A stretch of DNA of 64,000 nucleotides from a virus. The stretch spans positions 1-64,000 of the IMG/VR virus record IMGVR_UViG_3300009149_000020; one strand, 5' to 3'. Positions 1 to 64,000 of the stretch are shown in pieces. Below the pieces are notes generated by a model. That model was not told where the DNA came from. It searched no databases and saw only the letters and a program-made list of their open reading frames with translations. The translations under genes were made by a program, and so were the position numbers. Numbering within the stretch: position 1 is the first letter of the stretch; each line of letters begins with the position of its first letter.

Positions 1-466
1 TAGACTGTTTAAAGCTGCTCAGATTGCTAAAGAAGTCAAAAAAGAATTAGCAACAACTATTTCGTTTAATTGCGTTTATGTTGATGAAAATAAACAGATG
101 GTTGTTAAGAGTGTTGATGCTATGTTGCTATCTGTGTATGCGCAGTATAAAGAATTATTCTTTAAAAGAATAGATGCCGAGTGTGATAAGATTAAAGACA
201 AGATTTCAGATTTAAAGTTAATAGCTGTAATAAGACCTGAGTTAAAAGACTACCTTACACTACCTAAAGCCTTTGATAAAATTCTGGATGAGCTTGCTGT
301 AAAAGTAAATAAAAATGTAGAAGATGTTAAAAGGGTTATGTCAAGCTATACAATTAAAACTCTATTGACCTGCAACACAGATATTACTCCATTAAAAGCA
401 CAATTAAAAACAGTTCAGGCACAAAAAACAGAAGCTGAGGTTTTAAAGCAATATGAAGGAATCTAA
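1..466 (+). CDS. hypothetical protein, 5'-truncated by window edge
   Basis: Frame is open from position 2 with no stop before ATG 98; ends LKQYEGI, overlapping the RBS of the next gene. Confidence 0.7.
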   Translation, partial: RLFKAAQIAKEVKKELATTISFNCVYVDENKQMVVKSVDAMLLSVYAQYKELFFKRIDAECDKIKDKISDLKLIAVIRPELKDYLTLPKAFDKILDELAVKVNKNVEDVKRVMSSYTIKTLLTCNTDITPLKAQLKTVQAQKTEAEVLKQYEGI

Positions 467-869
467 ACTTGATGTGAAGTTGCGTGAAGCTATTACGGAA
501 GGGTCCGTGCCTAAAGCAAAGTTTTTGTTGATGGCAGGAGCTAATCCTAATCTAACACTTCACGGGGAGGCTGCTCTCATACGTTTAACAAAAGCATCCT
601 ACCCTTTTAAAGAATGTATTAAGTTATTTATTGACATAGGAGCAGATGTGAATGCAACATCTGTACACACAAACAAAACAGCACTCATGCTTAGTGCCAT
701 TTATCCTTCATATCCTGATATAATGGAATGGTTACTAAAAGCAGGGGCTGATCCTACCTTGAAAGATAACAAAGGTCACGATGTAGTTCACTTCATATCA
801 TTACACAATACTGATAAACAGCAAAAACTAATGCTCAGCCTTTTAAAACAGTATGGAGGTGCAGGTTGA
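453..869 (+). CDS. ankyrin-repeat protein (short KFxxMxG family)
   Basis: GANPN, GADVN, KTALM, GADPTLKD ankyrin motifs; first repeat KFLLMAGA. Confidence 0.9.
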   Translation: MKESKLDVKLREAITEGSVPKAKFLLMAGANPNLTLHGEAALIRLTKASYPFKECIKLFIDIGADVNATSVHTNKTALMLSAIYPSYPDIMEWLLKAGADPTLKDNKGHDVVHFISLHNTDKQQKLMLSLLKQYGGAG

Positions 870-1168
870 ATGACCTTGACATAAAACTTGTTGAAGCTGT
901 TAGAACAAACAAGATTGACCAAGTTAAGTTTTACATCATGGCGGGAGCTAACATTAACTTTCAAGACAAAGAGCATGATGCACCTCTAATGTGGGCTGCT
1001 CATAATAACAATTACAAGATCACAAAGATGCTACTTGAAGCAGGAGCGAATGTACATGTTAGAACTCAAAGTGGTTATAGCGTTATCTTTTTTGTTCCTG
1101 CCTGGTGTCGTGAAGTGCGCAAGCTTTTAAAACAGTATGGTGCGGAGGTACATGGAGGTGCGTATTGA
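866..1168 (+). CDS. ankyrin-repeat protein (short KFxxMxG family)
   Basis: KFYIMAGANIN, PLMWAA, LLEAGANV. Confidence 0.9.
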   Translation: MNDLDIKLVEAVRTNKIDQVKFYIMAGANINFQDKEHDAPLMWAAHNNNYKITKMLLEAGANVHVRTQSGYSVIFFVPAWCREVRKLLKQYGAEVHGGAY

Positions 1169-1593
1169 CTGAAGCCGAGAAGAAACATTGTGAAAAAGAA
1201 TTACGCATTGCAATGTTTAGATCGATCAAAGCAGGGTCCTTACCTCGTGTAAAGTTTTACTTAATGTCGGGGGTAAGCGTAAAAAATCCACCAGGTGATG
1301 GGTATACTGCACTAAAGATTGCAATTCGTGAAAATCGTCTTGATATTGTGAAAGTATTGGTAGAAGCAGGTGCTGATATCAACTATAGAAACAAACTAGG
1401 TAATTGCATTTTATTTGATGCAGTCTGTGAACCAGAAATACTAAAATATTTTATTGACAAAGGAGCAGATATATCAGTGAGAAATTGTGCTGGTACGTGT
1501 GCTTTCACTATTGCACGTATGACTGGTTGTACAGAATCTCAAATGTTATTGATGAGCTATGCAAGGCAACAAGGTTATTTTTCAGGAGTGTGA
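1165..1593 (+). CDS. ankyrin-repeat protein (short KFxxMxG family)
   Basis: KFYLMSG, GYTALKIA, LVEAGADIN, GADIS; TTG start after GGAGG. Confidence 0.88.
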   Translation: MTEAEKKHCEKELRIAMFRSIKAGSLPRVKFYLMSGVSVKNPPGDGYTALKIAIRENRLDIVKVLVEAGADINYRNKLGNCILFDAVCEPEILKYFIDKGADISVRNCAGTCAFTIARMTGCTESQMLLMSYARQQGYFSGV

Positions 1594-1604
1594 AAGGAGT
1601 AAGA

Positions 1605-2687
1605 ATGGATTGTAAAATATTGTACTTGCCTAATAAGGCTAAGCCCTTTTCTAAACATGTGGAATCAAGTAATTACAATTTTGATTTCTTTTATAAGAGT
1701 GGTCTTTTTCTTAGGTGGGGAAAGACTGAAGACGATGACCCATCATATTCTCCATTCGGGCCTGAGATACTTGATATAGAGATATCAACTATCTGTAATG
1801 GTATTAATGGGAAGCCCTGTACACATTGCTATAAATCAAACACAGGCAAAGGAAAGAATATGTCTTTTGATACATTCAAAACTATCTTTGACAAAATGCC
1901 TGAAACATTGACTCAGGTAGCATTTGGTATTGGAGATATTGATGCAAATCCTGATATGTGGGAAATGTTTAAGTATTGTAGGAGTAATCAGAATACTGTA
2001 GTTGTGCCTAATGTAACTATAAATGGCTGGAATCTAACAGATGAGGCAGCAGATAACTTTTCTTCCTTATGTGGAGCTGTTGCTGTCTCAAGATACCAAC
2101 CTAAAGATGTATGTTATGATGCTGTACAAAAACTAACAGATAAAGGGATGACGCAGGTTAACATACATATGCTACTGTCACAGGAAACATTAGACCAGTG
2201 TTATGAAACAGTATATGATATGAAAATGGACGCTAGGCTACGAAGAGCAAATGCTGTAGTATTTTTGTATCTTAAGCCTAAAGGAATCAGAAATAAGTTT
2301 ACTATGCTACATGGTGCTAGTCATTATGAAAAACTTATTTCGTATTGTTTTAATAACAAGGTTAAGTTTGGGTTTGACTCTTGTTCAGCTCCTACATTTT
2401 TACGAGCAGTAGAACATAGGTCAAATTTTTCTGAACTTGAAATGATGGCAGAGTCCTGTGAAAGTTCTTGTTTCAGCAGCTATATTAATGTGGATGGACG
2501 ATACTTTCATTGTTCTTTTACAGAAGGGGAGCAAGGTTGGAAAGGAATTGACGTAGTCAACTGTAAAGACTTCTTAAAAGATGTATGGTATGGTGATGAG
2601 ACCATAAGATTTAGAGATAGTTTGATTACACAAAATCATGCAATTAGTAACTCATGCAGAGAATGTCCAATATTTGATTTACGGTGA
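1605..2687 (+). CDS. radical SAM enzyme with C-terminal SPASM/twitch-like Cys domain
   Basis: PEILDIEISTIC-x7-CTHCY cluster motif, PNVTING, CESSCFSSYINVDGRYFHCSF, CRECP; start moved to ATG 1605 after AAGGAG. Confidence 0.88.
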   Translation: MDCKILYLPNKAKPFSKHVESSNYNFDFFYKSGLFLRWGKTEDDDPSYSPFGPEILDIEISTICNGINGKPCTHCYKSNTGKGKNMSFDTFKTIFDKMPETLTQVAFGIGDIDANPDMWEMFKYCRSNQNTVVVPNVTINGWNLTDEAADNFSSLCGAVAVSRYQPKDVCYDAVQKLTDKGMTQVNIHMLLSQETLDQCYETVYDMKMDARLRRANAVVFLYLKPKGIRNKFTMLHGASHYEKLISYCFNNKVKFGFDSCSAPTFLRAVEHRSNFSELEMMAESCESSCFSSYINVDGRYFHCSFTEGEQGWKGIDVVNCKDFLKDVWYGDETIRFRDSLITQNHAISNSCRECPIFDLR

Positions 2688-2708
2688 ACTTTATTTTTAG
2701 GAGAATTT

Positions 2709-3098
2709 ATGAAGATTAGACACGGTTTTGTTAGCAATTCATCTTCGACTGCTTTTATTGTTTGTAGGAATGAGTTAACAAGAGCACAGGAAGATTTATT
2801 GTTAGGATGTACACCTGCATTAGAAGAAGGCTGGAAAATAGGTATTGTAAACGACCACATAATCGGTTATGTTGATATGGATAATTTTGAGATTGAAGAT
2901 GTTTTGTTAGTATTAGAAATACATAGTGCTCGTATTTGTAGCTACCCCGATTTTCTTGATTATGCAGGATTGGAGAAACTTGTTAGATTAGGAAAAGTTT
3001 CTGAGTTTAATGGTCTTTACGGAGTGTGGGACCCAAGCAATAACTTTATTGCAGAAAGGGTGCCTGGCAAGAAATCACGCAAGTCAGCAAAAAGGTGA
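2709..3098 (+). CDS. MKxRxGFVSNSSS-motif protein
   Basis: N-terminus MKIRHGFVSNSSSTAFIV; directly after the radical SAM gene. Confidence 0.8.
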   Translation: MKIRHGFVSNSSSTAFIVCRNELTRAQEDLLLGCTPALEEGWKIGIVNDHIIGYVDMDNFEIEDVLLVLEIHSARICSYPDFLDYAGLEKLVRLGKVSEFNGLYGVWDPSNNFIAERVPGKKSRKSAKR

Positions 3099-3112
3099 GC
3101 GTAGGAGGATTT

Positions 3113-3508
3113 ATGGAAAATGATCCGCATATACTTATACAAAGCATTGAAGAAGAAATAACTAATGAAATTCAGCAAGCATCTTTTGGCATATCACTAA
3201 TGCCAGATAACCAACTTAAGGAACTTGCTAAGGATATAGTTGCCGGTAGAGTATTTACAGATAGGCAGGTAAGAAAAAGTGATGTTAGCATGTTATCTAG
3301 TATCTTTATGGTATTAGTATTTATGCAAGGCAATACCTCTTTAGTTTTGTCTGATGCAGGGCTGCTTTATGAATATTTGGATAAGGCTGGCCCTAGATGT
3401 GTCAATGGCTACCCTACATTCATGTCAGTAAGATATGTTCATAAGCATGATATACCTAGACTCTTCGAGACATGTGATAAAGTGCAACAAGCACTAGCTT
3501 CTATTTAA
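3113..3508 (+). CDS. hypothetical protein
   Basis: ATG after AGGAGG; contains EYLDKAGPRCVNGYPTFMS. Confidence 0.7.
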   Translation: MENDPHILIQSIEEEITNEIQQASFGISLMPDNQLKELAKDIVAGRVFTDRQVRKSDVSMLSSIFMVLVFMQGNTSLVLSDAGLLYEYLDKAGPRCVNGYPTFMSVRYVHKHDIPRLFETCDKVQQALASI

Positions 3509-3518
3509 GGAGGAACTA

Positions 3519-4067
3519 ATGAAAGTTAGACGAGGCTTTGTTAGCAATTCCAGTTCAAGCAGTTTTATAATGGCCTTCTCTGAGAAGATACCTGAAACTG
3601 TTGAGGAATTACATTCAATATTATTTTGGGACAATGTAACAGGAGTTATTACTTCTACCTATTCAGAGTCAGTTGTTAGCACACACTTGCTTGCTACACG
3701 TATTTTTGAGAAAATTAAGAAAGAAGGTACATCTAACAAAGCAGAGATTATTGAAAAACTTGCATGGTCTGATCAAACTCGCGCACTACAAGCGGAGTAC
3801 TTTGCTTTACATGAAAATTATAAAGATGATACAAAGGCTTATAAACAAGCACAGTCTTTGTTAGATCAGCAAATGACTGAAGCAGCTGAAAGAATTTATA
3901 AGTATGTTTTATGTAAAGGCAGTGGGTATGATCACGTTCCTCCCTCAAACGTTGTAATGGTTGAATTCGAAGACAATGGTCTTTCCATAGATGCTATTAT
4001 TGAGCATAGCGCTATTATTAACGATGATGGTTATAGACTTACTGTTGTTACGGTTAATAATCATTAA
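3519..4067 (+). CDS. MKxRxGFVSNSSS-motif protein
   Basis: MKVRRGFVSNSSSSSFIM; C-terminal DAIIEH...VNNH. Confidence 0.82.
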   Translation: MKVRRGFVSNSSSSSFIMAFSEKIPETVEELHSILFWDNVTGVITSTYSESVVSTHLLATRIFEKIKKEGTSNKAEIIEKLAWSDQTRALQAEYFALHENYKDDTKAYKQAQSLLDQQMTEAAERIYKYVLCKGSGYDHVPPSNVVMVEFEDNGLSIDAIIEHSAIINDDGYRLTVVTVNNH

Positions 4068-4076
4068 GGAGTATTT

Positions 4077-4895
4077 ATGTCTAAATTGGTGAAATTTAAA
4101 ACAGGTGTAACATCCTACGAAATAAACAAAAAGTCTGATCCAGCCTTGTCCATTCTTCATCATATTAGTACAGGTTGGAAGAATTATACTGGCGATAGTA
4201 CTACTTCTACGCTTGTTACAAAGTTTTATATAGCAATGGCTCCTACTCCTGATATAACTTTGTTAGACGAGCAAGCAGATCGCTACTTGTACTATCGTAG
4301 AGGTAAATGGTCTGATCCAGCGGCTGCACACGACCCAGAATCATTAATCAGACAGACCTACCATACGTTATTAGGAGTGGCTACGCAAAATGTTAAACTG
4401 GATGCTGACCAAACTATTAGATATTTATATTATGAAAAGACACATGATCCAGATGCCAAAAAAGATATTGACCAAACTATAAGGTATAGATACTATGAGC
4501 TTTATCCTACCGATCCTGCTGCTAAAGACGATAGTCTTATGCATGCAAGACTCAACTACTATAGAAGTACACTATGGAAAGATAGTGACTGGTGTAAGGA
4601 TAAGACATTGCAAGTAGTTATTTCTGGATTGTATGAATCTTTAGAATTGCAGGTAGACGAAGAGGTGCTCAATGCTTTATTTACAACAGTAGGAGGAATG
4701 GACTTATACAACTTTAGTTATCACACCTTTTTCGTGTTTAAGGATGCTATCATTATCGAAAGACTTGCACAGTTAGTAAAAGAAGTAACTCCCGGGTTAT
4801 TCGGAAGGATGCTTTTAAATATTAAAGATTCTAACAAGAGACAAAAGTTTATGGAGTTTATGAAAAATCTTGGAGTAGTGGAGGAGCCGTGTTAA
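4077..4895 (+). CDS. 23-aa RxxYY/WxD repeat protein with shared C-terminal motif
   Basis: DQTIRYLYY, DQTIRYRYY, WKDSDWCKD; ends TPGLFGRMLLNIKDSNKRQKFM. Confidence 0.75.
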   Translation: MSKLVKFKTGVTSYEINKKSDPALSILHHISTGWKNYTGDSTTSTLVTKFYIAMAPTPDITLLDEQADRYLYYRRGKWSDPAAAHDPESLIRQTYHTLLGVATQNVKLDADQTIRYLYYEKTHDPDAKKDIDQTIRYRYYELYPTDPAAKDDSLMHARLNYYRSTLWKDSDWCKDKTLQVVISGLYESLELQVDEEVLNALFTTVGGMDLYNFSYHTFFVFKDAIIIERLAQLVKEVTPGLFGRMLLNIKDSNKRQKFMEFMKNLGVVEEPC

Positions 4896-6565
4896 AATAT
4901 ATTAGTTCAAAGCAACTTACTCGAACTTGTTCTACAGTAAAAGTTGAATTAACTTTTCATAGCAAGAAAGATTCATTATCGGATGCATGGTATGAATTTC
5001 AAAAGAATAATTTTATCAAAAAGCGAGTAGACCTTGTAGCTACGAAATTGGATGTTCACTACGAGGACATAGTTATTAATGGAGAGGATGACGTTAATGA
5101 TGTAGTAACTGTTATTTTTCATGTGTATGACTTTCCATCCGGCTTTTATGTTGATACGGATAATGTGCTCATTAATAGTCGAAATATAATTACATCCATT
5201 TCATTTGTGGTAAAGGCACTTCTTCCTATTGAGGAAGGTGAGGAAGGTGGAGCAACTTTAAGTGATGCAGAAATAGATCAGAAAGCTCTTGGTTTGTTGT
5301 TGAGAGGTAAATCAGGAGAAACGCAGGCAATCACTTTATTTTGTTTAGGTAAAACAGTCAAGGATCTTCCTAAAGAAATGAGGTCAGACATTGATTATTG
5401 TCTTCCTAACAAGTACAAGGAAGTTGTCGGGAACTCTGCTAGCAATAGTTACGGTAAACAGTTAAGTGCTATTCGTGCTAAGTTTGTAGATGTTTTGGAT
5501 AAACGCACGTTGTGGGAAAAGGAGAAGAAAGAACCTAAAGACATTTTTGTTGAACCAGATTATTCAGCATCCTTACTTACTATATCTTTCTTGCTTACTA
5601 AAGATTCTTTATCCAAAAGTGAGCTAAGTTATCTAGGACAGATACTAAGTAAGTCCACAAAAGTAGACTACTATAGAGTCTTTATAGTGCATTCACAAAT
5701 ATTTAAAGTTATTGTTCAATATAGCGTGTATGAAGACCCTGACCTTTTAGCACAGTTTTTATGTTGTAAAGAAGTGTTTGATTACTGCATTAAACAAGGA
5801 CATGCTGGCCTTAATACAGCTGTTCTTGCACACCCTTCTCTTATGGCCAAGAAGACTAACATTTACAATGTTCTTGTTAGAAAATCTTGCTTTGTAGACT
5901 TAGACTACAGTACTTGTATTTCTATGTTAGAAGGCTTAATAACTGAGGAGACTTTTCTTGATACAGAAAGTGTAAAAAAAGTTTTTAGACTTTTTGCGCA
6001 GGTGATGTGGCCTAGTGAATATGAAGTAATATATCGTAAAGCACCTGAGTTACTGTTTATGTTCATTTGTGATAGAGTATCAAAAGGGGATTTTTCTTTT
6101 TGCAATGAGTTGACAGTTTCTCTTGTAGAAGATGCTTATGGTGCAGATCTTCACTCGCTTACTGATAGGAAGTCAAAGTTAATGACCCAGTCATTCCAAG
6201 AACAGGGTATGCTTTATCTAAGCTATCTTCTTGCAGCATGTCTTGACGATAGTAATCAAAAGCATATAGAAAATAATCAAGTTCTTACCGCATTGGGTAA
6301 CGTGCTTACTGATGCTACGAATTTGTACGATTGTTTTGCTATCTCTTGTGTTTTTGGGAAAATTGTACAAAACATGTTACACATCAGTGAACACTTTTTC
6401 CAGGCTTTAGTTTTAAGAAAACCTGAGTTACTGGAAGTTTATAAAACAACGGATGTAAGGGCTGACTTACGTGATAGAAGCTCGTGTGCAGATATTATAT
6501 TCAAGCTTGCTGAAAGAAAGAAGTTGGTAGCAGTAGAGACTTCAGAGGAGGGCAATTGTGCTTAA
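4889..6565 (+). CDS. large hypothetical protein
   Basis: 558-aa ORF, GTG start after GGAGGAG; no family recognised. Confidence 0.75.
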   Translation: MLKYISSKQLTRTCSTVKVELTFHSKKDSLSDAWYEFQKNNFIKKRVDLVATKLDVHYEDIVINGEDDVNDVVTVIFHVYDFPSGFYVDTDNVLINSRNIITSISFVVKALLPIEEGEEGGATLSDAEIDQKALGLLLRGKSGETQAITLFCLGKTVKDLPKEMRSDIDYCLPNKYKEVVGNSASNSYGKQLSAIRAKFVDVLDKRTLWEKEKKEPKDIFVEPDYSASLLTISFLLTKDSLSKSELSYLGQILSKSTKVDYYRVFIVHSQIFKVIVQYSVYEDPDLLAQFLCCKEVFDYCIKQGHAGLNTAVLAHPSLMAKKTNIYNVLVRKSCFVDLDYSTCISMLEGLITEETFLDTESVKKVFRLFAQVMWPSEYEVIYRKAPELLFMFICDRVSKGDFSFCNELTVSLVEDAYGADLHSLTDRKSKLMTQSFQEQGMLYLSYLLAACLDDSNQKHIENNQVLTALGNVLTDATNLYDCFAISCVFGKIVQNMLHISEHFFQALVLRKPELLEVYKTTDVRADLRDRSSCADIIFKLAERKKLVAVETSEEGNCA

Positions 6566-8015
6566 GATCAAAGGAATAATTCAAAACCCCGTAGAAGCTT
6601 GGTGGATTAACTTTATGAACGAATTATTGGAGTCTAAGCTTCTTTCCCCTAAAGTAGTATTTAATGAGATAAGTGTACCTATTGTAAAGCTTGAAATACT
6701 TAATAACATTATTCTAATCATAACTGTTCCAGAAACAGAAGGGATGGCCGATCTTTATTATCCATTGTTTGTTCTTTCCATGGAGGACGGAGGAGAATTA
6801 AAATCAGTTGAAATTTTAGGTAACTTTCCTCTTATGCGTAAAGGAGAAGATGCGCCTGCAGACTTTATGTTAGATACAAGACGTGACGTGTTTCTTGCTA
6901 CAGGGGCTACTATAGCACGTAGCCATGAAAACCGGAGTATGAAAAAGGGAGTATCGCTGAGCACGTTCCTTCTTGCAAAAGATGCAAAGCTTTCGGGTGC
7001 AGCAGAGGAGTTCTGTACCTATTTTGGCAATCAGGTAACTTATAGTGATAGACGTCATATATTTCCTGCTCTTCATGCAATAGCTCCTATACTTCTTGCA
7101 AGAAAAGATAAGGAAAATACGAGTAAACATTTAATAGCTTTCTGCCTAAGAGCTACTGAACAATTAAGTTACTATGCTCCTTTGGCAGATTACCAGTCGC
7201 ACGTATGGGAGTTTGTTTACTACTTATACAAGCAACTAGGCGAGCCTATTGAAATGTATCCATATTTAGTAGCACATCCTATGTTTAAGTCAATTATTGA
7301 AAAGAGATCGACAGAATTAGACTTCTTTTCTTACTGTGACAAGGCTTGGCGTCAGATTGAAATAGACTATCAGGAACATCTCTTTTTTGCAGACGGGTTG
7401 GAAAGCTTAACACCGTTTGTAAGTGAGTCGTGCAGGCTGTATCCTTTTAAGTTGTTCTGGGGAGAAGCACAGAGGTATAGCCTTGATAATAGACAAGATA
7501 TGGACAATAAGGTTTCTCCTACAGACGATTATCACACAATGTTGAGTATTTATGTAAACGAGTTACTTAAAGCAACCGTTACAGTTGAAAAGTTAGAATC
7601 ACTAGCGCCACTATATCCTTATATGCTTGACAAAAAGTTAGAAACACTGGCACCTTTTTCTTCCATGCTAGTTAAGTTATTCTTAGGCGAAGTAGACGAA
7701 TTAACAAATGAGGAGGTTGCTGAATTTTCTAGGATGGCAGGAGAGGGTACAACAATTGAAAGTCTTAAACCGAGTCAATTAATTGTTACAGGCTTATTCT
7801 CTCAGAATACAGAAAGGTTAGGTTTATTTCTTTTCAGAACAACGAATACTCCTTTAAAGAAAATGTTAACGTTGTTGATGAAGAGAAAACAAAACTATAC
7901 GAAGAAGTTAGTTGACTGCAGACAGCAAGTTATTAAACAAGTTGAAAAAGCAAAAGCAGCTCAACAAAAGAAAATAAGTGAGGTTTACTGCGAAAAAGAA
8001 GTAGCAAACGTTTAA
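6558..8015 (+). CDS. hypothetical protein with shared C-terminal motif
   Basis: 485-aa ORF; NTERLGLFLFRTTNTPLKKMLTLLM near the C-terminus. Confidence 0.75.
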   Translation: MLKIKGIIQNPVEAWWINFMNELLESKLLSPKVVFNEISVPIVKLEILNNIILIITVPETEGMADLYYPLFVLSMEDGGELKSVEILGNFPLMRKGEDAPADFMLDTRRDVFLATGATIARSHENRSMKKGVSLSTFLLAKDAKLSGAAEEFCTYFGNQVTYSDRRHIFPALHAIAPILLARKDKENTSKHLIAFCLRATEQLSYYAPLADYQSHVWEFVYYLYKQLGEPIEMYPYLVAHPMFKSIIEKRSTELDFFSYCDKAWRQIEIDYQEHLFFADGLESLTPFVSESCRLYPFKLFWGEAQRYSLDNRQDMDNKVSPTDDYHTMLSIYVNELLKATVTVEKLESLAPLYPYMLDKKLETLAPFSSMLVKLFLGEVDELTNEEVAEFSRMAGEGTTIESLKPSQLIVTGLFSQNTERLGLFLFRTTNTPLKKMLTLLMKRKQNYTKKLVDCRQQVIKQVEKAKAAQQKKISEVYCEKEVANV

Positions 8016-8021
8016 AGTGAG

Positions 8022-8606
8022 GTGATAGCAATGGCTAGGAAAGATCGTATTAACATTATCCCTTGTTCATGTGTTGATTATACACATACAATGTTAGCAT
8101 TGTATTATGATGCCGAAGATAATTTAATTTATGTATCAGCTTTTCTTGATAATTATAAAACATTTTATCAGCGAGCATTGGATGCTATCAAATACATTAA
8201 AGGAAAGCAAGCTAAATGGTACTGGCATTCGTGGAATCTAGACAATGACTCGGGATACAAAAAAGATATTCTTGCTATGGTAAGCAAGATAGATGAAAAC
8301 AAAGAAAGCACCTATTCTGACAATTACACATTTTATGCAAATGAGCTTACACTCACTTTGTCCAATGAGGAGCTTCTTCTTACGTTTGAGTATGATGGAG
8401 AATTTAATGATGTGCATGCAACTGTATTTCTCAGGCCGAGTAGAAGTATCTTTACAAGAATTAAAAGGGGGTTAAAGTATCTTTTGTGCAACGATGGATT
8501 TGGGAAGTGGGCTGAGTTTCAGCTAACAAATAAACACAAACTCCCTTTTATTGGAGTAATATCACTAATAATGGATGAATCATTTAAAAAACAAGGAGAT
8601 AACTAA
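8022..8606 (+). CDS. hypothetical protein with internal domain duplication
   Basis: YDAEDNLIYVSAFL..FYQRALDAIKYI resembles YDGEFNDVHATVFL..IFTRIKRGLKYL. Confidence 0.7.
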   Translation: MIAMARKDRINIIPCSCVDYTHTMLALYYDAEDNLIYVSAFLDNYKTFYQRALDAIKYIKGKQAKWYWHSWNLDNDSGYKKDILAMVSKIDENKESTYSDNYTFYANELTLTLSNEELLLTFEYDGEFNDVHATVFLRPSRSIFTRIKRGLKYLLCNDGFGKWAEFQLTNKHKLPFIGVISLIMDESFKKQGDN

Positions 8607-8941
8607 TGAACATGTTTCCAGGAAAGAAAGAAGAAGTTGTGAAGGGAATCAAAGCTGCAGTCCTGCGACCATTTAATTCTTGTAGTGAAGAAGAGCTTGA
8701 CGAATTTTTGAATAATAATCAAGAGGTACTTGCAGAAGCTGTAGATGAATTCTACCAGGAAAACAAAGAAGCACCATTACATGTTTTATTTACAGGAGAA
8801 CTTGCTAAAGACTGTGCTGTAATGGAATTACAGTGCATATCTTCCATATGGGAACGACTAGAGAAAAAGGTTCCTACTCTCAACGGCCAGGTAGTAAAAC
8901 TTCTAGATTCTAAGAAAGACGAAGAAGCAACAGTTCATTAA
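8606..8941 (+). CDS. hypothetical protein
   Basis: AAGGAG RBS; TAATG coupling. Confidence 0.7.
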   Translation: MNMFPGKKEEVVKGIKAAVLRPFNSCSEEELDEFLNNNQEVLAEAVDEFYQENKEAPLHVLFTGELAKDCAVMELQCISSIWERLEKKVPTLNGQVVKLLDSKKDEEATVH

Positions 8942-8952
8942 GTAACATAATG

Positions 8953-8986
8953 GGGATAGGACATTTAATAATCCTATCCCTTTTTT
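8953..8986 (+). terminator. intrinsic terminator-like hairpin
   Basis: GGGATAGGA...TCCTATCCC stem followed by T6. Confidence 0.75.
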
Positions 8987-9006
8987 CACGTTTAAAGGAG
9001 GGCGGC

Positions 9007-9489
9007 ATGTATTACCCCTACGGGCTAACATTACCTATAGAATTTGTACCTTATCAAGAAAAAATTAATGCAATTATTAATAAATATGTAACTGGTGATT
9101 TTATACATAGTGGCCGTGAAGAAGCACTTTTTAACATGGCTGCAAAGGCTCCATTAAATACAGACTTCGTTGAGAAAGAGGATAGTTTTGCTTTTGGTGT
9201 AGCTTGTACAAGATGTACACCTTTTGAAAAAGTGACTGAGCCTGAAGAACGGATTTTCTCTTTACTTGCAGAGATTCATTGTCTAAATGTTGAAATGGCT
9301 GACCATAGTCTGAATGCAATTAGAAGAGAAGCAACACGTGAAACAGTAGTACCGTTCTTTAGTTTAAATAAAGTTGTAACCATGTTTGATAGTGCTTACT
9401 TAGGTATGAAGAGAAGTAAGTTAGAAGCAAGACGCACAAAGCTTCTAACAATATTGAAAAAAGAAATACGTCAACTAAGTAATGTTTAG
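9007..9489 (+). CDS. hypothetical protein
   Basis: ATG 9007 after AAGGAGG; the track's upstream extension runs through the terminator. Confidence 0.7.
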   Translation: MYYPYGLTLPIEFVPYQEKINAIINKYVTGDFIHSGREEALFNMAAKAPLNTDFVEKEDSFAFGVACTRCTPFEKVTEPEERIFSLLAEIHCLNVEMADHSLNAIRREATRETVVPFFSLNKVVTMFDSAYLGMKRSKLEARRTKLLTILKKEIRQLSNV

Positions 9490-9533
9490 AGTTTTTATTA
9501 AATGTAAAACTTCTAGTTTTACCCTCTCTTTAT

Positions 9534-9565
9534 AAGGATAGCTCTAATCAGCTATCCTTTTTTTT
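9534..9565 (+). terminator. intrinsic terminator-like hairpin
   Basis: AAGGATAGCT...AGCTATCCTT followed by a T run. Confidence 0.75.
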
Positions 9566-9592
9566 ATGCAAAAAATGTAAGGGGTGATGTGA

Positions 9593-10450
9593 ATGGCTTA
9601 TGAAAAAAGTAACAGTCAATTAAGTACTCAGGCAGATGCGCTATCTCGGTTGTTGGGACGAAGTCAACCATGCGTAATGGAGGTAAATCACCTTCTAACA
9701 TCTAGTGAACAAAAATGGATACCTACAGCTTTATTATTTAAGACTATGTTCGATTCTGGTCTTAGTATAAATGAAGCGTTACTTAATGACATGAAAGCAG
9801 GCTGTACACTGGAACGTATGCTATATGCGTTAGCTACTAGTGATCCTATTTGTAAAAAAGACAAATCATTAAAAGTTAAATTCTGTTATCATTTGTCTAT
9901 TGATTTTGTTGATCCCGACGTTTTAAAAACTAAGAGTGTGGTAATTGAAAGGTTAGCCTTAAGAAGAAAACCTGGACTAAGAGATCAAGTTTCAATTTAT
10001 GCTTTAAGCGATGATCGTAGAAGGGCTTATTACAATGAGAAGGGCTGGGCTGAAGCTAAAATGGACCCTAACTACTCGTTTAGAAGATTGTACTATGACT
10101 CTGTAAAATGGAAGGATTACGATTGGTACTGTGATAGAGAAATGGATTTGATAAAAGAAGGCATAACGTTGTGCCCTTCTTTTGTAAATACGGAAGGTTT
10201 GCAAAGGTTTGCGCTTAAGTTAACTACTAATAAAACAGGCATGGAGAAACTATTTTATACACTTTATTGGGCTACCAAGCATTCTCAGGCACGTTGGCAA
10301 GAAATCAAACCGCAGTTTATCAAGTTTTTCTCATTGTTGTCCCCTGCGCAAAATACTGCAATAATGTTCAGTACAAAAAAAGAATACATAAGAGAGTTCT
10401 TTAAGGAAGTGCTTGTTAAGCAAGAAATGTCAGAAGGAGGCTTGAAATGA
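9593..10450 (+). CDS. RxxYY/WxD repeat protein with shared C-terminal motif (paralog of 10771)
   Basis: ERMLYALAT, VKFCY, RRLYYDSVKWKDYDWYCD; SPAQNTAIMFSTKKEYIREFF. Confidence 0.8.
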   Translation: MAYEKSNSQLSTQADALSRLLGRSQPCVMEVNHLLTSSEQKWIPTALLFKTMFDSGLSINEALLNDMKAGCTLERMLYALATSDPICKKDKSLKVKFCYHLSIDFVDPDVLKTKSVVIERLALRRKPGLRDQVSIYALSDDRRRAYYNEKGWAEAKMDPNYSFRRLYYDSVKWKDYDWYCDREMDLIKEGITLCPSFVNTEGLQRFALKLTTNKTGMEKLFYTLYWATKHSQARWQEIKPQFIKFFSLLSPAQNTAIMFSTKKEYIREFFKEVLVKQEMSEGGLK

Positions 10451-10626
10451 TTTATCGTGTCAAATATTGGCGGCAGGTTAATCCTGAGTTCGGCGAGTGG
10501 GTACATACTGGTTTGATGAAAAAAGAGCATGCAGAACAGTTGGCAGAGGATCTGTGTAACCGGCATGAGAAAGTCGAAGTTATTATTGATGAATCAGAAA
10601 AGTACAAGAATGTTAAACAACGTTAA
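10447..10626 (+). CDS. small hypothetical protein (59 aa, not in ORF track)
   Basis: AAGGAGG RBS, ATGA overlap; MIYRVKYWRQ... Confidence 0.6.
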   Translation: MIYRVKYWRQVNPEFGEWVHTGLMKKEHAEQLAEDLCNRHEKVEVIIDESEKYKNVKQR

Positions 10627-10638
10627 AAGGAGGAAAGA

Positions 10639-10758
10639 ATGACACAAGAAATAATTACCTGGGCTGTGGTTGTTAATAACTCGTTTGAGTATCTTTTAAT
10701 TTTTGGAGTCATAGCATGTTTTTTCATATTTATTTATAAGATGGCGAGCATCAAGTAA
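10639..10758 (+). CDS. small membrane peptide (39 aa, not in ORF track)
   Basis: AAGGAGG RBS; YLLIFGVIACFFIFIY hydrophobic stretch. Confidence 0.55.
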   Translation: MTQEIITWAVVVNNSFEYLLIFGVIACFFIFIYKMASIK

Positions 10759-10770
10759 AGGAGGAAAGGT

Positions 10771-11673
10771 ATGAGTGCTTTCATAGTTGACCCTAATAAA
10801 AGTCCTATTGAGAATAAAGCGTTAGAGCTTGAAGGTTATTCTTCGGGAGCAGGCAATAGTTCTGCATTGACTTGTATAAATAATACCTTCAGCAATTCCT
10901 GGGCTCCTTTAGCCTTTTTTCTTAAATCCTTAGTGGACTGTGGCCTCACTATGCCTCCAGATATAGTTGCTACTTTGAAGACTTCTTCCCTTGAACTTGA
11001 AAGGATGCTTTATGTTTTATTGACTAAAGACATTGATATGAAGAAAGATCCTAAACTTTCTGTAAAGTTTTGTTATTACCTTTCTGGTGACTTTGAAGAT
11101 ATTGATGTATTAAAGGTACCTAGTATCCCTTTTCAAAGTGCTGTCCTTCAAGCAAAACCTGATATCTTATCAGGCATTCCTGTTGAACGTTGGTCTCAGG
11201 AAGAAAGACAGAAACACTATAACGCTAAAGGTTGGTCTTTAGCAAAGAATGATTCATTCTTTAAATTTCGAATTAATTACTATAGAGAGGACAGGTGGCA
11301 AGATTTTGATTGGTATGAAGACAAAGAAATGAATGTAGTTGTTCAAGGTATTATTAATTGTAAAGATTTTCAAAAGACTGAAGGCCTGACGAAGTTTGCT
11401 ACCAAACTTGCTACTAATAAAACAGGTATTACAAAACTGTTTAAAAAGCATAGATATAGACATCGTAGATGGGAAAACGGTAAATATGTTTGGAAGGAGG
11501 GCTGGTCGGATTATTGGGAACCACATAGACCCCATTACATTAAATTTTTCTCAATGTTTTCTACAGCACAGATAACTGCTCTAATGTTTCAATGTGATAA
11601 GGATTACGCAAGAGAATTCTTTGCAGATCTTTTAGTTTTAAGGAATCAGTCAGAAGGAGAAGCTAATGGTTAA
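10771..11673 (+). CDS. RxxYY/WxD repeat protein with shared C-terminal motif (paralog of 9593)
   Basis: ERMLYVLLT, RINYYREDRWQDFDWYED; STAQITALMFQCDKDYAREFF. Confidence 0.8.
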   Translation: MSAFIVDPNKSPIENKALELEGYSSGAGNSSALTCINNTFSNSWAPLAFFLKSLVDCGLTMPPDIVATLKTSSLELERMLYVLLTKDIDMKKDPKLSVKFCYYLSGDFEDIDVLKVPSIPFQSAVLQAKPDILSGIPVERWSQEERQKHYNAKGWSLAKNDSFFKFRINYYREDRWQDFDWYEDKEMNVVVQGIINCKDFQKTEGLTKFATKLATNKTGITKLFKKHRYRHRRWENGKYVWKEGWSDYWEPHRPHYIKFFSMFSTAQITALMFQCDKDYAREFFADLLVLRNQSEGEANG

Positions 11674-11986
11674 AATCTTAGATAAACCGCCTACTAAGTG
11701 GGGAAAGGGTTTTAAAGAAATAATGGAAAAGTACGAAAAAGATCCAGGTTTTACAATAGAGTGTTATAGGAATGACATATGTGAAGAGTTACTCGCTACT
11801 TTAGAGATTGAACAGATACCTGTAGAAAGTCTTCATGAAAAGCTAAATGTATCAAAGACAACAGTTACTCGTTTTCTAAGAGGAACTCTTTCTTTTGAAG
11901 CGCACTTTGAGTTTGCAGCAAAAGCTTTTTGTTATTTAGGATATAGAACTTCATTAGAGATTACTATGTATAGACGTGACGAGTAG
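11666..11986 (+). CDS. XRE-family HTH protein (HigA-antitoxin-like)
   Basis: SLHEKLNVSKTTVTRFLRG helix-turn-helix. Confidence 0.6.
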   Translation: MVKILDKPPTKWGKGFKEIMEKYEKDPGFTIECYRNDICEELLATLEIEQIPVESLHEKLNVSKTTVTRFLRGTLSFEAHFEFAAKAFCYLGYRTSLEITMYRRDE

Positions 11987-11995
11987 GAGGTTTAA

Positions 11996-13030
11996 ATGAG
12001 TTCAAGTATAATTAATAAAACTTTTAAAAAGCTACAACGATTATTGTCCTCTGACGAACAAGGTTGTAACTTTCCTGATCGTACGATACCTACTAATGTT
12101 GAACGAAAATGTTTTACTACACTAATGATGGCGTTAAAAGAAATGGGTATACTAAAAATGCCTGCAGAAGGTGATGAGCACTATGAAGCTTTCAAGGATA
12201 TGAAAGAGTCTTCTGTGGTCGAAAAGCTTATATACACTATTATAACCGAAGACCCTGACATGGCGCTTGTTACTAATCCTGACATTAGATACGTATATTA
12301 CATGGCTAAAGGTTTTCCAGAAGAATGCTTAAAGGATAAGGCATCTGCAATAAAGGAGAGTGCTATAAGAGCGCATCCTAAATATATGAATAATGTAAAA
12401 GTATTTTATTCGTTAACTCCTACAGTACGAAGGGAGCATTACATTAAAAATGGTTGGGCCTTAGCAAAGAATGATCCATTCAATGAACATAGAATTGGTT
12501 ATTATAAAAGTGTTAACTGGAAAGATAACGACTGGTATGCTGATAAAGATATTATGGTGATTCTTAATGGAATCCATCATAGCGATACATTTGTTAAAAT
12601 AGATAACATAACTAAAATAATTAAAAAACTTGCAGAAACTAAAACGGGGATTCCTACGTTAATTGCAGGATACCGTTGTGATTTTTCATATTTAAACAAT
12701 CGTTTGGAGAATGGTGCTATTTATCTTCAGAGACCTGACAAGTTTTTTGAAAGTATTTCCGGAGCGCTTCGTACCTCTTATCGTGACGACTATGTTTATT
12801 TAGAACAGGAGTATCACAGTCAAGCAAAGGACAGGTATTTTGATAAAGTTGCTACGTTTCTTTCACAAGCAGATGAAACTTTATTATCAGTACTACTATT
12901 GCAATCAAAGGTAGCAGAGTTTAGACAAATTATTAAGATTGCTCTTGATAAAAAACAAGGCATTGAGCCTGAGCCTGCAAAAGTGCGTGATCCTAAAGGG
13001 AAGCTTAAAAGAAAATTAAATTTTACATAA
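11996..13030 (+). CDS. RxxYY/WxD repeat protein with shared C-terminal motif
   Basis: GWALAKND, RIGYYKSVNWKDNDWYAD; DETLLSVLLLQSKVAEFRQII. Confidence 0.8.
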   Translation: MSSSIINKTFKKLQRLLSSDEQGCNFPDRTIPTNVERKCFTTLMMALKEMGILKMPAEGDEHYEAFKDMKESSVVEKLIYTIITEDPDMALVTNPDIRYVYYMAKGFPEECLKDKASAIKESAIRAHPKYMNNVKVFYSLTPTVRREHYIKNGWALAKNDPFNEHRIGYYKSVNWKDNDWYADKDIMVILNGIHHSDTFVKIDNITKIIKKLAETKTGIPTLIAGYRCDFSYLNNRLENGAIYLQRPDKFFESISGALRTSYRDDYVYLEQEYHSQAKDRYFDKVATFLSQADETLLSVLLLQSKVAEFRQIIKIALDKKQGIEPEPAKVRDPKGKLKRKLNFT

Positions 13031-13041
13031 GGAGGTTTATT

Positions 13042-13563
13042 ATGGTAAGCAAGAGAAGAGCATTACTCCCTAAGCAGCTAAAAAGAATCATTCCTGTAGA
13101 GTGGAAAGATGCTCGAGACTCTAGACTTGTAATCGCTTATTATCTAAGCACATCTTGGAAAGATTTTGTTTTCCATGAATCAGGATGTGTTCCCGTTCTT
13201 CTTGCATATTTTCGTTCGACTTCGTGGACAGATTTTAGATGGTATACTTGTAATATGCCTAGTGTTATACATGCAGGTTTTATGGAGTGTCAGACTTTTC
13301 TTATAAATGATGCCTTCTTCAAAGCGTTTGAATACTTCCTTGCAACTAGTAGTCTAATACTGTCACAACAAGGAGTCAAGCCACCTCTCGGTTATAATAC
13401 AGCGACTACAGGAGATCCTTATCCAAAGGATGTATTTAAAAATCTTTTTATGTCTTTTGATAGTGTAGTATTAGCTGAATTGTTATTCCACATAACTATT
13501 AACGAACATATTAAAAAGATTATGGTTGAGTGTATGGATGAAAAAGACAAACTGGAGGATTAA
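13042..13563 (+). CDS. RxxYY/WxD repeat protein with shared C-terminal motif
   Basis: AYYLSTSWKD, AYFRSTSWTDFRWY; DSVVLAELLFHITINEHIKKIM. Confidence 0.75.
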   Translation: MVSKRRALLPKQLKRIIPVEWKDARDSRLVIAYYLSTSWKDFVFHESGCVPVLLAYFRSTSWTDFRWYTCNMPSVIHAGFMECQTFLINDAFFKAFEYFLATSSLILSQQGVKPPLGYNTATTGDPYPKDVFKNLFMSFDSVVLAELLFHITINEHIKKIMVECMDEKDKLED

Positions 13564-14582
13564 TGCGAAGTATACGAGCATACTATGATATTGTTGTAAA
13601 TGCTGCTACGTTAGCAGGAGACACTCTTCAAAAGCCTCCTGACTCTTTTAAAACTTCTCGTAAGACTATAGAAAGATGTTTTTATGCAATTACATCTAAG
13701 GATGACGCTATGAGTGTCGACCCTAACCCTAATGTAAGAGCTTGTTATTATCATTCAATAGGTTGGTCAGATGGTGCAGCAGTAGGTGACTCAGCGGCTT
13801 ATATTAGAGAGCATTACTTAAAAAGTAGTGATAAGTGGCCTACAAAGATAGGAGACAAAGCAAGTCCTGTTGCTAAAGATAGGAGACGTTACTACTCTTG
13901 TAAGGGTTGGAAAGACGAGGATGCCAAGAAAGACGAAGATCCTGCAACAAGAAAGGCACATTATTCTGCAGGAAGGTGGCAAGACGCAGACGCGAAGAAA
14001 GATAAAGACAGTGGTGTAAGAAGATGCTACTATCAAGAGCATCATTGGAAAGATGAAGATGCTGGCAGGGATAAGGATGCTGGTATAAGAGAGGACTACT
14101 ATGCTAAAAATCCTCAAGACGTTAATGTAATACAATTTGGTAATGTCGAGCAGCGACGTAAATACTATAGGCATGTGGGTTACGCAACAGCAAAAGGAAA
14201 GACGTCTAAAAATGATTCTAATGCTGTTATTCGCTTACAATATTATAACAGTAGTGACTGGAGTGATACTGATTGGATAAAGGATACTAGTTTAACAGTA
14301 GTGCATACTGGTTTTAGAATAGCACCATCTTTTTTTATTACTGATGATTTTACGGAGAAACTCTTAACATTTCTAGAGTCTACGGACGGTGGTATTCGTG
14401 TATGCATTAATCATATGTTATTATTATCTCTTTTGCCTAGTAGTCTGCTTTCAGCGTTACTTTTAAAAAAAGGGTTGCCTGTTAGTGTGAAGGCAATAAT
14501 CAACTATGTTTTGATAATAAAAGTTAATCAGGAGAGTGAAGATGGACTTAGAGGTAAAACCGTCAATTTTCCTTTTAAGTGA
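13563..14582 (+). CDS. 23-aa RxxYY/WxD repeat protein with shared C-terminal motif
   Basis: Three consecutive repeats with an exact 23-aa period (RRRYYSCKGWKDEDAKKDEDPAT...); LPSSLLSALLLKKGL. Confidence 0.82.
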   Translation: MRSIRAYYDIVVNAATLAGDTLQKPPDSFKTSRKTIERCFYAITSKDDAMSVDPNPNVRACYYHSIGWSDGAAVGDSAAYIREHYLKSSDKWPTKIGDKASPVAKDRRRYYSCKGWKDEDAKKDEDPATRKAHYSAGRWQDADAKKDKDSGVRRCYYQEHHWKDEDAGRDKDAGIREDYYAKNPQDVNVIQFGNVEQRRKYYRHVGYATAKGKTSKNDSNAVIRLQYYNSSDWSDTDWIKDTSLTVVHTGFRIAPSFFITDDFTEKLLTFLESTDGGIRVCINHMLLLSLLPSSLLSALLLKKGLPVSVKAIINYVLIIKVNQESEDGLRGKTVNFPFK

Positions 14583-15141
14583 TACACACTTCTTTCATTG
14601 GCAAATTACATCGAAAACGAATAGACCTGGAAATTGGATGAGACTACTATATGATAATTGGAATGATACCGTCTCAGACAATAATGTTGTATTGCATCTA
14701 GGCGATTTCGCTTTCATCCGAGACTTATACCAGTGTGATCGTTTAAAGGGTCTTAGAGGGCAGATTTTCATAGTAAAAGGAAATCATGATAGAAATTCTA
14801 TTAAATGGTTTAAAGAAAACTTAAATGTAACTGTATTAACTGAACCGATGGGTAAAAAGATTAGGCGAATAGTTTCGTTGTTTTATGAGCATGAAGGAAT
14901 ACGTTTTGTATTCAGTCATAAACCTTTAACAGCTAGGAGATGTGAAGGTTACAGGAAAAGTGGTTATGAGCTTGATACAACAATGTTTGATGTTAACATT
15001 CATGGACACATGCACAATAAAGTACCTTTAATCTGGAAGTCAGAAGATTCTGATAATGTGTTTGTGAATATTTCAGTTGAAAATCTAAACTACATGCCTA
15101 TCACATTACAGACTGTGCTAGACAAAGTGAAAGGAGGTTAA
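14542..15141 (+). CDS. calcineurin-like metallophosphoesterase
   Basis: SDTHF, LGDF, GNHD, SHxP, HGHMH motifs. Confidence 0.9.
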   Translation: MDLEVKPSIFLLSDTHFFHWQITSKTNRPGNWMRLLYDNWNDTVSDNNVVLHLGDFAFIRDLYQCDRLKGLRGQIFIVKGNHDRNSIKWFKENLNVTVLTEPMGKKIRRIVSLFYEHEGIRFVFSHKPLTARRCEGYRKSGYELDTTMFDVNIHGHMHNKVPLIWKSEDSDNVFVNISVENLNYMPITLQTVLDKVKGG

Positions 15142-15927
15142 ATGACAGAAGGAAAAATCGTCACGGTCTTCAAAACAGAAAAAGAGTACAAACATTCCTT
15201 AACAAATACGTTCACTAATGAGGCTAATGCTGCAAAACAACTTGTTAAAATGCTCGAATTTGTCAAAGAATTTATAAAGCAGAAGGGCTACTGGCTTAGA
15301 TACCGTCGCGACCGCGACGTTACAACTTTCTCAGATTTTTTAGCTCTCAAACAAGCAACTGAATGGTGGGAAAGAGAAGACTACTATTCAGCTGTGCGTT
15401 GGCAAGATCTAGATTGTTTTACTGATAGTAGTGAGCATCTACGATATCGTGCTTTTAGACATCATTGTAGATTTGATTTAATGAAAGTAGACCAGGCTTA
15501 TACAATCAGAAAACACTACTATACGCAAACAAACTGGTTGGACAAGGATGCTATAAACGATGCTAGTGTTTACGTTATTAGATACGATTACTACAAACAC
15601 CATTCCTGGACAGATTTTTCGTGGTATGATGATCCTAATGAATATATTATTTGTGCGGGGTTTAAAGAGTGTACAACTTTTTTAATCAATGAACGCTTTT
15701 TTAATATGTTAGGAAGATATGTTATGTGTAAACGTACTGCTTCGCACAAGATTCAGCAACTACTACCACACATACCAGCGGAAGTGATAAAACTTCTTCT
15801 TTTCAAACAGATTCAAACTAAAGCTGTTAGAAATATCTTAGAACAGAGTTTAAAAACAAGAGCCAAGGAGGAAACAAATGGAAACCAAGAACGAAAAACA
15901 AAGACTAACTTTGCTGGATCGAATTAA
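15142..15927 (+). CDS. RxxYY/WxD repeat protein with shared C-terminal motif
   Basis: REDYYSAVRWQD, RKHYYTQTNWLD, RYDYYKHHSWTDFSWYDD; IPAEVIKLLLFKQ. Confidence 0.8.
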   Translation: MTEGKIVTVFKTEKEYKHSLTNTFTNEANAAKQLVKMLEFVKEFIKQKGYWLRYRRDRDVTTFSDFLALKQATEWWEREDYYSAVRWQDLDCFTDSSEHLRYRAFRHHCRFDLMKVDQAYTIRKHYYTQTNWLDKDAINDASVYVIRYDYYKHHSWTDFSWYDDPNEYIICAGFKECTTFLINERFFNMLGRYVMCKRTASHKIQQLLPHIPAEVIKLLLFKQIQTKAVRNILEQSLKTRAKEETNGNQERKTKTNFAGSN

Positions 15928-16780
15928 GCAAAGGAAAACACTATCGGGATTTGAACAAGGCATTGAAGCTTTTTATTTGATAAAAGCTTTCCCTGCTAAC
16001 GAAGAAGAGATACTGGAGACTCTCTGTCCTTATACAGATGCTAACTCTCTTCTCAGTTTTTCCATTATGTCAGGAAGATGTACGAAAGTTATCCCTATTG
16101 ACAAAAATCAGTCATCCCCTGAGTTTATAGAAAGAGTGAACTTTCTTTTAAATTGTAGGAGACTAAAGCATGGACAGAGCTTATTGGAAACTTCTGAAAC
16201 AAAAAGCACAACTGAAGCAGAAGGAGAGACAGAAGAAGCAGGCAAGCTATTTCATAGAGAGCTTGAAACACTGCGTCGCATTTATAATAATACTGTTCCT
16301 GATTCTGGAGCTTGTAGTTCAAGCCAGTTGATTCAGTTCCTTGAAGAGAATTATGATAAAGAGATGTTGAAAGCTTTGAGGACGGAGAAAGCGCTTAGTC
16401 CGTTACTCAAGTTTTACATTGCTGCTAAAACAGAAATGGAATTGAAGGCTATAACAACTGATCTTGAAAAGTGTGCAATTGAGGAACTAACAGAAGAAAT
16501 CAAAATGGAAGCGCATAGCTCTGACTACTTAGCGTGGCTTGTTCTTCTGTTTGATAAAATTGTTCCTGCACATGAAAAGTACTTGAATTCAGAGAACCGA
16601 TTATTTGTTGCAGCAGCTCATGTACGAATGGGTACAATTGAGACTGGGATTAAGACTGCAATTGAAACTGAAGACGACAATTTAAGAAAGGATTTGAAAC
16701 GTTGCAAACGTGTGATGGGAAGGATTACTCGCTATGTAGAACATCTTGAGGAGAAGCAAAAGGAGGAAGCTAATGGATAA
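15878..16780 (+). CDS. hypothetical protein (paralog of 16773)
   Basis: KTLSGFEQGIEAFYLIKAFP. Confidence 0.75.
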   Translation: METKNEKQRLTLLDRIKQRKTLSGFEQGIEAFYLIKAFPANEEEILETLCPYTDANSLLSFSIMSGRCTKVIPIDKNQSSPEFIERVNFLLNCRRLKHGQSLLETSETKSTTEAEGETEEAGKLFHRELETLRRIYNNTVPDSGACSSSQLIQFLEENYDKEMLKALRTEKALSPLLKFYIAAKTEMELKAITTDLEKCAIEELTEEIKMEAHSSDYLAWLVLLFDKIVPAHEKYLNSENRLFVAAAHVRMGTIETGIKTAIETEDDNLRKDLKRCKRVMGRITRYVEHLEEKQKEEANG

Positions 16781-17750
16781 GTTGAAAGAGAATTATACGT
16801 TATTTCGTTACCTTGACGGTAAAAGGACACTGGCTGCTTTTGAAAAAGGGTGTGAGGCTTTTTATTTGAGCCAACATTTTCCGGAATACGAGGACGACAT
16901 TGTTGAATACTTTGCAGAAAAACTAAACACTGCTCCAAGCTGTTTACAGTTTGCTGTCATAGCTGCAAGGTTTTCAAAATTGATTCCAGGATCGCATTCA
17001 TCTACTGTTCCGCTAAGTATGATTCGTTGTATAAATTTCTTTTTGTTACTTAGAAGTATTAGAACAGGTAAGGTGTTTGATGTTGCAACAAAAGAAAGAT
17101 TTGTGACATACTTTCCAGGATCGGGTTGTCCTTTGCTAATTTCTCCTACAGATACCTCAGCTGTATTTCAGTTATTGCGTTCTTCCAAAGATGAGTTGCT
17201 TGATATTCTTACAAAAACACAAGCAGCTACTAAAGCTGACCCAAATGCAGAATATTCACATGTTATGAAGGCAATTACAATTCTTGAGATTCTTAAGGAC
17301 ACTAAACTGGAAGATTTGCTGCTTATAAATGATGATACTCACATTCTCATGAAGTACTATCTTCTGACAAAAAGAAAAGCACCACTTAGTGATTTTGTAG
17401 TGCATTCTAAAAAGGACCCTAATGCTACTAATGTTGCAGCTTTCCTTCTTTTGGTATTTGATCAGGTTGATCTTGATTTCTTTGAGTATATAAGTGAGAC
17501 AAACTTATATGATGTAGCTACTGATGGTGCATTAAGGCTTAGTATGTATATCAGATGCGCAAACAAAGCATTGTTTAGCGTAGGCATGATTGCTGAAAAG
17601 AAAGAAGATATAAGAAAGAAGATTGCAGTAACGTTGAGAGTTCAAAAAAGAGTAGATCGTTTTATGAAGAAAGATGGAGAAATTCTTACTCCTGAGGAAG
17701 AAGAAGAGATTGAGAAAGAGGTTGAAAAAGAAATGGCACAGGTAGGTTAA
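16773..17750 (+). CDS. hypothetical protein (paralog of 15878)
   Basis: RTLAAFEKGCEAFYLSQHFP; ATG after AAGGAGG. Confidence 0.75.
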   Translation: MDKLKENYTLFRYLDGKRTLAAFEKGCEAFYLSQHFPEYEDDIVEYFAEKLNTAPSCLQFAVIAARFSKLIPGSHSSTVPLSMIRCINFFLLLRSIRTGKVFDVATKERFVTYFPGSGCPLLISPTDTSAVFQLLRSSKDELLDILTKTQAATKADPNAEYSHVMKAITILEILKDTKLEDLLLINDDTHILMKYYLLTKRKAPLSDFVVHSKKDPNATNVAAFLLLVFDQVDLDFFEYISETNLYDVATDGALRLSMYIRCANKALFSVGMIAEKKEDIRKKIAVTLRVQKRVDRFMKKDGEILTPEEEEEIEKEVEKEMAQVG

Positions 17751-17752
17751 TA

Positions 17753-17926
17753 ATGACAACTTGCAAAAAATGTGGAACAAGATGTCTAGGAAATGAACAA
17801 CCGGAGGACTGCAATAATTGCAATGAAGTAATTTCAAGTCTTATTAGTTACGTTGCAAGTCATCCAGTGCCAGAACACGATGAGTGGGACTTTATACCAA
17901 CAAGGACAGGTTACCGAGTAAAATAG
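17753..17926 (+). CDS. small CxxC...CxxC zinc-finger protein (57 aa, not in ORF track)
   Basis: MTTCKKCGTRC...DCNNC; fills the gap before the terminator. Confidence 0.55.
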   Translation: MTTCKKCGTRCLGNEQPEDCNNCNEVISSLISYVASHPVPEHDEWDFIPTRTGYRVK

Positions 17927-17931
17927 TGAAG

Positions 17932-17969
17932 AAAGGCGGCTTAGCTTTTAACAGACTAAGCCGCCTTTT
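17932..17969 (+). terminator. intrinsic terminator
   Basis: 13-bp perfect stem AAAGGCGGCTTAG / CTAAGCCGCCTTT ending in a T run. Confidence 0.85.
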
Positions 17970-17999
17970 CAAAAAGAGGTTTTTAGTTAGGAGGATATT

Positions 18000-18440
18000 A
18001 TGAGAAAGAGTGATATTGAAACTTTAATAAGAAGGCAGAAGAAAGACATAACAAAGGAAGAAGTTAGTTTAGTAGCTGAGATGCTCTATGTGATAATGGA
18101 TGAGTATACGTTAGGGTTCAATGCAGATGTCCCCAATGAAGAAGCTATTGCAGCTTTTAAGGACAATGTTAGACTATCCGGTAAGAAGAAGATAGCTGAA
18201 GACTGTCTTAAAGAAATAGAGATTCAGGCTAAAAATGTTTTACAAGACTTTTGTAAAGGTCTTCAGAGGTTAGCTTTTGGAGGACAGAAAAATGAAAAAG
18301 AAGAAAAAACGAAAACCAAATGTCCTAAAGGTAATGCGAAAAAAGGCACGGGAAGAACTACCAGTTCCTCCAGAAAAAGTAATAGAGGACAAAACAAAGT
18401 ACTCCCGAAGAAAAAAGCATCAAAAAAGACTGGAGGATGA
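18000..18440 (+). CDS. hypothetical protein
   Basis: AGGAGG RBS; the last ~50 codons overlap the next ORF in the +1 frame. Confidence 0.65.
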   Translation: MRKSDIETLIRRQKKDITKEEVSLVAEMLYVIMDEYTLGFNADVPNEEAIAAFKDNVRLSGKKKIAEDCLKEIEIQAKNVLQDFCKGLQRLAFGGQKNEKEEKTKTKCPKGNAKKGTGRTTSSSRKSNRGQNKVLPKKKASKKTGG

Positions 18441-18453
18441 TCCTGATGGCTAA
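18292..18453 (+). CDS. small basic protein, ArfA-like ribosome-rescue candidate (53 aa, not in ORF track)
   Basis: GGAGG RBS; MKKKKKRKPNVLKVMRKKAREELPVPPEKVIEDKTKYSRRKKHQKRLEDDPDG; stop overlaps the next gene's start. Confidence 0.65.
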   Translation: MKKKKKRKPNVLKVMRKKAREELPVPPEKVIEDKTKYSRRKKHQKRLEDDPDG

Positions 18454-19111
18454 CTTTAGGGCACGCCCCAAACGAGTTATTGAAGACTTTATAGTTACCA
18501 TGGAGAAAGAAATCACTATCCCTCCATCACCTATTTTAGTGGAGTGGTCAAGTTTAGCAACAAGAAAAGAAGGACTCGCGATAATGAACGGTGCTGCAAT
18601 GCTTAGCCCGGAAACGTCATCCTTTCTCTTAGCTTATACACAAAACTTTACTCGTCTTATGCAGCGTCATGAGTATATAGATACTACCTGGGAATGTAAA
18701 GTTACGAATATGGATCCTGCCTACATTAAAGAACTTGTTATAGCACAGTGTCGCTTTATGCATATTATAGCAATATATTTGCCTTTTACTACCAAAACTA
18801 TGTTAGTATTTAAAGGTATATTGCCTTCGTACATTTGCAATATGTCTTCAGTTGATATATACCCTAAAACAATATACAGGTTTATGGCTGACGTGCTGTT
18901 GTATAGTTTAGCTAGTTACGTGAAAGGACGTTTGTTTACTGTAGACTATACTAAATTAGGTGAAGAGTTATACACTAAAGATAACAAAGATTTTTATAAG
19001 GACGTAGCACACTCTCTTTACAAGTTTGTGCAAAATATGTTTACTCTGCTAGATATAAATGATAAAGAACTCTTGCATGACATCCATTGTAAATTTCAAA
19101 GGAGGGATTGA
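18446..19111 (+). CDS. hypothetical protein
   Basis: ATG after GGAGG; ~220 aa. Confidence 0.7.
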   Translation: MANFRARPKRVIEDFIVTMEKEITIPPSPILVEWSSLATRKEGLAIMNGAAMLSPETSSFLLAYTQNFTRLMQRHEYIDTTWECKVTNMDPAYIKELVIAQCRFMHIIAIYLPFTTKTMLVFKGILPSYICNMSSVDIYPKTIYRFMADVLLYSLASYVKGRLFTVDYTKLGEELYTKDNKDFYKDVAHSLYKFVQNMFTLLDINDKELLHDIHCKFQRRD

Positions 19112-20154
19112 TGATTAAACTTAGTAATGGTAAAACGATAAAAATCGGAAGATTTAAAGAAGGTAAACATAACTCAATTATAGATGTCAAAGATGTACAA
19201 GTTGGCATGCACACAAACAATGAAAAAGGTAACATTAGTGGCATTACGATAATTGATTCTAAGGAAGATATGTGGTATAGTGCAGGCTGTGCTGTAATTA
19301 ATGGTATTGGAGAAATGACAGGTTTACATGAGCTGAAAGAAACAGGTTCCCTTTCTTCTCCTATTGTTCTTACTAATACTTTATCTGTAGGCATAGTATA
19401 TAATGAAATGTTTGATAATCTTTTAAGACAGGAAGACAGTATTGATGACTTTATTGACTCTAATGGATTGCCTATGCCTGTTGTAGCAGAAACCGATAAT
19501 TCTTATTTATCTTTAACTAAAGCTACTCCAGAGGATGTTCAAGCAGCTCTTGATAACTTAAGTGATAAACCTTTCCAGCAAGGCAGTGTAGGTTCTGGTA
19601 TTGGCATGATGTCTTTTGACTTTTCAGCAGGAATTGGTACATCTTCTAGAGTCCACAACAACTATGGAGCCCTAGGTGTACTTGTCCAAGCTAACTTTGG
19701 GCTTAGGCACAATCTTACTGTAGGAGGGAAAGTGCTTGGGCCGTTCTTAGGTAAAAAACCTAATAAAAGAAAGTCAGGTGGATCTATAATTGTTATTATT
19801 GCTGTCGAGCAATTTCTGCAGTCTTCTACCCTTAGTAGGATAGCTTCCAGGGCTGCTATGGGTATAGGAAGAGTTGGAGGATTTGCATCTACAGACAGTG
19901 GTGAGTTTTCTCTTGCTTTTACAACAAGCCAGGATGACAGATTTGGAAGAGATTGGGATGATGATGCACTTAATTGGTACTTTGAAGCAACAGTAGAATG
20001 TGTAGAGGAAGCTATACTACAATCAATGTTTAATGCTTCTGAGATTAAAGGGCGCAAGAAAAGGAAAGCACCGAAACTTAGTCATACAAAAGTGTCGTCT
20101 TTACTTGCACCCAACGTTAAGTATATTTATAGAGATACTAATGAATGTGATTGA
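19108..20154 (+). CDS. dmpA: DmpA/P1-family (S58) aminopeptidase
   Basis: NSIIDV.DV.VG, NG.GEMTG, PIVLTNTLSVG, QGSVGSG.GM, GIGTSSR, QANFG, G|SIIVII autoprocessing site, SGEF.LAF. Confidence 0.88.
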   Translation: MMIKLSNGKTIKIGRFKEGKHNSIIDVKDVQVGMHTNNEKGNISGITIIDSKEDMWYSAGCAVINGIGEMTGLHELKETGSLSSPIVLTNTLSVGIVYNEMFDNLLRQEDSIDDFIDSNGLPMPVVAETDNSYLSLTKATPEDVQAALDNLSDKPFQQGSVGSGIGMMSFDFSAGIGTSSRVHNNYGALGVLVQANFGLRHNLTVGGKVLGPFLGKKPNKRKSGGSIIVIIAVEQFLQSSTLSRIASRAAMGIGRVGGFASTDSGEFSLAFTTSQDDRFGRDWDDDALNWYFEATVECVEEAILQSMFNASEIKGRKKRKAPKLSHTKVSSLLAPNVKYIYRDTNECD

Positions 20155-20267
20155 ACTATTCTTTTGGGAACTGTTTGTATGGTTGCCTTATCCTACAGGT
20201 GAGTATGTTCTTATGAAGTACTACAAAGTTGAAGAAGTTTGTGTTAATTTTACTAATAGGAGGAAGC

Positions 20268-21254
20268 ATGAAAAAAGATCTCGCAAGGGAAATAGCGAAA
20301 CTTGTTGTAGCAGCAAAACCAGATACCCCTCCAAAGGTGAAGCACAAACCCAGTTTAGCGAATATTAATCTAGAGATAGTACATGGTCAGTTACAAAATG
20401 AGATAGTAATACACCTTGCTTTACAAGGAAAGTCAAGCCATGTTAAACAAATGATTAGGCAAAACCTTAATCTTGTTAAAGCAACGTCTACTTTCCTATC
20501 GTATGGCACAGATAGTGCTAAGGTTGTTGTAAGTACAGATTATGTTTCTCATTTTGAATGGCATAGCCCTGTAAAGCGAGGACCCTTAACTCTTTTTATA
20601 GCAGCGGTCGTAATAAACGATTTAGAGCTTACTGAATACATTTTAAAGAAGTTAAGACGCTGCGGGACTTCTTTTGGCTTTCAAACGGAACTGTCTATAG
20701 CACTCGCAGTTTCTGCAAGCGAAGGTTTTCATGACATATGTCTTTTTTTACTTAAGTATATGGAAGAGTGCACGAATTTTAGCCCTAAGCAAAAACCTTT
20801 GCAATACTCAAACGGGATTACTATCCTTACAGCTGCTTCAATGACTGTAGGATCAAAGAAAAATACAGTTTTGATTAAACCTCTCCTTGAAGCTGGAGCA
20901 GATATAAATCAGATTTTACATGGAGCATTAGTGGAAGCAAAAAAGGAGCTTAATCACCGTAATAACAAAGAGAAGAATGTATCCTATAGAGATTTTATTA
21001 AGCAACTTTTTGAGTATGAAGGAAGCAGCATTGCTATAGCGAGACAGCAGGTTCTCACTAATGAGGACGTTATGAATGTTATGCAAAGATGCAAATTTTC
21101 TACTGCTCAGCTAGGTATAATGCTTTTTAAAATTAAGGATAAAAGAACCAGGTATTTTTTTGAGCAGCTACTTTTAGCAAGAAAAAAGGAGGAAAAGGCT
21201 AAAGGTAAAGCTGAAAAAAGAGAGTATACAAATAATCATGTTATAAGGAGATAG
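20268..21254 (+). CDS. degenerate ankyrin-repeat protein with shared C-terminal motif
   Basis: LLEAGADIN; FSTAQLGIMLFKIKDKRTRYFF; start at ATG after AGGAGG. Confidence 0.75.
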   Translation: MKKDLAREIAKLVVAAKPDTPPKVKHKPSLANINLEIVHGQLQNEIVIHLALQGKSSHVKQMIRQNLNLVKATSTFLSYGTDSAKVVVSTDYVSHFEWHSPVKRGPLTLFIAAVVINDLELTEYILKKLRRCGTSFGFQTELSIALAVSASEGFHDICLFLLKYMEECTNFSPKQKPLQYSNGITILTAASMTVGSKKNTVLIKPLLEAGADINQILHGALVEAKKELNHRNNKEKNVSYRDFIKQLFEYEGSSIAIARQQVLTNEDVMNVMQRCKFSTAQLGIMLFKIKDKRTRYFFEQLLLARKKEEKAKGKAEKREYTNNHVIRR

Positions 21255-21255
21255 T

Positions 21256-22758
21256 ATGCCGTTAATAAATAATAAACATTTTGTTACTGTTAAAGAAGCT
21301 ACTGCACTAGGGAAGTGGAAAAGCAGTTATTCTATTTATAGACTTATTAGATTAGGCAAAGTTGATAGTATACGTATTGAGTCTAAGTTATTTATAGAAA
21401 AGGACTCTCTTTTAGATTATCTGGATACGGGGATTGCTTTTGTTTATAAAGGCTTTGATAAAAGTGGTGAAAGAACTTCAGTTTTATCAGAAAAGGCACT
21501 TGCAACTATTGAAGCTAAAAGCAAACAGCAAAAAGAACGGGTTAACAAAGTCAAAAAGAATATGGCACTTTCAGGTTATGTCATGAGTAGTGACCTTAGA
21601 GAGAAATACAAGATAAGTAAATCACGTTTTAGTAGATTAATCAAGTTATATAATATAAAGGCAATGTGTTCTTCTTTAGGCAGTAGATTTCCTTTTTATA
21701 AACAAGAGGATATAAGAAACATGGTAGAAACAGAAGAACACCTTAAAGGAGACACTATGCAAACTGTAGATGCTTTTGTAGAAGAAACTTGTCTCCCTGA
21801 AGAGGATACTGTTGCTAAAAATATAGTAAAGTTTGACGGCAGTAATACTGAATGGGTGCCTTTAAGCACTGTTGCAAAAAAACTAAAGTTGACAAACGGT
21901 CAGATTAGTCGAGTAGCAAAAAAGAAGTTACACCTAGACTTAACTAGAAAATATCCTGAAGGTGACACAGATGTAAGACAAAAAGCGAAAAAAGTAAAAC
22001 ATGTACGTAATAAAGACATAGGAAAGTTGCTTGACTACTTTAAGGAAGACTCGACAGCTGAAGGAAGAGCAGCTATAGAAGAGTTAGTAGTAGTAAGAGA
22101 AAAAGGTTATGTAACTGTAAGTGAAGCCTCCACACTTACAGGTTGTCCTAAAACAAAAATCTATGATATGAAAAATAGAAAAGTTATAGATGCAATATCG
22201 ACTGCTATTGGATGGTTTGTGCATTTGGAAGAAGTACAACAGCAGTTTGATGCAGCGAATAAAGTTGAAGTACCTATTGTAAATGAAGAGACTATACCTA
22301 AGGAGGTTACAGTTGAAAATCATGAAATTGAAGAGGACTCTAGACAAGTTCAGGAACCTCCTAAAACTCAAAGAAAATCTTTTGAGCAACTCAAGCAGGA
22401 CCTCCCCCTTGCCGCCTCTTCTAGTAACACCTCCAAAACAGAAGGAACATTAAAAGTACAGTTACTTGGATCACTTGTTACTATTAAGAAAGGCTATTAT
22501 GATGATCCAGCTGATTGCCACAAAGGTATATCTGATGTAGGTAAAAAAGAAATTAAAATAAATTGTAAAGACAAAACCATTATGTTTGACGTTGCTCTTG
22601 CGGAACTTACTAGGCAATTTTGCTGGTTGTCGGGTTATAGAAGCCATCAGATGTTGAAAAGAAATGATATTTGTCATTTAACTTCTGCATTTGTTACAGC
22701 TTTATTGAGAGAGAATGGTGATGATATCCTCTCAACGCTTAGAGCGTGGTGTAGTTAA
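21256..22758 (+). CDS. multi-HTH (excisionase/MerR-like) DNA-binding protein with degenerate zincin-like C-terminus
   Basis: FVTVKEA..IYRLIRLGKV, YVTVSEA..IYDM and two further HTH-like units; C-terminal GISD..KKEIKIN..ALAELTR. Confidence 0.65.
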   Translation: MPLINNKHFVTVKEATALGKWKSSYSIYRLIRLGKVDSIRIESKLFIEKDSLLDYLDTGIAFVYKGFDKSGERTSVLSEKALATIEAKSKQQKERVNKVKKNMALSGYVMSSDLREKYKISKSRFSRLIKLYNIKAMCSSLGSRFPFYKQEDIRNMVETEEHLKGDTMQTVDAFVEETCLPEEDTVAKNIVKFDGSNTEWVPLSTVAKKLKLTNGQISRVAKKKLHLDLTRKYPEGDTDVRQKAKKVKHVRNKDIGKLLDYFKEDSTAEGRAAIEELVVVREKGYVTVSEASTLTGCPKTKIYDMKNRKVIDAISTAIGWFVHLEEVQQQFDAANKVEVPIVNEETIPKEVTVENHEIEEDSRQVQEPPKTQRKSFEQLKQDLPLAASSSNTSKTEGTLKVQLLGSLVTIKKGYYDDPADCHKGISDVGKKEIKINCKDKTIMFDVALAELTRQFCWLSGYRSHQMLKRNDICHLTSAFVTALLRENGDDILSTLRAWCS

Positions 22759-22788
22759 CACTAAGTTTTTATTTGCTACGTTTTTGTG

Positions 22789-22834
22789 TGAACCTTGTGG
22801 AAAGACTAAGAAATCTTCACAAGGTTTATTTTTT
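22789..22834 (+). terminator. intrinsic terminator-like hairpin
   Basis: AACCTTGTG...CACAAGGTT stem followed by a T-rich tract. Confidence 0.7.
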
Positions 22835-22852
22835 ATTATTGGAGGTGTTCAA

Positions 22853-23101
22853 GTGGAACATAATGTAAAAGATGATGTATGTGACCAGCTTTGTGAACAG
22901 GTGGTAGAACTACTTAGCTTGAGCACTAAAGTAATCGAACTACATCAAAGGTATGATACTTCAAGAGAATTGCGTGATGACCAATCTCGCAAGTTACACA
23001 AGGACCTAAGCGGTTATATTGGACTATTTATTTGTATAGTTTCAGTAACCGCAATATATATAGCCTCTCTTGTATGGAGAGTGAGGAGGTATAATGGATA
23101 G
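22853..23101 (+). CDS. small protein with C-terminal transmembrane helix
   Basis: GTG after GGAGG; YIGLFICIVSVTAIYIASLVW. Confidence 0.6.
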   Translation: MEHNVKDDVCDQLCEQVVELLSLSTKVIELHQRYDTSRELRDDQSRKLHKDLSGYIGLFICIVSVTAIYIASLVWRVRRYNG

Positions 23102-23345
23102 AAAACTGTTATGGTTTTATCATATTTCATCTCGAAAAAATTGGGGAAGGCTTGAATTAAAACAGGGAAATCTTATTATGTTTTATATTGAAAGAGTACC
23201 ATCAAACGACAACAAACACTTCAGATTAGTACATGAGCTAGATTGTCTTAAAAGAGGAGAAGTTTTCCATAAAACTGTTGAAGAGGCTAAAGAAGAAGCA
23301 CAAAGAATTTGTGACGTTTTTATAACAGAAATGAAGGAGGAATAA
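23094..23345 (+). CDS. hypothetical protein
   Basis: GAGGAGG RBS; TVEEAKEEAQR. Confidence 0.65.
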   Translation: MDRKLLWFYHISSRKNWGRLELKQGNLIMFYIERVPSNDNKHFRLVHELDCLKRGEVFHKTVEEAKEEAQRICDVFITEMKEE

Positions 23346-24287
23346 ATGAAAAGACTACTTAGGATTCCTTCAGCTAAGGCAGTACATGAAACAGATAGGT
23401 TACAGTTTTATAGAGAAACTAACTGGTCAGGTTTATCGTGGCTTTCAGATACTTCTGAAATAGTACTAAAAGAAGGCATAGAATCAGTTAAATTTAAAAA
23501 AGCACCTAACAGAAAAGGAGTAGAGATAACTACTCATGTAGTAGACATGTTATTTAAGGATGATTATTCTTACTATGGTGACGCAACTATTTATAGTAAT
23601 TTATTAGTACCTTTAATAAATAACCCCTCTGCTACATATGATGTAATAGGGCAGCCTTTTCTTGAAAATGTTGCTTCTAGGATGTCTTTAGCAAGTCTTC
23701 AAGCTATAGCTACTCTTACCTTTACAAGAAAAGCTGAACTAGAGGCATTCTTTGGACAAGCAGTGAAGGATAGAGAGTATGAGAGAGAAGTTAACAAATG
23801 TATCTGTTTAAGAACGGACCCTGAGTTATATGCTAAGCTTGTTGAAATGGGAGTATTTTTTGAGATTAACCTGGCGATAATAAAACACCATTATACAAGT
23901 AGAGAGTATGTAGTAGTTGCAGCTGAATTACTCAAAGCATTGGTTCCAGAGAAGTATGCAGAATTTTCTAAAATAATATTTAGTGAAATAGTAAAAACTG
24001 TAGACGAAGAATGTATAGAAAGGCTACAACAGCCGCCTTCTCCTTGGAGGTATAAAGAGGATATTCGAGCTGATTCCAAAGCTACAAAGGAAGGATGGAT
24101 GGCTGTTAATAAACACGGCGAGGTCAGTAGTCTGGCTAGTGAGGGACTTAAGAATGTGAGAAGTGCTGTTCGAAGTACAGATGAAGTTTTGCCTAATTGT
24201 TATGGAGAAGCTTTTTCTCCTAAAAACAAGCAATGTAAACAGTGTGTAATGAGGAATGATTGTCGTACTAAATTTTTGGAGTTTTAA
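23346..24287 (+). CDS. mosaic protein: WxD-repeat cap plus C-terminal Cys4 motif shared with the SSB
   Basis: DRLQFYRETNWSGLSWLSD; PNCYGEAFSPKNKQCKQC..DCRTKFL. Confidence 0.75.
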   Translation: MKRLLRIPSAKAVHETDRLQFYRETNWSGLSWLSDTSEIVLKEGIESVKFKKAPNRKGVEITTHVVDMLFKDDYSYYGDATIYSNLLVPLINNPSATYDVIGQPFLENVASRMSLASLQAIATLTFTRKAELEAFFGQAVKDREYEREVNKCICLRTDPELYAKLVEMGVFFEINLAIIKHHYTSREYVVVAAELLKALVPEKYAEFSKIIFSEIVKTVDEECIERLQQPPSPWRYKEDIRADSKATKEGWMAVNKHGEVSSLASEGLKNVRSAVRSTDEVLPNCYGEAFSPKNKQCKQCVMRNDCRTKFLEF

Positions 24288-25009
24288 TGAAAAAAAAGCA
24301 AACAAACTCGACGAGCCTTTCACGAGCTAAGTTACAATTTATTGTTGATAGTTTTGTTATGAATCCTAAATTCATTCTTCAGTTTCTTTATCATTCTATC
24401 GACATTCAAGCACATGACAGTTTTGATTATGTTTATAGCAGAATAAAAACAGACCCTGAGTTGGAAACGTCGAAGGACTCAATAGACTGGGCGTTATGTA
24501 TTAAGATAGCCTGTGCTAGAAACGACGACAAGCTTATTAAAATTATGTTAACGCATGCAGAGAAATTACTCAATTCAGTTGATTTAAAAGCAGCACTTAA
24601 TCCTTGTTTAGCCTCTTGCGCTTGCAACAACAATCTTAAGATGTATAAGCTTTTAGTTAAAGCAGGCGCAGACATTTCTTACAACCCAGCCTGGTTATTT
24701 AGGACATTGACTGCAACAGACAATCTTGAGTTCATGAAATACTTAGTGGAGACGCTTAAGTATTCCTTATCGGAGGGAGGGAATGCACTAGGAATAGCTA
24801 TAGAGTCTGAAGCATACGAATGTGCAAAATACTTGTTTATTGAAAAGCACTCATACCTTCCTACACCTTTTCCTCATGATTTCTTAGACATAGTAGGAGA
24901 TGCAACTCTAAAGCATATGTTGTTTAAAAAGACATTGCCCGAACAATACAAAGAATTAATTGGCGAAAGATTTAGTGAGAACAAGAAACAGAGAGGAGGA
25001 GTAAAATGA
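24287..25009 (+). CDS. ankyrin-repeat protein with shared C-terminal motif
   Basis: LLVKAGADIS, NALGIAI; DATLKHMLFKKTLPEQYKELI. Confidence 0.78.
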   Translation: MKKKQTNSTSLSRAKLQFIVDSFVMNPKFILQFLYHSIDIQAHDSFDYVYSRIKTDPELETSKDSIDWALCIKIACARNDDKLIKIMLTHAEKLLNSVDLKAALNPCLASCACNNNLKMYKLLVKAGADISYNPAWLFRTLTATDNLEFMKYLVETLKYSLSEGGNALGIAIESEAYECAKYLFIEKHSYLPTPFPHDFLDIVGDATLKHMLFKKTLPEQYKELIGERFSENKKQRGGVK

Positions 25010-25881
25010 GTCATTTCTTACTTTATGTTATCGGTGATAATCCAGGAGAGCAGTTAGAGCCATTTTATGAGTGTAGCGAAGATAACCGCTATAGGGAATT
25101 TGTGAGTACGGAGGAAGAATATAGAGAGGAGTGGGAGAAAGATAAGGATAAGTCTGTTGCGGATTATGCGTCATTTGAAGAATACATGGAAGGTATAGGT
25201 TACGATAAAGATGAAGCTACAGGACAGTATGGTTATTGGACTAATCCTAATGGTAAGTGGGATTGGTATTCAGTAGGAGGACGCTGGACAGGCTTTTTCA
25301 GATTAAAACCTGATTGTGATCCTGAAAACATTATGTTAGGACAAAGCGGCGCTTTCAGAAATACACCAGAACAGTCGGGCGAAGGTTTGCGCTCTGATCA
25401 AGCACGAAAAGAGGCAATAGACATTGAGGGTATGCGAGAGGAATGCAGAAAAGTGGCAATTGAGAAATATGATAAATTTGAGAAGATTGTTGAAGGTATT
25501 GACCCTCCTACAAAAACATGGGAGCAGACAATAGACGAATTTGGTGAAGATAACATTAACCAAGCACAAAAAGCATATAACCAACATCCGTGGATACTGG
25601 CTTTTCGTACTTCGGAAATGCGCAGTATTTGGGGAGATCCCGTTGAAAAGTTTTTTGTGTATAATGGAGGAAGAGCAGCTTATGTACAGCATGCAGTAAA
25701 TCAAGCATTTGCGCCTTTTGCTATTTTAAAAGATGGTCAATGGTATGAGAAAGGCAAAATGTGCTCGTTTGGTATGGTAGCCGATGAAAAAGAAGCGGAA
25801 GAGTGGGAAAGTCAAGTTAATACGTTAATTGATGGATTACCTGGTGATACTTTAATTACAGTTGTTGACTGTCACAGTTAA
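25006..25881 (+). CDS. conserved phage hypothetical protein (NPNxKWDWYxxGGRW...VDCH type)
   Basis: MSHF N-terminus, NPNGKWDWYSVGGRW, DGQWYEKG, C-terminal TVVDCHS. Confidence 0.8.
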   Translation: MSHFLLYVIGDNPGEQLEPFYECSEDNRYREFVSTEEEYREEWEKDKDKSVADYASFEEYMEGIGYDKDEATGQYGYWTNPNGKWDWYSVGGRWTGFFRLKPDCDPENIMLGQSGAFRNTPEQSGEGLRSDQARKEAIDIEGMREECRKVAIEKYDKFEKIVEGIDPPTKTWEQTIDEFGEDNINQAQKAYNQHPWILAFRTSEMRSIWGDPVEKFFVYNGGRAAYVQHAVNQAFAPFAILKDGQWYEKGKMCSFGMVADEKEAEEWESQVNTLIDGLPGDTLITVVDCHS

Positions 25882-25898
25882 GGAAAAAGGAAAGAACA

Positions 25899-26438
25899 AT
25901 GAACACACTTGATAATCAATTAATTGATGCTGCCAAAGCAGGAAATGTAAAGCTCACTAAATTCCTTTTAATGTCAGGTGCGGCGCCTAATGCCTGCGAT
26001 CTTAATGGAGTAACGGCACTAATGCGTACTTGTCATAACCCTATAAGTCTTTTACAGAACAGTGCGATAGAAATAGCTGAATTACTTCTTGAAGCAGGTG
26101 CGAATCCAAATATCAACGATACCTTAGGAGGTACCCCTCTTGCTTATTCTATAAGGAATCGATATGACACTAGTCAAGTTTTGATATCTTTGCTCATCGA
26201 AGCGGGCGCAGACGTTAATCAGGCACAGGAAGGAGGATACCCTGCTTTGCTTCTTTTAGGTTATCATCCTAACTACTCTAAAGCGGAGATGTTAGTGAAT
26301 GCAGGTGCTGATGTAAACGCTGTAGTTAATGGCATACGCTTATTACAAAGATTACTGTCATTACATTTTCTTTATGGGAGTTCTACAATAGATCGTATTA
26401 TACAATTACTTGTAGCTAATGGTGCTACGCTAACTTAA
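25899..26438 (+). CDS. ankyrin-repeat protein (short KFxxMxG family)
   Basis: KFLLMSGAAPN, GVTALM, GGTPL, GADVN. Confidence 0.9.
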   Translation: MNTLDNQLIDAAKAGNVKLTKFLLMSGAAPNACDLNGVTALMRTCHNPISLLQNSAIEIAELLLEAGANPNINDTLGGTPLAYSIRNRYDTSQVLISLLIEAGADVNQAQEGGYPALLLLGYHPNYSKAEMLVNAGADVNAVVNGIRLLQRLLSLHFLYGSSTIDRIIQLLVANGATLT

Positions 26439-26450
26439 GGAGGATTTACA

Positions 26451-26753
26451 ATGGCGGTTACTATTACAAAGATTAGCCCTAAGTGGTGCTTTTTTGGATT
26501 TGAGCTTACCTTCGACGTGAAAGGAATGCATATTATGCAGCTTATACTCCATGGCTGTATTCAACTAGGACTCTACGTTGGTCAATGGTTTTGTCTAATC
26601 ATGTCTGTTAATTATCTTATGAAAGAAGGCTTTCCTCTTAAGGAAGATTTGTACACAGTCCTGGCTTTGTATATAATTTTTTGGTTTATTGTTATTATGC
26701 CTGTTTCTTGTCTCACTAAGCAGCTGAAAGAGTTGAGGAGGAAAGATGCCTGA
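26451..26753 (+). CDS. membrane protein
   Basis: Two hydrophobic segments; AAGGAGG RBS. Confidence 0.65.
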   Translation: MAVTITKISPKWCFFGFELTFDVKGMHIMQLILHGCIQLGLYVGQWFCLIMSVNYLMKEGFPLKEDLYTVLALYIIFWFIVIMPVSCLTKQLKELRRKDA

Positions 26754-27975
26754 GTATGACGTAAGTATTCATTTTGATGGACAATTTACTATAAAAATTA
26801 CAGCGGATTGTGCGCGTGACGCATTAGTTAAAGTTCAACAATTAGACAAAACTTTATTGACTAGTAAGGAAGTTATAAAAGAGCATTTAGTGATTGACGA
26901 GGTTGATGCATATCTAAGTACTGCTAGCTTACAAAATACCGTACGTACTGAGATAAATCAATTAGAAAACTTAGTTAGGAACCCTGATGTTTCGGTACAG
27001 ACTATCTTGGACTTTATGGCAGAAAGAAAGATTCTACTATCAGAAACAGATTTCCGCTGTAACAACCGTTGGAGTTGTACATTTGAAAACTTAGTTGCTT
27101 GGCACGGTCGACTAGATATTATTAAGTATTTGAAGGAGCACAACCTCCGCCCCAACTTAGCCTATTTCGAAGCATGGAAAGGATGTGTATACAATAACAA
27201 TCTTTCTTTCTTAAAAGAGTTACTAGCACTTGATGATTTTCGTGATAAATGGGAGAAGATTAAAGAAGATACAGCTGAGGGGGTATATCGTGCGTTAGTG
27301 GCTAGGTTTTCTTTTGACATGCTAACCAATGATACTGTAAGAAAGAAAGGATGGTTTGAAATCTTTAAAGTAGTATACGAGTTTGGCGAAAAGTTTGTTG
27401 CAGAGAATCAAAGGAAAAATTTCGCCACACTCGTATTGGAGCAGGTATGTCACGGTGCTTCAAGATTCAATAATGCTGTATATTTACCTACTCTCGACTA
27501 CTTACTACAGAAAAAGAATGCTTCTTGTAAAAGACAAACTATAATTACAAAAGTATTATTTAGCGAAGATAAAGAGCTCATCAACTACTTCTTTGATAGA
27601 GGTGCTACGGATTGTGTTTACAGCAGAGGTGCGGTTCATATAAATTCAGATGATACTACTGGTATCTTAGACTATATGATAAGTTTCGTTGACATGAAAG
27701 CATTTAAGGAATTCTTTAAAGATGTTGATAAAGAGAAACTGTCGTCCTTAGTCAAACAGAATACGATCAAGAAGTGCATCACATGTTGTAAAGATGAGCA
27801 GTTACGCTACTTTATGCATTGGGCGGGCTATTCACCTTCAGCACAAAAAACGATTCTTTCCTCCTGCTTACTTGATAAACAGCTCGCTACTTGTAAAGAT
27901 TATATAGTTAAGGTACTTATTCCTAGTATAGGTACAATACCTATTGAGGAGGTAATAAATGGCAAAGAAAAGTAA
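26746..27975 (+). CDS. degenerate ankyrin-like protein with shared C-terminal motif
   Basis: AWHGRLDIIKYLKE; AQKTILSSCLLDKQLATCKDYI. Confidence 0.7.
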   Translation: MPEYDVSIHFDGQFTIKITADCARDALVKVQQLDKTLLTSKEVIKEHLVIDEVDAYLSTASLQNTVRTEINQLENLVRNPDVSVQTILDFMAERKILLSETDFRCNNRWSCTFENLVAWHGRLDIIKYLKEHNLRPNLAYFEAWKGCVYNNNLSFLKELLALDDFRDKWEKIKEDTAEGVYRALVARFSFDMLTNDTVRKKGWFEIFKVVYEFGEKFVAENQRKNFATLVLEQVCHGASRFNNAVYLPTLDYLLQKKNASCKRQTIITKVLFSEDKELINYFFDRGATDCVYSRGAVHINSDDTTGILDYMISFVDMKAFKEFFKDVDKEKLSSLVKQNTIKKCITCCKDEQLRYFMHWAGYSPSAQKTILSSCLLDKQLATCKDYIVKVLIPSIGTIPIEEVINGKEK

Positions 27976-28471
27976 GAAAGATAAAAAGCAAGAAGCGTTA
28001 GTTGACAAAATGATGGATGCTATTGACAAAAAGTATAATCAAGCATTTTTTAGTATAGTCAAGGATCTATACAAATCCTATAGGGATATTGACCCCATTC
28101 CCGGCACAGAGGGAACAGTAGCTATTTTAATTGCTGACATAAACAGATGGTTTGAGGAAGCGTTTGATATGGAGTATCACAAAAAGAATAAGAAACCTCG
28201 TGATGACATGCAAAAGAAAATTGAAGCTTTAAAGACTGTTGAAGGCATCATCGAGTTTTTTGAAACAGAGCACGAGCTTTCTGCAAAGAAGATTTTAGAC
28301 TGGATAGAGGATTTGTTATATCCAAATGCTTGTAAAGCTTTAATGCTTGCTAGTCCAGCTAATCTTCCTCATGAGCAATTTTATACACTGTACGCTCTTA
28401 AAGAAGAAGAGCTCATAGGAGAAGAAACATACAATAAATTTAAGAAAGCAATTAACGCCCGCTTTATGTAG
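27959..28471 (+). CDS. hypothetical protein
   Basis: GAGGAGG RBS. Confidence 0.7.
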   Translation: MAKKSKKDKKQEALVDKMMDAIDKKYNQAFFSIVKDLYKSYRDIDPIPGTEGTVAILIADINRWFEEAFDMEYHKKNKKPRDDMQKKIEALKTVEGIIEFFETEHELSAKKILDWIEDLLYPNACKALMLASPANLPHEQFYTLYALKEEELIGEETYNKFKKAINARFM

Positions 28472-28481
28472 GAGGTATGAA

Positions 28482-28790
28482 ATGAAAGCATACATACTTA
28501 TTAAAGATGCTGTGCCTCTTGGGAAAGCTATTACAGCTGCAGCTCATGCGTCATTAGCAATGTATTTGAAGTTTCAGAATACATCAGAAGTGAAACAATG
28601 GCTTGATCCTGGTCCATTCAAGAAAGTTATCTGTAAAGTAGATGCTGCTAAGTTTGAAGAGATGAAGGGTTCATTTATACCACATGTAATACTAACTGAG
28701 TCTTCGATGGATAATCAGGAAGTTGCTATTGCTTATTTGCCGCAAATTGACTATCCTAAGATATTCAAATTTTTACCACTTTACAAGTAA
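28482..28790 (+). CDS. Pth2-family peptidyl-tRNA hydrolase-like protein
   Basis: GKAITAAAHAS, W...FKKVICKV, C-terminal FKFLPLY; lacks the canonical DAG motif. Confidence 0.75.
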   Translation: MKAYILIKDAVPLGKAITAAAHASLAMYLKFQNTSEVKQWLDPGPFKKVICKVDAAKFEEMKGSFIPHVILTESSMDNQEVAIAYLPQIDYPKIFKFLPLYK

Positions 28791-28796
28791 GGAGGA

Positions 28797-29108
28797 ATGA
28801 TGGAAGATAACAACTTTTCAGGTTTGTGTGAAAACTGTGGGGAATGTCTTACCGCAACACTGACTCATATCACGGAAACGGATGATCTGAGTGCGTTCAA
28901 CATTATGATGAGTCGTAAGAAAAATTGGTCGTCTGGGTTTGATATTATAAGTAGGCGGTTGTCCATTACTTGTGCTTGCGGTCATCCTGATGTAAATGAA
29001 GATGACATTGAGATGTTATTTAATCCTGGTAAAAAAGGTTGTAGCATAAATGTAATTGTAGTAATTGACAAAACAGGCGCTGTTGATTCATTTTATAAGA
29101 ATGAATGA
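28797..29108 (+). CDS. hypothetical Cys-containing protein
   Basis: CENC...CAC; AAGGAGG RBS. Confidence 0.6.
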   Translation: MMEDNNFSGLCENCGECLTATLTHITETDDLSAFNIMMSRKKNWSSGFDIISRRLSITCACGHPDVNEDDIEMLFNPGKKGCSINVIVVIDKTGAVDSFYKNE

Positions 29109-29116
29109 GGAGGTAT

Positions 29117-29380
29117 GAAATGAATACTGATTATCATGGAAAACCTGTACCGGATAATGAAAGTCCTGACAAGATAATAGATGTATGGGAAATTGAACCG
29201 TCTCTAGATACGAGCTATGATTATGTTACTATCCGCAGTTATCAAGATGCTGTAGAATATGCTAAGCAAGTAGTTGAAGAATTGATGGATAACCTGGAAC
29301 AGGAATTCCCGATTAAGATTGAAATAAGAAAAGGAGAAATGACTGTCGGTGCATACCTTGAATTGCAGGAGGAGGAATGA
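29117..29380 (+). CDS. hypothetical protein
   Basis: GAGGAGG RBS; start uncertain (29105-29120). Confidence 0.6.
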   Translation, partial: EMNTDYHGKPVPDNESPDKIIDVWEIEPSLDTSYDYVTIRSYQDAVEYAKQVVEELMDNLEQEFPIKIEIRKGEMTVGAYLELQEEE

Positions 29381-29553
29381 TGGACCAACAAACTAAGGAA
29401 AGAATTGTGGAGAAAGTTTATGATTGGTTGATGTCTCAATCTTTTGAAGATTGGCAAGAAACAATTTTTATGGATCATGTGTGTGCGGAAGAAGGCTGTC
29501 AGTCACGCGAAGAGATTAAAGAAACAATTTCTCGCAAGTTATTCAAAGATTGA
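29377..29553 (+). CDS. small hypothetical protein (not in ORF track)
   Basis: GGAGGAA RBS, ATGA overlap; MMDQQTKERIVEKVYDWL. Confidence 0.55.
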   Translation: MMDQQTKERIVEKVYDWLMSQSFEDWQETIFMDHVCAEEGCQSREEIKETISRKLFKD

Positions 29554-29568
29554 GGTGAGGAGGAATAA

Positions 29569-30843
29569 ATGAAAAGATCTTATAATGATGTACCTTATGA
29601 CGAGACCCTTGTAACGACAGCCCTTCATGTTATTTTTAAAAAGCTATATGATCTCCCAGATAAGAGATTATTTAGAGTAGTATATGCTCGATTCATAGAT
29701 AAACAAACTCTGAAAGCTATTGCAAAGAAGGAGAAGCTGTCACATGATAGAATACATCAGTTAGAGTGTAAAGGCTTAAAAAAGGTAGCACCTCTCTTAG
29801 CTTATTTCTTTGACGAGTTTACTAACGCTGGTCGAAATAGTTACCCGTATGTTTTTAATGGCTCTCAGCCACTGAAGGTGCATGTAAAGTATGTCATACA
29901 TACATTAGTTTCTAGTGATCCTGTACAAGCAAAAGATATAGCTGATTGTATAGGAGCAGGTTGTAAGATACGTGATGACTATATGGAAATCATTGAACAT
30001 CCTGAACCTATAACAGAGACAACTACATTATTTTCTGATATGTTCCGTGATGGTGTTAGTCATGTACGCGTATCAACTAGACTAATGAATTCTCTTAACG
30101 CAGCAGGTATCCAGACAGTTGGTGACTTGGTTCAGAAAACAGTGAACGATTTAACGGATCTTAAAGACTTTGGGAGAACGAGTCTTGATGCTGTTCGCTA
30201 TTTTTTACTAAAGAACAATATTGATTGCGACCTAACTAAAGCATGCAAAAAAGTAGGCGAGGATGTTGAGATAACACTTGACACCTCTTTAACGCAGGAC
30301 ATGTTAGATAGAAGAGCGATGGGTTGCTGTAAACTAGGAAATATCCGAACAGTTGGTGACTTAGTTGGAAAGACGCCTAGCGAATTGTACGGACTTAGAA
30401 ACTTTGGAAGAAAGACTTATAGTATTATACAACAGTTCCTTAAGAATAACAATCTTTCTTTAAAAGAAGAGCCTAAGAAAACATACGCACACAAGGAAGG
30501 CACGGCAAAAAGAACGCAAAGCATTGAAGTTGAATCAGAAGCAGGCATGACAAAAATGCTCGATATGGTTCCAAAATGTGAAGAGCGCACTCACTTACAC
30601 ATAGTGCGGGAGGGTGCGAAAGGGGCAACTGTTACCTGTTCCTGCGAAAGAAACACTTGTAAATTTGATAAAGCTGAGGATAAGCATGGCTCAGGTGATT
30701 TAGAAGATTTCTATCGCCAAAGACTTTCGGAGCTTCGAAAAAAGCAAGACAAAATGATTGAGGACTTAGCAGCGGTAAACACAGAAATAAAAGAAACACA
30801 GAAGTCTATCTTAAGCATAGACAACAGATATGAGGAGGAATAA
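29569..30843 (+). CDS. sigma70 region-4 HTH fused to two RNA polymerase alpha-CTD-like domains
   Basis: TLKAIAKKEKLSHDRIHQLECKGLKK; STRLMNSLNAAGIQTVGDL..DFGRTSL; RAMGCCKLGNIRTVGDL..NFGRKTY. Confidence 0.85.
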   Translation: MKRSYNDVPYDETLVTTALHVIFKKLYDLPDKRLFRVVYARFIDKQTLKAIAKKEKLSHDRIHQLECKGLKKVAPLLAYFFDEFTNAGRNSYPYVFNGSQPLKVHVKYVIHTLVSSDPVQAKDIADCIGAGCKIRDDYMEIIEHPEPITETTTLFSDMFRDGVSHVRVSTRLMNSLNAAGIQTVGDLVQKTVNDLTDLKDFGRTSLDAVRYFLLKNNIDCDLTKACKKVGEDVEITLDTSLTQDMLDRRAMGCCKLGNIRTVGDLVGKTPSELYGLRNFGRKTYSIIQQFLKNNNLSLKEEPKKTYAHKEGTAKRTQSIEVESEAGMTKMLDMVPKCEERTHLHIVREGAKGATVTCSCERNTCKFDKAEDKHGSGDLEDFYRQRLSELRKKQDKMIEDLAAVNTEIKETQKSILSIDNRYEEE

Positions 30844-31106
30844 TGAAATTATTACTTTTTCACAAGATGGCTATTTTGATTATTATTGCTTTTATTGTGC
30901 TAATGTTAGGAGCTTATTCTGCTAGAACTATTGAGTACATTCAGCAATATGAAATGGAGCAGAAAGTTACAGTAGGTTTTGGCGGCGTAGCCATACTTAT
31001 CTTGATAGGAGTATTTTTTATGTCTGCAGACCCTCATGTTAAGAAGTGGACTACAGTATTTATGATTGTTGCAGCAATTATAACGTTTGGCCTTTTATAC
31101 ATGTGA
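30843..31106 (+). CDS. small membrane protein
   Basis: Three hydrophobic helices. Confidence 0.65.
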   Translation: MKLLLFHKMAILIIIAFIVLMLGAYSARTIEYIQQYEMEQKVTVGFGGVAILILIGVFFMSADPHVKKWTTVFMIVAAIITFGLLYM

Positions 31107-31117
31107 AGGAGGAATAA

Positions 31118-31306
31118 ATGAAAAAACCTAAATGTCAGGTTATAGGAGAGAACGGTAATGTGTTTAACATTATCGCTATAGTGAAAAAAGCGTTGAATGA
31201 TTCTGGGCAACGTGATAAAGGGCTGGAGTGGCAGAAACGTGCTATTCAGTCTAAGAGTTATGATGATGTTTTGAACTTGATGCATGAATATGTAGATGTT
31301 ATTTGA
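31118..31306 (+). CDS. conserved phage hypothetical protein
   Basis: IGENGNVFNIIAIVKKAL...SYDDVL. Confidence 0.7.
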   Translation: MKKPKCQVIGENGNVFNIIAIVKKALNDSGQRDKGLEWQKRAIQSKSYDDVLNLMHEYVDVI

Positions 31307-31315
31307 GGAGGAATA

Positions 31316-31579
31316 ATGTCGAAATTATGTACGATTTGTTATTGGAAGAATCTTAGACATGAAATTCTCATACGGAATGAGATTGTAGAGGTGTGTGATA
31401 TTGATCAGGATGAGCATGATCCTGACCACATAGTTTTATTAAAGGTAAAGGATCACTGTAATCAGTTTCTCGATGAGAATGATCCTCTGATACAAGAAAC
31501 AATTGATGATCGTAAGTATTACTTGGAAACTGGAAACTTACCCAGTAAGAGGAGGAATAATGGAATACGAAATTATTAG
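31316..31579 (+). CDS. hypothetical protein
   Basis: CTIC...C; GAGGAGG RBS. Confidence 0.6.
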   Translation: MSKLCTICYWKNLRHEILIRNEIVEVCDIDQDEHDPDHIVLLKVKDHCNQFLDENDPLIQETIDDRKYYLETGNLPSKRRNNGIRNY

Positions 31580-31883
31580 TGGATATGACTCTGCTGATGT
31601 GACACGAAGAGTTACAGAAAAATTAAATAAGGGATATTGGACAGTAGGCAATCTGGTTGTAACAGTATCGCCTCATTCTTGCAATCAAAACTTCAAGGGA
31701 TGTAACATATTATATAGTCAGGCATTAAAAAGGAAGGTAAGGCGAAGAGTCTTATATCAGGTTGATGCGAAGCCTGCGGCCAAAAAACCTAGGAAGACTC
31801 TCCAAGAGCTAGTCGAAGATCGTCAAGCAGCTAGACAAACGACTGAAACGTTTGTTGAGAAGGTAATAAGGTTTTTTGCTTAA
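31560..31883 (+). CDS. DUF1737-like protein
   Basis: YEIISG...RVTEKLNKGY..VG...YSQAL. Confidence 0.6.
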   Translation: MEYEIISGYDSADVTRRVTEKLNKGYWTVGNLVVTVSPHSCNQNFKGCNILYSQALKRKVRRRVLYQVDAKPAAKKPRKTLQELVEDRQAARQTTETFVEKVIRFFA

Positions 31884-31907
31884 ACCAAAAAGAGTAAAGG
31901 AGTCGAA

Positions 31908-32126
31908 ATGAAACTTAAAATGCGTTGCAAGATCTGCGGATGGGTGGGCGCACCTTGTGCTGATGAACACGAAGCCGAACTTGCTTATCAGCGCCACATT
32001 GATTCTGGTGATTGCACAGATGTTGAGAAGCTTACTAATGAGGAGCTTGTTCAGAAGCTTGTTGAAACAGGAGCGGTTGCTAATACGCCAGAAGCGATTG
32101 CTAGGGCTTTACGTAGTTTAAACTAA
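31908..32126 (+). CDS. small Zn-binding hypothetical protein
   Basis: CKICGW...H....C. Confidence 0.6.
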   Translation: MKLKMRCKICGWVGAPCADEHEAELAYQRHIDSGDCTDVEKLTNEELVQKLVETGAVANTPEAIARALRSLN

Positions 32127-32135
32127 GGAGGAACA

Positions 32136-32360
32136 ATGAAAGAAGTTTTAGTAGATATTTTTGATCCCGAAAAGGTTTATGTTTGTATTAGTACTCACGG
32201 CACTATCTTCCTGCAAGTATTAACACTTACTGAAAATGGCTTGTATATGTGGCGCCCCCTCGTTCTTGACTGTTCCAGTGATGCATGGGCAGAACATCAT
32301 ACTACATTATTGGGTGCTATGGGTGATAAACTTGCTTCAGATTATAATCACATATATTAG
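32136..32360 (+). CDS. hypothetical protein
   Basis: AAGGAGG RBS. Confidence 0.55.
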   Translation: MKEVLVDIFDPEKVYVCISTHGTIFLQVLTLTENGLYMWRPLVLDCSSDAWAEHHTTLLGAMGDKLASDYNHIY

Positions 32361-32507
32361 TTTATGAATTATTTTATTCAAGGAGAAAATAATGTATAAA
32401 GGATGGATAGAAGTTAGTCTTAAAAATGAAAATTTTGAGAATAACTTTGATGAGTGGTTGGAGTTATTTTTAAAAGCAAGATACAAATTATTATATTCTG
32501 AGGGGGA

Positions 32508-32942
32508 ATGATGGATGAATCAAAAGAAATATGGATTGCATCAACATTACAAAAATATGACCATATTGGCCCTGACGATCCTGCTACAACATGGTCTGCG
32601 ACTCTAAGAACTCCCGAATCAAAAACATCTAAAGAAGTGATGTTAACTAATCTAAAAAACTATGAATATGCTTTTATGGCTAAAGAAGCAATCAACTTAC
32701 TTGAAGAAATTGATGACTTTGAGGAGTTTATTAATTACATGGATAAAACTTCTGATAGTAATGAGGCAATCGAATATAACGAGGTCTATTGTAACATTCT
32801 TATGCCTCATGTAATTACAATTACTTTATTTATGGGAAATCATTTTGAAGTTCCCTTAGGTGTAGCAATAACTCAGCTAGTTAGGGCTAATGTTTTTGAT
32901 CTTGATAAAGATGAAAATGTAATTATGAGTGATTGTGGATAA
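32508..32942 (+). CDS. hypothetical protein
   Basis: GAGGGGG RBS. Confidence 0.65.
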   Translation: MMDESKEIWIASTLQKYDHIGPDDPATTWSATLRTPESKTSKEVMLTNLKNYEYAFMAKEAINLLEEIDDFEEFINYMDKTSDSNEAIEYNEVYCNILMPHVITITLFMGNHFEVPLGVAITQLVRANVFDLDKDENVIMSDCG

Positions 32943-32966
32943 CTAAATAATGTGGAGGAATGATGC

Positions 32967-33179
32967 ATGGGTAGATACGCAGAAACATATATTGAGCATT
33001 GTGGTGAATGTGGTGAATGTAGAATAGGACCTCGCTATATAAAAGATGGGTGGCATGTTAACCCTATTATATGTGGTATAAATGGAAAAGAGATAGCCAC
33101 CCCAAAAGATGGTGATATTGACCCAGGAACATACGCTATGGAATTAGCTCATGTGCCCGACTGGTGCCCACTACAATAA
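32967..33179 (+). CDS. small Cys-rich protein (CxxC...PDWCPL)
   Basis: IEHCGEC, VPDWCPL. Confidence 0.65.
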   Translation: MGRYAETYIEHCGECGECRIGPRYIKDGWHVNPIICGINGKEIATPKDGDIDPGTYAMELAHVPDWCPLQ

Positions 33180-33189
33180 GGGAGGAATT

Positions 33190-33444
33190 ATGGAACTGTT
33201 AGAAGTTAACGTTGAGGTTATTGCAGGCGGTCTTTCTTGTGAGCATAACTACCCGTGTCCAGTATATAGTGATAAGCCTGCTGTGTACACTAGCTATGGC
33301 TATTTCCAGCCATCATGGGAAGCACAGAAGGAAGGCTGGAAATTAATCCGAACTACTAACAGGTTTCAGCGATTTATACTGAAATGGTTTTTTAATGATC
33401 GACCCATACCTGCTGTAAACAAGGAGAATAAAACACATGATTAA
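33190..33444 (+). CDS. hypothetical protein
   Basis: ATG after GGAGG; HNYPCPV..FQPSW. Confidence 0.6.
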   Translation: MELLEVNVEVIAGGLSCEHNYPCPVYSDKPAVYTSYGYFQPSWEAQKEGWKLIRTTNRFQRFILKWFFNDRPIPAVNKENKTHD

Positions 33445-33709
33445 GGCAAAGGTGTACGATAGTTACGTAGAGTTCGACGAAGATGAAATATATGAGTTCC
33501 TCGCAGAAAAGTATGATATAGAGGATGAAGATGAGATAGAACGGAAATGGGTGGCTGGAGAAATTACTAAAGAAGATGTATTTGCCGCGGCTAAAAACAG
33601 AATAGGCAATATCTATTCTATGCGTGGTGACTGTCCAGAGGATGATGCTATTCATATCATCGACGTAGAGGACTGGATGAAGATGAAGGAGAATAATGAT
33701 GGAAAATGA
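33437..33709 (+). CDS. hypothetical protein (MIKAKV family)
   Basis: Similar to 34160..34429. Confidence 0.65.
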   Translation: MIKAKVYDSYVEFDEDEIYEFLAEKYDIEDEDEIERKWVAGEITKEDVFAAAKNRIGNIYSMRGDCPEDDAIHIIDVEDWMKMKENNDGK

Positions 33710-33944
33710 AATTGAACGGCTGAAGGTGGAGATTGAAGCAAAAGACAAGCAGATCAAAACATTGAGGAAGTTTGTGGAGGGTCTATCAAAACCTGAGCAA
33801 TGCCACGAACATAGCAAATGCGAAAGCTACAACGGTGATGCTGCAACAAATGAAACGATATTGCACGAACAAAGATCAGCATGCCTTGATTGTATATCAT
33901 TGGCAGCCGAGCAACTACTAGCCGAACTCGGCAAGGAGGAATGA
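33696..33944 (+). CDS. hypothetical protein
   Basis: Coiled coil plus Cys pairs. Confidence 0.6.
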   Translation: MMENEIERLKVEIEAKDKQIKTLRKFVEGLSKPEQCHEHSKCESYNGDAATNETILHEQRSACLDCISLAAEQLLAELGKEE

Positions 33945-34159
33945 AGAATGAACATGGGATACACTGCGATAAGAGTTGGGGTGCTTAAAATCATAGGCTG
34001 TATTTTATTTTTCTCAGGGTGTGCTTTGGGTTTTTCAGTTTATTGGATTTTAGATAACTAGGAGGGAAAATGGTATCACCAGAATGAACAAATTAAGGTT
34101 TCAACGAAAACTCTTAAACAATTAATTAATGATATGAAGAGGTTGGTGAAGGAGGAAAA

Positions 34160-34429
34160 ATGATTAAAGCAAAGGTAACCATTTTACTAGAGGAAGACAA
34201 TGAGAAGCTTGTAAGTAAACTTGCAAAGGCAAACAACATTTCAGAAGATGAAGTTAAACGAAGATTTAAAACAAAAGAATTTCCCATTAATCATTTAATA
34301 GAAGTGGCCAAAACGGTTATCGCAGATACCTGCTTCGATACTACCGATGGAACAATACGCCCACTTCATAATGATATAAACATACGTGAAATTACTGGAG
34401 TATACAAAGCTCCAGAAAATAATTGTTAA
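34160..34429 (+). CDS. hypothetical protein (MIKAKV family)
   Basis: Similar to 33437..33709. Confidence 0.65.
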   Translation: MIKAKVTILLEEDNEKLVSKLAKANNISEDEVKRRFKTKEFPINHLIEVAKTVIADTCFDTTDGTIRPLHNDINIREITGVYKAPENNC

Positions 34430-34438
34430 GGAGACCGA

Positions 34439-34831
34439 ATGAATTGGGAAACTATTGTATGTGTTGCCAAGAGACAAATAGATATGATTCCTTCAATTCT
34501 ATTTATAATAGGTAATCTTTACTTTGTTTGGTGTATATGGTCTCTTTCTTTTCCATGTAAAGTACAACCTGACAACGTAAGCGAGCCAGAAGATATAGTA
34601 ACAGAACCCAAGAAAGAATCAAAAAGTATAATACCAGAACCCAAGAAAGTATACAAGATAGAAATGCCAGAACTTTCTAAGGCTCCTGAAAAGGTGATCC
34701 CTCATCGTTCTTATAATGATCGCAAAACTGTCGAAAAAAAGGATGAGAGACTGGATCGGTGGAGAGATGAAGCGGCAGAACGAAGATTACGTAAACGACG
34801 AGAACGAGATCGCCAATACTGGGGATATTAA
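34439..34831 (+). CDS. single-pass membrane protein
   Basis: ILFIIGNLYFVWCIWSL followed by a charged tail. Confidence 0.6.
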   Translation: MNWETIVCVAKRQIDMIPSILFIIGNLYFVWCIWSLSFPCKVQPDNVSEPEDIVTEPKKESKSIIPEPKKVYKIEMPELSKAPEKVIPHRSYNDRKTVEKKDERLDRWRDEAAERRLRKRRERDRQYWGY

Positions 34832-34843
34832 TAGGAGGAATGA

Positions 34844-35380
34844 ATGGATAACCATCAAGAAGTATGTACTTTAATTGAGAGGAGACTTAATCTATTTGAC
34901 GAGCTTATGACGGAGAATATTAGCAAATTTGTTGAGTTTACTGATACTGTAGAAGTACTTAATAATCTTAGTAAAAAATCAATAAAAGAGTACACTACAA
35001 GGATCACTAATGCTACTGATAGAATCAGTAGCAGATGTTCTAAGGATCCTGTAGTATCAGAAATCGTTAGTATAGCTCTAGGAAATGATGACTTAGGTAA
35101 GTCAATGAGAAACGTTTTGATGTGCATTATTAATCAAGGATTTAGAAATGATAGTTCTTTAGGGATTTTGGAACTTATAGATAGAGCTTTAAACCATTTG
35201 ACAGATGAGTACTGTAAATTGATAATCAAACAAGTAGAGTTATGTGGTGCAAGAATTTGTACGATATATAGACTTGTGGATCATAAGGATTATGAGCAGT
35301 ATGAAGGTATTGCGACAAGCGACTTAACAATACTGATAAAAGTAGCTAGGATTAATGCACTGGTACCTAAAGTTGAATAG
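34844..35380 (+). CDS. hypothetical protein
   Basis: AGGAGG RBS. Confidence 0.65.
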   Translation: MDNHQEVCTLIERRLNLFDELMTENISKFVEFTDTVEVLNNLSKKSIKEYTTRITNATDRISSRCSKDPVVSEIVSIALGNDDLGKSMRNVLMCIINQGFRNDSSLGILELIDRALNHLTDEYCKLIIKQVELCGARICTIYRLVDHKDYEQYEGIATSDLTILIKVARINALVPKVE

Positions 35381-35531
35381 GAGATAAAAATTATGTATTG
35401 TAAGAAGAAGTGTCCTCATTTGAAAATATCCTTAACTGGTTTTCCTTATTGTATGAAATATGATAATGCAGTTTTACGTCATGATGGAGTTAGAAGCGGA
35501 GTCACTTTTATTTAATACAAAGGAGAACATT

Positions 35532-38303
35532 ATGAAAAGATTTGCTATTTTATTTCTGTGTTTAGTTCTTGCATTTCCCGTATTTGCAGATAATGGTATT
35601 ACATGGCTAGGCGTACCGGAAGATTTTTTAGTAGCTGCCGATTCAGCTGGACAGTCTTCTACAGTTTCTGTTGGTTATCAATTTGACCCGCCATTCTATT
35701 CTTCTACAGGCTGGCATATTTCAGTATTTACTAATGGTGTACTCAGAACAGGTTTAGAAAAATCAAGTGATTATGGTCATAGTCGAGTGCTTAGTATCAG
35801 CGTGACTTATCCTGCTGCAGGGAAATCCATTGATAACAGTGTTACTCTCTCAACCTACCCTGAAGGAAGTTTCCCTACCAGCACTTCCACTAAAACATAT
35901 GATTACACTATCACTACGTTACCCGAAGAGGAAAATGACACTGATGGCGATGTTGATGCCGATACTGTAAGCACACATCTATATACTGAGGCTAATACTG
36001 TATATACATTTGACTGGGATGTAGTTATTAATCATGGTACAGATAACTACGATTGGTTTTGTGTATATGTGGATGATACAGACGTTGAAACATTTCGAGA
36101 AGCAGGAAGCAACGGAGACGAGGATACGCATTCCGGTACTTGGGATTTATTTTTACCTGCGGCGGGTCAGTCGGAAACTCATGTCATTAAGCTTTACGGA
36201 GGGAAGTCGGAAGACAGCATTAATGACTTACTAGACGACGATGCGTTTACTTTCTCCACTGAAGCTGCTCCTGTAGTTATAACACCTACAACTGTATCTT
36301 CTTTCATATTTACTGATGCTATCTATCCTTATACATCTGCAGGTAACAGTGTTACAGTATCCTGCACTTTTTCTTATACAAAAGGTAATGATGGTGCTAC
36401 AAGTTTATTCATTGATGCAAATGGACAATCCTATCCATTAGATGCGTCAACGGGTAGCATAACAGTTGACTTAAGTTATCTAGCATCAGATCCTGGAGTA
36501 GTAGCGTCATACACAGTGTCATTGAATGTAATGGCAGCTACTTCAGTTTTAAAAACATACTCAAGTTCTTTTACACTTACAACAGAAGCAGCTCCTTTGT
36601 ATAAGACAGTTGAAGAGATTAAAAGCTATTTATTGTCCATACAAGTAAGCGGCTTTGGTATTTTTGTAGAAGCTCGTCCTCAGTATGACGATGTTGTTTA
36701 TTTAGCTCCTAAAGCAGTTCCGGGTTCTTTGTCCACTGTTACATTGTATAATGTAAAAGAAGACGATTTTATTGAAGCATACAAACAACTAGACGCTGAA
36801 GGCTTTGATTGCAATATGATGCTAACGGATTTAGGTACAGATATTTATATGTATACTGATGCTTACATTCAAGGGCAAAAGGAGATTTTTTACAAAGAAC
36901 TGCAAAAAACTGCAATTGACTTAGAGGAAGGGTTAAAAGCATTTTCATTAATTGCTACACTTAGGTGTGGAAATGACGCTCTTGATGCAGCACAGGAGGA
37001 TACATGTAATGCTTGGTTTGACTCTTGCTTCTATGTATGGGTTGTGACAAGTACAGCAGCCGGTGTATCTATGACGCCTGTAGTAGGCCTAATGGTAGCT
37101 TTTGCAGAATTGCAGGCTTTTGAATTACTTGTAGAACGGCCCTTTAATCTTGTAGTTCTTCTTATAGATTCAAGACGTGCTGATGTTTTTATATATGAAA
37201 CACTTTCTAGTTATATCAAAGGAACAGATGTTGTATTTGATGCTGATGATAAAGAAGAAGCATTGTACCATCTTAAAACGTTATCAGGTGACGCACTTAT
37301 GGTCTTGTTAACAGAGTCAGGTATAAAAGTGCTTCGTTCTATTCCTTTTGTTAGTAAGCTTGAGAATTTTACAGGAAGGATATTTAGCAATGTTGTTAAA
37401 AGTAATGCTGCTAAAACAACTTTAACAAAACTTGATGACATTGTAAGATGGGTAGGACGAAAGAGTATTTATGCATGGGAAGCAGGACCTAAGCCTTATA
37501 GAGATTTTCTTGATTGGATGCTTACATGGCAGACTACGAAAACAAAGACATCGTACATGACAAAATATCAAAATATATTTCTAGCTTCTCCTAAAATAAA
37601 TTCAGCACCTAATATGATATCTTTTGCTAATCCTGATGATTTTGTTCGTTATATGGATGATATAGTTAAAGCAGGCAATATGGAATTTACAGTTTTTAAT
37701 GACAAAGTAGCGAAGGGCAGTTTTCTGGACTCCTTTTTTGGCTCTCTTGCAGAAAAAACTAAAACAGTTTTGCGTGCTACTATTTCAAATAACCCAACTA
37801 AAGGATTACATACTACAGCTGATATGATGGCTATAATAGATACGCCTACTGGGAAAAGACTTCTTATAATAGAAAATAAGCTTCAACAGAGATTAAGGCA
37901 GGCTCTAAATGATGCTATTGTTCAGGCTACTAGTTACTATAATATAGTAAAGAAAGGCGCACTATCAGGAGATGTTGATGATTTTGCTCCTCTTGTTTTT
38001 AAAGACGCCGTAACTAAACAAGTTGAAGTAACAGCAGAAGAGATTGCTGAATTTGCAGCTAGGGATGCAATTGACTATGTTATTAATGTTGTGGATGACT
38101 ATGGTAACTTTGTACTTGAGATAATTCCTACATCTAACCTTGAGGCATTTAGTTCGGGTTTAAGTACATTAGCAGACTTAGCAAACGATTTAAAACTTCG
38201 TGCTCCTAAAAGAGTGCCTTCAGTTGAAGATGTTAAAGCACTTAAAACGCAGTACAATGTTTGTATCGAGCAGCTTAGTTTACTTGCAGAAGATTTGTTA
38301 TAA
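35532..38303 (+). CDS. exported multidomain protein with C-terminal PD-(D/E)xK nuclease (polymorphic-toxin-like)
   Basis: Signal peptide MKRFAILFLCLVLAFPVFA|D after AAGGAG; three S/T-rich beta repeats; hydrophobic segment; ADMM..LLIIENK..AIVQATSY. Confidence 0.75.
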   Translation: MKRFAILFLCLVLAFPVFADNGITWLGVPEDFLVAADSAGQSSTVSVGYQFDPPFYSSTGWHISVFTNGVLRTGLEKSSDYGHSRVLSISVTYPAAGKSIDNSVTLSTYPEGSFPTSTSTKTYDYTITTLPEEENDTDGDVDADTVSTHLYTEANTVYTFDWDVVINHGTDNYDWFCVYVDDTDVETFREAGSNGDEDTHSGTWDLFLPAAGQSETHVIKLYGGKSEDSINDLLDDDAFTFSTEAAPVVITPTTVSSFIFTDAIYPYTSAGNSVTVSCTFSYTKGNDGATSLFIDANGQSYPLDASTGSITVDLSYLASDPGVVASYTVSLNVMAATSVLKTYSSSFTLTTEAAPLYKTVEEIKSYLLSIQVSGFGIFVEARPQYDDVVYLAPKAVPGSLSTVTLYNVKEDDFIEAYKQLDAEGFDCNMMLTDLGTDIYMYTDAYIQGQKEIFYKELQKTAIDLEEGLKAFSLIATLRCGNDALDAAQEDTCNAWFDSCFYVWVVTSTAAGVSMTPVVGLMVAFAELQAFELLVERPFNLVVLLIDSRRADVFIYETLSSYIKGTDVVFDADDKEEALYHLKTLSGDALMVLLTESGIKVLRSIPFVSKLENFTGRIFSNVVKSNAAKTTLTKLDDIVRWVGRKSIYAWEAGPKPYRDFLDWMLTWQTTKTKTSYMTKYQNIFLASPKINSAPNMISFANPDDFVRYMDDIVKAGNMEFTVFNDKVAKGSFLDSFFGSLAEKTKTVLRATISNNPTKGLHTTADMMAIIDTPTGKRLLIIENKLQQRLRQALNDAIVQATSYYNIVKKGALSGDVDDFAPLVFKDAVTKQVEVTAEEIAEFAARDAIDYVINVVDDYGNFVLEIIPTSNLEAFSSGLSTLADLANDLKLRAPKRVPSVEDVKALKTQYNVCIEQLSLLAEDLL

Positions 38304-38312
38304 GGAGGTGTT

Positions 38313-38609
38313 ATGATGATTAGAATATGCATGACAATAATGCTGGTAGTATTTGCTTGTTGTTTATTTTATGGTTGTGGTGGTGGAGGTGGAGGTAGTG
38401 GTAGTGGTAGTGGAACTGGTGTAGTTACTACACTTTCACTTTCAAAAAAGAATCCTGAAAAGAATTATATGGCTACACGACTTTCACCAAATGATAATGT
38501 TTTTATCATCACAGCACTAGATGCTTCTATTCCTATGGATTTAGGAGATGACATTCCGTTGCCTATAGGGAATGGAGAATACATTGTAGTAAGTGATAAG
38601 CTAGAATGA
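38313..38609 (+). CDS. lipoprotein with Gly/Ser linker
   Basis: Hydrophobic signal, lipobox LFYG|C, then GGGGGGSGSGSG. Confidence 0.7.
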   Translation: MMIRICMTIMLVVFACCLFYGCGGGGGGSGSGSGTGVVTTLSLSKKNPEKNYMATRLSPNDNVFIITALDASIPMDLGDDIPLPIGNGEYIVVSDKLE

Positions 38610-38693
38610 ACGAAATTAGTTTAGCATCTTTGTTAAATAACTTAGAAAAGACGCGTAGAGGAAGTAGAAAAACCAAAAGAAAGGAGAATACAC

Positions 38694-39032
38694 ATGAAGA
38701 ATCGAACTAATTCCTTAACACCTGCACCTTGTCCTGAAGCAACCAAATGTCCCTTCTGTGCTGGAACACATATGCTTATTGATACTATTACTTATACGGA
38801 TGAAGAGTATGGGGATTCTATACAATATGCTGTATGGTGTGGTAGTTGTGGAACATCCACTTGTGAAACGGAAAACAAAAGCACAGCCATTAGAAATTGG
38901 AATATGCGCCTTGAGGATGAATCTGTGATCAGAAAAATGTTAGAATGGGAAGCTAGTATAGAGAATAAAGATGTAATTGAAAACTATGATAAACTAAAGG
39001 AAATCTTAGCGCCCTACAGGGAGAAGAAATGA
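38694..39032 (+). CDS. Lar-family restriction-alleviation zinc-ribbon protein
   Basis: CPFC...VWCGSCG...AIRNWNMR. Confidence 0.8.
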   Translation: MKNRTNSLTPAPCPEATKCPFCAGTHMLIDTITYTDEEYGDSIQYAVWCGSCGTSTCETENKSTAIRNWNMRLEDESVIRKMLEWEASIENKDVIENYDKLKEILAPYREKK

Positions 39033-39469
39033 TTTTTACAAGTCAGCCAGATGACATTATGGTAGCAAGAGAAAAAGAGATTAATGCTTTTTTAGACAGT
39101 TACAATGTAGGCGCAAGGATATTTATGAGGTATGATTCCAAAGCTAAATTCCCCTACACAGTCATTATCCATATTAAAAGAGAACGGCTTAGTACAATAA
39201 TGAGCACACACCCTACTTTTAGAGCATTATCATCATATCTTAAAGGATGGGCAAATGCATTAACATGGTGTTATAGAGTTAGACCTGATCTTTGTAGAAG
39301 ATGTTTGGATCAAACCGCTAATGCTAAAGTTGATTGCGTAACGCACATACTTGGTACAACAGAAAAGTATATTTCTGAGAATCCTGAATTCAGCCTTGTT
39401 GAAAAAGATGTTACAAGAGCGCAAGCTTATGATTCTATTAGGACTATTTTTAAATTTAAGAAGGCTTAG
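39029..39469 (+). CDS. hypothetical protein
   Basis: ATGA overlap. Confidence 0.65.
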   Translation: MIFTSQPDDIMVAREKEINAFLDSYNVGARIFMRYDSKAKFPYTVIIHIKRERLSTIMSTHPTFRALSSYLKGWANALTWCYRVRPDLCRRCLDQTANAKVDCVTHILGTTEKYISENPEFSLVEKDVTRAQAYDSIRTIFKFKKA

Positions 39470-39480
39470 GGCGGAGACAT

Positions 39481-40050
39481 ATGGAAGAAAAGGGGGCATG
39501 GATGAAGGAGCTAAACGAAAGGTTAATGACTGCTATTTATGAAGGATCGTCTAAAGCTGTTAAATTTCTTTTAATGTCAGGAGCTGATCCAAATTGTATA
39601 CTATGGACTGGTTTTGTTACAGATAAATTTGTAGTAACATCTGAAAAAGATGGAAAGGCTACTAATTTGAATTTGACTAAAACGTCTGCTTTAATTCTAG
39701 CGTGCGAGACTCCTAGTATGTATAATGCTAACCAGGATGCTAATTTAAAAATAATAAGATTACTACTTGATGCAGGCGCTGACGTGAACGCTGCGATTAT
39801 GTATACTGCTTGGGAGGCTCTGCGTAAGGATACACCGTTATTTGCAGCTATTGATATGGAAGACGTTCCTGCAATAAAGTTATTATTAACTTATAACGCT
39901 GATCCTTCTTTAAAAGATGCTGACGAACGCGATGCACTTTCTTGTGCCGTTTATTCATGTTCGTCGAACGACGAGCGCAGGTGTGAAATAATTAGAGTTA
40001 TTGTAAAGGCAGAACTTGCTTGGAATGCAGGCAAGGAGAAGGAGAACTAA
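39481..40050 (+). CDS. ankyrin-repeat protein (short KFxxMxG family)
   Basis: KFLLMSGADPN, LLDAGADVN, DTPLFAA. Confidence 0.88.
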   Translation: MEEKGAWMKELNERLMTAIYEGSSKAVKFLLMSGADPNCILWTGFVTDKFVVTSEKDGKATNLNLTKTSALILACETPSMYNANQDANLKIIRLLLDAGADVNAAIMYTAWEALRKDTPLFAAIDMEDVPAIKLLLTYNADPSLKDADERDALSCAVYSCSSNDERRCEIIRVIVKAELAWNAGKEKEN

Positions 40051-40397
40051 TGACTGAACATGCAGTTAAATGGCTAAGACCTGCCGACTTGGCACCTCTC
40101 GATTTTGAATGTTTAAACGCTGTTTTCAAAAAAGATATTAAGAAAGTTAAGTTCTGCATTATGGCGGGAGCTAACGTTAACGTTGCTGTGTATGGTTGCA
40201 TATCAGGGTTATTCAGAGCTGTTATCTGCGGAAACTTTGAGATGGCAAAGCTTTTAGTTGAGGCAGGAGCTGATGTTAACTTCAACCCTACAGGAAAGGA
40301 ATCTATACTGGATGCTTTAAAGAGTCGCTCTTTTAGAACAAGAGGGTTGAAAGTTAAACTCAAACATCTTTTAGTGAAAGGAGGTGCTCATGAATGA
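40050..40397 (+). CDS. ankyrin-repeat protein (short KFxxMxG family)
   Basis: KFCIMAGANVN, LVEAGADVN; start at ATG 40050. Confidence 0.85.
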   Translation: MTEHAVKWLRPADLAPLDFECLNAVFKKDIKKVKFCIMAGANVNVAVYGCISGLFRAVICGNFEMAKLLVEAGADVNFNPTGKESILDALKSRSFRTRGLKVKLKHLLVKGGAHE

Positions 40398-41283
40398 TAT
40401 AATAGTGGTCAAAGAAAATCAAGTACTTTTTGAGATATTAGCAGGACTTGACTCTACAGAACAATCCCAACTGCTTGGTCATTTGTTTGCCGCTGCTATT
40501 ACTCCCGGAGCTAGCGGAGATCTACTTAAACAGTTGAATAAGATAGCATGCTATTTAGATGTGCCTATACTTTTACAGCATGAAGGCTGTGTTGATACTA
40601 TGTGCAATATAGGAAAGTGGTGTGATGCGGAAACAATTGACTGGATTATAAATTTAATACAAGATGATGCATCCCCAGGAGTAGTTCTGCAGCCTAATAC
40701 GAACTTCAAGAGAAATTCAGCTATACATGTCATATTAAAAGGGATTGCTTCTTATGAAGGGTTTCAAAAACTTAAGAAGTTTTTTAAAGAGCCCAACCAT
40801 CCGCTTATGTTAGCATTTCTTAAGTTAGGAGAGGAACTGCTTACACAGCCTCCGTATCGTCGTTATTTTTATCAATTGCTAGTAGAAGAGCCTGAGTTTG
40901 CATATGAGTTATGGCAGCTGGTAGGTTGTGACAAAAAGAAGATTCTTACTGACTACATTATATTTGGTTTTGCAAGAAACAATAAAAAAGCAAAAAAAGG
41001 CTTACCGGGTCTACTTAAAACATTCAAAGTCAACTTTTTAGATCTTCCTATTGCTAAATCTCTTACTGAAATAGAGTGGTATAACATAGGGTATAGAAGT
41101 AGCCCTGAAAAGATACGTCAAGTATATGTAGCTGCTAAATGCTTTTTAACGCAAGAACAATTTACACACTTTTATTTACAGAAAGGAGGTTTGTGGAAAG
41201 AAATAGCAACGCATCATTTTAAAGAAACTGCACGAATAGAAAAGATACGTCAACGAGCAAAAGAGCGAAAGAAAGGAGCGTGA
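40390..41283 (+). CDS. helical hypothetical protein with shared C-terminal motif
   Basis: IGKWCD.ETI..I...ILKGI similar to 52180 and 54320; TQEQFTHFYLQKGGLWKEIA. Confidence 0.7.
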   Translation: MNDIIVVKENQVLFEILAGLDSTEQSQLLGHLFAAAITPGASGDLLKQLNKIACYLDVPILLQHEGCVDTMCNIGKWCDAETIDWIINLIQDDASPGVVLQPNTNFKRNSAIHVILKGIASYEGFQKLKKFFKEPNHPLMLAFLKLGEELLTQPPYRRYFYQLLVEEPEFAYELWQLVGCDKKKILTDYIIFGFARNNKKAKKGLPGLLKTFKVNFLDLPIAKSLTEIEWYNIGYRSSPEKIRQVYVAAKCFLTQEQFTHFYLQKGGLWKEIATHHFKETARIEKIRQRAKERKKGA

Positions 41284-41287
41284 CATT

Positions 41288-41743
41288 ATGGAAAATACAA
41301 GACATATATTTAGAGTATGGAATACAAGCACAAATACATGGGAAACAGGTACAATAATGGCAACTAAAAATGGAGAATTAGTATCTTTCTCAGCTAAGGA
41401 GCAAAAGATATTAGATCGTAAAATATATATTAGACAGGAGTGTACAGGTCTAAAAGACAAAAATGGTGTATTGATTTTTGAAGGAGACATACTTAGCAAA
41501 GATTGTTACATGTGGATGGATGAAGGCAAACAGAATTATGTTGCAGTAGTTGAGTGGATATATTCATGTTGGCAAGTTGTAGCTGAATGTGTTAATCCAA
41601 ACAGAAGCGGAATCTCAAGCGGCATTAATCAACTTTTAAACGAAGATGGATTTGAAGAAGATGAGCATTCAGATTGGGAAGTCATTGGTAACACTTTTGA
41701 CAATAGTGATTTGCTATTACTAAGAGAAAAGGAACAGTTATGA
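41288..41743 (+). CDS. YopX-family protein
   Basis: FRVWN, CTGLKDKNG..IFEGDI, EVIGNTFDN. Confidence 0.9.
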   Translation: MENTRHIFRVWNTSTNTWETGTIMATKNGELVSFSAKEQKILDRKIYIRQECTGLKDKNGVLIFEGDILSKDCYMWMDEGKQNYVAVVEWIYSCWQVVAECVNPNRSGISSGINQLLNEDGFEEDEHSDWEVIGNTFDNSDLLLLREKEQL

Positions 41744-41757
41744 AATAGGAGGAAAGA

Positions 41758-42225
41758 ATGAAGAAGTTTAAAGTATGCGCTGCTAATTCGTCTGCTTGGT
41801 GTCTTGTTGACGCAGAGAATGAGACTAGAGCACAGGAAGTAGCGATGGAGCTAATTGACTGGGAAGGCATTCCTCCAATAGTAGTAGGTTCTGCAGAAGA
41901 ACTTGACTTATCTTTAACAGTTACTATGATTAGTCAGAAGATTGCTTTAGGCAACTTCCCTGCTATAATTAATAAAATGATGAAGGATACAGAATATCGG
42001 GATGAGGGTATTGGAGAGTGGTTAGCGGAGCCAGTAAGGATAAAAATTAAAGAGGTGCTTAAAGAATACTCTCTGCCTTGTTCATTAACCGCGCTTGAAG
42101 GTTTGTTATATGACGATGAAGACTTTCGTGAGGTTGTTGACGAAATTGATACTTCCGCAAGAGAGAGGGTATTGTTTCGTGTAATTCAAGCTGTTATACT
42201 CGCAATAGTACAGGACTGCTTATAG
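41758..42225 (+). CDS. hypothetical protein
   Basis: AGGAGG RBS. Confidence 0.65.
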   Translation: MKKFKVCAANSSAWCLVDAENETRAQEVAMELIDWEGIPPIVVGSAEELDLSLTVTMISQKIALGNFPAIINKMMKDTEYRDEGIGEWLAEPVRIKIKEVLKEYSLPCSLTALEGLLYDDEDFREVVDEIDTSARERVLFRVIQAVILAIVQDCL

Positions 42226-42267
42226 AATAAGGAGGAAGATAATGATTGAGATTAAAGGAGAAATAAA

Positions 42268-42708
42268 ATGAAAATAATTAATGTTAAGGAAACACCTGTT
42301 CACATTAAGTGCTCTGATTTTAACGAAGGTATTAATATCATTCCCTTCACTTATACATGTCCTGCTACCCCGGGTCTTGCTTTTCATGAACAGCCTACGC
42401 AGGAGCACGGAGTTGTAATCATAATACCTAGCAACGGTGGCTATATGATCATAGCGCGTTGTGTAGACGGAGCTTATGTAAAGTTTGAGGTGATTGGCTA
42501 CTATACTAGTTTTGGTTATGTCAAGCAAGAAGCTGATATGACTTATGAGTCGACATCAGGTCCTCAGCTACAAGCTCGACGAGGCACAGACATTGAGCAG
42601 GACGGTCATGCACAATTTCTTGAGCAGATTCCTGAAATGGCTCGTGAAGAAGTTGATCACGTTCTCAAGAATTACAAACTTGGTTATTATAGTATTAAGG
42701 AGGACTGA
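42268..42708 (+). CDS. hypothetical protein
   Basis: AAGGAG RBS. Confidence 0.65.
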   Translation: MKIINVKETPVHIKCSDFNEGINIIPFTYTCPATPGLAFHEQPTQEHGVVIIIPSNGGYMIIARCVDGAYVKFEVIGYYTSFGYVKQEADMTYESTSGPQLQARRGTDIEQDGHAQFLEQIPEMAREEVDHVLKNYKLGYYSIKED

Positions 42709-42886
42709 TGGATAGTAATAGCATAAGATTCTACGTACTAGCTGCTCAATCTATATTTGGTATTAAGAAAGCTGAGAAATGGTTAGATGAAACTTCTGAC
42801 AAGTTAATTAGATCAGTTAAGGATGAGGAGGAAGCAAAGTCTGCGATATATCGATTATTAGAAGGGTCCGAATAGGAGGACTAGTT

Positions 42887-43510
42887 ATGAGCTTTAACAA
42901 AGAAGGATTTGGGAAGATTCTTCAGGAAAGATTAACTGCTTTACACCTAACGCAGGCGCAATTAGCATACTTAGTAGGTTGTGGTAAAGACTCAATTTCT
43001 AATTATGTAAATGGCAAAGGGTTTCCAAGACTTGATAGATTGATTAGGATAACTGAGGCGTTAGGGATAACTCTTCCTGACTTTATAGGAAAAGTAAAAG
43101 AGCATCCTGAAAACATTGTAACTGTACCAATTCTTACAGGCATCCCGAGAGACTTATCTATTGCTAAAGATTGTGTAGAAGCTACTGAAAACCTGTATTT
43201 TGCTAGAGGATTTTTTGAAGAGGATAATCTTTATGCCTTCACTGTTTCGACAAGTCACATGCACGATCGTCTTTGTGTTGGGTCTTTAGCGGTTGTTGCT
43301 GTAAATACTAAACCCCGAACAGGCCAAATTGCTGCTATAAGATACAAAGGACTATTGATGGTGAGTAGGATAGTATGGAAGGATAAAAAAGATTATGTTT
43401 TAGTTCCAACAAACCCTGTTCACGATGTGATAGAGGTAGACAGTTCACTAAGAAAGACTTACCCCATAGTTGGAACCGTACTTTTTTCGTATGTTGATTA
43501 TAGAACATGA
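42887..43510 (+). CDS. XRE-HTH plus S24-like domain (LexA/CI-like), catalytic residues missing
   Basis: LTQAQLA..SISNYVNG HTH; VPIL, TGQIAA, VLVPTNP, IVGTV S24 scaffold. Confidence 0.85.
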   Translation: MSFNKEGFGKILQERLTALHLTQAQLAYLVGCGKDSISNYVNGKGFPRLDRLIRITEALGITLPDFIGKVKEHPENIVTVPILTGIPRDLSIAKDCVEATENLYFARGFFEEDNLYAFTVSTSHMHDRLCVGSLAVVAVNTKPRTGQIAAIRYKGLLMVSRIVWKDKKDYVLVPTNPVHDVIEVDSSLRKTYPIVGTVLFSYVDYRT

Positions 43511-43699
43511 AAGGTATGCTTTGGTGAAGATAAGAAGATGAAGGAGAAAAAATGATTGAAGAACTATTACTCACGAAAGAGGGCGGTGTCTTGCTGTATG
43601 AAGGTTTGAAATTAATTGCAGAGTCATTAGGATCAATTAGCACATCAATAATAGTAGCTGCTTTAATTAGGGCATTTTTTAATAAATAAGGAGGACTAG

Positions 43700-44083
43700 G
43701 TGCTTAGTGAAGAGAAGATGAAAGAGTATCAAAAAGAATGGTATCAGAAAAACAAAGAAAAGATAAAAGAAAAGCATAAAGAATACCGTCAGAAAAACAA
43801 AGAAAAGATAAAAGAAAAGCATAAAGAATACCGTCAGGAAAACAAAGAAAAGATAAAAGAATACTATCAGGAAAATAAAGAGAAGCTACAAGAGTATCAA
43901 AAAGAGTACTATCAGGAAAATAAAGAGAAGCGGAAAGCATATTTACAGGAAAATAAAGAGAAGATACAAGAGTATCAAAAAGAGTATCAAAAAGAGTATC
44001 AAAAAGAGTATCAAAAAGAGTATCGTATCAAAAATAAACAGAGAGCAAACGCACAGAAGATGAAGGAGAAAAGTAATGATTGA
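43700..44083 (+). CDS. low-complexity KEY[QR]/ENKEKI repeat protein
   Basis: 15-, 11- and 4-aa repeat units; GTG start after GAGGA. Confidence 0.7.
   Translation: MLSEEKMKEYQKEWYQKNKEKIKEKHKEYRQKNKEKIKEKHKEYRQENKEKIKEYYQENKEKLQEYQKEYYQENKEKRKAYLQENKEKIQEYQKEYQKEYQKEYQKEYRIKNKQRANAQKMKEKSND
43745..44024 (+). repeat. in-frame tandem repeats (45/33-bp units, then about 4.75 copies of AAGAGTATCAAA)
   Basis: Seen directly; 12-bp array at 43968-44024. Confidence 0.85.
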
Positions 44084-45554
44084 GATTAAAGGAAAGTACA
44101 CTGAAGCAATTGTACATATTGATGAGGTAGAAGAAAGCTGCATTGCGCAAATTCAGTCAATGTGCAATCATTCTGCATTTACAAACCCTATTAAAATCAT
44201 GCCTGATTGTCATGCAGGTAAAGGTTCTGTGATAGGCTTTACTATGCCGTTAGGAGACATGCTAATTGCTAATGTGGTCGGAGTTGACATAAACTGCGGA
44301 ATGCTGTCTATAAATGTAGGCCCTGACGCATTTACAAAGTTAACTTTTGTTGAAGTTGAGAAAAAGATAAGAGAAGCTATTCCATTCGGAATGTCAACAC
44401 ATACTCCAGAAGACGCTATTAATATGGAGAAAGAGTTTCCGTGGAAGAACGTTAATGAAGAAGTAAGAGAATTTCTAAGGGCATTTGAAAAGAAATTTGG
44501 CTTTACAGTGGCTCCTCCTGTTATTAATTATGAATGGTTCAGGGCTAAGTGTAAACAAATAAGCTGTGACCCTTCAAGAGCTATAAGAAGTCTCGGAACA
44601 CTTGGCTCGGGCAATCATTTCGTCGAAGTTGGAAAGGCTGAAACCACTAGAGACTACTGGGTTACAATCCATTCAGGTTCTAGAAACTTTGGTAAATGTA
44701 TTTGTGATTATTGGCAAGGAGTTGCTAAGAAAATGCTCGATGATAAAAGAAACGGTGCATATCAAGAGAGAGTGTTAACGCTTAGAAGTAACCACGAAGC
44801 TGCCGGTACACCTGAGTTAATTCCTCAAGGCATAAAGCAACTTCGAGAAGAGTTAGGCTTTCTTGGTATAACCAAAGGAATGGAAGCATTAGAAGGAACT
44901 GATATGCTTAGTTATTTGATAGACATGGTCTTTACACAGAAGTATGCTGATGTGAACAGACAAGTCATGGCTTTCAAAATTAAAGGTATCTTTAAGTGTG
45001 AAGAAAAAGACTCTATTCACACTAAACATAACTTTATAGACTTCAAGGATTTCATAATTCGTAAAGGAGCTATCAGAAGTTATGTAGATGAAAGAATGAT
45101 TATTCCTTTTAACATGCGTGATGGTATTTTAATCTGTGAAGGCAAATCTAATACTGACTGGAACTTTTCAGCTCCTCATGGTGCAGGAAGAGTAATGAGC
45201 AGAGGAGATGCAAAAAGGAAACTTAACATGGAGCAGTTTACACATCAGATGAAAGGCATCTATACTACGTCTGTTTGTGAAAGCACATTAGACGAAGCTC
45301 CTAATGCTTATAAAAAGTCAGAGTTAATTGAAAGTTTGATAGGAGACACAGTTACAATTCTTGATAGGGTTAAACCAGTAATTTCTATGAAAGACAGAGG
45401 CTCTGCTCAAACTGCTATTGATAGAAAGAAAGCAAAAAGATCGTGGAAGAAAGAAAGAAGAGAAGCTGCAAGATACAAAATGCAGGAAGCAAACGCAACT
45501 GCAAACCTTCAGAATAACAGACATGGAGTAGATGAAGAAGGGAGGTTATTTTGA
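44076..45554 (+). CDS. rtcB: RtcB RNA ligase
   Basis: MPDCHAG, VGVDINCG, GTLGSGNHFVE, HSGSRNFG, HNFI, RKGA, SAPHGAGR, DEAP.AYK. Confidence 0.95.
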   Translation: MIEIKGKYTEAIVHIDEVEESCIAQIQSMCNHSAFTNPIKIMPDCHAGKGSVIGFTMPLGDMLIANVVGVDINCGMLSINVGPDAFTKLTFVEVEKKIREAIPFGMSTHTPEDAINMEKEFPWKNVNEEVREFLRAFEKKFGFTVAPPVINYEWFRAKCKQISCDPSRAIRSLGTLGSGNHFVEVGKAETTRDYWVTIHSGSRNFGKCICDYWQGVAKKMLDDKRNGAYQERVLTLRSNHEAAGTPELIPQGIKQLREELGFLGITKGMEALEGTDMLSYLIDMVFTQKYADVNRQVMAFKIKGIFKCEEKDSIHTKHNFIDFKDFIIRKGAIRSYVDERMIIPFNMRDGILICEGKSNTDWNFSAPHGAGRVMSRGDAKRKLNMEQFTHQMKGIYTTSVCESTLDEAPNAYKKSELIESLIGDTVTILDRVKPVISMKDRGSAQTAIDRKKAKRSWKKERREAARYKMQEANATANLQNNRHGVDEEGRLF

Positions 45555-46624
45555 GTTATCGTGATAGAGAGGAGTATGCAGGACGTATATTCGTAAACTT
45601 AGGAAGTCCTAAAGGTGAACGTAGTTTAGATGAGGTTTTGGTAGACTCTTCTTTTACAGAAAAGACAATGCCGGCTGTTTATGCACAGATTAAAAAGCAG
45701 GTACCCGATATGTTAGCAGTTTTGTATAACGGGACTCCTTACACAGGTCGTTTCACTAATGTTCTTAGCTTAGCTTTTCAGAATAATAACCCTTCAATAT
45801 TTCTTTTTCTATTAAAAATCTTTTTAAGGAAAAGGGTGAAGAAAAAGCTGCGTTTGTATAATACATACGGTGATGTCATGTCCGCACAACAGATACTATA
45901 TCAGGCCTGCAAGAAAGACTGTAAAGTATATGATCTTTTAAAAGCGTTAATAGACGATGCAGGGTTGCCTTACAAGACAGCATTTGGTAAGAATTACTTT
46001 ATCCACTACATTGCAAAGGTGTTATCGCCCGACATTTGTATTAAGGAATGCACCAAGCTTGTAGAGTTTTTAATTAGTAAAGGTTATACGCTCAATGATA
46101 AAAAGCAAGTTCCTGCTATCTTTTCTGCATGCGTGCAGGGAAAGCTTAAGATGCTTCCTGTGTTGCTTAAACATTCTACTGTTAAAAGTTTAAATGTCTC
46201 TTATAAAAAATGTACCCCGTTAACACTACTGCCAATACATTCTAAAAAATTAGGAAATGCTACTATTATGAAGGCTGTAAAATCTCTTATTGCTGCCGGA
46301 GCTGATCCTACTTTTTGTCCAGAGGAAGGCGTAACACTTTGGGAAGCTGCTGTAAAGTATAAAAATTGGGAGCTAGCACAGTTTCTTGTAAAAAAGAAAT
46401 ATAATGGACCTAGCGATTTATTGGAAAGAGATCTTGCTATTTTTTCAAAGATTTTTCAAAAAGAAGAAATCTACACACTGCAGGATGTAATTGAGCTTCT
46501 TAACGTAATTACAATGTTCCCTAAAGGCGTCTTTTCTGCATTATGTTTTTCAAAAGATCCATTAACTAAGGAGTTCGCTATAACGCTTCTTAAGCTTCAA
46601 GATTATTTTAAGGAGAATAAATAA
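45551..46624 (+). CDS. ankyrin-repeat protein with shared C-terminal motif
   Basis: CTPL, LIAAGADP; FPKGVFSALCFSKDPLTKEFAITLL. Confidence 0.82.
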   Translation: MSYRDREEYAGRIFVNLGSPKGERSLDEVLVDSSFTEKTMPAVYAQIKKQVPDMLAVLYNGTPYTGRFTNVLSLAFQNNNPSIFLFLLKIFLRKRVKKKLRLYNTYGDVMSAQQILYQACKKDCKVYDLLKALIDDAGLPYKTAFGKNYFIHYIAKVLSPDICIKECTKLVEFLISKGYTLNDKKQVPAIFSACVQGKLKMLPVLLKHSTVKSLNVSYKKCTPLTLLPIHSKKLGNATIMKAVKSLIAAGADPTFCPEEGVTLWEAAVKYKNWELAQFLVKKKYNGPSDLLERDLAIFSKIFQKEEIYTLQDVIELLNVITMFPKGVFSALCFSKDPLTKEFAITLLKLQDYFKENK

Positions 46625-47028
46625 TGACTAATGAATTAAACCGCTCTATTGTTGCTATAAAAGCAAGAGACGGAATTCTTTTTGGGGAGGCCGGCCCTAC
46701 TTACTCAGGAGGAACTTGTCCTTTTGCAGGGATTGATTTCTATGCGTTAGATATGTTGATACAGATGGGTGTTATTGCTTTAGATGAATGTCAGAACAAT
46801 TCGCCAACGGTGCAAGAATTTAAAGCTTTCTTATCAGAGCACCCTGAATTTCAGGCACATGGTTATGCTGTATCTGCTGAAAGGAAAGATTACAGAGTAA
46901 CCCTTGAGGGCTTAGCAGGTACAGCTTCCAATATGCAAGCAGCTTTAGCTTTTTCACAATTTTTTAATAATGCAGATGTTTGTAGAGTTGATCAGCAGAC
47001 ATTAGAATGTCGCAGCTGGTATGACTAA
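46624..47028 (+). CDS. conserved hypothetical protein
   Basis: QNNSPT..EF, HGYAVS.ER.DYRVTLEG, C-terminal SWYD. Confidence 0.7.
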   Translation: MTNELNRSIVAIKARDGILFGEAGPTYSGGTCPFAGIDFYALDMLIQMGVIALDECQNNSPTVQEFKAFLSEHPEFQAHGYAVSAERKDYRVTLEGLAGTASNMQAALAFSQFFNNADVCRVDQQTLECRSWYD

Positions 47029-47041
47029 CTAGAGGTTTTAT

Positions 47042-47317
47042 ATGAATAATTTTGAAAAAGCACAGGAAATGAAGAAAAAATATCCAGGTACTTTTGATGC
47101 ACCCACTCCTGCAGAATTAGATTCTATAGAATTTAATGATTATGTTAAGGTATGCGCAGGCAGTGAAAGATTTTGGATAACTGTGAAAGGTGTTGAGGAT
47201 GACGTGATTTATGGAATGGTTAACAATGATTTAGTATGTACATTTGATCATGGACTACACTGCGGAGATTCTGTAAAGTTTAAAAAATGTCATGTATACA
47301 ATATCATGAAAGGATAG
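47042..47317 (+). CDS. DUF2314-like small protein
   Basis: ERFWITV...YGMVNND. Confidence 0.6.
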   Translation: MNNFEKAQEMKKKYPGTFDAPTPAELDSIEFNDYVKVCAGSERFWITVKGVEDDVIYGMVNNDLVCTFDHGLHCGDSVKFKKCHVYNIMKG

Positions 47318-47323
47318 GTACTT

Positions 47324-48151
47324 ATGCCTAAATTAACATTTTCAACAGATATGCAAAATCGCTTGCCTGAACTAATACGACGTTTAGACATCACACAGTT
47401 TCAACAGCATGCGGTTTATATTAGAGAGCGTTGTAATATTGCGTTTAAACGCCATGGCACCTTATGGCCTAATCTTTTATTTTATGCAGTGGAGCATCAC
47501 GTAGCCTATGGGTCCCGTTATGGACGTAATGTTATGGAGGGGGTGGAATTAATCACGCTTTTAGTTGAGTGGGGCCATAACGTCAACTTAGCAAACAAGC
47601 GTGAAGGCGATAACTTAGCACATCGTATATGCTACAATTCTGAGCATCCTGCAGCGGTACAAATATTAAAACTTTTAGCAAGGCATGGATTGGATCTTCA
47701 TTTAAAAAATAAGATTGGTGCTACCCCTTTATCGAAAACCCTTACTTTTCAGCGCCCTAATCCAGATGTGCTTAGATTTTTATTAGACAAAGGCGCAGAT
47801 GTAACAGTTATGATTAAACCGTATAATAGGAATTTGCTTTATTATTTAATTAGGCATCATCAATATTCCTTTATTGATGAGTTTATTGAAAAAGGCTGTG
47901 ACCTACTACACCAGGATAATAAAAAACAGTTAGCAATTGAGGCATTACTAACTACAAATTACACTTTAGATAAATTGACCGTATTATTTACTATATTTCA
48001 ACGAGTACCTGAAGCTGTGTTGAGACGGTTCTGTTTTTCTGAGAACAAAAAACTTAGGGCTTTTTGTAGTCTTTTAATCCAACTTAGACAGCAAGTTAGG
48101 AACAGTGACGCAAGGGAGGAAAATCAAAATGAGAAAAGTGCTACATATTAA
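47324..48151 (+). CDS. ankyrin-repeat protein with shared C-terminal motif
   Basis: GATPL, LLDKGADV; VPEAVLRRFCFSENKKLRAFCSLL. Confidence 0.85.
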   Translation: MPKLTFSTDMQNRLPELIRRLDITQFQQHAVYIRERCNIAFKRHGTLWPNLLFYAVEHHVAYGSRYGRNVMEGVELITLLVEWGHNVNLANKREGDNLAHRICYNSEHPAAVQILKLLARHGLDLHLKNKIGATPLSKTLTFQRPNPDVLRFLLDKGADVTVMIKPYNRNLLYYLIRHHQYSFIDEFIEKGCDLLHQDNKKQLAIEALLTTNYTLDKLTVLFTIFQRVPEAVLRRFCFSENKKLRAFCSLLIQLRQQVRNSDAREENQNEKSATY

Positions 48152-48578
48152 AAACAAGCATGAAAGGAATGTAGATTTTGAAATAGAAAAGAAAGTTTTA
48201 ATAGGTGTTAAAACTTTTAACTATTCAATTGCATTATTGTTTGAGGACAACGAAGCAATGGTTTTTTCTTATGGAGAGGTTCCTCCAGAAGATTCAGTAT
48301 CTGGTCATGAAGAGTATTATTGGGAATGTGAGGGTCCAAGAAGGCTTTTACATTTGGACGATATACAACATCATGGCCCACTTACACATGACATCGTGCG
48401 ATGTAAAAAATTAGGGATAATTGTAGATGATGATGAAATATTTGAAAAAATTAATAAACTAGAAGAAGCTTACAGAAAGAAAAAAGCAGTGGAGTGCAAA
48501 CAAGCTAGGTACAAGCATTATCTAACACTAAAAAAGGAATTTGAGAATGAGGAAGTTTCGGAGGACACAAATGGGTAA
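48129..48578 (+). CDS. hypothetical protein
   Basis: ATG after GGAGG; RY..YLTLKKEFE tail. Confidence 0.65.
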   Translation: MRKVLHIKNKHERNVDFEIEKKVLIGVKTFNYSIALLFEDNEAMVFSYGEVPPEDSVSGHEEYYWECEGPRRLLHLDDIQHHGPLTHDIVRCKKLGIIVDDDEIFEKINKLEEAYRKKKAVECKQARYKHYLTLKKEFENEEVSEDTNG

Positions 48579-48750
48579 ACTTAAATTTAGTGATGGTATT
48601 GAATTTGAGACTAGTGGTGCCTTTAGAGTAGAAACAAGACATGATGGTCATTATGTAGTTGGACGAGGTTTTTTAATACCTGTCATGTCAGAGGACGAAG
48701 GAAGAGAAAAGATTAAAGACTTAGTGAGGAAGGAGGTTAATAATGAGTAA
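48571..48750 (+). CDS. small hypothetical protein
   Basis: ATG after GGAGG. Confidence 0.6.
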   Translation: MGKLKFSDGIEFETSGAFRVETRHDGHYVVGRGFLIPVMSEDEGREKIKDLVRKEVNNE

Positions 48751-49858
48751 ATCTGCAGAAGTTCCAGCATTGGCTACATGCCCTCTTGTCCGGTTAGGCA
48801 GATTTACTGTAATGGAAACCGTTCATACGTTACGCACCGAAACGCAGTTTACAAGTATTGTTGCTAATCTGGCTAAGCTTAACATCTCTATTGATGACCC
48901 GTTTGTATGGACGTCATCACTTTATACTTTCTTCCATGAAGGGCCTCGTCCCGTGACAAATCTATTAACAGAAGCTGTATCGTCAGGAAATGCTAGTTTT
49001 ACACTATGGTTATTGAATCAAGGTATTAAGCCTAGCATTTATAATACCAAAGGAATTGCCGAGCCATCGCATCTCCTATACAAATTGTTACGTGTTGCTG
49101 GCAGAAGAAGGACTTCCTTAGCCGCACTTATACAAACGTATAAGTTTCTCCTTTCCAAATACAACTTTGATTTTCAAGCACTGGATGCTCCTTACGGTAA
49201 CAAAAAGACATTGCTTCACACAGTATGTGAAATCTCCACAACTCGAGAAAGAGAGCTTGAGGCTTTGATGCAGTTTTTAATTGAAGCAGGGGTTAACATT
49301 AATCAACAAGACTCCGGAGGAAATACCTCATTGCACATAGCAGTAAATACGTCATTGTCTGCTACACGCACTCTATTAAAGTTTTCCCCTGAATTAAACA
49401 TTTTTAATAACTCAGGACAAACACCTTTGTTAAAAGCATGTCAGCTCGGAAGTGACTTAATAGTACCTATACTGTTAGAGGCGGGTGCTGATGTTAATGC
49501 TAAACATAAAAAATCAGGAGCAACACCTTTATCTATCGCCATAGGTAAAAGAAATTGGGAGATGTTTAATTGTTGTATGAAGGCGGGTGCTAATAGTGCG
49601 CAAGCCTTCGAAGGACCGGAAAGTCCTTTAAAAGAAATGTTTAGAAAGACACATAAGAACACGCCTTATGGAGCGACATGTGCTTTTCTTGATTTGATTG
49701 CTGCCCTCCCTGTTGAAATGTTATCAGTAATGTGTTTTGCTAAAGATACTAAAACGAGTACATTAGCAAAAAAGATGCTTGTGTTAAAACAACGTTTTAC
49801 AGAGCACGACGCAGCAAAAGCTACAAAGGAGGATGTCGATGGATTGGCAACCACGTGA
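48743..49858 (+). CDS. ankyrin-repeat protein with shared C-terminal motif
   Basis: GNTSLHIA, GQTPLLKA, GATPLSIA; LPVEMLSVMCFAKDTKTSTLAKKML. Confidence 0.9.
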   Translation: MSKSAEVPALATCPLVRLGRFTVMETVHTLRTETQFTSIVANLAKLNISIDDPFVWTSSLYTFFHEGPRPVTNLLTEAVSSGNASFTLWLLNQGIKPSIYNTKGIAEPSHLLYKLLRVAGRRRTSLAALIQTYKFLLSKYNFDFQALDAPYGNKKTLLHTVCEISTTRERELEALMQFLIEAGVNINQQDSGGNTSLHIAVNTSLSATRTLLKFSPELNIFNNSGQTPLLKACQLGSDLIVPILLEAGADVNAKHKKSGATPLSIAIGKRNWEMFNCCMKAGANSAQAFEGPESPLKEMFRKTHKNTPYGATCAFLDLIAALPVEMLSVMCFAKDTKTSTLAKKMLVLKQRFTEHDAAKATKEDVDGLATT

Positions 49859-50963
49859 GAAGGACATAAAACTTGCATGTAAAGTAGAGTATACACATGG
49901 TGATGGAACAGTACAAACCAAGGATCTTGCTACCTTTATAAGTTGTGGAATACGTTCGTGCTTAGCACCTCAAGGACTTGAGAAGCTCCTCACTGTATTA
50001 AAAGCGCTTGATGTTACAGATGATACACTTAGTTTATGCTATGTTCAACACTATGGTTACATGCCGCTCTTTCAAGTTCTTATAAGGTCAAATGATCCTT
50101 TCACTATTGACTTTTTTGTAAGAAAGGAAACAATTAACCTTGATGATTATCCTGACCTTATTGAGGATATAGGTCGGAATTACACTAACTGGTATCATGA
50201 GCATACTCCTACTGCGCCTGTGCCTACGCTACTGTCCATATTTAAGTATGTAATAGATGAAAGAAAGCATATTAGCTTTGCTACTAAGAAAAGCAAACCA
50301 AAGAAGCTACTTGAGCGGTTGTTAAACTGTACTTATCGTTTACGATTAACGCGTGATGAATGGGTTGAATTATTTGACTATTTTGAAACAAAAGGTTATC
50401 CTTTTGATAAAAAGAATTCATCGGGAACAACACCACTCATGGTTGCATGCGAGGCTAGCAATATAGAGGCAGTCGCAGCACTTATCACAAAAGGAGCTAA
50501 TGTTAACAATGTTAATAGTTCAGGATTGACACCGTTGTTAAAAGCTGTAAAAGTAGATAATCTTACTACAGTTGGGATGCTTCTTGAAGCAGGCGCTGAC
50601 ATAGATAAGACACAAAAAAATTCAGGAAAGTCTGCTCTTGAACTAGCAGTGACTTCAGGCAATACTGAAATGGTTAAGTTGCTTAAACGTTCCGGTGCTA
50701 ACATGCTTGTAGCTTGTGAAGGAAAAAATAATCCGTTTTTTATTAAATCTGATACTTATGGAAAGATTGATTTTGATAAAATACTCAGTTTACTTGAACT
50801 TGCAGCAGACTCCCCTGAAGGGTTGTTAACCGCAATGCTTTTTGCTATTCCTGCTAAAAATAAGGAAGCACGCGATCTTCTTGAAAAGATTTTAAAGATT
50901 AAAAATAGCAACAAGCAAGCTAAGGAGGATACTAATGAGGAAGGCAGTGAGGTGGATGTGTGA
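49839..50963 (+). CDS. ankyrin-repeat protein with shared C-terminal motif
   Basis: GTTPLMVA, GLTPLLKA, GKSALELA; SPEGLLTAMLFAIPAKNKEARDLL. Confidence 0.9.
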   Translation: MDWQPREKDIKLACKVEYTHGDGTVQTKDLATFISCGIRSCLAPQGLEKLLTVLKALDVTDDTLSLCYVQHYGYMPLFQVLIRSNDPFTIDFFVRKETINLDDYPDLIEDIGRNYTNWYHEHTPTAPVPTLLSIFKYVIDERKHISFATKKSKPKKLLERLLNCTYRLRLTRDEWVELFDYFETKGYPFDKKNSSGTTPLMVACEASNIEAVAALITKGANVNNVNSSGLTPLLKAVKVDNLTTVGMLLEAGADIDKTQKNSGKSALELAVTSGNTEMVKLLKRSGANMLVACEGKNNPFFIKSDTYGKIDFDKILSLLELAADSPEGLLTAMLFAIPAKNKEARDLLEKILKIKNSNKQAKEDTNEEGSEVDV

Positions 50964-51543
50964 AAAATGTAAGCAGGAGTTTAGGACTGCCTGTGAGTGT
51001 AATACACATGAACTAACATGTGAGGAGACTCCTGTTGAGTCAGTCCTCGCATCAAAACTTTTGGACATAGAGGATGCTAGAGGTTCGGGAATCATAGGAA
51101 GTGTTATTCCTTATGATCTGATTTTAACCGTAATTGCAACAAGATCTAACGCTCTATATTTTTGTGCGCGGGTAGATGAAATAGCCACATCTTGTGATAA
51201 AAAGCCTATGCGAGCATATCAAGAAGTTTATGTTGAAACAACCGTAGAGGAAATTAGGCAGCTTAACAAAGGTGAAATCTCCTTTTCGTCTATTGTTATG
51301 CATCCTAGGAATTCAATAATAATTATGGAGGAGTCTACAGCACACGATGTAGCAAGCATACATGCTCCTGAAAAGTCAGAACAGCTTCCATTTATTACAA
51401 CTATTTTAAGTTTTCCTAGAGAGTATTTTGGGAGTGAGTTTGATCTTGATAATTATGTTGATAAAGATGACATAGGTTTTATAAACGAGACGTTTGAGGA
51501 TAAGCTTGCGAATATTGAAAGGAGGATCAATGCCGACAGCTAA
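50935..51543 (+). CDS. hypothetical protein with N-terminal C2HC zinc finger
   Basis: WMCEKC..F...EC..HE..C. Confidence 0.7.
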   Translation: MRKAVRWMCEKCKQEFRTACECNTHELTCEETPVESVLASKLLDIEDARGSGIIGSVIPYDLILTVIATRSNALYFCARVDEIATSCDKKPMRAYQEVYVETTVEEIRQLNKGEISFSSIVMHPRNSIIIMEESTAHDVASIHAPEKSEQLPFITTILSFPREYFGSEFDLDNYVDKDDIGFINETFEDKLANIERRINADS

Positions 51544-52183
51544 AAAAGATTTAAAAGAAGGATACATTTATAGAGTGAGAACAAGAAGCATGGGAATGGC
51601 GGCTGTATGGACAGGTGTATCCTTTTTAGGTGTTAGGGAGAAATTTGGAGCTATTTTCTTGTTCGAGGAATTTTGTTACGAGGACGGGCCTCCTTTTGGA
51701 ACAGTTACCTGTCATGAAGAAATCAGAAAATGTGAAGCTCCTTTACGTGTGGATGATAAATGGAACAAGGCTTTAATTAAAATTATTGAGGATGTACACG
51801 ATAGTCTTAAATCCAGAGATTATGTTAGAACACAGAATATGTTATATAGATGGACAGAAGATGCAATAGGATATGTTATGGATTCTAACGAAGCTTTGTG
51901 GGCTTATGGAGGTAGAGTTTTATCAAACCTTTTAGATACTGGTCCTGTTTGTATAGAAGATTATCCTGGCAAGGTAGCAGAGACTATTAAACAAACACGA
52001 GTATTTTATAACATGTCTGTTCAAGAGTTAGCAGAAAAAACTGGGTTAGCAGAAGCTGTTATCTCTGACATTGAAAACCCTAAAAAGGTTAATGATATCC
52101 ATGATATAGCTAAAGTCTGCGCAGAACTAAATCTCAATGTTCTTACAATAGGTATAGCGACTACAAAAGGAGAGGTAACATGA
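51530..52183 (+). CDS. hypothetical protein with C-terminal XRE HTH
   Basis: MSVQELAEKTGLAEAVISDIEN. Confidence 0.75.
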   Translation: MPTAKKDLKEGYIYRVRTRSMGMAAVWTGVSFLGVREKFGAIFLFEEFCYEDGPPFGTVTCHEEIRKCEAPLRVDDKWNKALIKIIEDVHDSLKSRDYVRTQNMLYRWTEDAIGYVMDSNEALWAYGGRVLSNLLDTGPVCIEDYPGKVAETIKQTRVFYNMSVQELAEKTGLAEAVISDIENPKKVNDIHDIAKVCAELNLNVLTIGIATTKGEVT

Positions 52184-53049
52184 GTAAAAAAGAAAAGCAA
52201 CCACAAGTAAAAGAATTAACAAAGGAACAGCAAGCATTGTTCTTTGATTTGCCTGCAAGTACAAAAAGTGCGTTTCTTAGAAGGATGATTTATAGTGCAC
52301 TTGGTAGAAAGGATATCATAGCACTTAAAGAACTTGCATCGTTAGCTGATACATTAGGGTCTAATGTTTTTACACACGCTTCCACTTTAAAAGAAATAGG
52401 ACTCAGAGCCTCTTATGAAACTATACGTTTTTTAATGGAGCATCCTTTTATACAAAAAAATATTAAGAAGGGTAACGCTTTTCCTTTATTAAAAGGAGTG
52501 TGTATTTCAAAGGATACTGAATCACTACATTATTTTGTTGATCACCCTGAACATCCTGTGACACAATTAATTAAGGAAGCAGGTGTAGGTAATCGTATGT
52601 TTGCAAGCTATAATGACGAGCACAGTCCTATAATTGTGGCAGCTAGAGAAAAAGATCTGCATCTTATCAAAAAAATTATTGCAATGTATCCTCCAAATTC
52701 TAGATTCTCTCTTGAAGAAAAAAGTACAATTGTTTTAGACTACTTACGTAGTGCACTCAGTCCTTTGTCAACTGGTCTCACTTCTAAAAAAAAGCAGCAA
52801 GTGAAATCGGAGTGTCTTCGTATTGTTGACGAGATACTTTCTACAATGCATATAGAATTTGAAGAAATTGTAGCCCCTAAATATCATCCACTTACACACT
52901 GGATGCTTCCTTTTGTAGGCGAATTTATTTTTAAAGAAAAGCATTTAGGTATGTTAGCAATGCGTAAAGATTGGCAAGGTGAGGTTGCTAGAGAGCTATT
53001 AGCTAAAAAAGAGGAGAAGACTAATGAAAATCAGAACAGGCTTTATTAG
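52180..53049 (+). CDS. helical hypothetical protein with shared C-terminal motif
   Basis: EIGLRASYETIRFL..LLKGV; KEKHLGMLAMRKDWQGEVARELL. Confidence 0.7.
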   Translation: MSKKEKQPQVKELTKEQQALFFDLPASTKSAFLRRMIYSALGRKDIIALKELASLADTLGSNVFTHASTLKEIGLRASYETIRFLMEHPFIQKNIKKGNAFPLLKGVCISKDTESLHYFVDHPEHPVTQLIKEAGVGNRMFASYNDEHSPIIVAAREKDLHLIKKIIAMYPPNSRFSLEEKSTIVLDYLRSALSPLSTGLTSKKKQQVKSECLRIVDEILSTMHIEFEEIVAPKYHPLTHWMLPFVGEFIFKEKHLGMLAMRKDWQGEVARELLAKKEEKTNENQNRLY

Positions 53050-53539
53050 TAACAGTTCGAGCAGTTCTTTCATTGTAGGAATAGGTATGCATCTATTAGA
53101 TGACATAAAAGATATGGAAAAATTAAAGTACATGCTTTGTGTAGAAGACTGGACAGAAGTTAATCCTTATAACGAGCCTGGAGAAGGTTTACCTATAGAC
53201 GAAGCTATTTCTATTTTACAAAATGACTTAGCGGAGGCTAAAGACGCAACTGAAGAAGAAATAATTGAATTATTATCGCGCAGTTACACATTGCAGTTGT
53301 ATGTTGCTGACAGTAATAACCTAGGTTTAGAGGATACACGAGAACAGCATGCTGCGCGCATTGCTAAAATACGCAAGGATTCTTTAGAGCTTGCTAAAAA
53401 CTATTGGAATAACTACAAGAAAGATAACACAAAGTATTTTATTCTTGACTATGCTGACGACGAAGATGCATGTATGGAACACGGCGGGTTACTTGAGCAA
53501 GGTGCAGGTGTTAGCTGTATTAGAATTTCGAATCATTAA
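53024..53539 (+). CDS. MKxRxGFISNSSS-motif protein
   Basis: MKIRTGFISNSSSSSFIV; C-terminal DACMEH...ISNH. Confidence 0.82.
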   Translation: MKIRTGFISNSSSSSFIVGIGMHLLDDIKDMEKLKYMLCVEDWTEVNPYNEPGEGLPIDEAISILQNDLAEAKDATEEEIIELLSRSYTLQLYVADSNNLGLEDTREQHAARIAKIRKDSLELAKNYWNNYKKDNTKYFILDYADDEDACMEHGGLLEQGAGVSCIRISNH

Positions 53540-53553
53540 GTGAGGAGAAGATA

Positions 53554-53895
53554 ATGAGCAAGGATGATGTATGTACCCCACTAGCTGATTTAGATAGAGT
53601 TGAATTCGTAGATAAATTTAAAAAAGAACTATGCCATAAATGTAGAAGTAACGCAGTTGTTTATTTATTACGTGAAAGAGATAAGGGCTTTATTGCTGGT
53701 AAAGGAAAAGGAAAGCGAGAGGGTAAGCAAAAAATCCTCAATGCTATAGCGATCCCTCTAGCTGAGTTAATTCTTAAGCACGAAGGATTACTTGGACAGT
53801 TATTGCTTGATCCTGATATGACTGATGAAGTTAAATATTTTCTACTCGAACAAAAAAAGTTTTATGACAAGTATCTAAAAAATGTTGTCAAATAG
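53554..53895 (+). CDS. small protein consisting largely of the shared C-terminal motif
   Basis: HEGLLGQLLLDPDMTDEVKYFLL. Confidence 0.65.
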   Translation: MSKDDVCTPLADLDRVEFVDKFKKELCHKCRSNAVVYLLRERDKGFIAGKGKGKREGKQKILNAIAIPLAELILKHEGLLGQLLLDPDMTDEVKYFLLEQKKFYDKYLKNVVK

Positions 53896-53903
53896 GAGTT
53901 AGT

Positions 53904-54311
53904 ATGATTACAAAAAGTATTGATTCTTGCTTTGAGTTTGAATGGACTCCTTTGTATGTTCAAGACGTTTCCACTATTGAAGTAGACCAGAATGAATTAA
54001 CAGACATGTTAAATTTATGGAATAATCATAATAAACATTCTATACCTTACGACCAACATCCTACAGTCTTAGTTACTTGTGATATATTTGCACCAGTAGT
54101 GTCAGATAGTGATTTGGACGACATTTTAGAAGTTATGTGTACATGTGAAAGTTTTATGTTTTTTGTAATAACAGCTGCGAAAGACATAAAAGAAGTTGAC
54201 AACAAAATAATGAAGTCTGATGTTACCAGCAGGTACTTAGGTGGCGGAGATTATTTAGTGAATTTAAATGTATTGTTTATAGCACGACACCGAGATATAG
54301 TAGTTGCATAG
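53904..54311 (+). CDS. hypothetical protein, possibly a degenerate DUF5131 (Gp37/Gp68-like) fragment
   Basis: VLVTCDIFAPVV...ILEVM...FFVIT. Confidence 0.5.
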   Translation: MITKSIDSCFEFEWTPLYVQDVSTIEVDQNELTDMLNLWNNHNKHSIPYDQHPTVLVTCDIFAPVVSDSDLDDILEVMCTCESFMFFVITAAKDIKEVDNKIMKSDVTSRYLGGGDYLVNLNVLFIARHRDIVVA

Positions 54312-54319
54312 GAGAGTTT

Positions 54320-55192
54320 ATGGCATATATTAGTTTCAAAAAACCTAGCACAAAAAAGCATCGACCTAATCTTAAAAGTAAAGATTTAAAAGTGCTTAAT
54401 CACGATACAATTAAACCTTGGATACAAAAGCATTTATATGCGTCTGCGTTAGGGTATGTTAAGAGTCGCTCGAGGGTGAAGGAAGAGTATCCTTCTAAAG
54501 CTACAGATTTGTTTATGCTTTTAAGAACGCTAAAGATTCCTATTAGAGGAAGACTTCTTTTTGCCATTGGAGAAAGAGGCACAGTACAGTTTATAAGCTG
54601 GTTTATTGATGAGATGCAAAACGGGAAACTTTCACACTCGTCAGCCTATCGTATATTAATGGGAATGGTTTACAGTGGAAGGCGTGATGAAATCGCATAC
54701 TTACTTAAAAAATATATACATCTTTTTAAACCTGTATTACACAAACCTTGGAATCAGCACGCTGATGGAGCTATGGGTAACTCCATTTTTTCAGCCCTAA
54801 CTAATGTAAATGGAGGATATCACCCTGATATTAGGGACATCCTAAAAGAAGCGTTTAAAGGTGAAAATATTCCCGAACTATTTCCTAAAAACACTTTCCT
54901 AGAGTTACTAACGTATCGGAAGGTTAAGTGTGCTTTAGTAATACTTGATGTATTAAGCATTAACCCCTTTGTAGACATACCCTCTAAATACTTTGAATTA
55001 GAAGGAAGAGGGAGTAACAACTTTGTAGGTTATGAAAAAGAACTAACTAATGTACTATGCCAGTATATAGTTAACAATTGTGATGAATCTGAAGCAAGTA
55101 TGTTATGTTTTCATAAAAATACAATAATAAAACAGGCTGCTTCTAACGCTCTACTACTTATCAGTAAAGGAGAAAATAATGGAGACGTTTAA
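54320..55192 (+). CDS. helical hypothetical protein with shared C-terminal motif
   Basis: AIGERGTVQFISWF..ILMGM; DESEASMLCFHKNTIIKQAA. Confidence 0.7.
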   Translation: MAYISFKKPSTKKHRPNLKSKDLKVLNHDTIKPWIQKHLYASALGYVKSRSRVKEEYPSKATDLFMLLRTLKIPIRGRLLFAIGERGTVQFISWFIDEMQNGKLSHSSAYRILMGMVYSGRRDEIAYLLKKYIHLFKPVLHKPWNQHADGAMGNSIFSALTNVNGGYHPDIRDILKEAFKGENIPELFPKNTFLELLTYRKVKCALVILDVLSINPFVDIPSKYFELEGRGSNNFVGYEKELTNVLCQYIVNNCDESEASMLCFHKNTIIKQAASNALLLISKGENNGDV

Positions 55193-55847
55193 AGTTCATA
55201 CTAGCTCTTATAAACTTGCTAAACTTGGAAATTTTTTATCATACTTCGATTGTCCTTTTCCTCCAAGAATAAGTGATGGCGCAACATTGTTAGGGGCCAT
55301 CCTCGAATTAATGAAAAGAGGGGCAACTGTTGAATTACCTGAAACATTTAAAACTTCTAAGGATTGGTGGGATAGAGCGGCTTATTGTTTAACAACAGGA
55401 AAGGAGCTTCCAAATGACACATCTAAGTTAGTGAGGTGCGCTTACTTAATGACTTGTCCTGAAGTAGAAGAAGCCAAGCATAATTCTTACGAAGTAATTA
55501 GAGCATTATACTATACAGCAAATAATTGGACAGACCCTGATTGGTTGTTGGATGACTCTGCTAAGATACGTAGACAAGGTGCTGTATTGAGCCCAAGCGT
55601 TGACTTTACCCAAGAGAGTGTAACAACAGCATATATCGCTTTACTTAATGATATTCTTCAAACTACACATGCTAAACGTTTAACTAGTAAAAATGACTTT
55701 AACATTTTACGAACATTACAAAAGCTGGAGAAAGCTATACTTTCGCGTTTACTACTTGAGAATGACAAAATTATACACCCACGTTTTAAAAAAGTTATTA
55801 AAGACATTCTTGACGAAGTACCAGTTGAAAAGATTTTTGGAGGGTAA
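55179..55847 (+). CDS. RxxYY/WxD repeat protein with shared C-terminal motif
   Basis: RALYYTANNWTDPDWLLD; EKAILSRLLLEND. Confidence 0.78.
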   Translation: METFKVHTSSYKLAKLGNFLSYFDCPFPPRISDGATLLGAILELMKRGATVELPETFKTSKDWWDRAAYCLTTGKELPNDTSKLVRCAYLMTCPEVEEAKHNSYEVIRALYYTANNWTDPDWLLDDSAKIRRQGAVLSPSVDFTQESVTTAYIALLNDILQTTHAKRLTSKNDFNILRTLQKLEKAILSRLLLENDKIIHPRFKKVIKDILDEVPVEKIFGG

Positions 55848-55851
55848 GCGT

Positions 55852-56676
55852 ATGGGATGGTTAACCGGAAAGGGTACCGAAGTAGAGAAAAAGGAAAAAA
55901 CAGAAGATGTGTTTGACTATAAGATTAAAAGAGATTCAGACAATTATGTTAACGTTAAACACTATAGGCAAAAGTATTCGCTTAATTATCGAGATAGGTT
56001 TGAGTATTATGCTAATGTAACGGACTGGAAGGACGAAGACGCAAGAGACGATCCTGCAGAAACAGTCAGACGTACTTACTATGATACGTGTGCTTGGAAG
56101 GATGCTTATGCAAAAAAAGATGAGTCTGTAACTATTAGATATACTTATTACAAAAATAATAAATGGAAGGACGCTGATGCAAAAAAAGATGAAAATGCAG
56201 ATATACGTATTTCCTACTATGATGCTCATAACTGGTCTGACTTTGATTGGTATACGGAGACAAACTTATCTGTTATAAACAAAGGTTTTAGCTCCTGCCA
56301 GTCATTCTTAATAAACGACGACTTTATACAATGCTTAGAACTAGTTCTTGTACAGCCACCACCTTATTCTCAGATCGCAGTATGGTTAGGCCCCTTTGAC
56401 CTATATTCTTTATTTAAACTAGTATCTAGGTTATCTGAAGCACTATGTTCTAGATTATTATTTGCTCAGTTGCAAGACGCAACTCGAGAGCTTATTGGAT
56501 TTTTTATGACAATTAAGAATGATGATAAAAAATTTGTACAGTTCTGGCAGATCATTATAGAAGCTAATGATGATCATCCATCTTTAAAGTGTACCTCACT
56601 AGCTACAGCTGTAGCAGAATGTACTGTCGCAGATTTAGAAGAGACGGAGGAAGTGATTGAAGAAACCGAAATATAG
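55852..56676 (+). CDS. 23-aa RxxYY/WxD repeat protein with shared C-terminal motif
   Basis: Four repeats (WKDEDARDD, WKDAYAKKD, WKDADAKKD, WSDFDWY); SEALCSRLLFAQLQDATRELI. Confidence 0.82.
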   Translation: MGWLTGKGTEVEKKEKTEDVFDYKIKRDSDNYVNVKHYRQKYSLNYRDRFEYYANVTDWKDEDARDDPAETVRRTYYDTCAWKDAYAKKDESVTIRYTYYKNNKWKDADAKKDENADIRISYYDAHNWSDFDWYTETNLSVINKGFSSCQSFLINDDFIQCLELVLVQPPPYSQIAVWLGPFDLYSLFKLVSRLSEALCSRLLFAQLQDATRELIGFFMTIKNDDKKFVQFWQIIIEANDDHPSLKCTSLATAVAECTVADLEETEEVIEETEI

Positions 56677-56914
56677 AGTCAAACATATTCTTAAGATAAC
56701 CAAAACTTTGAAGTATGAAAAAGTTGTTACACTGGATGAAGGTATTGCTAGAGTATTAACATTAGTCGGAAAAGATTATGGAACGGCTTCTGTAGTTAGA
56801 GCCAACATTGATTTAGAATTATTAAATGAGCAAGGTAAATGGCAATCGTGGGTTGATGACAATGGTCATGATATTATCGATATATTAAATGTTGAGGTAT
56901 TTGAGAATGTATAA
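56657..56914 (+). CDS. hypothetical protein
   Basis: TTG/GTG start after GGAGG; W.SW.DD.G.DI. Confidence 0.6.
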   Translation: MKKPKYRVKHILKITKTLKYEKVVTLDEGIARVLTLVGKDYGTASVVRANIDLELLNEQGKWQSWVDDNGHDIIDILNVEVFENV

Positions 56915-56923
56915 GGAGGTTAA

Positions 56924-57775
56924 ATGACCACTGAAGAAAACGCAAAGTTTTTGAAAACATTTATAGAGAAAATAGATTATACTGTCATAAATGGCGCCAC
57001 TTTACGCATAATGACATCTGGCTTACTAGCACTAAAAGCAGCAAGAAACCTTACGAAGGTTACGGTAAGATCTAATTGCCTAGTTTCACGTAACTGGCAG
57101 TACTCTACCATATTTATAAATATGTTTGATGCTATTACATGTGATTGTACTAAAGAGGATGAGCAAAAGTATTTAAAGAATTTAGACATAAGCGTAAGAC
57201 TTTGCTATTATGCAAATGCACAAAATATTAAATTGATGTTTGAGGATCATTGTGTAGATGTTAGGAGAATAGGGTATGAGTTAGCAATGTATCCAGAGGA
57301 GATGAAAAAAGATAGAGCGACTAGTATTCGCCGTGGGTATTATAAGTATCATCATATGGGATATCATTTAGATATGAAACATGATACGCATTATGAGGTA
57401 AAGAGACAATATTACAAACATAACGCTTATCAAGATATAGATTGGATCATCGATCCTCACAGTCAAATTTTTTGCAATGGTTTTAATAATGCGTTGGATG
57501 GTAATCGTTTGTCCGATGACCAAGTAGCAGCGCTTAAAGCATCATTAACTAAGCGGCATATAAAAAGATTTTTTGAAAGAATCATAAACCTTAATTATTA
57601 TAGTCAACGATTCACTAGTAATAATGTGGGTAAACAGCAACTTCTTAGTATCATGTATGATTTAGCGCCAACACTATTTGTGCGTACTGTATTTTCATTA
57701 AAGGACGCAGAAGCACGAAAGGCCTGGCAATCAATAGTTCATGAGAAAGAAAGGAGGAACGTATGCAAGAAGTAG
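56924..57775 (+). CDS. RxxYY repeat protein with shared C-terminal motif
   Basis: SVRLCYY, SIRRGYY, VKRQYY..YQDIDWIID; APTLFVRTVFSLKDAEARKAW. Confidence 0.78.
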   Translation: MTTEENAKFLKTFIEKIDYTVINGATLRIMTSGLLALKAARNLTKVTVRSNCLVSRNWQYSTIFINMFDAITCDCTKEDEQKYLKNLDISVRLCYYANAQNIKLMFEDHCVDVRRIGYELAMYPEEMKKDRATSIRRGYYKYHHMGYHLDMKHDTHYEVKRQYYKHNAYQDIDWIIDPHSQIFCNGFNNALDGNRLSDDQVAALKASLTKRHIKRFFERIINLNYYSQRFTSNNVGKQQLLSIMYDLAPTLFVRTVFSLKDAEARKAWQSIVHEKERRNVCKK

Positions 57776-58011
57776 ACGACAAACACTATACTCTTTATGT
57801 ATTCGAATGTGTGATTGCTAGATATAAATTAATGTTTAATAGGATTGTTAATGATGACGGTGACGTCAGTTTTGAGGAAGAGGTTATCATTAATGGTTTT
57901 ATGGATTGTCCTCTTTGTACATTAGCTGAAAATGAAGCTGAGGCAAGAAAGATACTTATAGATGCAGGTGACGACTATACTGATATTGGAAGATTACTTG
58001 CGACAATGTGA
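57763..58011 (+). CDS. hypothetical protein
   Basis: AGGAGG RBS. Confidence 0.55.
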   Translation: MQEVDDKHYTLYVFECVIARYKLMFNRIVNDDGDVSFEEEVIINGFMDCPLCTLAENEAEARKILIDAGDDYTDIGRLLATM

Positions 58012-58021
58012 GGAGGCAATA

Positions 58022-58288
58022 ATGAAGTATTACCAAGTAGTAAAAACACTGGAGTATAAAAATATTTCAAAAATTTGCAATGAGTTTTTATGCATGCCAT
58101 GTGCAATAGGAAACATCAACGATCGTAGGAAATATTATCCTGAAGGTGCATACATCACAGATAAGGGGCACGAGCAAGCCATCCGTAAAAATGCATTTGA
58201 ATTAAGAGCATCTAACCACCATGCGTTTGATTATTATGATTTTGCTATTACATTCTTTCGAGAGGTTACAGCAGAGGAGGCACAATGA
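58022..58288 (+). CDS. hypothetical protein
   Basis: ATG after GAGGAGG. Confidence 0.6.
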   Translation: MKYYQVVKTLEYKNISKICNEFLCMPCAIGNINDRRKYYPEGAYITDKGHEQAIRKNAFELRASNHHAFDYYDFAITFFREVTAEEAQ

Positions 58289-58656
58289 CTAATTTTGTAG
58301 CAATGTATCATGTTATATCATCTGAAGGACCGGACAACCTATATGTTAACATTCCTTTTGTTGCTGAAAATGGTTTATATATAGCTGTGTTTGAGGATGA
58401 GGACGACCCTAATCAATCGTATATTGAAATTGCTGACAATAAGTATGAGCACAACACGAAAGTATACTATTCCTTTTGTGGGTTCGCTGATGAAGAAGAA
58501 GCACTCAAAGTTTGCAAAGAAATATGTGCTCTTGTAAATCAATACTGGCAGATAAAGCTTGACAACATACAGCAACAAGCTGTTACAATGAAAAAACTTT
58601 CAAGACGTTTAGTCTTTGAGGAGAGAAAGCAAGATGAAAAATCAATCCCCTCCTGA
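58285..58656 (+). CDS. hypothetical protein
   Basis: GAGGAGG RBS; ATGA overlap. Confidence 0.6.
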   Translation: MTNFVAMYHVISSEGPDNLYVNIPFVAENGLYIAVFEDEDDPNQSYIEIADNKYEHNTKVYYSFCGFADEEEALKVCKEICALVNQYWQIKLDNIQQQAVTMKKLSRRLVFEERKQDEKSIPS

Positions 58657-58951
58657 GTTAAAAGAACAAAAATAATTGAACAATGAGAAGAGTTCACGTA
58701 TTATTGATAAGGTAATCTATAAGGAGCACATTGCTCATGAACAGTATTTCGTTTGTTGACTTAATTCTTTTTCTTTTGAAACATAAAACTTCAGTTAAAA
58801 AATCGCTTACTACAGTATTTAGTTACTATACGGCTAGACTACTCAAAGGGGAGTCAGTTATTATCCAAACAGAACACATTTACGATACTAACTGGGATCA
58901 CGTCGCAACCACCGAATGTTTAATGTATGTAAAGGAGATGAAAGGGGCTTG

Positions 58952-59947
58952 ATGAAGATTTTACACCTGGCAGATATTCACTATAGTAAACTTGCAGAAC
59001 GCACCATCGACGATTTTTTTACAAAGTTACAGGCATTAACTAAACCTGATGTCTGTGTAATAGCAGGGGACTTATTCGACTCCTCGGTTTTCTTCGATGA
59101 TGCTGCCAGCTCAGGTGTATTAGATTTTATTACTAAGTTATATGAAATCGTTGATACAGACATACTTATAGTAAGAGGAACTCCTAGTCATGACAGAGAC
59201 AACTTAAATACATTAAAAACAGTATTTAAAAAAAATACAAAAATCCGTATCTTTACTGCACCAGTAGAGTGGAAGGACTTTTGTTGTGTACCTGAACCTA
59301 ACATATCCAATTCAAAACAATCTATACAGCTTTTATCACAGACTCAGTTACCTTATGTAGTATTTCATGGAAGTATTGAATCATCTGTACTTCCTATGGG
59401 TTTAACTATTGAAAGTGTTTCAAAGGTGTTCTTAAAGAAAGCTTTATTTAAGAAATTTAAACTGGGCTGTTGCGGACATATTCATATTGCACAGCAATTA
59501 AAAAATACTACGTGTTATTACTCAGGGTCCTTAGGTCGTTTTGCTTTTGGAGAAGAACATCCGAAAGGGTTTTACTATCACAATCTTGCTGATAAGACGC
59601 ATGATTTTATACAAGTAGACTCGCCTCCTTATGAAACGTATGAGTTTGATAACGAAGATGGTGTAAAAGATTTTCTTGAAACATGTAATAAAGAAGATCC
59701 TGTCAGAGTTATTTTAACTAAGCCTCGACAACAACAATTAGAAATTCCGTCGAATATTAAAATCGAAGTAAGGGTAGATAAAAAATCTGTAACCGAGGAT
59801 ACGGAACTTCAACGACTTGCAGGTATTGAAGGAATGCCTTTAGCTGATAAGACATTAGCTTATATGCGGGACAAAATGAAGTTAACGGTTACCGATGAAT
59901 TAGAAGCAGAGTTAAGATTGTTGTTCGAGGAAGCGGGCGTTTCGTAA
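58952..59947 (+). CDS. Mre11/SbcD-like DNA repair exonuclease
   Basis: MKILHLADIH, AGDLFD, GTPSHD, FHG, GHIH, YSGS..R.AFGE. Confidence 0.9.
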   Translation: MKILHLADIHYSKLAERTIDDFFTKLQALTKPDVCVIAGDLFDSSVFFDDAASSGVLDFITKLYEIVDTDILIVRGTPSHDRDNLNTLKTVFKKNTKIRIFTAPVEWKDFCCVPEPNISNSKQSIQLLSQTQLPYVVFHGSIESSVLPMGLTIESVSKVFLKKALFKKFKLGCCGHIHIAQQLKNTTCYYSGSLGRFAFGEEHPKGFYYHNLADKTHDFIQVDSPPYETYEFDNEDGVKDFLETCNKEDPVRVILTKPRQQQLEIPSNIKIEVRVDKKSVTEDTELQRLAGIEGMPLADKTLAYMRDKMKLTVTDELEAELRLLFEEAGVS

Positions 59948-59964
59948 GGAGGCAAAAGTAACCT

Positions 59965-62409
59965 ATGAAGTTTTCTGACTTAGTTGAAAATACTCTTAAG
60001 TTTAAAAAAAGCGCAAGTTGTGTAGATTGTCCTATTGCAAATTCAATTTTCGTTCCACCACATGTTAACCAAGACTGCGAAGTTTTACTTATAGGAGAAG
60101 CTCCAGGAAAGACTGAGGTAGCACAGCGTGTTCCTTTTGTAGGTACTGCTGGTAAATTATTAAAAAAGTCTTTAGAAGATGCAGGGTTTGATATCTCCAC
60201 TATGTCGGTAACAAATATTGTTAAATGTAGACCCTATGATGAGAAAGGTGCTACTAGAACTCCTACAAAGAAAGAGTTTATGAAGTGTGGGTCAACTTTC
60301 ATTGATGCAGAAGTATCTAGTTTTGGTAAGTTAAAAGTAGTAATTCTTTTAGGCAAATCTCCTTTTGACTATTTTTTTCCAAAAGGGAGCTATGCAAAGA
60401 GTAGAGGTCATTTCTTAAAGGAAGGCGGAAAAGTATTTTTTGTTTCAATGCATCCCTCTCATGCGCTATACAATCCTAATAAAGAAACAGAGCTTGCAAA
60501 TGATATGCTGAAGGTTAAAGAGTATCTTGATAACAAATTATTTTCAGGCAGAAGTTACCACTTTGTAGATAATATAGCGTCACTGGAAGCATGCAAGGCT
60601 GACTTACTTGCTGCAAGGAAAGTAGCTATTGACATTGAAACGCCTCCTATACCCGATGAGAGATTAGTTGATGCGTTACCGATTAAGTGTTTTACAATTT
60701 GTACACAAAAAGATCACGTGTATGGTTTTTACTTTGAATGTAAAAAGACGATTTCCCTTGAGTATAGAAAGGCAGTTTGGGCTTTATTAAAAGAGATACT
60801 TGAAGATGAGAAGACCATTAAGATTTTTCATAATGCTAAATTTGAATACTTGAACTTTTTAAAAAGAGATTGTAAGGTTGTTAACTATCGAGACACTATG
60901 TTAGAGGCTTTCCTCTTAGATGAGAATAGGGAAGTAGGCTTGAAACCTTTAGCAGCTATTTACACAAAGGGTTATAGAAATGTTGTTACGGATTTTAAGA
61001 ATGTTGATATAACTGAATTAATTGGTTACTGTGCTGAAGACGCTGATTTAACTATGCAACTTCACGAAACCTTTTATCCTAATGTAAAAGGAGATACCGG
61101 CTTAAACTATGTGTACAAGGAGATTTTATTACCTGCCGTCCATGTCCTGGCCACTATAGAAAAGAATGGCGTAAGCTTTGACGTAGACTATGCTCAGACG
61201 TTAGAAAGAGACATATTAGCAAAGATACAAGTAATAGAAGATCAACTATATGCAGCACACAGGAATCTAAAGTTTATAAATTTGGATTCTACTAAACAGT
61301 TAAGCGACTTTCTGTTTAATAATCTGAAGGTTATTCCTGTATCAAAAACAAAAGGAGGTCAGCCCGCTCTAGGAAAGAATGATTTAATTGTCTTTAGTGA
61401 AAGAGGTTTAACAATAGCTGACCCTTTACTCGATAGAAGGAAGTATAAAAAACAGCTGACTACTTATGTAAAAGCTCTTCCAAAGCTAATCGGGATGGAC
61501 CGTCGAATAAATTCTTCTTACAAGCTCACAGGTACTGTTACTGGAAGGCTTGCAAGTGCTAACCCCAACCTGCAGAATATACCTCGAGATAAATCAATTA
61601 AGAATCTTATTATAGCAGAGATGATTGATTCTTATTTTGAGCAACACGGCTTAAACAAATATTGTTTACTCCAAGGAGATTTCTCTCAAGCAGAATTAAG
61701 GATAGCAGCATCTATTGCTAACGATGCAGAAATGATAAGAGTTTATAATACACCTGGTGGTGATATTCATAATACTACAGGTGCGACGGTAGCCGGAGTA
61801 TCTCTGGAAGAGGTTACAAAAGAAATGAGACAAGGCGCCAAAGCTGTTAACTTTGGTTTCATTTATGGAATGGAGTGGGAAGGTTTTAAAAGCTACGCAA
61901 AGTTTCAGTATAAAGTTGAATTTTCAGATAAGGATGCAAAACTAGCAAGGACTAAGTTCTTTGCTAAGTATTGTTCATTGCTTCCTTGGCATGAAAAAGC
62001 TAAAGCATTCGCAACTAAGAATGGATTTATTCTATCCCCTCTGGGTAGGAAAAGGAGGTTACCACAAGTATGGTCTAAAGAGCAGGGAAAAAGGAATGCT
62101 GCTCTTAGGCAAGCTATCAATTCTCCTGTGCAGGGAACTGCGTCTGACTTAACTGTTTACACTATGATTCAAGCTCAAAAATTTCTTGAAAAGAAGAACA
62201 TGCAAAGCAAGATTGTTCTTACTGTGCATGACTCTATTATCTTTTCAGCACACGAAAAAGAAGTCGATGGAATCATTTTCTTTCTTATGAATACTGTTGC
62301 AGGTCTCCAAGACAAATTTAACTTCCTCAGAGTGCCAATGGTTATGGACTTTGAGAAGGGTGATAGATGGGGTAATCTCGAGAAAATAAATACCGCAGAC
62401 TATCTGTAA
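59965..62409 (+). CDS. family-A DNA polymerase with N-terminal family-4 uracil-DNA glycosylase and 3'-5' exonuclease domains
   Basis: CVDC, GEAPG, NIVKCRP, HPS (UDG4); DIET, HNAKFE, YCAED (exo); TGRLAS.NPNLQNIP, DFSQAELR, KAVNFGFIYG, VHDS (pol). Confidence 0.95.
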   Translation: MKFSDLVENTLKFKKSASCVDCPIANSIFVPPHVNQDCEVLLIGEAPGKTEVAQRVPFVGTAGKLLKKSLEDAGFDISTMSVTNIVKCRPYDEKGATRTPTKKEFMKCGSTFIDAEVSSFGKLKVVILLGKSPFDYFFPKGSYAKSRGHFLKEGGKVFFVSMHPSHALYNPNKETELANDMLKVKEYLDNKLFSGRSYHFVDNIASLEACKADLLAARKVAIDIETPPIPDERLVDALPIKCFTICTQKDHVYGFYFECKKTISLEYRKAVWALLKEILEDEKTIKIFHNAKFEYLNFLKRDCKVVNYRDTMLEAFLLDENREVGLKPLAAIYTKGYRNVVTDFKNVDITELIGYCAEDADLTMQLHETFYPNVKGDTGLNYVYKEILLPAVHVLATIEKNGVSFDVDYAQTLERDILAKIQVIEDQLYAAHRNLKFINLDSTKQLSDFLFNNLKVIPVSKTKGGQPALGKNDLIVFSERGLTIADPLLDRRKYKKQLTTYVKALPKLIGMDRRINSSYKLTGTVTGRLASANPNLQNIPRDKSIKNLIIAEMIDSYFEQHGLNKYCLLQGDFSQAELRIAASIANDAEMIRVYNTPGGDIHNTTGATVAGVSLEEVTKEMRQGAKAVNFGFIYGMEWEGFKSYAKFQYKVEFSDKDAKLARTKFFAKYCSLLPWHEKAKAFATKNGFILSPLGRKRRLPQVWSKEQGKRNAALRQAINSPVQGTASDLTVYTMIQAQKFLEKKNMQSKIVLTVHDSIIFSAHEKEVDGIIFFLMNTVAGLQDKFNFLRVPMVMDFEKGDRWGNLEKINTADYL

Positions 62410-62438
62410 AAAACCGAGTTAAAAGTTGTCGTTCTCGC

Positions 62439-62460
62439 GTTTTTACATATATGTAAAAAC
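62439..62460. promoter_or_regulatory. perfect 22-bp palindrome, candidate operator
   Basis: GTTTTTACATATATGTAAAAAC, intergenic, ending 14 bp before the next ATG. Confidence 0.6.
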
Positions 62461-62474
62461 AGTGAATAGGAGGC

Positions 62475-62975
62475 ATGTTAATGAGTGTCGTTAAAGAAAA
62501 TCTTCCCATCAGTTTTACACTTTCAATCAGTGGAAAGACTCAAGAGATTTCTGTAGACTTGAATGAGCTGATGGATATCGATGAAGACAATATCAGGGAT
62601 GTTTTATCAAAGCATCCTGGGAATGTTGCTTGGTTCGGTGCCTTGCTTGCTACTTACCAAAAACAACTCAATAGTGAAAAAGACTCTCTAAAGCTTTTAG
62701 AGGCAGAGTTGTATGAATCTAAGCGGCAAGAACTAGAAGATGAAGGAGCTAAGGCTACGGAAGCTTCCATCAAATCAAGGCAACTCCAAGATCCCTCGTA
62801 TGTGCTACAACTTAAGCGTTTAAGAGAAGCTGAAATGTCCTACAATATGTTAGTAGGCATTAAAGTTGCCCTGGATCATAAACGCGACTGCTTGGTTCAA
62901 ATTTCAGGTTTTTGTAAACGTGAAATGGATCTTAATACTTATGCTGAGCAGGTAGGTGGAGCAAACGAGGAATAA
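62475..62975 (+). CDS. UvsY-like recombination mediator
   Basis: L.IDEDN...AWFG.L, KATEASIKS, ALDHKRD.L; sits between polymerase and SSB. Confidence 0.65.
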   Translation: MLMSVVKENLPISFTLSISGKTQEISVDLNELMDIDEDNIRDVLSKHPGNVAWFGALLATYQKQLNSEKDSLKLLEAELYESKRQELEDEGAKATEASIKSRQLQDPSYVLQLKRLREAEMSYNMLVGIKVALDHKRDCLVQISGFCKREMDLNTYAEQVGGANEE

Positions 62976-63051
62976 AAAGTTCTTCAAAACATCAGTAAGG
63001 TGAGTAAATTTTAAAACAGGACAAGTCAACTTAACAGGAGGATCGGCACAC

Positions 63052-63978
63052 ATGGGTTTAAACATTGATAACCTAAGAAAAAATTGGAAAGGCCAAAACA
63101 AGGGATTTTGGACTCCAGATGATGGCGAAAATAACATCCGTATTTTGCCAAGGTCACTAGCGTACTTTAGTGAAGAAGAGGATTCTGATTTCGCTTTTAT
63201 GTTTTATCAGCATTACAAAATAAGCGATTCAGCTCCAGTACTTGTATGTCCTACATCTGCGCATATTGGAAAAAAATGCCCGATATGTGAAAAGGTAAGG
63301 GGACTGTATAAGTCGAATTCAGAGGAAGATAAAGAACTTGCTAAGTCATTATCCAGATCAAAAAGATTTCATTTTAACATCATTGATCTTGATAACATCG
63401 AAGCAGGCGTCCAGGTTATGGAAACAGGACCATTCATTTATAAAGAGATTATGAAGTTTGTTCTTGATCCTGACTGGGGTGACTTATTTGACATTAAGAC
63501 AGGCAGAAATATTGTTATCTGCAAGAATCCTCCAAGTGGTGGTAACCAGTGGGCTTCTTATGAAGTAAAACCAAAACCAGCTGCAACTAATGCAAAAGAC
63601 AATTTGCCTACTACTTGGAAACAGGACATTGCAGCGTTGATGAAGAAGCTTCCTACTGCTAAAGAGTATGATGAAATAAACACGCTTCTTGATCCAACAC
63701 TTCCTTTGCAGAAAGCTGTAGCTCCTATACAGAACACATCTACTAATTTTGATGATGATGACGACGATGATACTAACGTCCATGAAGTAACTGATGATGA
63801 CGTAGCTGAAGTTGCAGCAGAATTAGAAGTAGAAGTAGCAGCAAAGCCAAAAGCAACCACTGGTGGAAAGCCTGAATGTTTTGGTAATGAATATTCTCCA
63901 AAAGATGAAAAATGTAAAGCATGTGCAACCGATATTAAAGGTGCATGTCGCGCAGCCTTCCTTGACGTAGAAGATTGA
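63052..63978 (+). CDS. gp32-like single-stranded DNA-binding protein with acidic tail and terminal Cys4 motif
   Basis: FW.P.DG.N.IRILP, H..C....CPICE, DL.DIKTGR.I, YEV, poly-Asp tail. Confidence 0.85.
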   Translation: MGLNIDNLRKNWKGQNKGFWTPDDGENNIRILPRSLAYFSEEEDSDFAFMFYQHYKISDSAPVLVCPTSAHIGKKCPICEKVRGLYKSNSEEDKELAKSLSRSKRFHFNIIDLDNIEAGVQVMETGPFIYKEIMKFVLDPDWGDLFDIKTGRNIVICKNPPSGGNQWASYEVKPKPAATNAKDNLPTTWKQDIAALMKKLPTAKEYDEINTLLDPTLPLQKAVAPIQNTSTNFDDDDDDDTNVHEVTDDDVAEVAAELEVEVAAKPKATTGGKPECFGNEYSPKDEKCKACATDIKGACRAAFLDVED

Positions 63979-64000
63979 CAAACATTTTCATTATATAAGT

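Follow-up and report, generated by a model that had tools for sequence, protein, structure and literature searches.

Why should a radical SAM gene in phage DNA be followed by small proteins that begin with nearly the same residues and share so little beyond them? The window examined here, by which we mean the whole 64,000-nt stretch of DNA, is part of a large uncultured phage whose full record spans 82.8 kb, and the four genes singled out by the original prediction are all present where it had placed them. The radical SAM gene is followed directly by a first tagged protein, the second tagged gene does lie two genes later, with an untagged ORF between the two, and the third stands where it had been reported at 53024. 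The features to which we refer are the following.

1605..2687, + strand: radical SAM enzyme, 360 aa, phrog_7293 family (phrog_7293 match, conserved Cys alignments, AF2 model, Foldseek)
2709..3098, + strand: tagged client 1, 129 aa (tag, Shine-Dalgarno site, BLAST component 0)
2709..2762, + strand: N-terminal tag of client 1, MKIRHGFVSNSSSTAFIV
3095..3508, + strand: untagged ORF between clients 1 and 2, 137 aa
3519..4067, + strand: tagged client 2, 182 aa, phrog_7397 type as in coliphage RB16 (family alignment, Shine-Dalgarno site)
3519..3572, + strand: N-terminal tag of client 2, MKVRRGFVSNSSSSSFIM
53024..53539, + strand: tagged client 3, 171 aa, family of client 2 (family alignment, AF2 model, Shine-Dalgarno site)
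53024..53077, + strand: N-terminal tag of client 3, MKIRTGFISNSSSSSFIV

These three tags are the only ones in the entire 82.8-kb record. Client 1 starts 22 nt past the TGA stop of the enzyme gene and in the same frame, and client 3 is located 50 kb away from the enzyme. Each tagged gene (2709, 3519 and 53024) has a strong, AGGAG-type Shine-Dalgarno sequence 5-8 nt before its ATG; the public gene call for 3519 begins at Met-18, and this start is very likely wrong. The untagged ORF at 3095-3508 shares 4 nt with the end of client 1 and is probably co-transcribed with its neighbors, making it a candidate for a role in the system; it had no match in Pfam, PHROG or NCBIfam and no tblastn match in any of ∼260 related loci. 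No other gene of the window (3095, 4077, 4889, the ankyrins and the neighbors of 53024 were considered) recurs at other enzyme-tag loci, and a scan for promoters and terminators gave signal at background level.

The segment common to the three clients is 16-18 residues long and has the consensus MK[IV]RxGF[VI]SNSSS[ST]xF. Over the first 18 codons, 13-14 residues are identical between copies, 6-10 of them being specified by different codons, with AGY/TCN serine switches among the differences, so selection acts on the protein. The bodies that follow are only 17-26% identical to each other, which bears out the divergence beyond the leader noted from the first reading of the sequence. All 318 motifs that were checked begin at residue 1, the extreme N terminus, and chance is excluded by a reversed pattern, which gave 0 matches in 49 records and 0 in 1.48 Mb. 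Residue 7 is universally aromatic and Asn-10–Ser-11–Ser-12 is near-invariant across three deeply split clades of the enzyme; one variant tag carries Gly at position 9 (GWVGNSSS). Several familiar roles for such a segment were considered and set aside. In glycyl-radical enzymes the invariant Gly of an RVxG[FY]-like motif is the radical site, and a site of this kind was ruled out here because two of the three enzyme clades have Asp in place of Gly-6. A sactipeptide or ranthipeptide thioether within the tag was ruled out because the tag has no Cys, and an N-glycosylation sequon at Asn-10-Ser-Ser was dropped for want of a linked glycosyltransferase. Searches of the literature for the tag motif strings returned no match, and no paper describing an enzyme-tag system was found.

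The enzyme is a member of the radical SAM superfamily and represents a distinct twitch/SPASM-like family. It matches phrog_7293 over its full length (E = 1.4e-94), and its scores against the Pfam profiles Radical_SAM (PF04055; 27.3 bits) and SPASM (17.1 bits) are slightly under the respective cut-offs of 29.5 and 21.5. The canonical radical SAM triad, CX3CX2C, binds the [4Fe-4S] cluster that cleaves SAM, and in the window enzyme the triad reads C64-x7-C72-x2-C75. In the alignments of 21 and 23 sequences from which we drew the conserved cysteines, Cys-72 and Cys-75 are invariant and a first triad Cys is present in every homolog, at a spacing of CX3 to about CX17 before CX2C. SPASM domains hold two auxiliary clusters (motif CX9-15GX4C, gap, CX2CX5CX3C, gap, C), and twitch domains hold one auxiliary [4Fe-4S] cluster, with the CX9-15GX4C hairpin plus further Cys ligands. 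The C-terminal part of the enzyme has conserved C260, C285-x12-G298-x4-C303 and C354 (often followed by C357), giving the CX12GX4C hairpin and four conserved Cys that mark a twitch domain, and the alignments contain no CX2CX5CX3C block of the full seven-Cys SPASM motif; judged from its sequence, the domain is of twitch or partial-SPASM type with a predicted single auxiliary cluster.

At its N terminus the enzyme has a conserved, β-rich extension of ∼50 residues, four short strands without helices in the AF2 model. An RRE is a PqqD-like winged helix-turn-helix of ∼85 aa; the enzyme had no Pfam or NCBIfam match to RRE/PqqD, and no conserved third gene that could act as an RRE partner was found across the enzyme-tag loci. 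NCBIfam likewise gave no anSME, FxsB or XyeB match, and a PDB sequence search produced insignificant matches only. Many solved radical SAM enzymes match the AF2 model (pLDDT ∼90) at a Foldseek probability of 1.00, the top matches being SuiB, SkfB, TigE, anSME (4k36 and 4k39) and CteB (E = 3e-9 to 1e-7, TM 0.5-0.59), with the viperins ranked lower than the peptide modifiers.

Whether tagged proteins occur independently of the enzyme was set beforehand as the check on the proposed partnership, and they do not. Among viral records selected for the tag, which come partly from related phages and are not independent of one another, the phrog_7293 enzyme is present in 74 of 96 (36/49 and 38/47) and in all 19 of those at least 90% complete (9/9 and 10/10); each record without it is at most 40% complete. 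Approached from the enzyme, tblastn found relatives in 173 of 50,697 reference phage records, and of 80 loci selected for the enzyme, 74 have tags no more than 10 kb away. Every one of the 316 tags at those 74 loci is on the enzyme's strand, the nearest being less than 2 kb away at 60 loci, and three of the six loci with no tag nearby have tags elsewhere or in a variant form. Enzyme and tag are the sole gene pair conserved across loci. The enzyme tree resolves into three clades, all supported at 100/100, and the tag variant differs from clade to clade: G6/S9 in phages, D6/T9 in Firmicutes, and D6/S9 in the Avs2-like STAND operons of alphaproteobacterial plasmids. The pairing spans phages, Firmicutes and Proteobacteria, with some clients 20-50 kb from the enzyme (53024, RB16). 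In genomic terms, the two-way pairing of enzyme and tag is obligate, and hundreds of phages, as well as immune-type operons of bacteria, have it.

The proteins that carry the tag are acidic and diverse. Across the sampled loci their bodies fall into at least 76 BLAST-unrelated components and range from 24 to ∼580 residues; some families begin with CxxC zinc-ribbon-like segments, and several have recurrent C-terminal endings (ISxH, GGxY, GTRxC, GxGR[ND]G). Carriers include small, variable proteins of T4-like and jumbo phages, the two tagged genes of coliphage RB16 flank a vWA gene, and a profile containing the tag retrieves 13,837 clusters at 50% identity. The body of client 1 is of a family confined to phages (BLAST component 0, 27 members at the loci sampled), represented in the Atlas by viral hypothetical clusters only and by a low confidence model. 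Clients 2 and 3 represent one family, recognisable by SDxDG, LEHG and a C-terminal His in addition to the N-terminal tag, and they do share the D-x3-EH motif and terminal NH that had been ascribed to them. Across 23 aligned family members there is no variation in the tag, at one Asp, at the Glu of EH or at the C-terminal His, and hardly any at the His of EH, and the best 150 relatives all have the tag at their start. Both proteins can be aligned over their full length to the RB16-type family, in which the D, E and C-terminal H are invariant, and the match of the window clients to phrog_7397 covers residues 1-19 to 1-38 only. Word-indexed searches for homologs of 3519 and 53024 returned hardly anything but the query itself, and a PDB sequence search with a client gave no match.

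The AF2 model of client 3 (pLDDT 89.8) divides the tag in two. Residues 1-9 are of low confidence (pLDDT below 50) and not packed, and the first core strand is made up of residues 13-21. Going by this model, the tag is structural in its second half (SSSF[IV][IV]), which is the first core β-strand of the client fold, and the unpacked head may be available for binding to a partner. Foldseek found no match to the client model, and VIA-align gave non-specific helical-hairpin matches only (Z ≤ 7.2).

A setting for the pair outside phages is provided by plasmids of Agrobacterium, Rhodobacter and Rhizobium, on which a SMEK_N-STAND gene is followed by a tagged protein of 131-133 aa and then by a relative of the window enzyme (31-33% identical). 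PADLOC identifies the STAND protein as Avs2 (E = 8e-27) and gives weak pVip (viperin) matches for the enzyme relative; the window cluster has no STAND gene nearby, and PADLOC gave no match on the window proteins. After trimming of the tag, the phage and bacterial client families still show remote relatedness (hhalign probability 85%). The plasmid operons have the same architecture as KpAvs2-Avap1-Avap2 of Klebsiella pneumoniae, a defence operon composed of an Avs2 STAND protein, a radical SAM enzyme and a small protein, in which the small accessory protein is reported to bind its STAND partner, with the radical SAM gene required against some phages only (Bechon et al. 2024, PMC11564622). The window differs in being phage DNA without a STAND gene, and a match of Avap1/Avap2 to the enzyme-tag pair is a candidate only. 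Avap2 has been assigned to DUF6375 by HHpred (PMC11564622); with hmmscan, PF19902 (DUF6375) had no match in any tagged protein scanned, and it was absent from five phage records, four bacterial genomes and 400 sampled genomes of the class of one Gammaproteobacteria MAG. Given that the bacterial sister version adjoins Avs2-like STAND NTPases, the phage clients probably act, by analogy, in phage-host conflict.

Together these data suggest that the enzyme-tag pair is probably an undescribed protein-modification system, and more specifically, at a probability of about 0.55, that the radical SAM enzyme and its tagged, small acidic clients form a two-part system in which modification is directed by the tag. 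The enzyme would recognise the exposed tag head of a client, and 5'-deoxyadenosyl radical chemistry would then bring about a covalent change in or beside the tag, for which a C-C or C-O cross-link at the aromatic residue 7, oxidation of a Ser β-carbon or epimerisation are candidates; a single enzyme would thus mature or mark many different effector proteins. The part of the original prediction that made the N-terminal segment a recognition or modification site for the enzyme gained support as a functional link, from the 19/19 and 74/80 counts, the co-variation by clade and the peptide-modifying SPASM/twitch enzymes as nearest structural relatives; physical recognition, the covalent modification itself, its chemistry and its biological role are what we infer from that link. 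A bolder version, in which the enzyme places a universal mark such as a cross-link or oxidised Ser that activates dozens of unrelated phage effectors, bacteria arm or regulate Avs2-type NLR sensors in the same way, and the phage clients, in more than 10,000 clusters, are mimics or inhibitors of these, is a tentative proposal that we consider possible but doubtful; if true, it would define a new class of radical protein modification, directed by a tag and carried out on folded proteins.

Among known systems, the leader-guided maturases come close, with SuiB (streptide), SkfB, CteB and TigE the best structural matches, one enzyme beside several substrates that share an N-terminal segment and otherwise differ, and the CX12GX4C auxiliary-cluster hairpin on both sides. 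Here, however, the substrate "core" is a whole protein, 80-580 residues long, instead of a short peptide, the conserved segment is 16-18 residues long, runs from Met-1 and is partly a core strand, the β-rich extension stands where no RRE was detected, and the enzyme lacks the full 7-Cys SPASM motif and has variable triad spacing. The anSME/AtsB enzymes are radical SAM SPASM enzymes of comparable length (∼370 aa) that lack an RRE, they are among the top structural matches, and anSME modifies a Ser or Cys near the N terminus of a full-length protein. The analogy with anSME drawn in the original prediction nevertheless fails on the substrate motif, as the tag (MK[IV]RxGF[VI]SNSSS..F) contains no [CS]-x-[PA]-x-R, nor any other known substrate motif; moreover, anSME serves one family, the sulfatases, whereas the tag is found on dozens, and the window enzyme keeps only one auxiliary-cluster Cys set. 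In the vWA-MoxR conflict systems, radical SAM/SPASM genes lie beside small proteins that diverge rapidly except for a single conserved piece (Kaur et al. 2020, PMC7159879), and the tag holds an aromatic-x-Ser triplet (F7-V8-S9) like that of FxsB/triceptide and FxSxx. There the conserved piece is C-terminal and released by a peptidase, whereas here it is N-terminal with no linked peptidase, and the variant tag with Gly-9 offers no β-carbon for a triceptide cross-link.

Co-occurrence and co-variation indicate partnership and not catalysis on the tag, and they would equally be expected if the tag were a docking or assembly signal by which tagged adaptors, regulators or specificity subunits bind the enzyme or a shared third partner, with the enzyme's own substrate elsewhere (a nucleotide, small molecule, RNA or host protein). 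The binding of the KpAvs2 accessory protein to its STAND partner and the need for the radical SAM gene against only some phages (PMC11564622) fit such an arrangement, as do the weak pVip matches of the bacterial enzyme relative. It also agrees with our test of the suggested docking of the leader into the enzyme barrel: a tethered AF2 construct corresponding to a natural read-through (enzyme, 8-residue linker and first 30 client residues), run with an alignment of natural in-frame read-throughs, predicted no insertion of the tag, the linker and tag having a pLDDT of ∼30 in a prediction made with a short tether, no cofactors and an unpaired alignment. Against it, the closest structures are peptide modifiers and the viperins rank lower, and a docking peptide has no obvious need for a near-invariant Asn-10–Ser-11–Ser-12 and a strict residue-1 position across three clades, and we regard docking as rather unlikely. 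It is less likely again that there is no portable tag at all, the clients being one fast-evolving superfamily with a slow N-terminal strand-loop-strand and the enzyme being co-inherited in an accessory cassette. The core strand formed by tag residues 13-21, the constant presence of the tag in the best 150 relatives of the 3519/53024 family, the recurrent C-terminal endings and the 85% hhalign probability would all follow from common descent. Bodies of such different lengths in 76 BLAST components, some with zinc-ribbon-like starts, and a tag almost invariant while the bodies diverge past recognition would not, and co-inheritance leaves unexplained the pairing at 20-50 kb and across phages, Firmicutes and Proteobacteria.

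Two further readings would not account for the enzyme. The variable internal proteins of T4 share an N-terminal capsid-targeting sequence, and the strictly N-terminal position of the tag in T4-like and jumbo phages, where many of its carriers are small, variable and acidic, recalls a signal for capsid packaging, injection or secretion. This we consider very improbable, since an obligate radical SAM partner would be unexplained and the tag is also found in non-viral Avs2-like operons of alphaproteobacterial plasmids and in Firmicutes genomes. The proposal that the Ser run is a self-processing site giving a matured cofactor in small His-liganded metalloproteins draws on the conserved Asp, Glu-His and C-terminal His of the 3519/53024 family, and its cofactor part does fit that one family. 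These residues are confined, however, to one of the many body families that carry the tag, at least 76 by our count; self-processing found no support and would not need the enzyme that invariably accompanies the tag, and we give this proposal hardly any credence.

Returning to tag-directed modification, the known substrates of radical SAM SPASM/twitch enzymes are, to our knowledge, short peptides (RiPPs) or the members of one protein family (the sulfatases). If confirmed, the system described here would represent a new logic of post-translational modification, in which one enzyme is recruited by a tag to many unrelated full-length proteins, and could offer a portable tag for protein engineering. 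Carriers of the system can be cultured, among them coliphages RB16 and RB43 and Klebsiella phages KP15 and KP27. The Avs2-linked sister system would also explain what the radical SAM accessory gene contributes to the published anti-phage operon, and points to a counter-defence role in phages.

The radical SAM protein of the window (the enzyme) is encoded beside genes whose products, which we call clients, share an N-terminal stretch, the tag; the rest of each client is its body. The source IMG/VR record is 82.8 kb long with an estimated completeness of 36%, the window (GC 36.7%) being its first 64 kb; nearly all genes of the window lie on the + strand, and the whole record holds exactly three tags. 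The relevant features are as follows.

453-1593: a row of three ankyrin-repeat genes (138, 100 and 142 aa), directly 5' of the radical SAM gene
1605-2687: radical SAM gene
2709-3098: tagged gene 1 (client 1)
3095-3508: untagged ORF
3519-4067: tagged gene 2 (client 2)
44076-45554: RtcB-type RNA ligase (phrog_1075, E 6e-117)
53024-53539: tagged gene 3 (client 3), 50 kb from the other genes of the cluster
59965-62409: phage DNA polymerase (phrog_17, E 5e-133)

The genes from 453 to 4067 are tightly packed in this order. Pfam Ank matched the first and third ankyrin genes, the two that were scanned, and one further locus (L162) has ankyrin genes near the enzyme. The window ORFs are mostly of unknown function, the RtcB ligase and the DNA polymerase being the two named among ten large ORFs scanned. 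A paralogous pair at 4077-4895 and 55693-56676 (BLASTP E 8e-14), with repeated '..D..IRY.YY...W.D.DA' units, lies directly after client 2 and five genes after client 3, respectively, which suggests a duplicated module; the 4077-4895 protein gave no family match and was not found in the other enzyme-tag loci.

The shared start that drew attention to these proteins, MK[IV]RxGF[VI]SNSSS, is present in all three as claimed, and an AGGAG-type ribosome-binding site lies 5' of the ATG in each gene. The public gene call of client 2 begins at Met18 (165 aa) and loses the tag (3519-3569); because the upstream ATG is preceded by an AAGGAGG site, this call is almost certainly too short, and mis-starting of tagged genes in databases may be systematic. 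Over the first 18 codons the three copies have 13-14 residues in common, 6-10 of them with different codons, including AGY to TCN switches of serine codon family, and the bodies are only 17-26% identical. The residues are thus kept despite codon change and divergent bodies: selection acts on the peptide and not on any motif of the nucleic acid, be it DNA or RNA. The reversed motif had 0 matches in 49 viral records, as did a reversed-sequence control of 1.48 Mb, and in the loci selected by enzyme similarity the motif begins at the start codon in 318 of 318 cases.

The predicted co-occurrence of tagged genes with this radical SAM subfamily across phages held in both directions. A degenerate pattern that describes the tag at the DNA level matched IMG/VR contigs in at least 120 stretches, and in two sets of the source records we found the enzyme family in 36 of 49 records and 38 of 47 records, respectively; it was present in all 19 tagged records that are at least 90% complete, and every record lacking it is at most 40% complete. 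Conversely, when 80 loci were picked by enzyme similarity alone, 74 carried one or more tags no further than 10 kb away, 316 in total and without exception on the enzyme strand; in 60 loci the nearest tag is at most 2 kb distant, and in 16 it belongs to the very next gene. Of the six remaining loci, three have tags elsewhere or of a variant form and three are fragments. Records carry between 1 and 11 tags. By tblastn, enzyme relatives occur in only 173 of 50,697 reference phage records, namely the RB16/RB43/KP15/KP27 group. Both tagged genes of coliphage RB16 lie ∼20 kb from the enzyme, so the 50-kb distance of client 3 is not unusual; the RB16 pair brackets a 739-aa protein and a small gene (2611-3078, 3921-6140 and 6489-7001 of locus L005, RB16 64000-74000). 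Enzyme family and tag are obligate partners.

The enzyme matches phrog_7293 (E 1.4e-94), scores slightly below the cut-offs of both Pfam Radical_SAM and SPASM, and among NCBIfam models has only weak matches to two "maturase" families. In alignments of 21-23 homologs, a ∼50-residue N-terminal extension is conserved and the CxxC (Cys-72 and Cys-75) is invariant; the first Cys of the triad is found in every homolog, at a spacing that is CX7 in the window, the canonical CX3 in some and up to ∼CX17 in others. The same alignments lack the full seven-Cys SPASM motif; the conserved C-terminal cysteines (Cys-260, Cys-285, Cys-303 and Cys-354, with a hairpin C285-x12-G298-x4-C303) form a set that by sequence is twitch-like, enough for one auxiliary cluster. 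A sequence search against solved structures gave nothing significantly similar, and the best PDB matches of the AlphaFold model (pLDDT ∼90) are SuiB, SkfB, TigE, the anaerobic sulfatase-maturating enzyme (anSME) and CteB, with viperin, MoaA and PqqE behind. In several phages the match of the radical SAM gene to the profile is split in two, with a gap of 0.1-1.4 kb or with intervening stops (viral records G455:31259-32996, G466:43222-44968, G494:32148-34590, G454:33936-35150 and G458:64484-65689), which may reflect introns, insertion of homing endonucleases, or pseudogenes.

These results support enzyme and tag as specific functional partners, and covalent modification of the tag is the leading reading because the enzyme class and its structural neighbors point there; both binding and chemistry are inferred. 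The original prediction took the tag for a recognition or modification site by analogy with anSME, yielding a matured cofactor in metalloproteins. This interpretation holds in part: the pairing is real, but neither the analogy nor the cofactor is general, and anSME-type recognition is ruled out by the absence of its target motif from the tag. A glycyl-radical site is likewise ruled out, Gly-6 being Asp in two clades, as is a thioether inside the tag, since Cys is missing from it; the GWVGNSSS variant disfavors a three-residue cyclophane on F7-x-S9. Candidate chemistries would include a cross-link with aromatic residue 7 (a streptide-like link to Lys-2, for example), Ser oxidation at the β-carbon, or epimerization. 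The proposed docking of the leader into the barrel was modeled as one chain of enzyme, 8-residue linker and 30 client residues. Because client 1 is in frame with the TGA that ends the enzyme gene, the natural read-through could be folded as a fusion, and the alignment included similar read-throughs of three other loci. The outcome of this weak test was negative: the enzyme folded well, but pLDDT was ∼30 for linker and tag.

The bodies attached to the tag are diverse. Tagged ORFs in the sampled loci (n = 287) have a median length of 131 aa, and 241 distinct bodies (first 20 residues removed) form 76 BLAST components, of which 52 are singletons. The extremes of length are an ORF of 24 residues and proteins of 495-580 residues. 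The bodies are acidic (median pI 4.46, 91% below 5.5). Client 1 belongs to the largest component and client 2 to a 22-member component ending ISxH; client 3 is a BLAST singleton, yet aligns end to end with the client 2 family. Invariant in the joint alignment are most tag positions, one SDxDG Asp, the LEHG Glu and the C-terminal His, and the LEHG His is almost so. The likeness noted between the two (D-x3-EH, terminal NH) is thereby confirmed, but the pattern is limited to this one family, and the metalloprotein idea does not extend to the other clients. Searched against 1.84 billion representative proteins, the family profile matched 13,837 clusters at E ≤ 0.001, 2,294 at ≤ 1e-10 and 681 at ≤ 1e-30; in the best 150 of the 13,837 the tag stands at residue 1, with a few exceptions owing to start codons called too far upstream. 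The AF2 model of client 3 (pLDDT 89.8, pTM 0.83) matched none of the known folds; pLDDT is below 50 for residues 1-9, and the first core strand is made up of residues 13-21, so the tag seems to have an exposed head and a structural tail.

Clients also occur at the extremes of size and composition. At L212:5783-5882 (IMGVR_UViG_3300004776_000040) the radical SAM gene is followed, in the same frame, by a 24-residue ORF that comprises hardly anything beyond the tag and may represent a truncated gene or a client of minimal size. Proteins of ∼495-580 aa that start with the tag lie directly 3' of the enzyme gene in Firmicutes and Dehalococcoidales MAGs (L244:8975-10462, L249:∼9020-10456 and L250:∼2409-4150), with tags of the form MKIKxD[FY]VTNSSS, LKLRTGFVTNSSS. 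On an uncultured Firmicutes contig (L247:9140-9415), the variant tag MKIIRDFITNSSE precedes a long Cys/Asp repeat, DCDFDCDCDC..., in an ORF that adjoins an enzyme relative and resembles a RiPP-style precursor with the same tag; a second radical SAM-like ORF (CxxxCxxC, by sequence alone) lies immediately upstream.

Distant enzyme relatives (∼30% identity) are found in Firmicutes genomes (Lachnospiraceae, Clostridiales and others), with one to five genes starting MKxRxDFVTNSSSSSF 3' of them. On Agrobacterium, Rhodobacter and Rhizobium plasmids, relatives of 31-33% identity lie in operons in all four cases examined, in the order SMEK_N-STAND NTPase, tagged 131-133-aa protein (MK[IVL]KxDFVSNSSSTSF) and radical SAM gene, with a small untagged gene after the STAND gene in three. 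The one STAND protein scanned, from Agrobacterium pAt2, matched the Avs2 PADLOC models (E 8e-27). In a maximum-likelihood phylogeny of 37 enzymes, three clades, each with 100/100 support, match tag type: G6/S9 in phages including that of the window, D6/S9 in plasmids, and T9 in Firmicutes (D6/T9) and some phages (G6/T9). As related sequences share labels, this match is consistent with enzyme-tag co-evolution but falls short of proof. Common to all clades are K2, basic residue 4, aromatic residue 7, V/I at 8, N10, S11, S12 and aromatic residue 16. With its tag trimmed, the bacterial client family (at least 301 clusters from diverse bacteria, without a Pfam domain) has remote similarity (hhalign probability 85%, E 6.5e-6) to one family of phage clients.

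The plasmid operons match the architecture of the Klebsiella pneumoniae defense operon KpAvs2-Avap1-Avap2, in which defense against some phages requires Avap1, a radical SAM protein, and the small protein Avap2, reported as an HHpred match to DUF6375, binds the STAND protein and is needed against phage SECphi18 (PMC11564622). In the conflict systems of Kaur et al., radical SAM/SPASM genes also stand beside variable small proteins, but there the conserved piece is C-terminal, in contrast to the N-terminal tag here (PMC7159879). The tag motif strings were not found in the literature searched. The enzyme-tag system is widespread in large phages, with a sister form in bacterial Avs2-like operons, and fits best as tag- or leader-guided radical SAM maturation in a new form, one that would act on whole proteins.

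What the first reader, a model, noticed from the sequence alone, without database searches (positions are those of the whole stretch)
4077..57775. Candidate new system: about 22 modular proteins with different repeat heads and one shared C-terminal two-helix docking motif
Seen in sequence: the C-terminal ends of unrelated-looking proteins align by eye. 4077 TPGLFGRMLLNIKDSNKRQKFM; 6558 TERLGLFLFRTTNTPLKKML; 9593 SPAQNTAIMFSTKKEYIREFF; 10771 STAQITALMFQCDKDYAREFF; 11996 DETLLSVLLLQSKVAEFRQII; 13042 DSVVLAELLFHITINEHIKKIM; 13563 PSSLLSALLLKKGLPVSVKAII; 15142 PAEVIKLLLFKQIQTKAVRNIL; 20268 STAQLGIMLFKIKDKRTRYFF; 24287 GDATLKHMLFKKTLPEQYKELI; 26746 QKTILSSCLLDKQLATCKDYI; 40390 TQEQFTHFYLQKGGLWKEIA; 45551 PKGVFSALCFSKDPLTKEFA; 47324 PEAVLRRFCFSENKKLRAFC; 48743 PVEMLSVMCFAKDTKTSTLA; 49839 PEGLLTAMLFAIPAKNKEARDLL; 52180 KEKHLGMLAMRKDWQGEVA; 53554 HEGLLGQLLLDPDMTDEVKYFL; 54320 DESEASMLCFHKNTIIKQAA; 55179 EKAILSRLLLEND..PRFKKVI; 55852 SEALCSRLLFAQLQDATRELI; 56924 APTLFVRTVFSLKDAEARKAW. 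The heads fall into at least three classes: ankyrin, the 23-aa RxxYY/WxD solenoid, and other helical domains. Established knowledge: a variable repeat head plus a constant short helical tail is the design of F-box/SOCS-box and poxvirus ANK-PRANC substrate adaptors, and LPVEML/IPAEVI superficially recall the F-box LPxE start. Inference: this phage encodes a library of substrate adaptors or targeting-tagged effectors. They would bring many host or defence proteins to one hub (a host AAA+ protease, a phage scaffold or shell, or a capsid-loading machine).
Basis: partly seen in the sequence, partly recalled or inferred. Interest (0 to 1): 0.88.

Follow-up and report, generated by a model that had tools for sequence, protein, structure and literature searches.

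The report
Shared three-helix module on phage repeat proteins
An uncultured huge phage from the subsurface carries about 20 fast-evolving genes with different bodies (ankyrin repeats, LRV/HEAT-like repeats, others) that all contain the same undescribed ~45-residue three-helix module, which looks like a common handle on a library of binder proteins, though its function is untested.

Summary
A ~45-aa module (helix, then P/S-xx-hh-xx-hh-F/L, a loop, then a third helix) is shared by 10 LRV/HEAT-like solenoid proteins and 7 ankyrin proteins in the window, plus one gene outside it.

- **Statistics:** The profile of the LRV-type tails matches the profile of the ankyrin tails at hhalign 96% (E 3e-9). 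Controls reach at most 1.2%.
- **Relative:** A syntenic relative, G002, has at least 10 module proteins on still more kinds of head. A profile built from G002 finds members of the window.
- **Weaker members:** 53554 and 6558 gain moderate support. 40384, 52180 and 54320 gain none.
The module has three helices (plus one before it), not two. It is not always C-terminal. It is no better conserved than the heads: only the hydrophobic pattern is kept.
- **Known families:** It does not match F-box, PRANC, any other Pfam family or any PDB sequence.
- **Function:** Most likely it is a mobile protein-interaction handle on a diversified binder family. No hub is identified. A purely structural role is the main rival.
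- **Distribution:** It is lineage-restricted, absent next to the RNAP genes of 68 other huge-phage contigs.

The scan has noted constant-tail paralog families in other large phages before, but not this module.

The parts
4077..4895 (+). LRV/HEAT-like solenoid protein (272 aa) with module at nt 4764-4877
   Evidence: Family A by phmmer. The tail aligns with that of 56924. Leave-one-out score 10.8 bits, no decoy as high.
6558..8015 (+). 485-aa protein of unknown fold; probable module at nt 7782-7895, followed by a 39-aa extension
Evidence: No Pfam or PHROG family. Not significant with profiles from the window alone. Moderate support.
9593..10450 (+). LRV-like protein (285 aa) with module at nt 10316-10429
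   Evidence: Close paralog of 10771 (E 1e-62). Recruited by iteration from ankyrin tails.
10771..11673 (+). LRV-like protein (300 aa) with module at nt 11536-11649
   Evidence: Tail-only phmmer link to the ankyrin protein 20229, iE 1.2e-4. First LRV-type tail recruited from the ankyrin seed.
11996..13030 (+). LRV-like protein (344 aa), about 100-aa insert before the module at nt 12848-12961
   Evidence: Family A. Tail link to the ankyrin protein 26746, iE 3.7e-3. Alignment A3.
13042..13563 (+). Short LRV-like protein (173 aa), Pro/Gly/Thr-rich linker, module at nt 13435-13548
   Evidence: Tail link to 78636, iE 5.5e-4. Gibbs register.
13563..14582 (+). LRV-like protein (339 aa) with module at nt 14412-14525
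   Evidence: The G002-derived profile scores 11.9 bits, no decoy as high. Leave-one-out score 10.0 bits. ESM Atlas structure neighbours are HEAT/PBS-lyase-like.
15142..15927 (+). LRV-like protein (261 aa) with module at nt 15751-15864; AF2 model me8a2cf225e85
20229..21254 (+). Diverged ankyrin protein (341 aa, or 328 aa from the ATG at 20268) with module at nt 21075-21188
   Evidence: Ank_2 E 2e-4, below the curated cut-off. The profile of LRV-type tails scores 21.5 bits, iE 1e-6.
24287..25009 (+). Ankyrin protein (240 aa) with module at nt 24872-24985
   Evidence: Ank_2 34.1 bits. The G002-derived profile scores 20.7 bits, iE 1.8e-6.
26746..27975 (+). Weakly ankyrin-like protein (409 aa) with module at nt 27820-27933
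   Evidence: Ank_4 E 0.005, below the cut-off. Tail link to 11996, iE 3.7e-3. The Gibbs sampler placed it in another register. Weakest of the 17 strongly supported members.
40384..41283 (+).
   Evidence: No hit in the leave-one-out test. hhalign rank 72 of 95. Absent from the A5 hits.
45551..46624 (+). Ankyrin protein (357 aa), directly after RtcB, with module at nt 46496-46609
   Evidence: Ank_2 34.9 bits. Leave-one-out score 18.0 bits, iE 1.5e-5. G002 also has an ankyrin-plus-module gene directly after RtcB.
47324..48151 (+). Ankyrin protein (275 aa) with module at nt 47984-48097
   Evidence: Ank_2 48 bits. Tail links to 45551 and 48743.
48743..49858 (+). Ankyrin protein (371 aa) with module at nt 49685-49798; AF2 model m61b6e0739c6a
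   Evidence: Ank_2 91.8 bits. Helices at 295-303, 308-321, 324-330 and 336-369, with pLDDT 82-95 over residues 311-350.
49833..50963 (+). Ankyrin protein (376 aa) with module at nt 50790-50903
   Evidence: Ank_2 67.4 bits. The profile of LRV-type tails scores 19.9 bits, iE 3e-6.
52180..53049 (+).
   Evidence: No hit. hhalign rank 25 of 95, at another position. The Gibbs sampler chose another register.
53554..53895 (+). Small protein (113 aa) without a solenoid; probable module at nt 53755-53868
Evidence: The G002-derived profile scores 10.0 bits, iE 0.004, no decoy as high.
54320..55192 (+).
   Evidence: Its best hhalign match lies at residues 65-100, not at the C-terminus. Scores 0.4-2.5 bits.
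55179..55847 (+). LRV-like protein (222 aa) with module at nt 55704-55817
   Evidence: Tail link to 78636, iE 3.3e-3. The G002-derived profile scores 7.7 bits, no decoy as high.
55852..56676 (+). LRV-like protein (274 aa); module at nt 56410-56523, followed by 50 more residues with an acidic end
   Evidence: Recruited in the first iteration from ankyrin tails. Shows that the module need not be terminal.
56924..57775 (+). LRV-like protein (283 aa) with module at nt 57641-57754
   Evidence: Full-length alignments to 4077 and 9593 run through the tail. Tail link to 4077, iE 1.3e-3.

Best explanation
The window is the early/replication part of an uncultured huge phage (82.8-kb fragment, CheckV 36% complete). 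It has expanded a family of binder-type proteins.

Each protein has a variable head. The heads are an ankyrin solenoid, a 21-23-aa LRV/HEAT-like solenoid or, more rarely, another fold. Each also carries one copy of an undescribed, autonomous module of about 45 residues. The module is a helix with hh..hh..h, then a P/S cap and a second helix xx-hh-xx-hh-F/L, then a 4-5-residue loop (often K-D), then a third amphipathic helix that starts with R/K.

Shown:
- The modules on the two solenoid families are homologous.
- The module moves between unrelated heads, and between C-terminal and N-proximal positions, in two related phages.
- It is absent from six ankyrin-only proteins of the same genome.

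Inferred:
- The heads bind different host or phage proteins.
- The module is a common protein-protein handle. It gives all of them one shared contact with a single partner, such as a conserved phage core component (for example the phage's own multisubunit RNA polymerase, whose genes lie next to module genes in all three related contigs) or a host machine.
- The family acts early in infection.
For: Homology across heads:
- HMM cross-hits of 20-21 bits against a decoy maximum of 8.7.
- Iterative recruitment across the two families.
- hhalign 96% (E 3e-9) with anchored alignments and 88% (E 3e-6) without anchors; controls at most 1.2%.

Same helix succession: the two AF2 models give H0-H1-H2-H3 of similar lengths and spacing, with pLDDT 78-95.

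Replication in another genome:
- The window-trained profile finds six G002 proteins above all 2340 decoys.
- Iteration in G002 gives 10 members. They comprise 2 LRV-like proteins, 1 ankyrin protein after RtcB, one 405-aa helical protein, 3 small proteins and 3 Ser-run-leader proteins with the module at about residues 12-75.
- The G002 profile matches the window profile at hhalign 93.7%, E 2e-7, and hits 24287, 13563, 53554 and 55179.

Autonomy of the module:
- It occurs on small proteins with no recognised solenoid (53554; G002 57051, 48422, 81170).
- The linker between solenoid and module varies from about 15 to 120 aa.
- 50 to about 90 residues follow it in 55852 and P0023.
- Six ankyrin-only proteins and many repeat-only relatives lack it.
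- It is not a degenerate LRV repeat (hhalign 0.4%).

Fast evolution: the syntenic pair 78636 and P0020 is 29% identical, with the alignment running through the module. The RNAP beta subunit of the same two phages is 60% identical.
Against: - No partner has been identified, and no interaction could be computed here.
- The module is no better conserved than the heads. Tail identity is 22-28%, against heads at 22-28% and a random baseline of 21%.
- What is conserved is almost only the hydrophobic pattern. A pure fold constraint would produce the same picture. One shared docking surface would be expected to keep some polar positions.
- Structure alignments of both models to continuous solenoids extend into the module (1n11: model 72-353; 1lrv: model 14-238). 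AF2 therefore probably stacks it on the last repeat like a cap.
- The adjacency to the RNAP genes is loose. In G000 and G002, which hold many module genes, it could be chance.
Confidence: 0.42

Rival explanations
1. Structural terminator only. The module is a fold-level closing unit that stabilises the C-terminal end of helical proteins. It spread by gene fusion and duplication, and it has no partner of its own. All specificity and function lie in the heads.
For: - Only the hydrophobic pattern is conserved. Identity is near the random baseline.
- Alignments to continuous ankyrin and LRV solenoids run through the module in both AF2 models.
- The Atlas model of the ankyrin tail has an LRV-family cluster among its structural neighbours (TM 0.48).
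- In outside relatives the LRV-like repeats, the W-x-D-x-x-W cap and a helical C-terminus occur together as one architecture.
Against: - Six ankyrin-only proteins of this genome, and many repeat-only relatives, do without it.
- It sits on small proteins without a solenoid, and near the N-terminus of Ser-run-leader proteins in G002.
- Long variable linkers, some probably disordered, separate it from the solenoid in 13042, 11996, 9593 and 10771.
- Solenoid caps normally derive from their own repeat, but this module is unrelated to the LRV unit (0.4%) and is shared with ankyrin proteins.
Confidence: 0.27
2. Self-association domain. The module makes family members form homo- or hetero-oligomers, which gives multivalent binders or mixed assemblies rather than docking on a separate hub.
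For: - Three amphipathic helices with a long third helix of 21-34 residues in the models are typical of small oligomerisation domains.
- Many co-located paralogs carrying the same module would be able to pair.
Against: No evidence for or against oligomers could be obtained. The divergence of the module among paralogs would make general hetero-pairing difficult.
Confidence: 0.13
3. Virion-loading or ejection tag. The module targets the proteins into the capsid, so that they are injected with the DNA as pre-made anti-host proteins. This would be analogous to the capsid-targeting sequence of the T4 internal proteins.
For: The design is a shared short module on many otherwise different accessory proteins of a very large phage. 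Basis: analogy only.
Against: - The module is a folded domain whose position varies (C-terminal, internal or N-proximal). It is not a terminal peptide.
- The genes lie among replication and transcription genes, not structural genes.
- No protease site or processing motif is conserved beside it.
Confidence: 0.06
4. F-box/PRANC-like domain that recruits a eukaryotic Skp1-cullin ligase, as in poxvirus and Wolbachia-phage ankyrin-PRANC proteins.
For: - Ankyrin head plus a short helical C-terminal domain.
- An LPxE-like start in a few members (48743, 15142).
- Poxvirus ankyrin proteins appear among the BFVD matches, which the ankyrin repeats alone explain.
Against: - PRANC and F-box-like HMMs find nothing at E<=10. 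Pfam and PDB profile searches are negative.
- The structural match spans all three module helices, which would put the LPxE-like stretch (in the second helix) outside the first F-box helix. This rests on my recollection of the F-box register.
- The genome is a tailed-phage-type genome with RecA, a gp32-type SSB, a sigma-4/alpha-CTD protein and a bacterial-type RNAP, from a subsurface metagenome.
- The same module sits on non-ankyrin heads.
Confidence: 0.02
5. Chance resemblance of generic amphipathic C-terminal helices picked out by eye.
For: - Three of the 22 listed proteins (40384, 52180, 54320) score no better than background.
- In 16 outside relatives an unbiased Gibbs search of the region after the cap found nothing better than in shuffled sequences.
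- Tail identity is near the random baseline.
Against: For the core set, every control was exceeded by a wide margin:
- shuffled decoys;
- C-termini of non-family proteins;
- N-terminal and ankyrin-only profiles;
- replication in a second genome.
Confidence: 0.03

Closest known systems
Poxvirus ankyrin/PRANC (F-box-like) proteins and the ankyrin/PRANC genes of the eukaryotic association module of Wolbachia phage WO (PMC3185573, PMC5062602)
   Same: A multigene family of a large virus. Variable ankyrin-repeat head plus a short helical domain of about 45 residues after it. Members are clustered and fast-evolving.
   Different: - No sequence relation to PRANC or F-box.
- The host is presumably a subsurface bacterium without an SCF ligase.
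- The module also sits on LRV-like and other heads and can be N-proximal.
- The partner is unknown.
Leucine-rich repeat variant (LRV) protein of Azotobacter vinelandii (PDB 1LRV) and HEAT-like/PBS-lyase repeats
   Different: - No Pfam LRV or HEAT hit for the window proteins.
- A different repeat signature: D-x-D-A-K-x-D...I-R-x-x-Y-Y.
- A specific W-x-D-x-x-W cap.
- The rmsd to 1lrv is large (13.6 A).
Bacterial protease adaptors with a body and a separate docking tail (SspB with its C-terminal ClpX-binding peptide; MecA for ClpC). From general knowledge, not tested here.
   Same: Logic of a substrate-binding body joined by a linker to a constant element that docks on one machine.
   Different: Those docking elements are short peptides or known domains. 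There is one adaptor gene per cell, not about 20. No sequence or fold relation was tested or seen.
Lineage-specific paralog families with a constant terminal element in other large phages, noted earlier in this scan (e1-1958859, e1-5954805)
   Same: Many diverged early-region paralogs of a large phage share one short conserved element that is read as a common handle.
   Different: Different phages and unrelated sequences. Here the shared element is a mobile folded domain that joins two well-known repeat folds. It is not the end of a single paralog family.

Membership tests
F-box / F-box-like (PF00646, PF12937) | Sequence match to the family profile | tested here: not met
   PF12937 finds nothing in six frames of the genome at E<=10. 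Pfam scans of the 20 full proteins at E<=0.1 and of the 22 tails at E<=10 list no F-box family.
F-box / F-box-like (PF00646, PF12937) | Three-helix F-box fold | tested here: inconclusive
F-box / F-box-like (PF00646, PF12937) | Binding to Skp1 | not testable with these tools
   No complex prediction is available. The source is a subsurface metagenome and the genome is of phage type.
PRANC (PF09372) | Sequence match to the family profile at the C-terminus of ankyrin proteins | tested here: not met
   No match in the genome at E<=10. None in the Pfam scans.
Ankyrin repeat (PF00023, PF12796) for the heads of group B | Profile match above the curated cut-off, and an ankyrin solenoid fold | tested here: met
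   - Above the Ank_2 cut-off: 24287, 45551, 47324, 48743, 49833.
- Below the cut-off: 20229 and 26746.
LRV / HEAT-like repeats (PF01816, PF13646) for the heads of group A | Profile match to LRV or HEAT families | tested here: not met
   No Pfam family at E<=0.1 for any of the window's family-A proteins.
LRV / HEAT-like repeats (PF01816, PF13646) for the heads of group A | Short-period right-handed alpha/3-10 solenoid fold | tested here: inconclusive
Lineage-specific multigene family of a large DNA virus | Many diverged paralogs, clustered, restricted to a narrow lineage, with a variable part and a shared part | tested here: met
   - 18 strongly supported members in G000, 17 of them in the window in three clusters (4-16 kb, 20-28 kb, 45-58 kb) and one, 78636, outside it; two further moderately supported members.
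- At least 10 members in G002 and 1-2 in G001.
- None beside the RNAP genes of 68 other huge-phage contigs.
- Word-index searches of 5.8 billion proteins return only self hits.

The most novel reading that the evidence does not exclude
A phage counterpart of the F-box/PRANC principle. One small three-helix domain docks about 20 different repeat-protein binders (ankyrin, LRV-like, others) onto a single hub, such as the phage's own multisubunit RNA polymerase or a host AAA+ machine. The phage would then redirect or destroy many host or defence proteins through one mechanism, and the module would be a new, transferable docking domain.
Probability: 0.2. Interest if true: 0.85.

Novelty: new variant of a known kind. 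Interest (0 to 1): 0.6.

Why it matters
Huge phages carry many genes of unknown function. Lineage-specific repeat-protein families are good candidates for tools of host takeover or counter-defence.

Two classical binder scaffolds, and several other heads, have picked up the same undescribed mini-domain here. That is the signature of a modular system, and it gives a concrete handle for experiments: find what the 45-residue module binds, and the function of about 20 genes per phage becomes accessible at once.

If it is a docking domain, it would be the first phage analogue of the variable-head, constant-adaptor design known from poxvirus ankyrin/PRANC proteins and from cellular F-box and SOCS-box proteins. 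It would also be a new small fusion tag. If it is only a structural closing unit, the finding is still a new domain family and a clear case of domain shuffling between repeat families inside a phage lineage.

Tried and rejected
Contigs of the outside relatives could therefore not be fetched that way.

**Searches for relatives that found little**
- Single-protein scans of viral contigs with 13563 and P0019 found nothing.
- Alignments A3 and A4 had no stretch conserved enough for a pattern scan.
- Word-index searches with 13563 and with the tail alignment A1 returned only this genome's own proteins.
- A single-protein scan with the RNAP beta subunit found nothing.
- In the RNAP-beta neighbourhoods fetched with alignment A6 (71 loci, 1.37 Mb), only G002 and G001 hold family A or the module.

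**Comparisons with known families and structures**
- Profiles of the tails (A1, A5) against PDB sequences: nothing below E 0.1.
- Pfam on the tails: no recurring family.
- PHROGs on ten proteins of the window, six of them listed or family-A proteins: nothing useful.
- PRANC and F-box-like HMMs on the genome: nothing.
- ESM Atlas on the ankyrin tail: feature scores of at most 0.83, which is the noise range, and generic helical structure neighbours.
- BFVD: only ankyrin matches for 48743, and nothing below E 0.17 for 15142.

**Ideas tested and dropped**
- The tail as a degenerate LRV repeat: hhalign 0.4%.
- Recent DNA exchange between tails: no DNA similarity beyond chance 9-17-mers.
- A tail more conserved than the head: not so.
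- An unbiased Gibbs search in 16 outside relatives did no better than shuffled sequences. My by-eye matches there are unproven, except P0032, P0033, P0023, P0026 and P0045, which HMMs support.
- The ankyrin proteins in L002, upstream of PolA, look module-like by eye but are not significant.

**Other**
- No RNA holder is listed among the public runs.
- A paper search for the sample id and for phage ankyrin literature gave only the PRANC comparators.

Full report
**Setting.** The window is the first 64 kb of a single 82,826-bp virus record. It is classed as linear, with a CheckV completeness of 36%. GC content is 36%, and essentially all genes are on the + strand.

The record encodes:
- a family-A DNA polymerase fused to a UDG domain, a gp32-type SSB, RtcB, a radical-SAM/SPASM enzyme, an S58 peptidase, and a protein with sigma-70 region 4 and RNAP alpha-CTD domains;
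- beyond the window, RecA, full-length RNAP beta' and beta subunits, and 21 tRNA genes.

No structural genes were seen. The DNA comes from a subsurface metagenome. It is a fragment of an uncultured huge phage.

**The observation.** All-against-all phmmer shows two expanded families.
- Family A has ten members in the window (4077, 9593, 10771, 11996, 13042, 13563, 15142, 55179, 55852, 56924) and one outside it (78636). Its short repeat has the signature D-x-D-A-K-x-D...I-R-x-x-Y-Y, closed by a W-x-D-x-x-W cap.
- Family B is ankyrin. Seven members bear the tail (20229, 24287, 26746, 45551, 47324, 48743, 49833). Six short ankyrin-only proteins lack it (453, 866, 1165, 25899, 39481, 40020).
- Pfam confirms ankyrin above the curated cut-off for five of the seven. 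It finds nothing for family A or for the five remaining listed proteins.

**Is the shared tail more than chance?** Yes for the core set.
- A profile built only from family-A tails hits the ankyrin tails of 20229 (21.5 bits) and 49833 (19.9 bits) at the right place. The best of 2440 shuffled decoys scores 8.7.
- Iteration from four ankyrin tails recruits the family-A tails 10771, 55852, 9593 and 15142.
- Tail-only all-against-all phmmer gives cross-family links: 10771-20229 at 1.2e-4, 20229-15142 at 3.6e-4, and 26746-11996 at 3.7e-3.
- Profile-profile comparison of the two sets gives 96.1%, E 2.9e-9.
N-terminal regions and the C-termini of ankyrin-only proteins give at most 1.2%.
Its log-likelihood is 489, against 438-448 for shuffled copies and 432-442 for C-termini of non-listed proteins.
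- There is no DNA-level similarity between the tail-coding segments. The relation is therefore old and lies at the protein level.

**Anatomy of the module.**
- Column counts over 17 members show a strict hydrophobic pattern at positions -17, -16, -14, -13 and -10 (first helix).
- A P/S/D residue sits at -9.
- Hydrophobic residues follow at -6, -5, -2, -1 and 0 (second helix, ending in F/L).
- A short loop comes next, often K-D, and then a third amphipathic helix.
- What follows the third helix varies from 4 to 50 residues and from net charge -10 to +5.

AlphaFold models were made of one ankyrin member (48743, pLDDT 73.8) and one family-A member (15142, pLDDT 80.9). They give the same succession of four helices:
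- 295-303, 308-321, 324-330 and 336-369 in 48743;
- 184-195, 201-210, 213-221 and 227-247 in 15142.

Confidence over the module is 78-95. The unit therefore has three helices with a fourth in front, not two.

Its mean pairwise identity is 22-28%, near the 21% baseline against random 38-mers. It is no higher than that of the heads. It is not a degenerate copy of the family-A repeat (hhalign 0.4%).

**The heads.**
- The ESM Atlas structure neighbours of 13563 are HEAT/PBS-lyase-like.

**Relatives.** A profile of family A searched against 1.84 billion representatives found 65 proteins, 48 of them not from this genome.
- Many consist of repeats only, or of another N-terminal domain (PcfJ-like in P0021) plus repeats, without cap or tail.
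- Sixteen have the cap followed by at least 45 more residues, mostly helical-looking.
- In those, HMMs support the module in P0032, P0033, P0023, P0026 and P0045. An unbiased motif search did no better than shuffled sequences.

A degenerate DNA pattern for the cap led to contig IMGVR_UViG_3300009149_000019 (G002: 84 kb, GC 42%, 33% complete). G002 is syntenic with this genome: radical SAM, metallophosphatase, PolA, SSB, RecA, RNAP beta' and beta (1363 and 1460 bits), and RtcB followed by an ankyrin gene.
- The window-trained module profile hits six G002 proteins above all 2340 decoys.
- Iteration within G002 gives ten members on very different heads:
  - two LRV-like proteins;
  - the ankyrin protein after RtcB;
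  - a 405-aa helical protein;
  - three small proteins of 110-131 aa;
  - three proteins that begin with the Ser-run leader MKxRxGFxxNSSS, where the module follows at about residues 12-75.
- The G002 profile matches the window profile at 93.7%, E 1.9e-7. It hits 24287 (20.7 bits), 13563, 53554 (10.0 bits) and 55179 above all decoys.
- 40384, 52180 and 54320 never rise above background.
- The syntenic pair 78636 and P0020 aligns at 29% identity through repeats, cap and module. RNAP beta is 60% identical between the same two phages. The family therefore evolves fast.

A more distant relative, G001 (73 kb), has one or two members, located 3-5 kb from its RNAP genes. The neighbourhoods of RNAP beta in 68 other huge-phage contigs have none.

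**What it is not.**
- No Pfam family matches the tails.
- PRANC and F-box-like profiles find nothing in the genome even at E<=10.
- Profile searches of PDB sequences find nothing.

**How it most likely works.** These points are shown:
- the module is homologous across heads;
- it is mobile, being found on at least four or five kinds of head and at C-terminal, internal and N-proximal positions;
- it is optional, since ankyrin-only and repeat-only proteins exist;
- it is replicated in a second genome.

These features fit an autonomous domain with a role of its own better than a mere closing unit of one solenoid type. I therefore favour a common protein-protein handle on a diversified set of binder heads that act during the early phase (confidence about 0.4). 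All of that is inference.

The partner is unknown. Module genes lie directly downstream of the RNAP beta gene in G000 and G002 and near the RNAP genes in G001. That makes the phage polymerase one candidate, but this is weak.

Two observations count against a single docking surface. Conservation is low and purely hydrophobic. Structure alignments to continuous solenoids run into the module, which suggests that AF2 packs it on the last repeat. The structural-terminator reading is therefore a serious rival (about 0.27). Self-association (0.13), a virion-loading tag (0.06) and an F-box-like function (0.02) follow.

**Novelty.** I found no description of this module, or of this combination, in Pfam, PHROGs, PDB or the searchable literature. 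The design resembles the poxvirus and phage-WO ankyrin/PRANC families (PMC3185573, PMC5062602) without being related to them. I rate it a new variant of a known kind: a lineage-specific multigene family of a large virus with variable heads and a shared small domain.

Noticed in passing
L003:7994-14075 (genome 71994-78075, outside the window) and window 29569-30843: The phage encodes full-length multisubunit RNAP beta' (968 aa) and beta (1052 aa). It also encodes a 424-aa protein that combines a sigma-70 region 4-like stretch with two RNAP alpha-CTD-like domains. Relatives of the beta subunit (24-34% identity) occur in about 70 other large viral contigs.
   Followed up: partly
window 23346-24287 and 63052-63978: ORF 23346 has a weak family-A repeat match near its N-terminus. 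It ends in a Cys-rich tail homologous to the C-terminus of the gp32-type SSB (phmmer E 2.7e-6). This is a second example of tail sharing between unrelated bodies in this genome.
   Followed up: partly
window 2709-3098, 3519-4067, 53024-53539; G002 L071:14529-15689: Proteins that start with MKxRxGF(V/I)xNSSS lie next to the radical-SAM/SPASM gene. In the relative G002, three paralogs of this family carry the three-helix module immediately after the Ser run. In the window's own copies the module is not significant (53024 scores -1.5 bits).
   Followed up: partly
G002 contig positions 79943-80569 (L071:19943-20000 plus L072:1-569) and about 48757-49269 (L070:8757-9269): The family-A gene at 79943-80569 is split by one in-frame TAG. 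Read through, it gives a 213-aa protein with repeats, cap and module. A second match spans one TAG and one TAA. These may be pseudogenes, neighbouring genes or stop-codon recoding. Not examined.
   Followed up: no
window 12962-13027, 14526-14579, 15865-15924: Three family-A proteins (11996, 13563, 15142) end in a similar K-x-x-N-F motif within a charged extension after the module. It may be chance.
   Followed up: no
L002:1313-2451: In a relative whose PolA is 50% identical, two small ankyrin proteins lie just upstream of the metallophosphatase-PolA-SSB-RecA block. This is the same place as the ankyrin and LRV cluster of the window. Their C-termini look module-like by eye but are not significant.
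   Followed up: partly
window 59965-62409: The DNA polymerase is a fusion of UDG-superfamily, 3'-5' exonuclease and PolA domains. The nearest annotated phage polymerases are only about 30% identical.
   Followed up: no
genome 67275-69197 (L003:3275-5197), residues 125-166: The SMC/SbcC-like 640-aa protein gives a borderline hit to the module profile (5.8-6.2 bits; 0 of 3750 and 2 of 2440 decoys as high). Probably a coiled-coil artefact.
   Followed up: no
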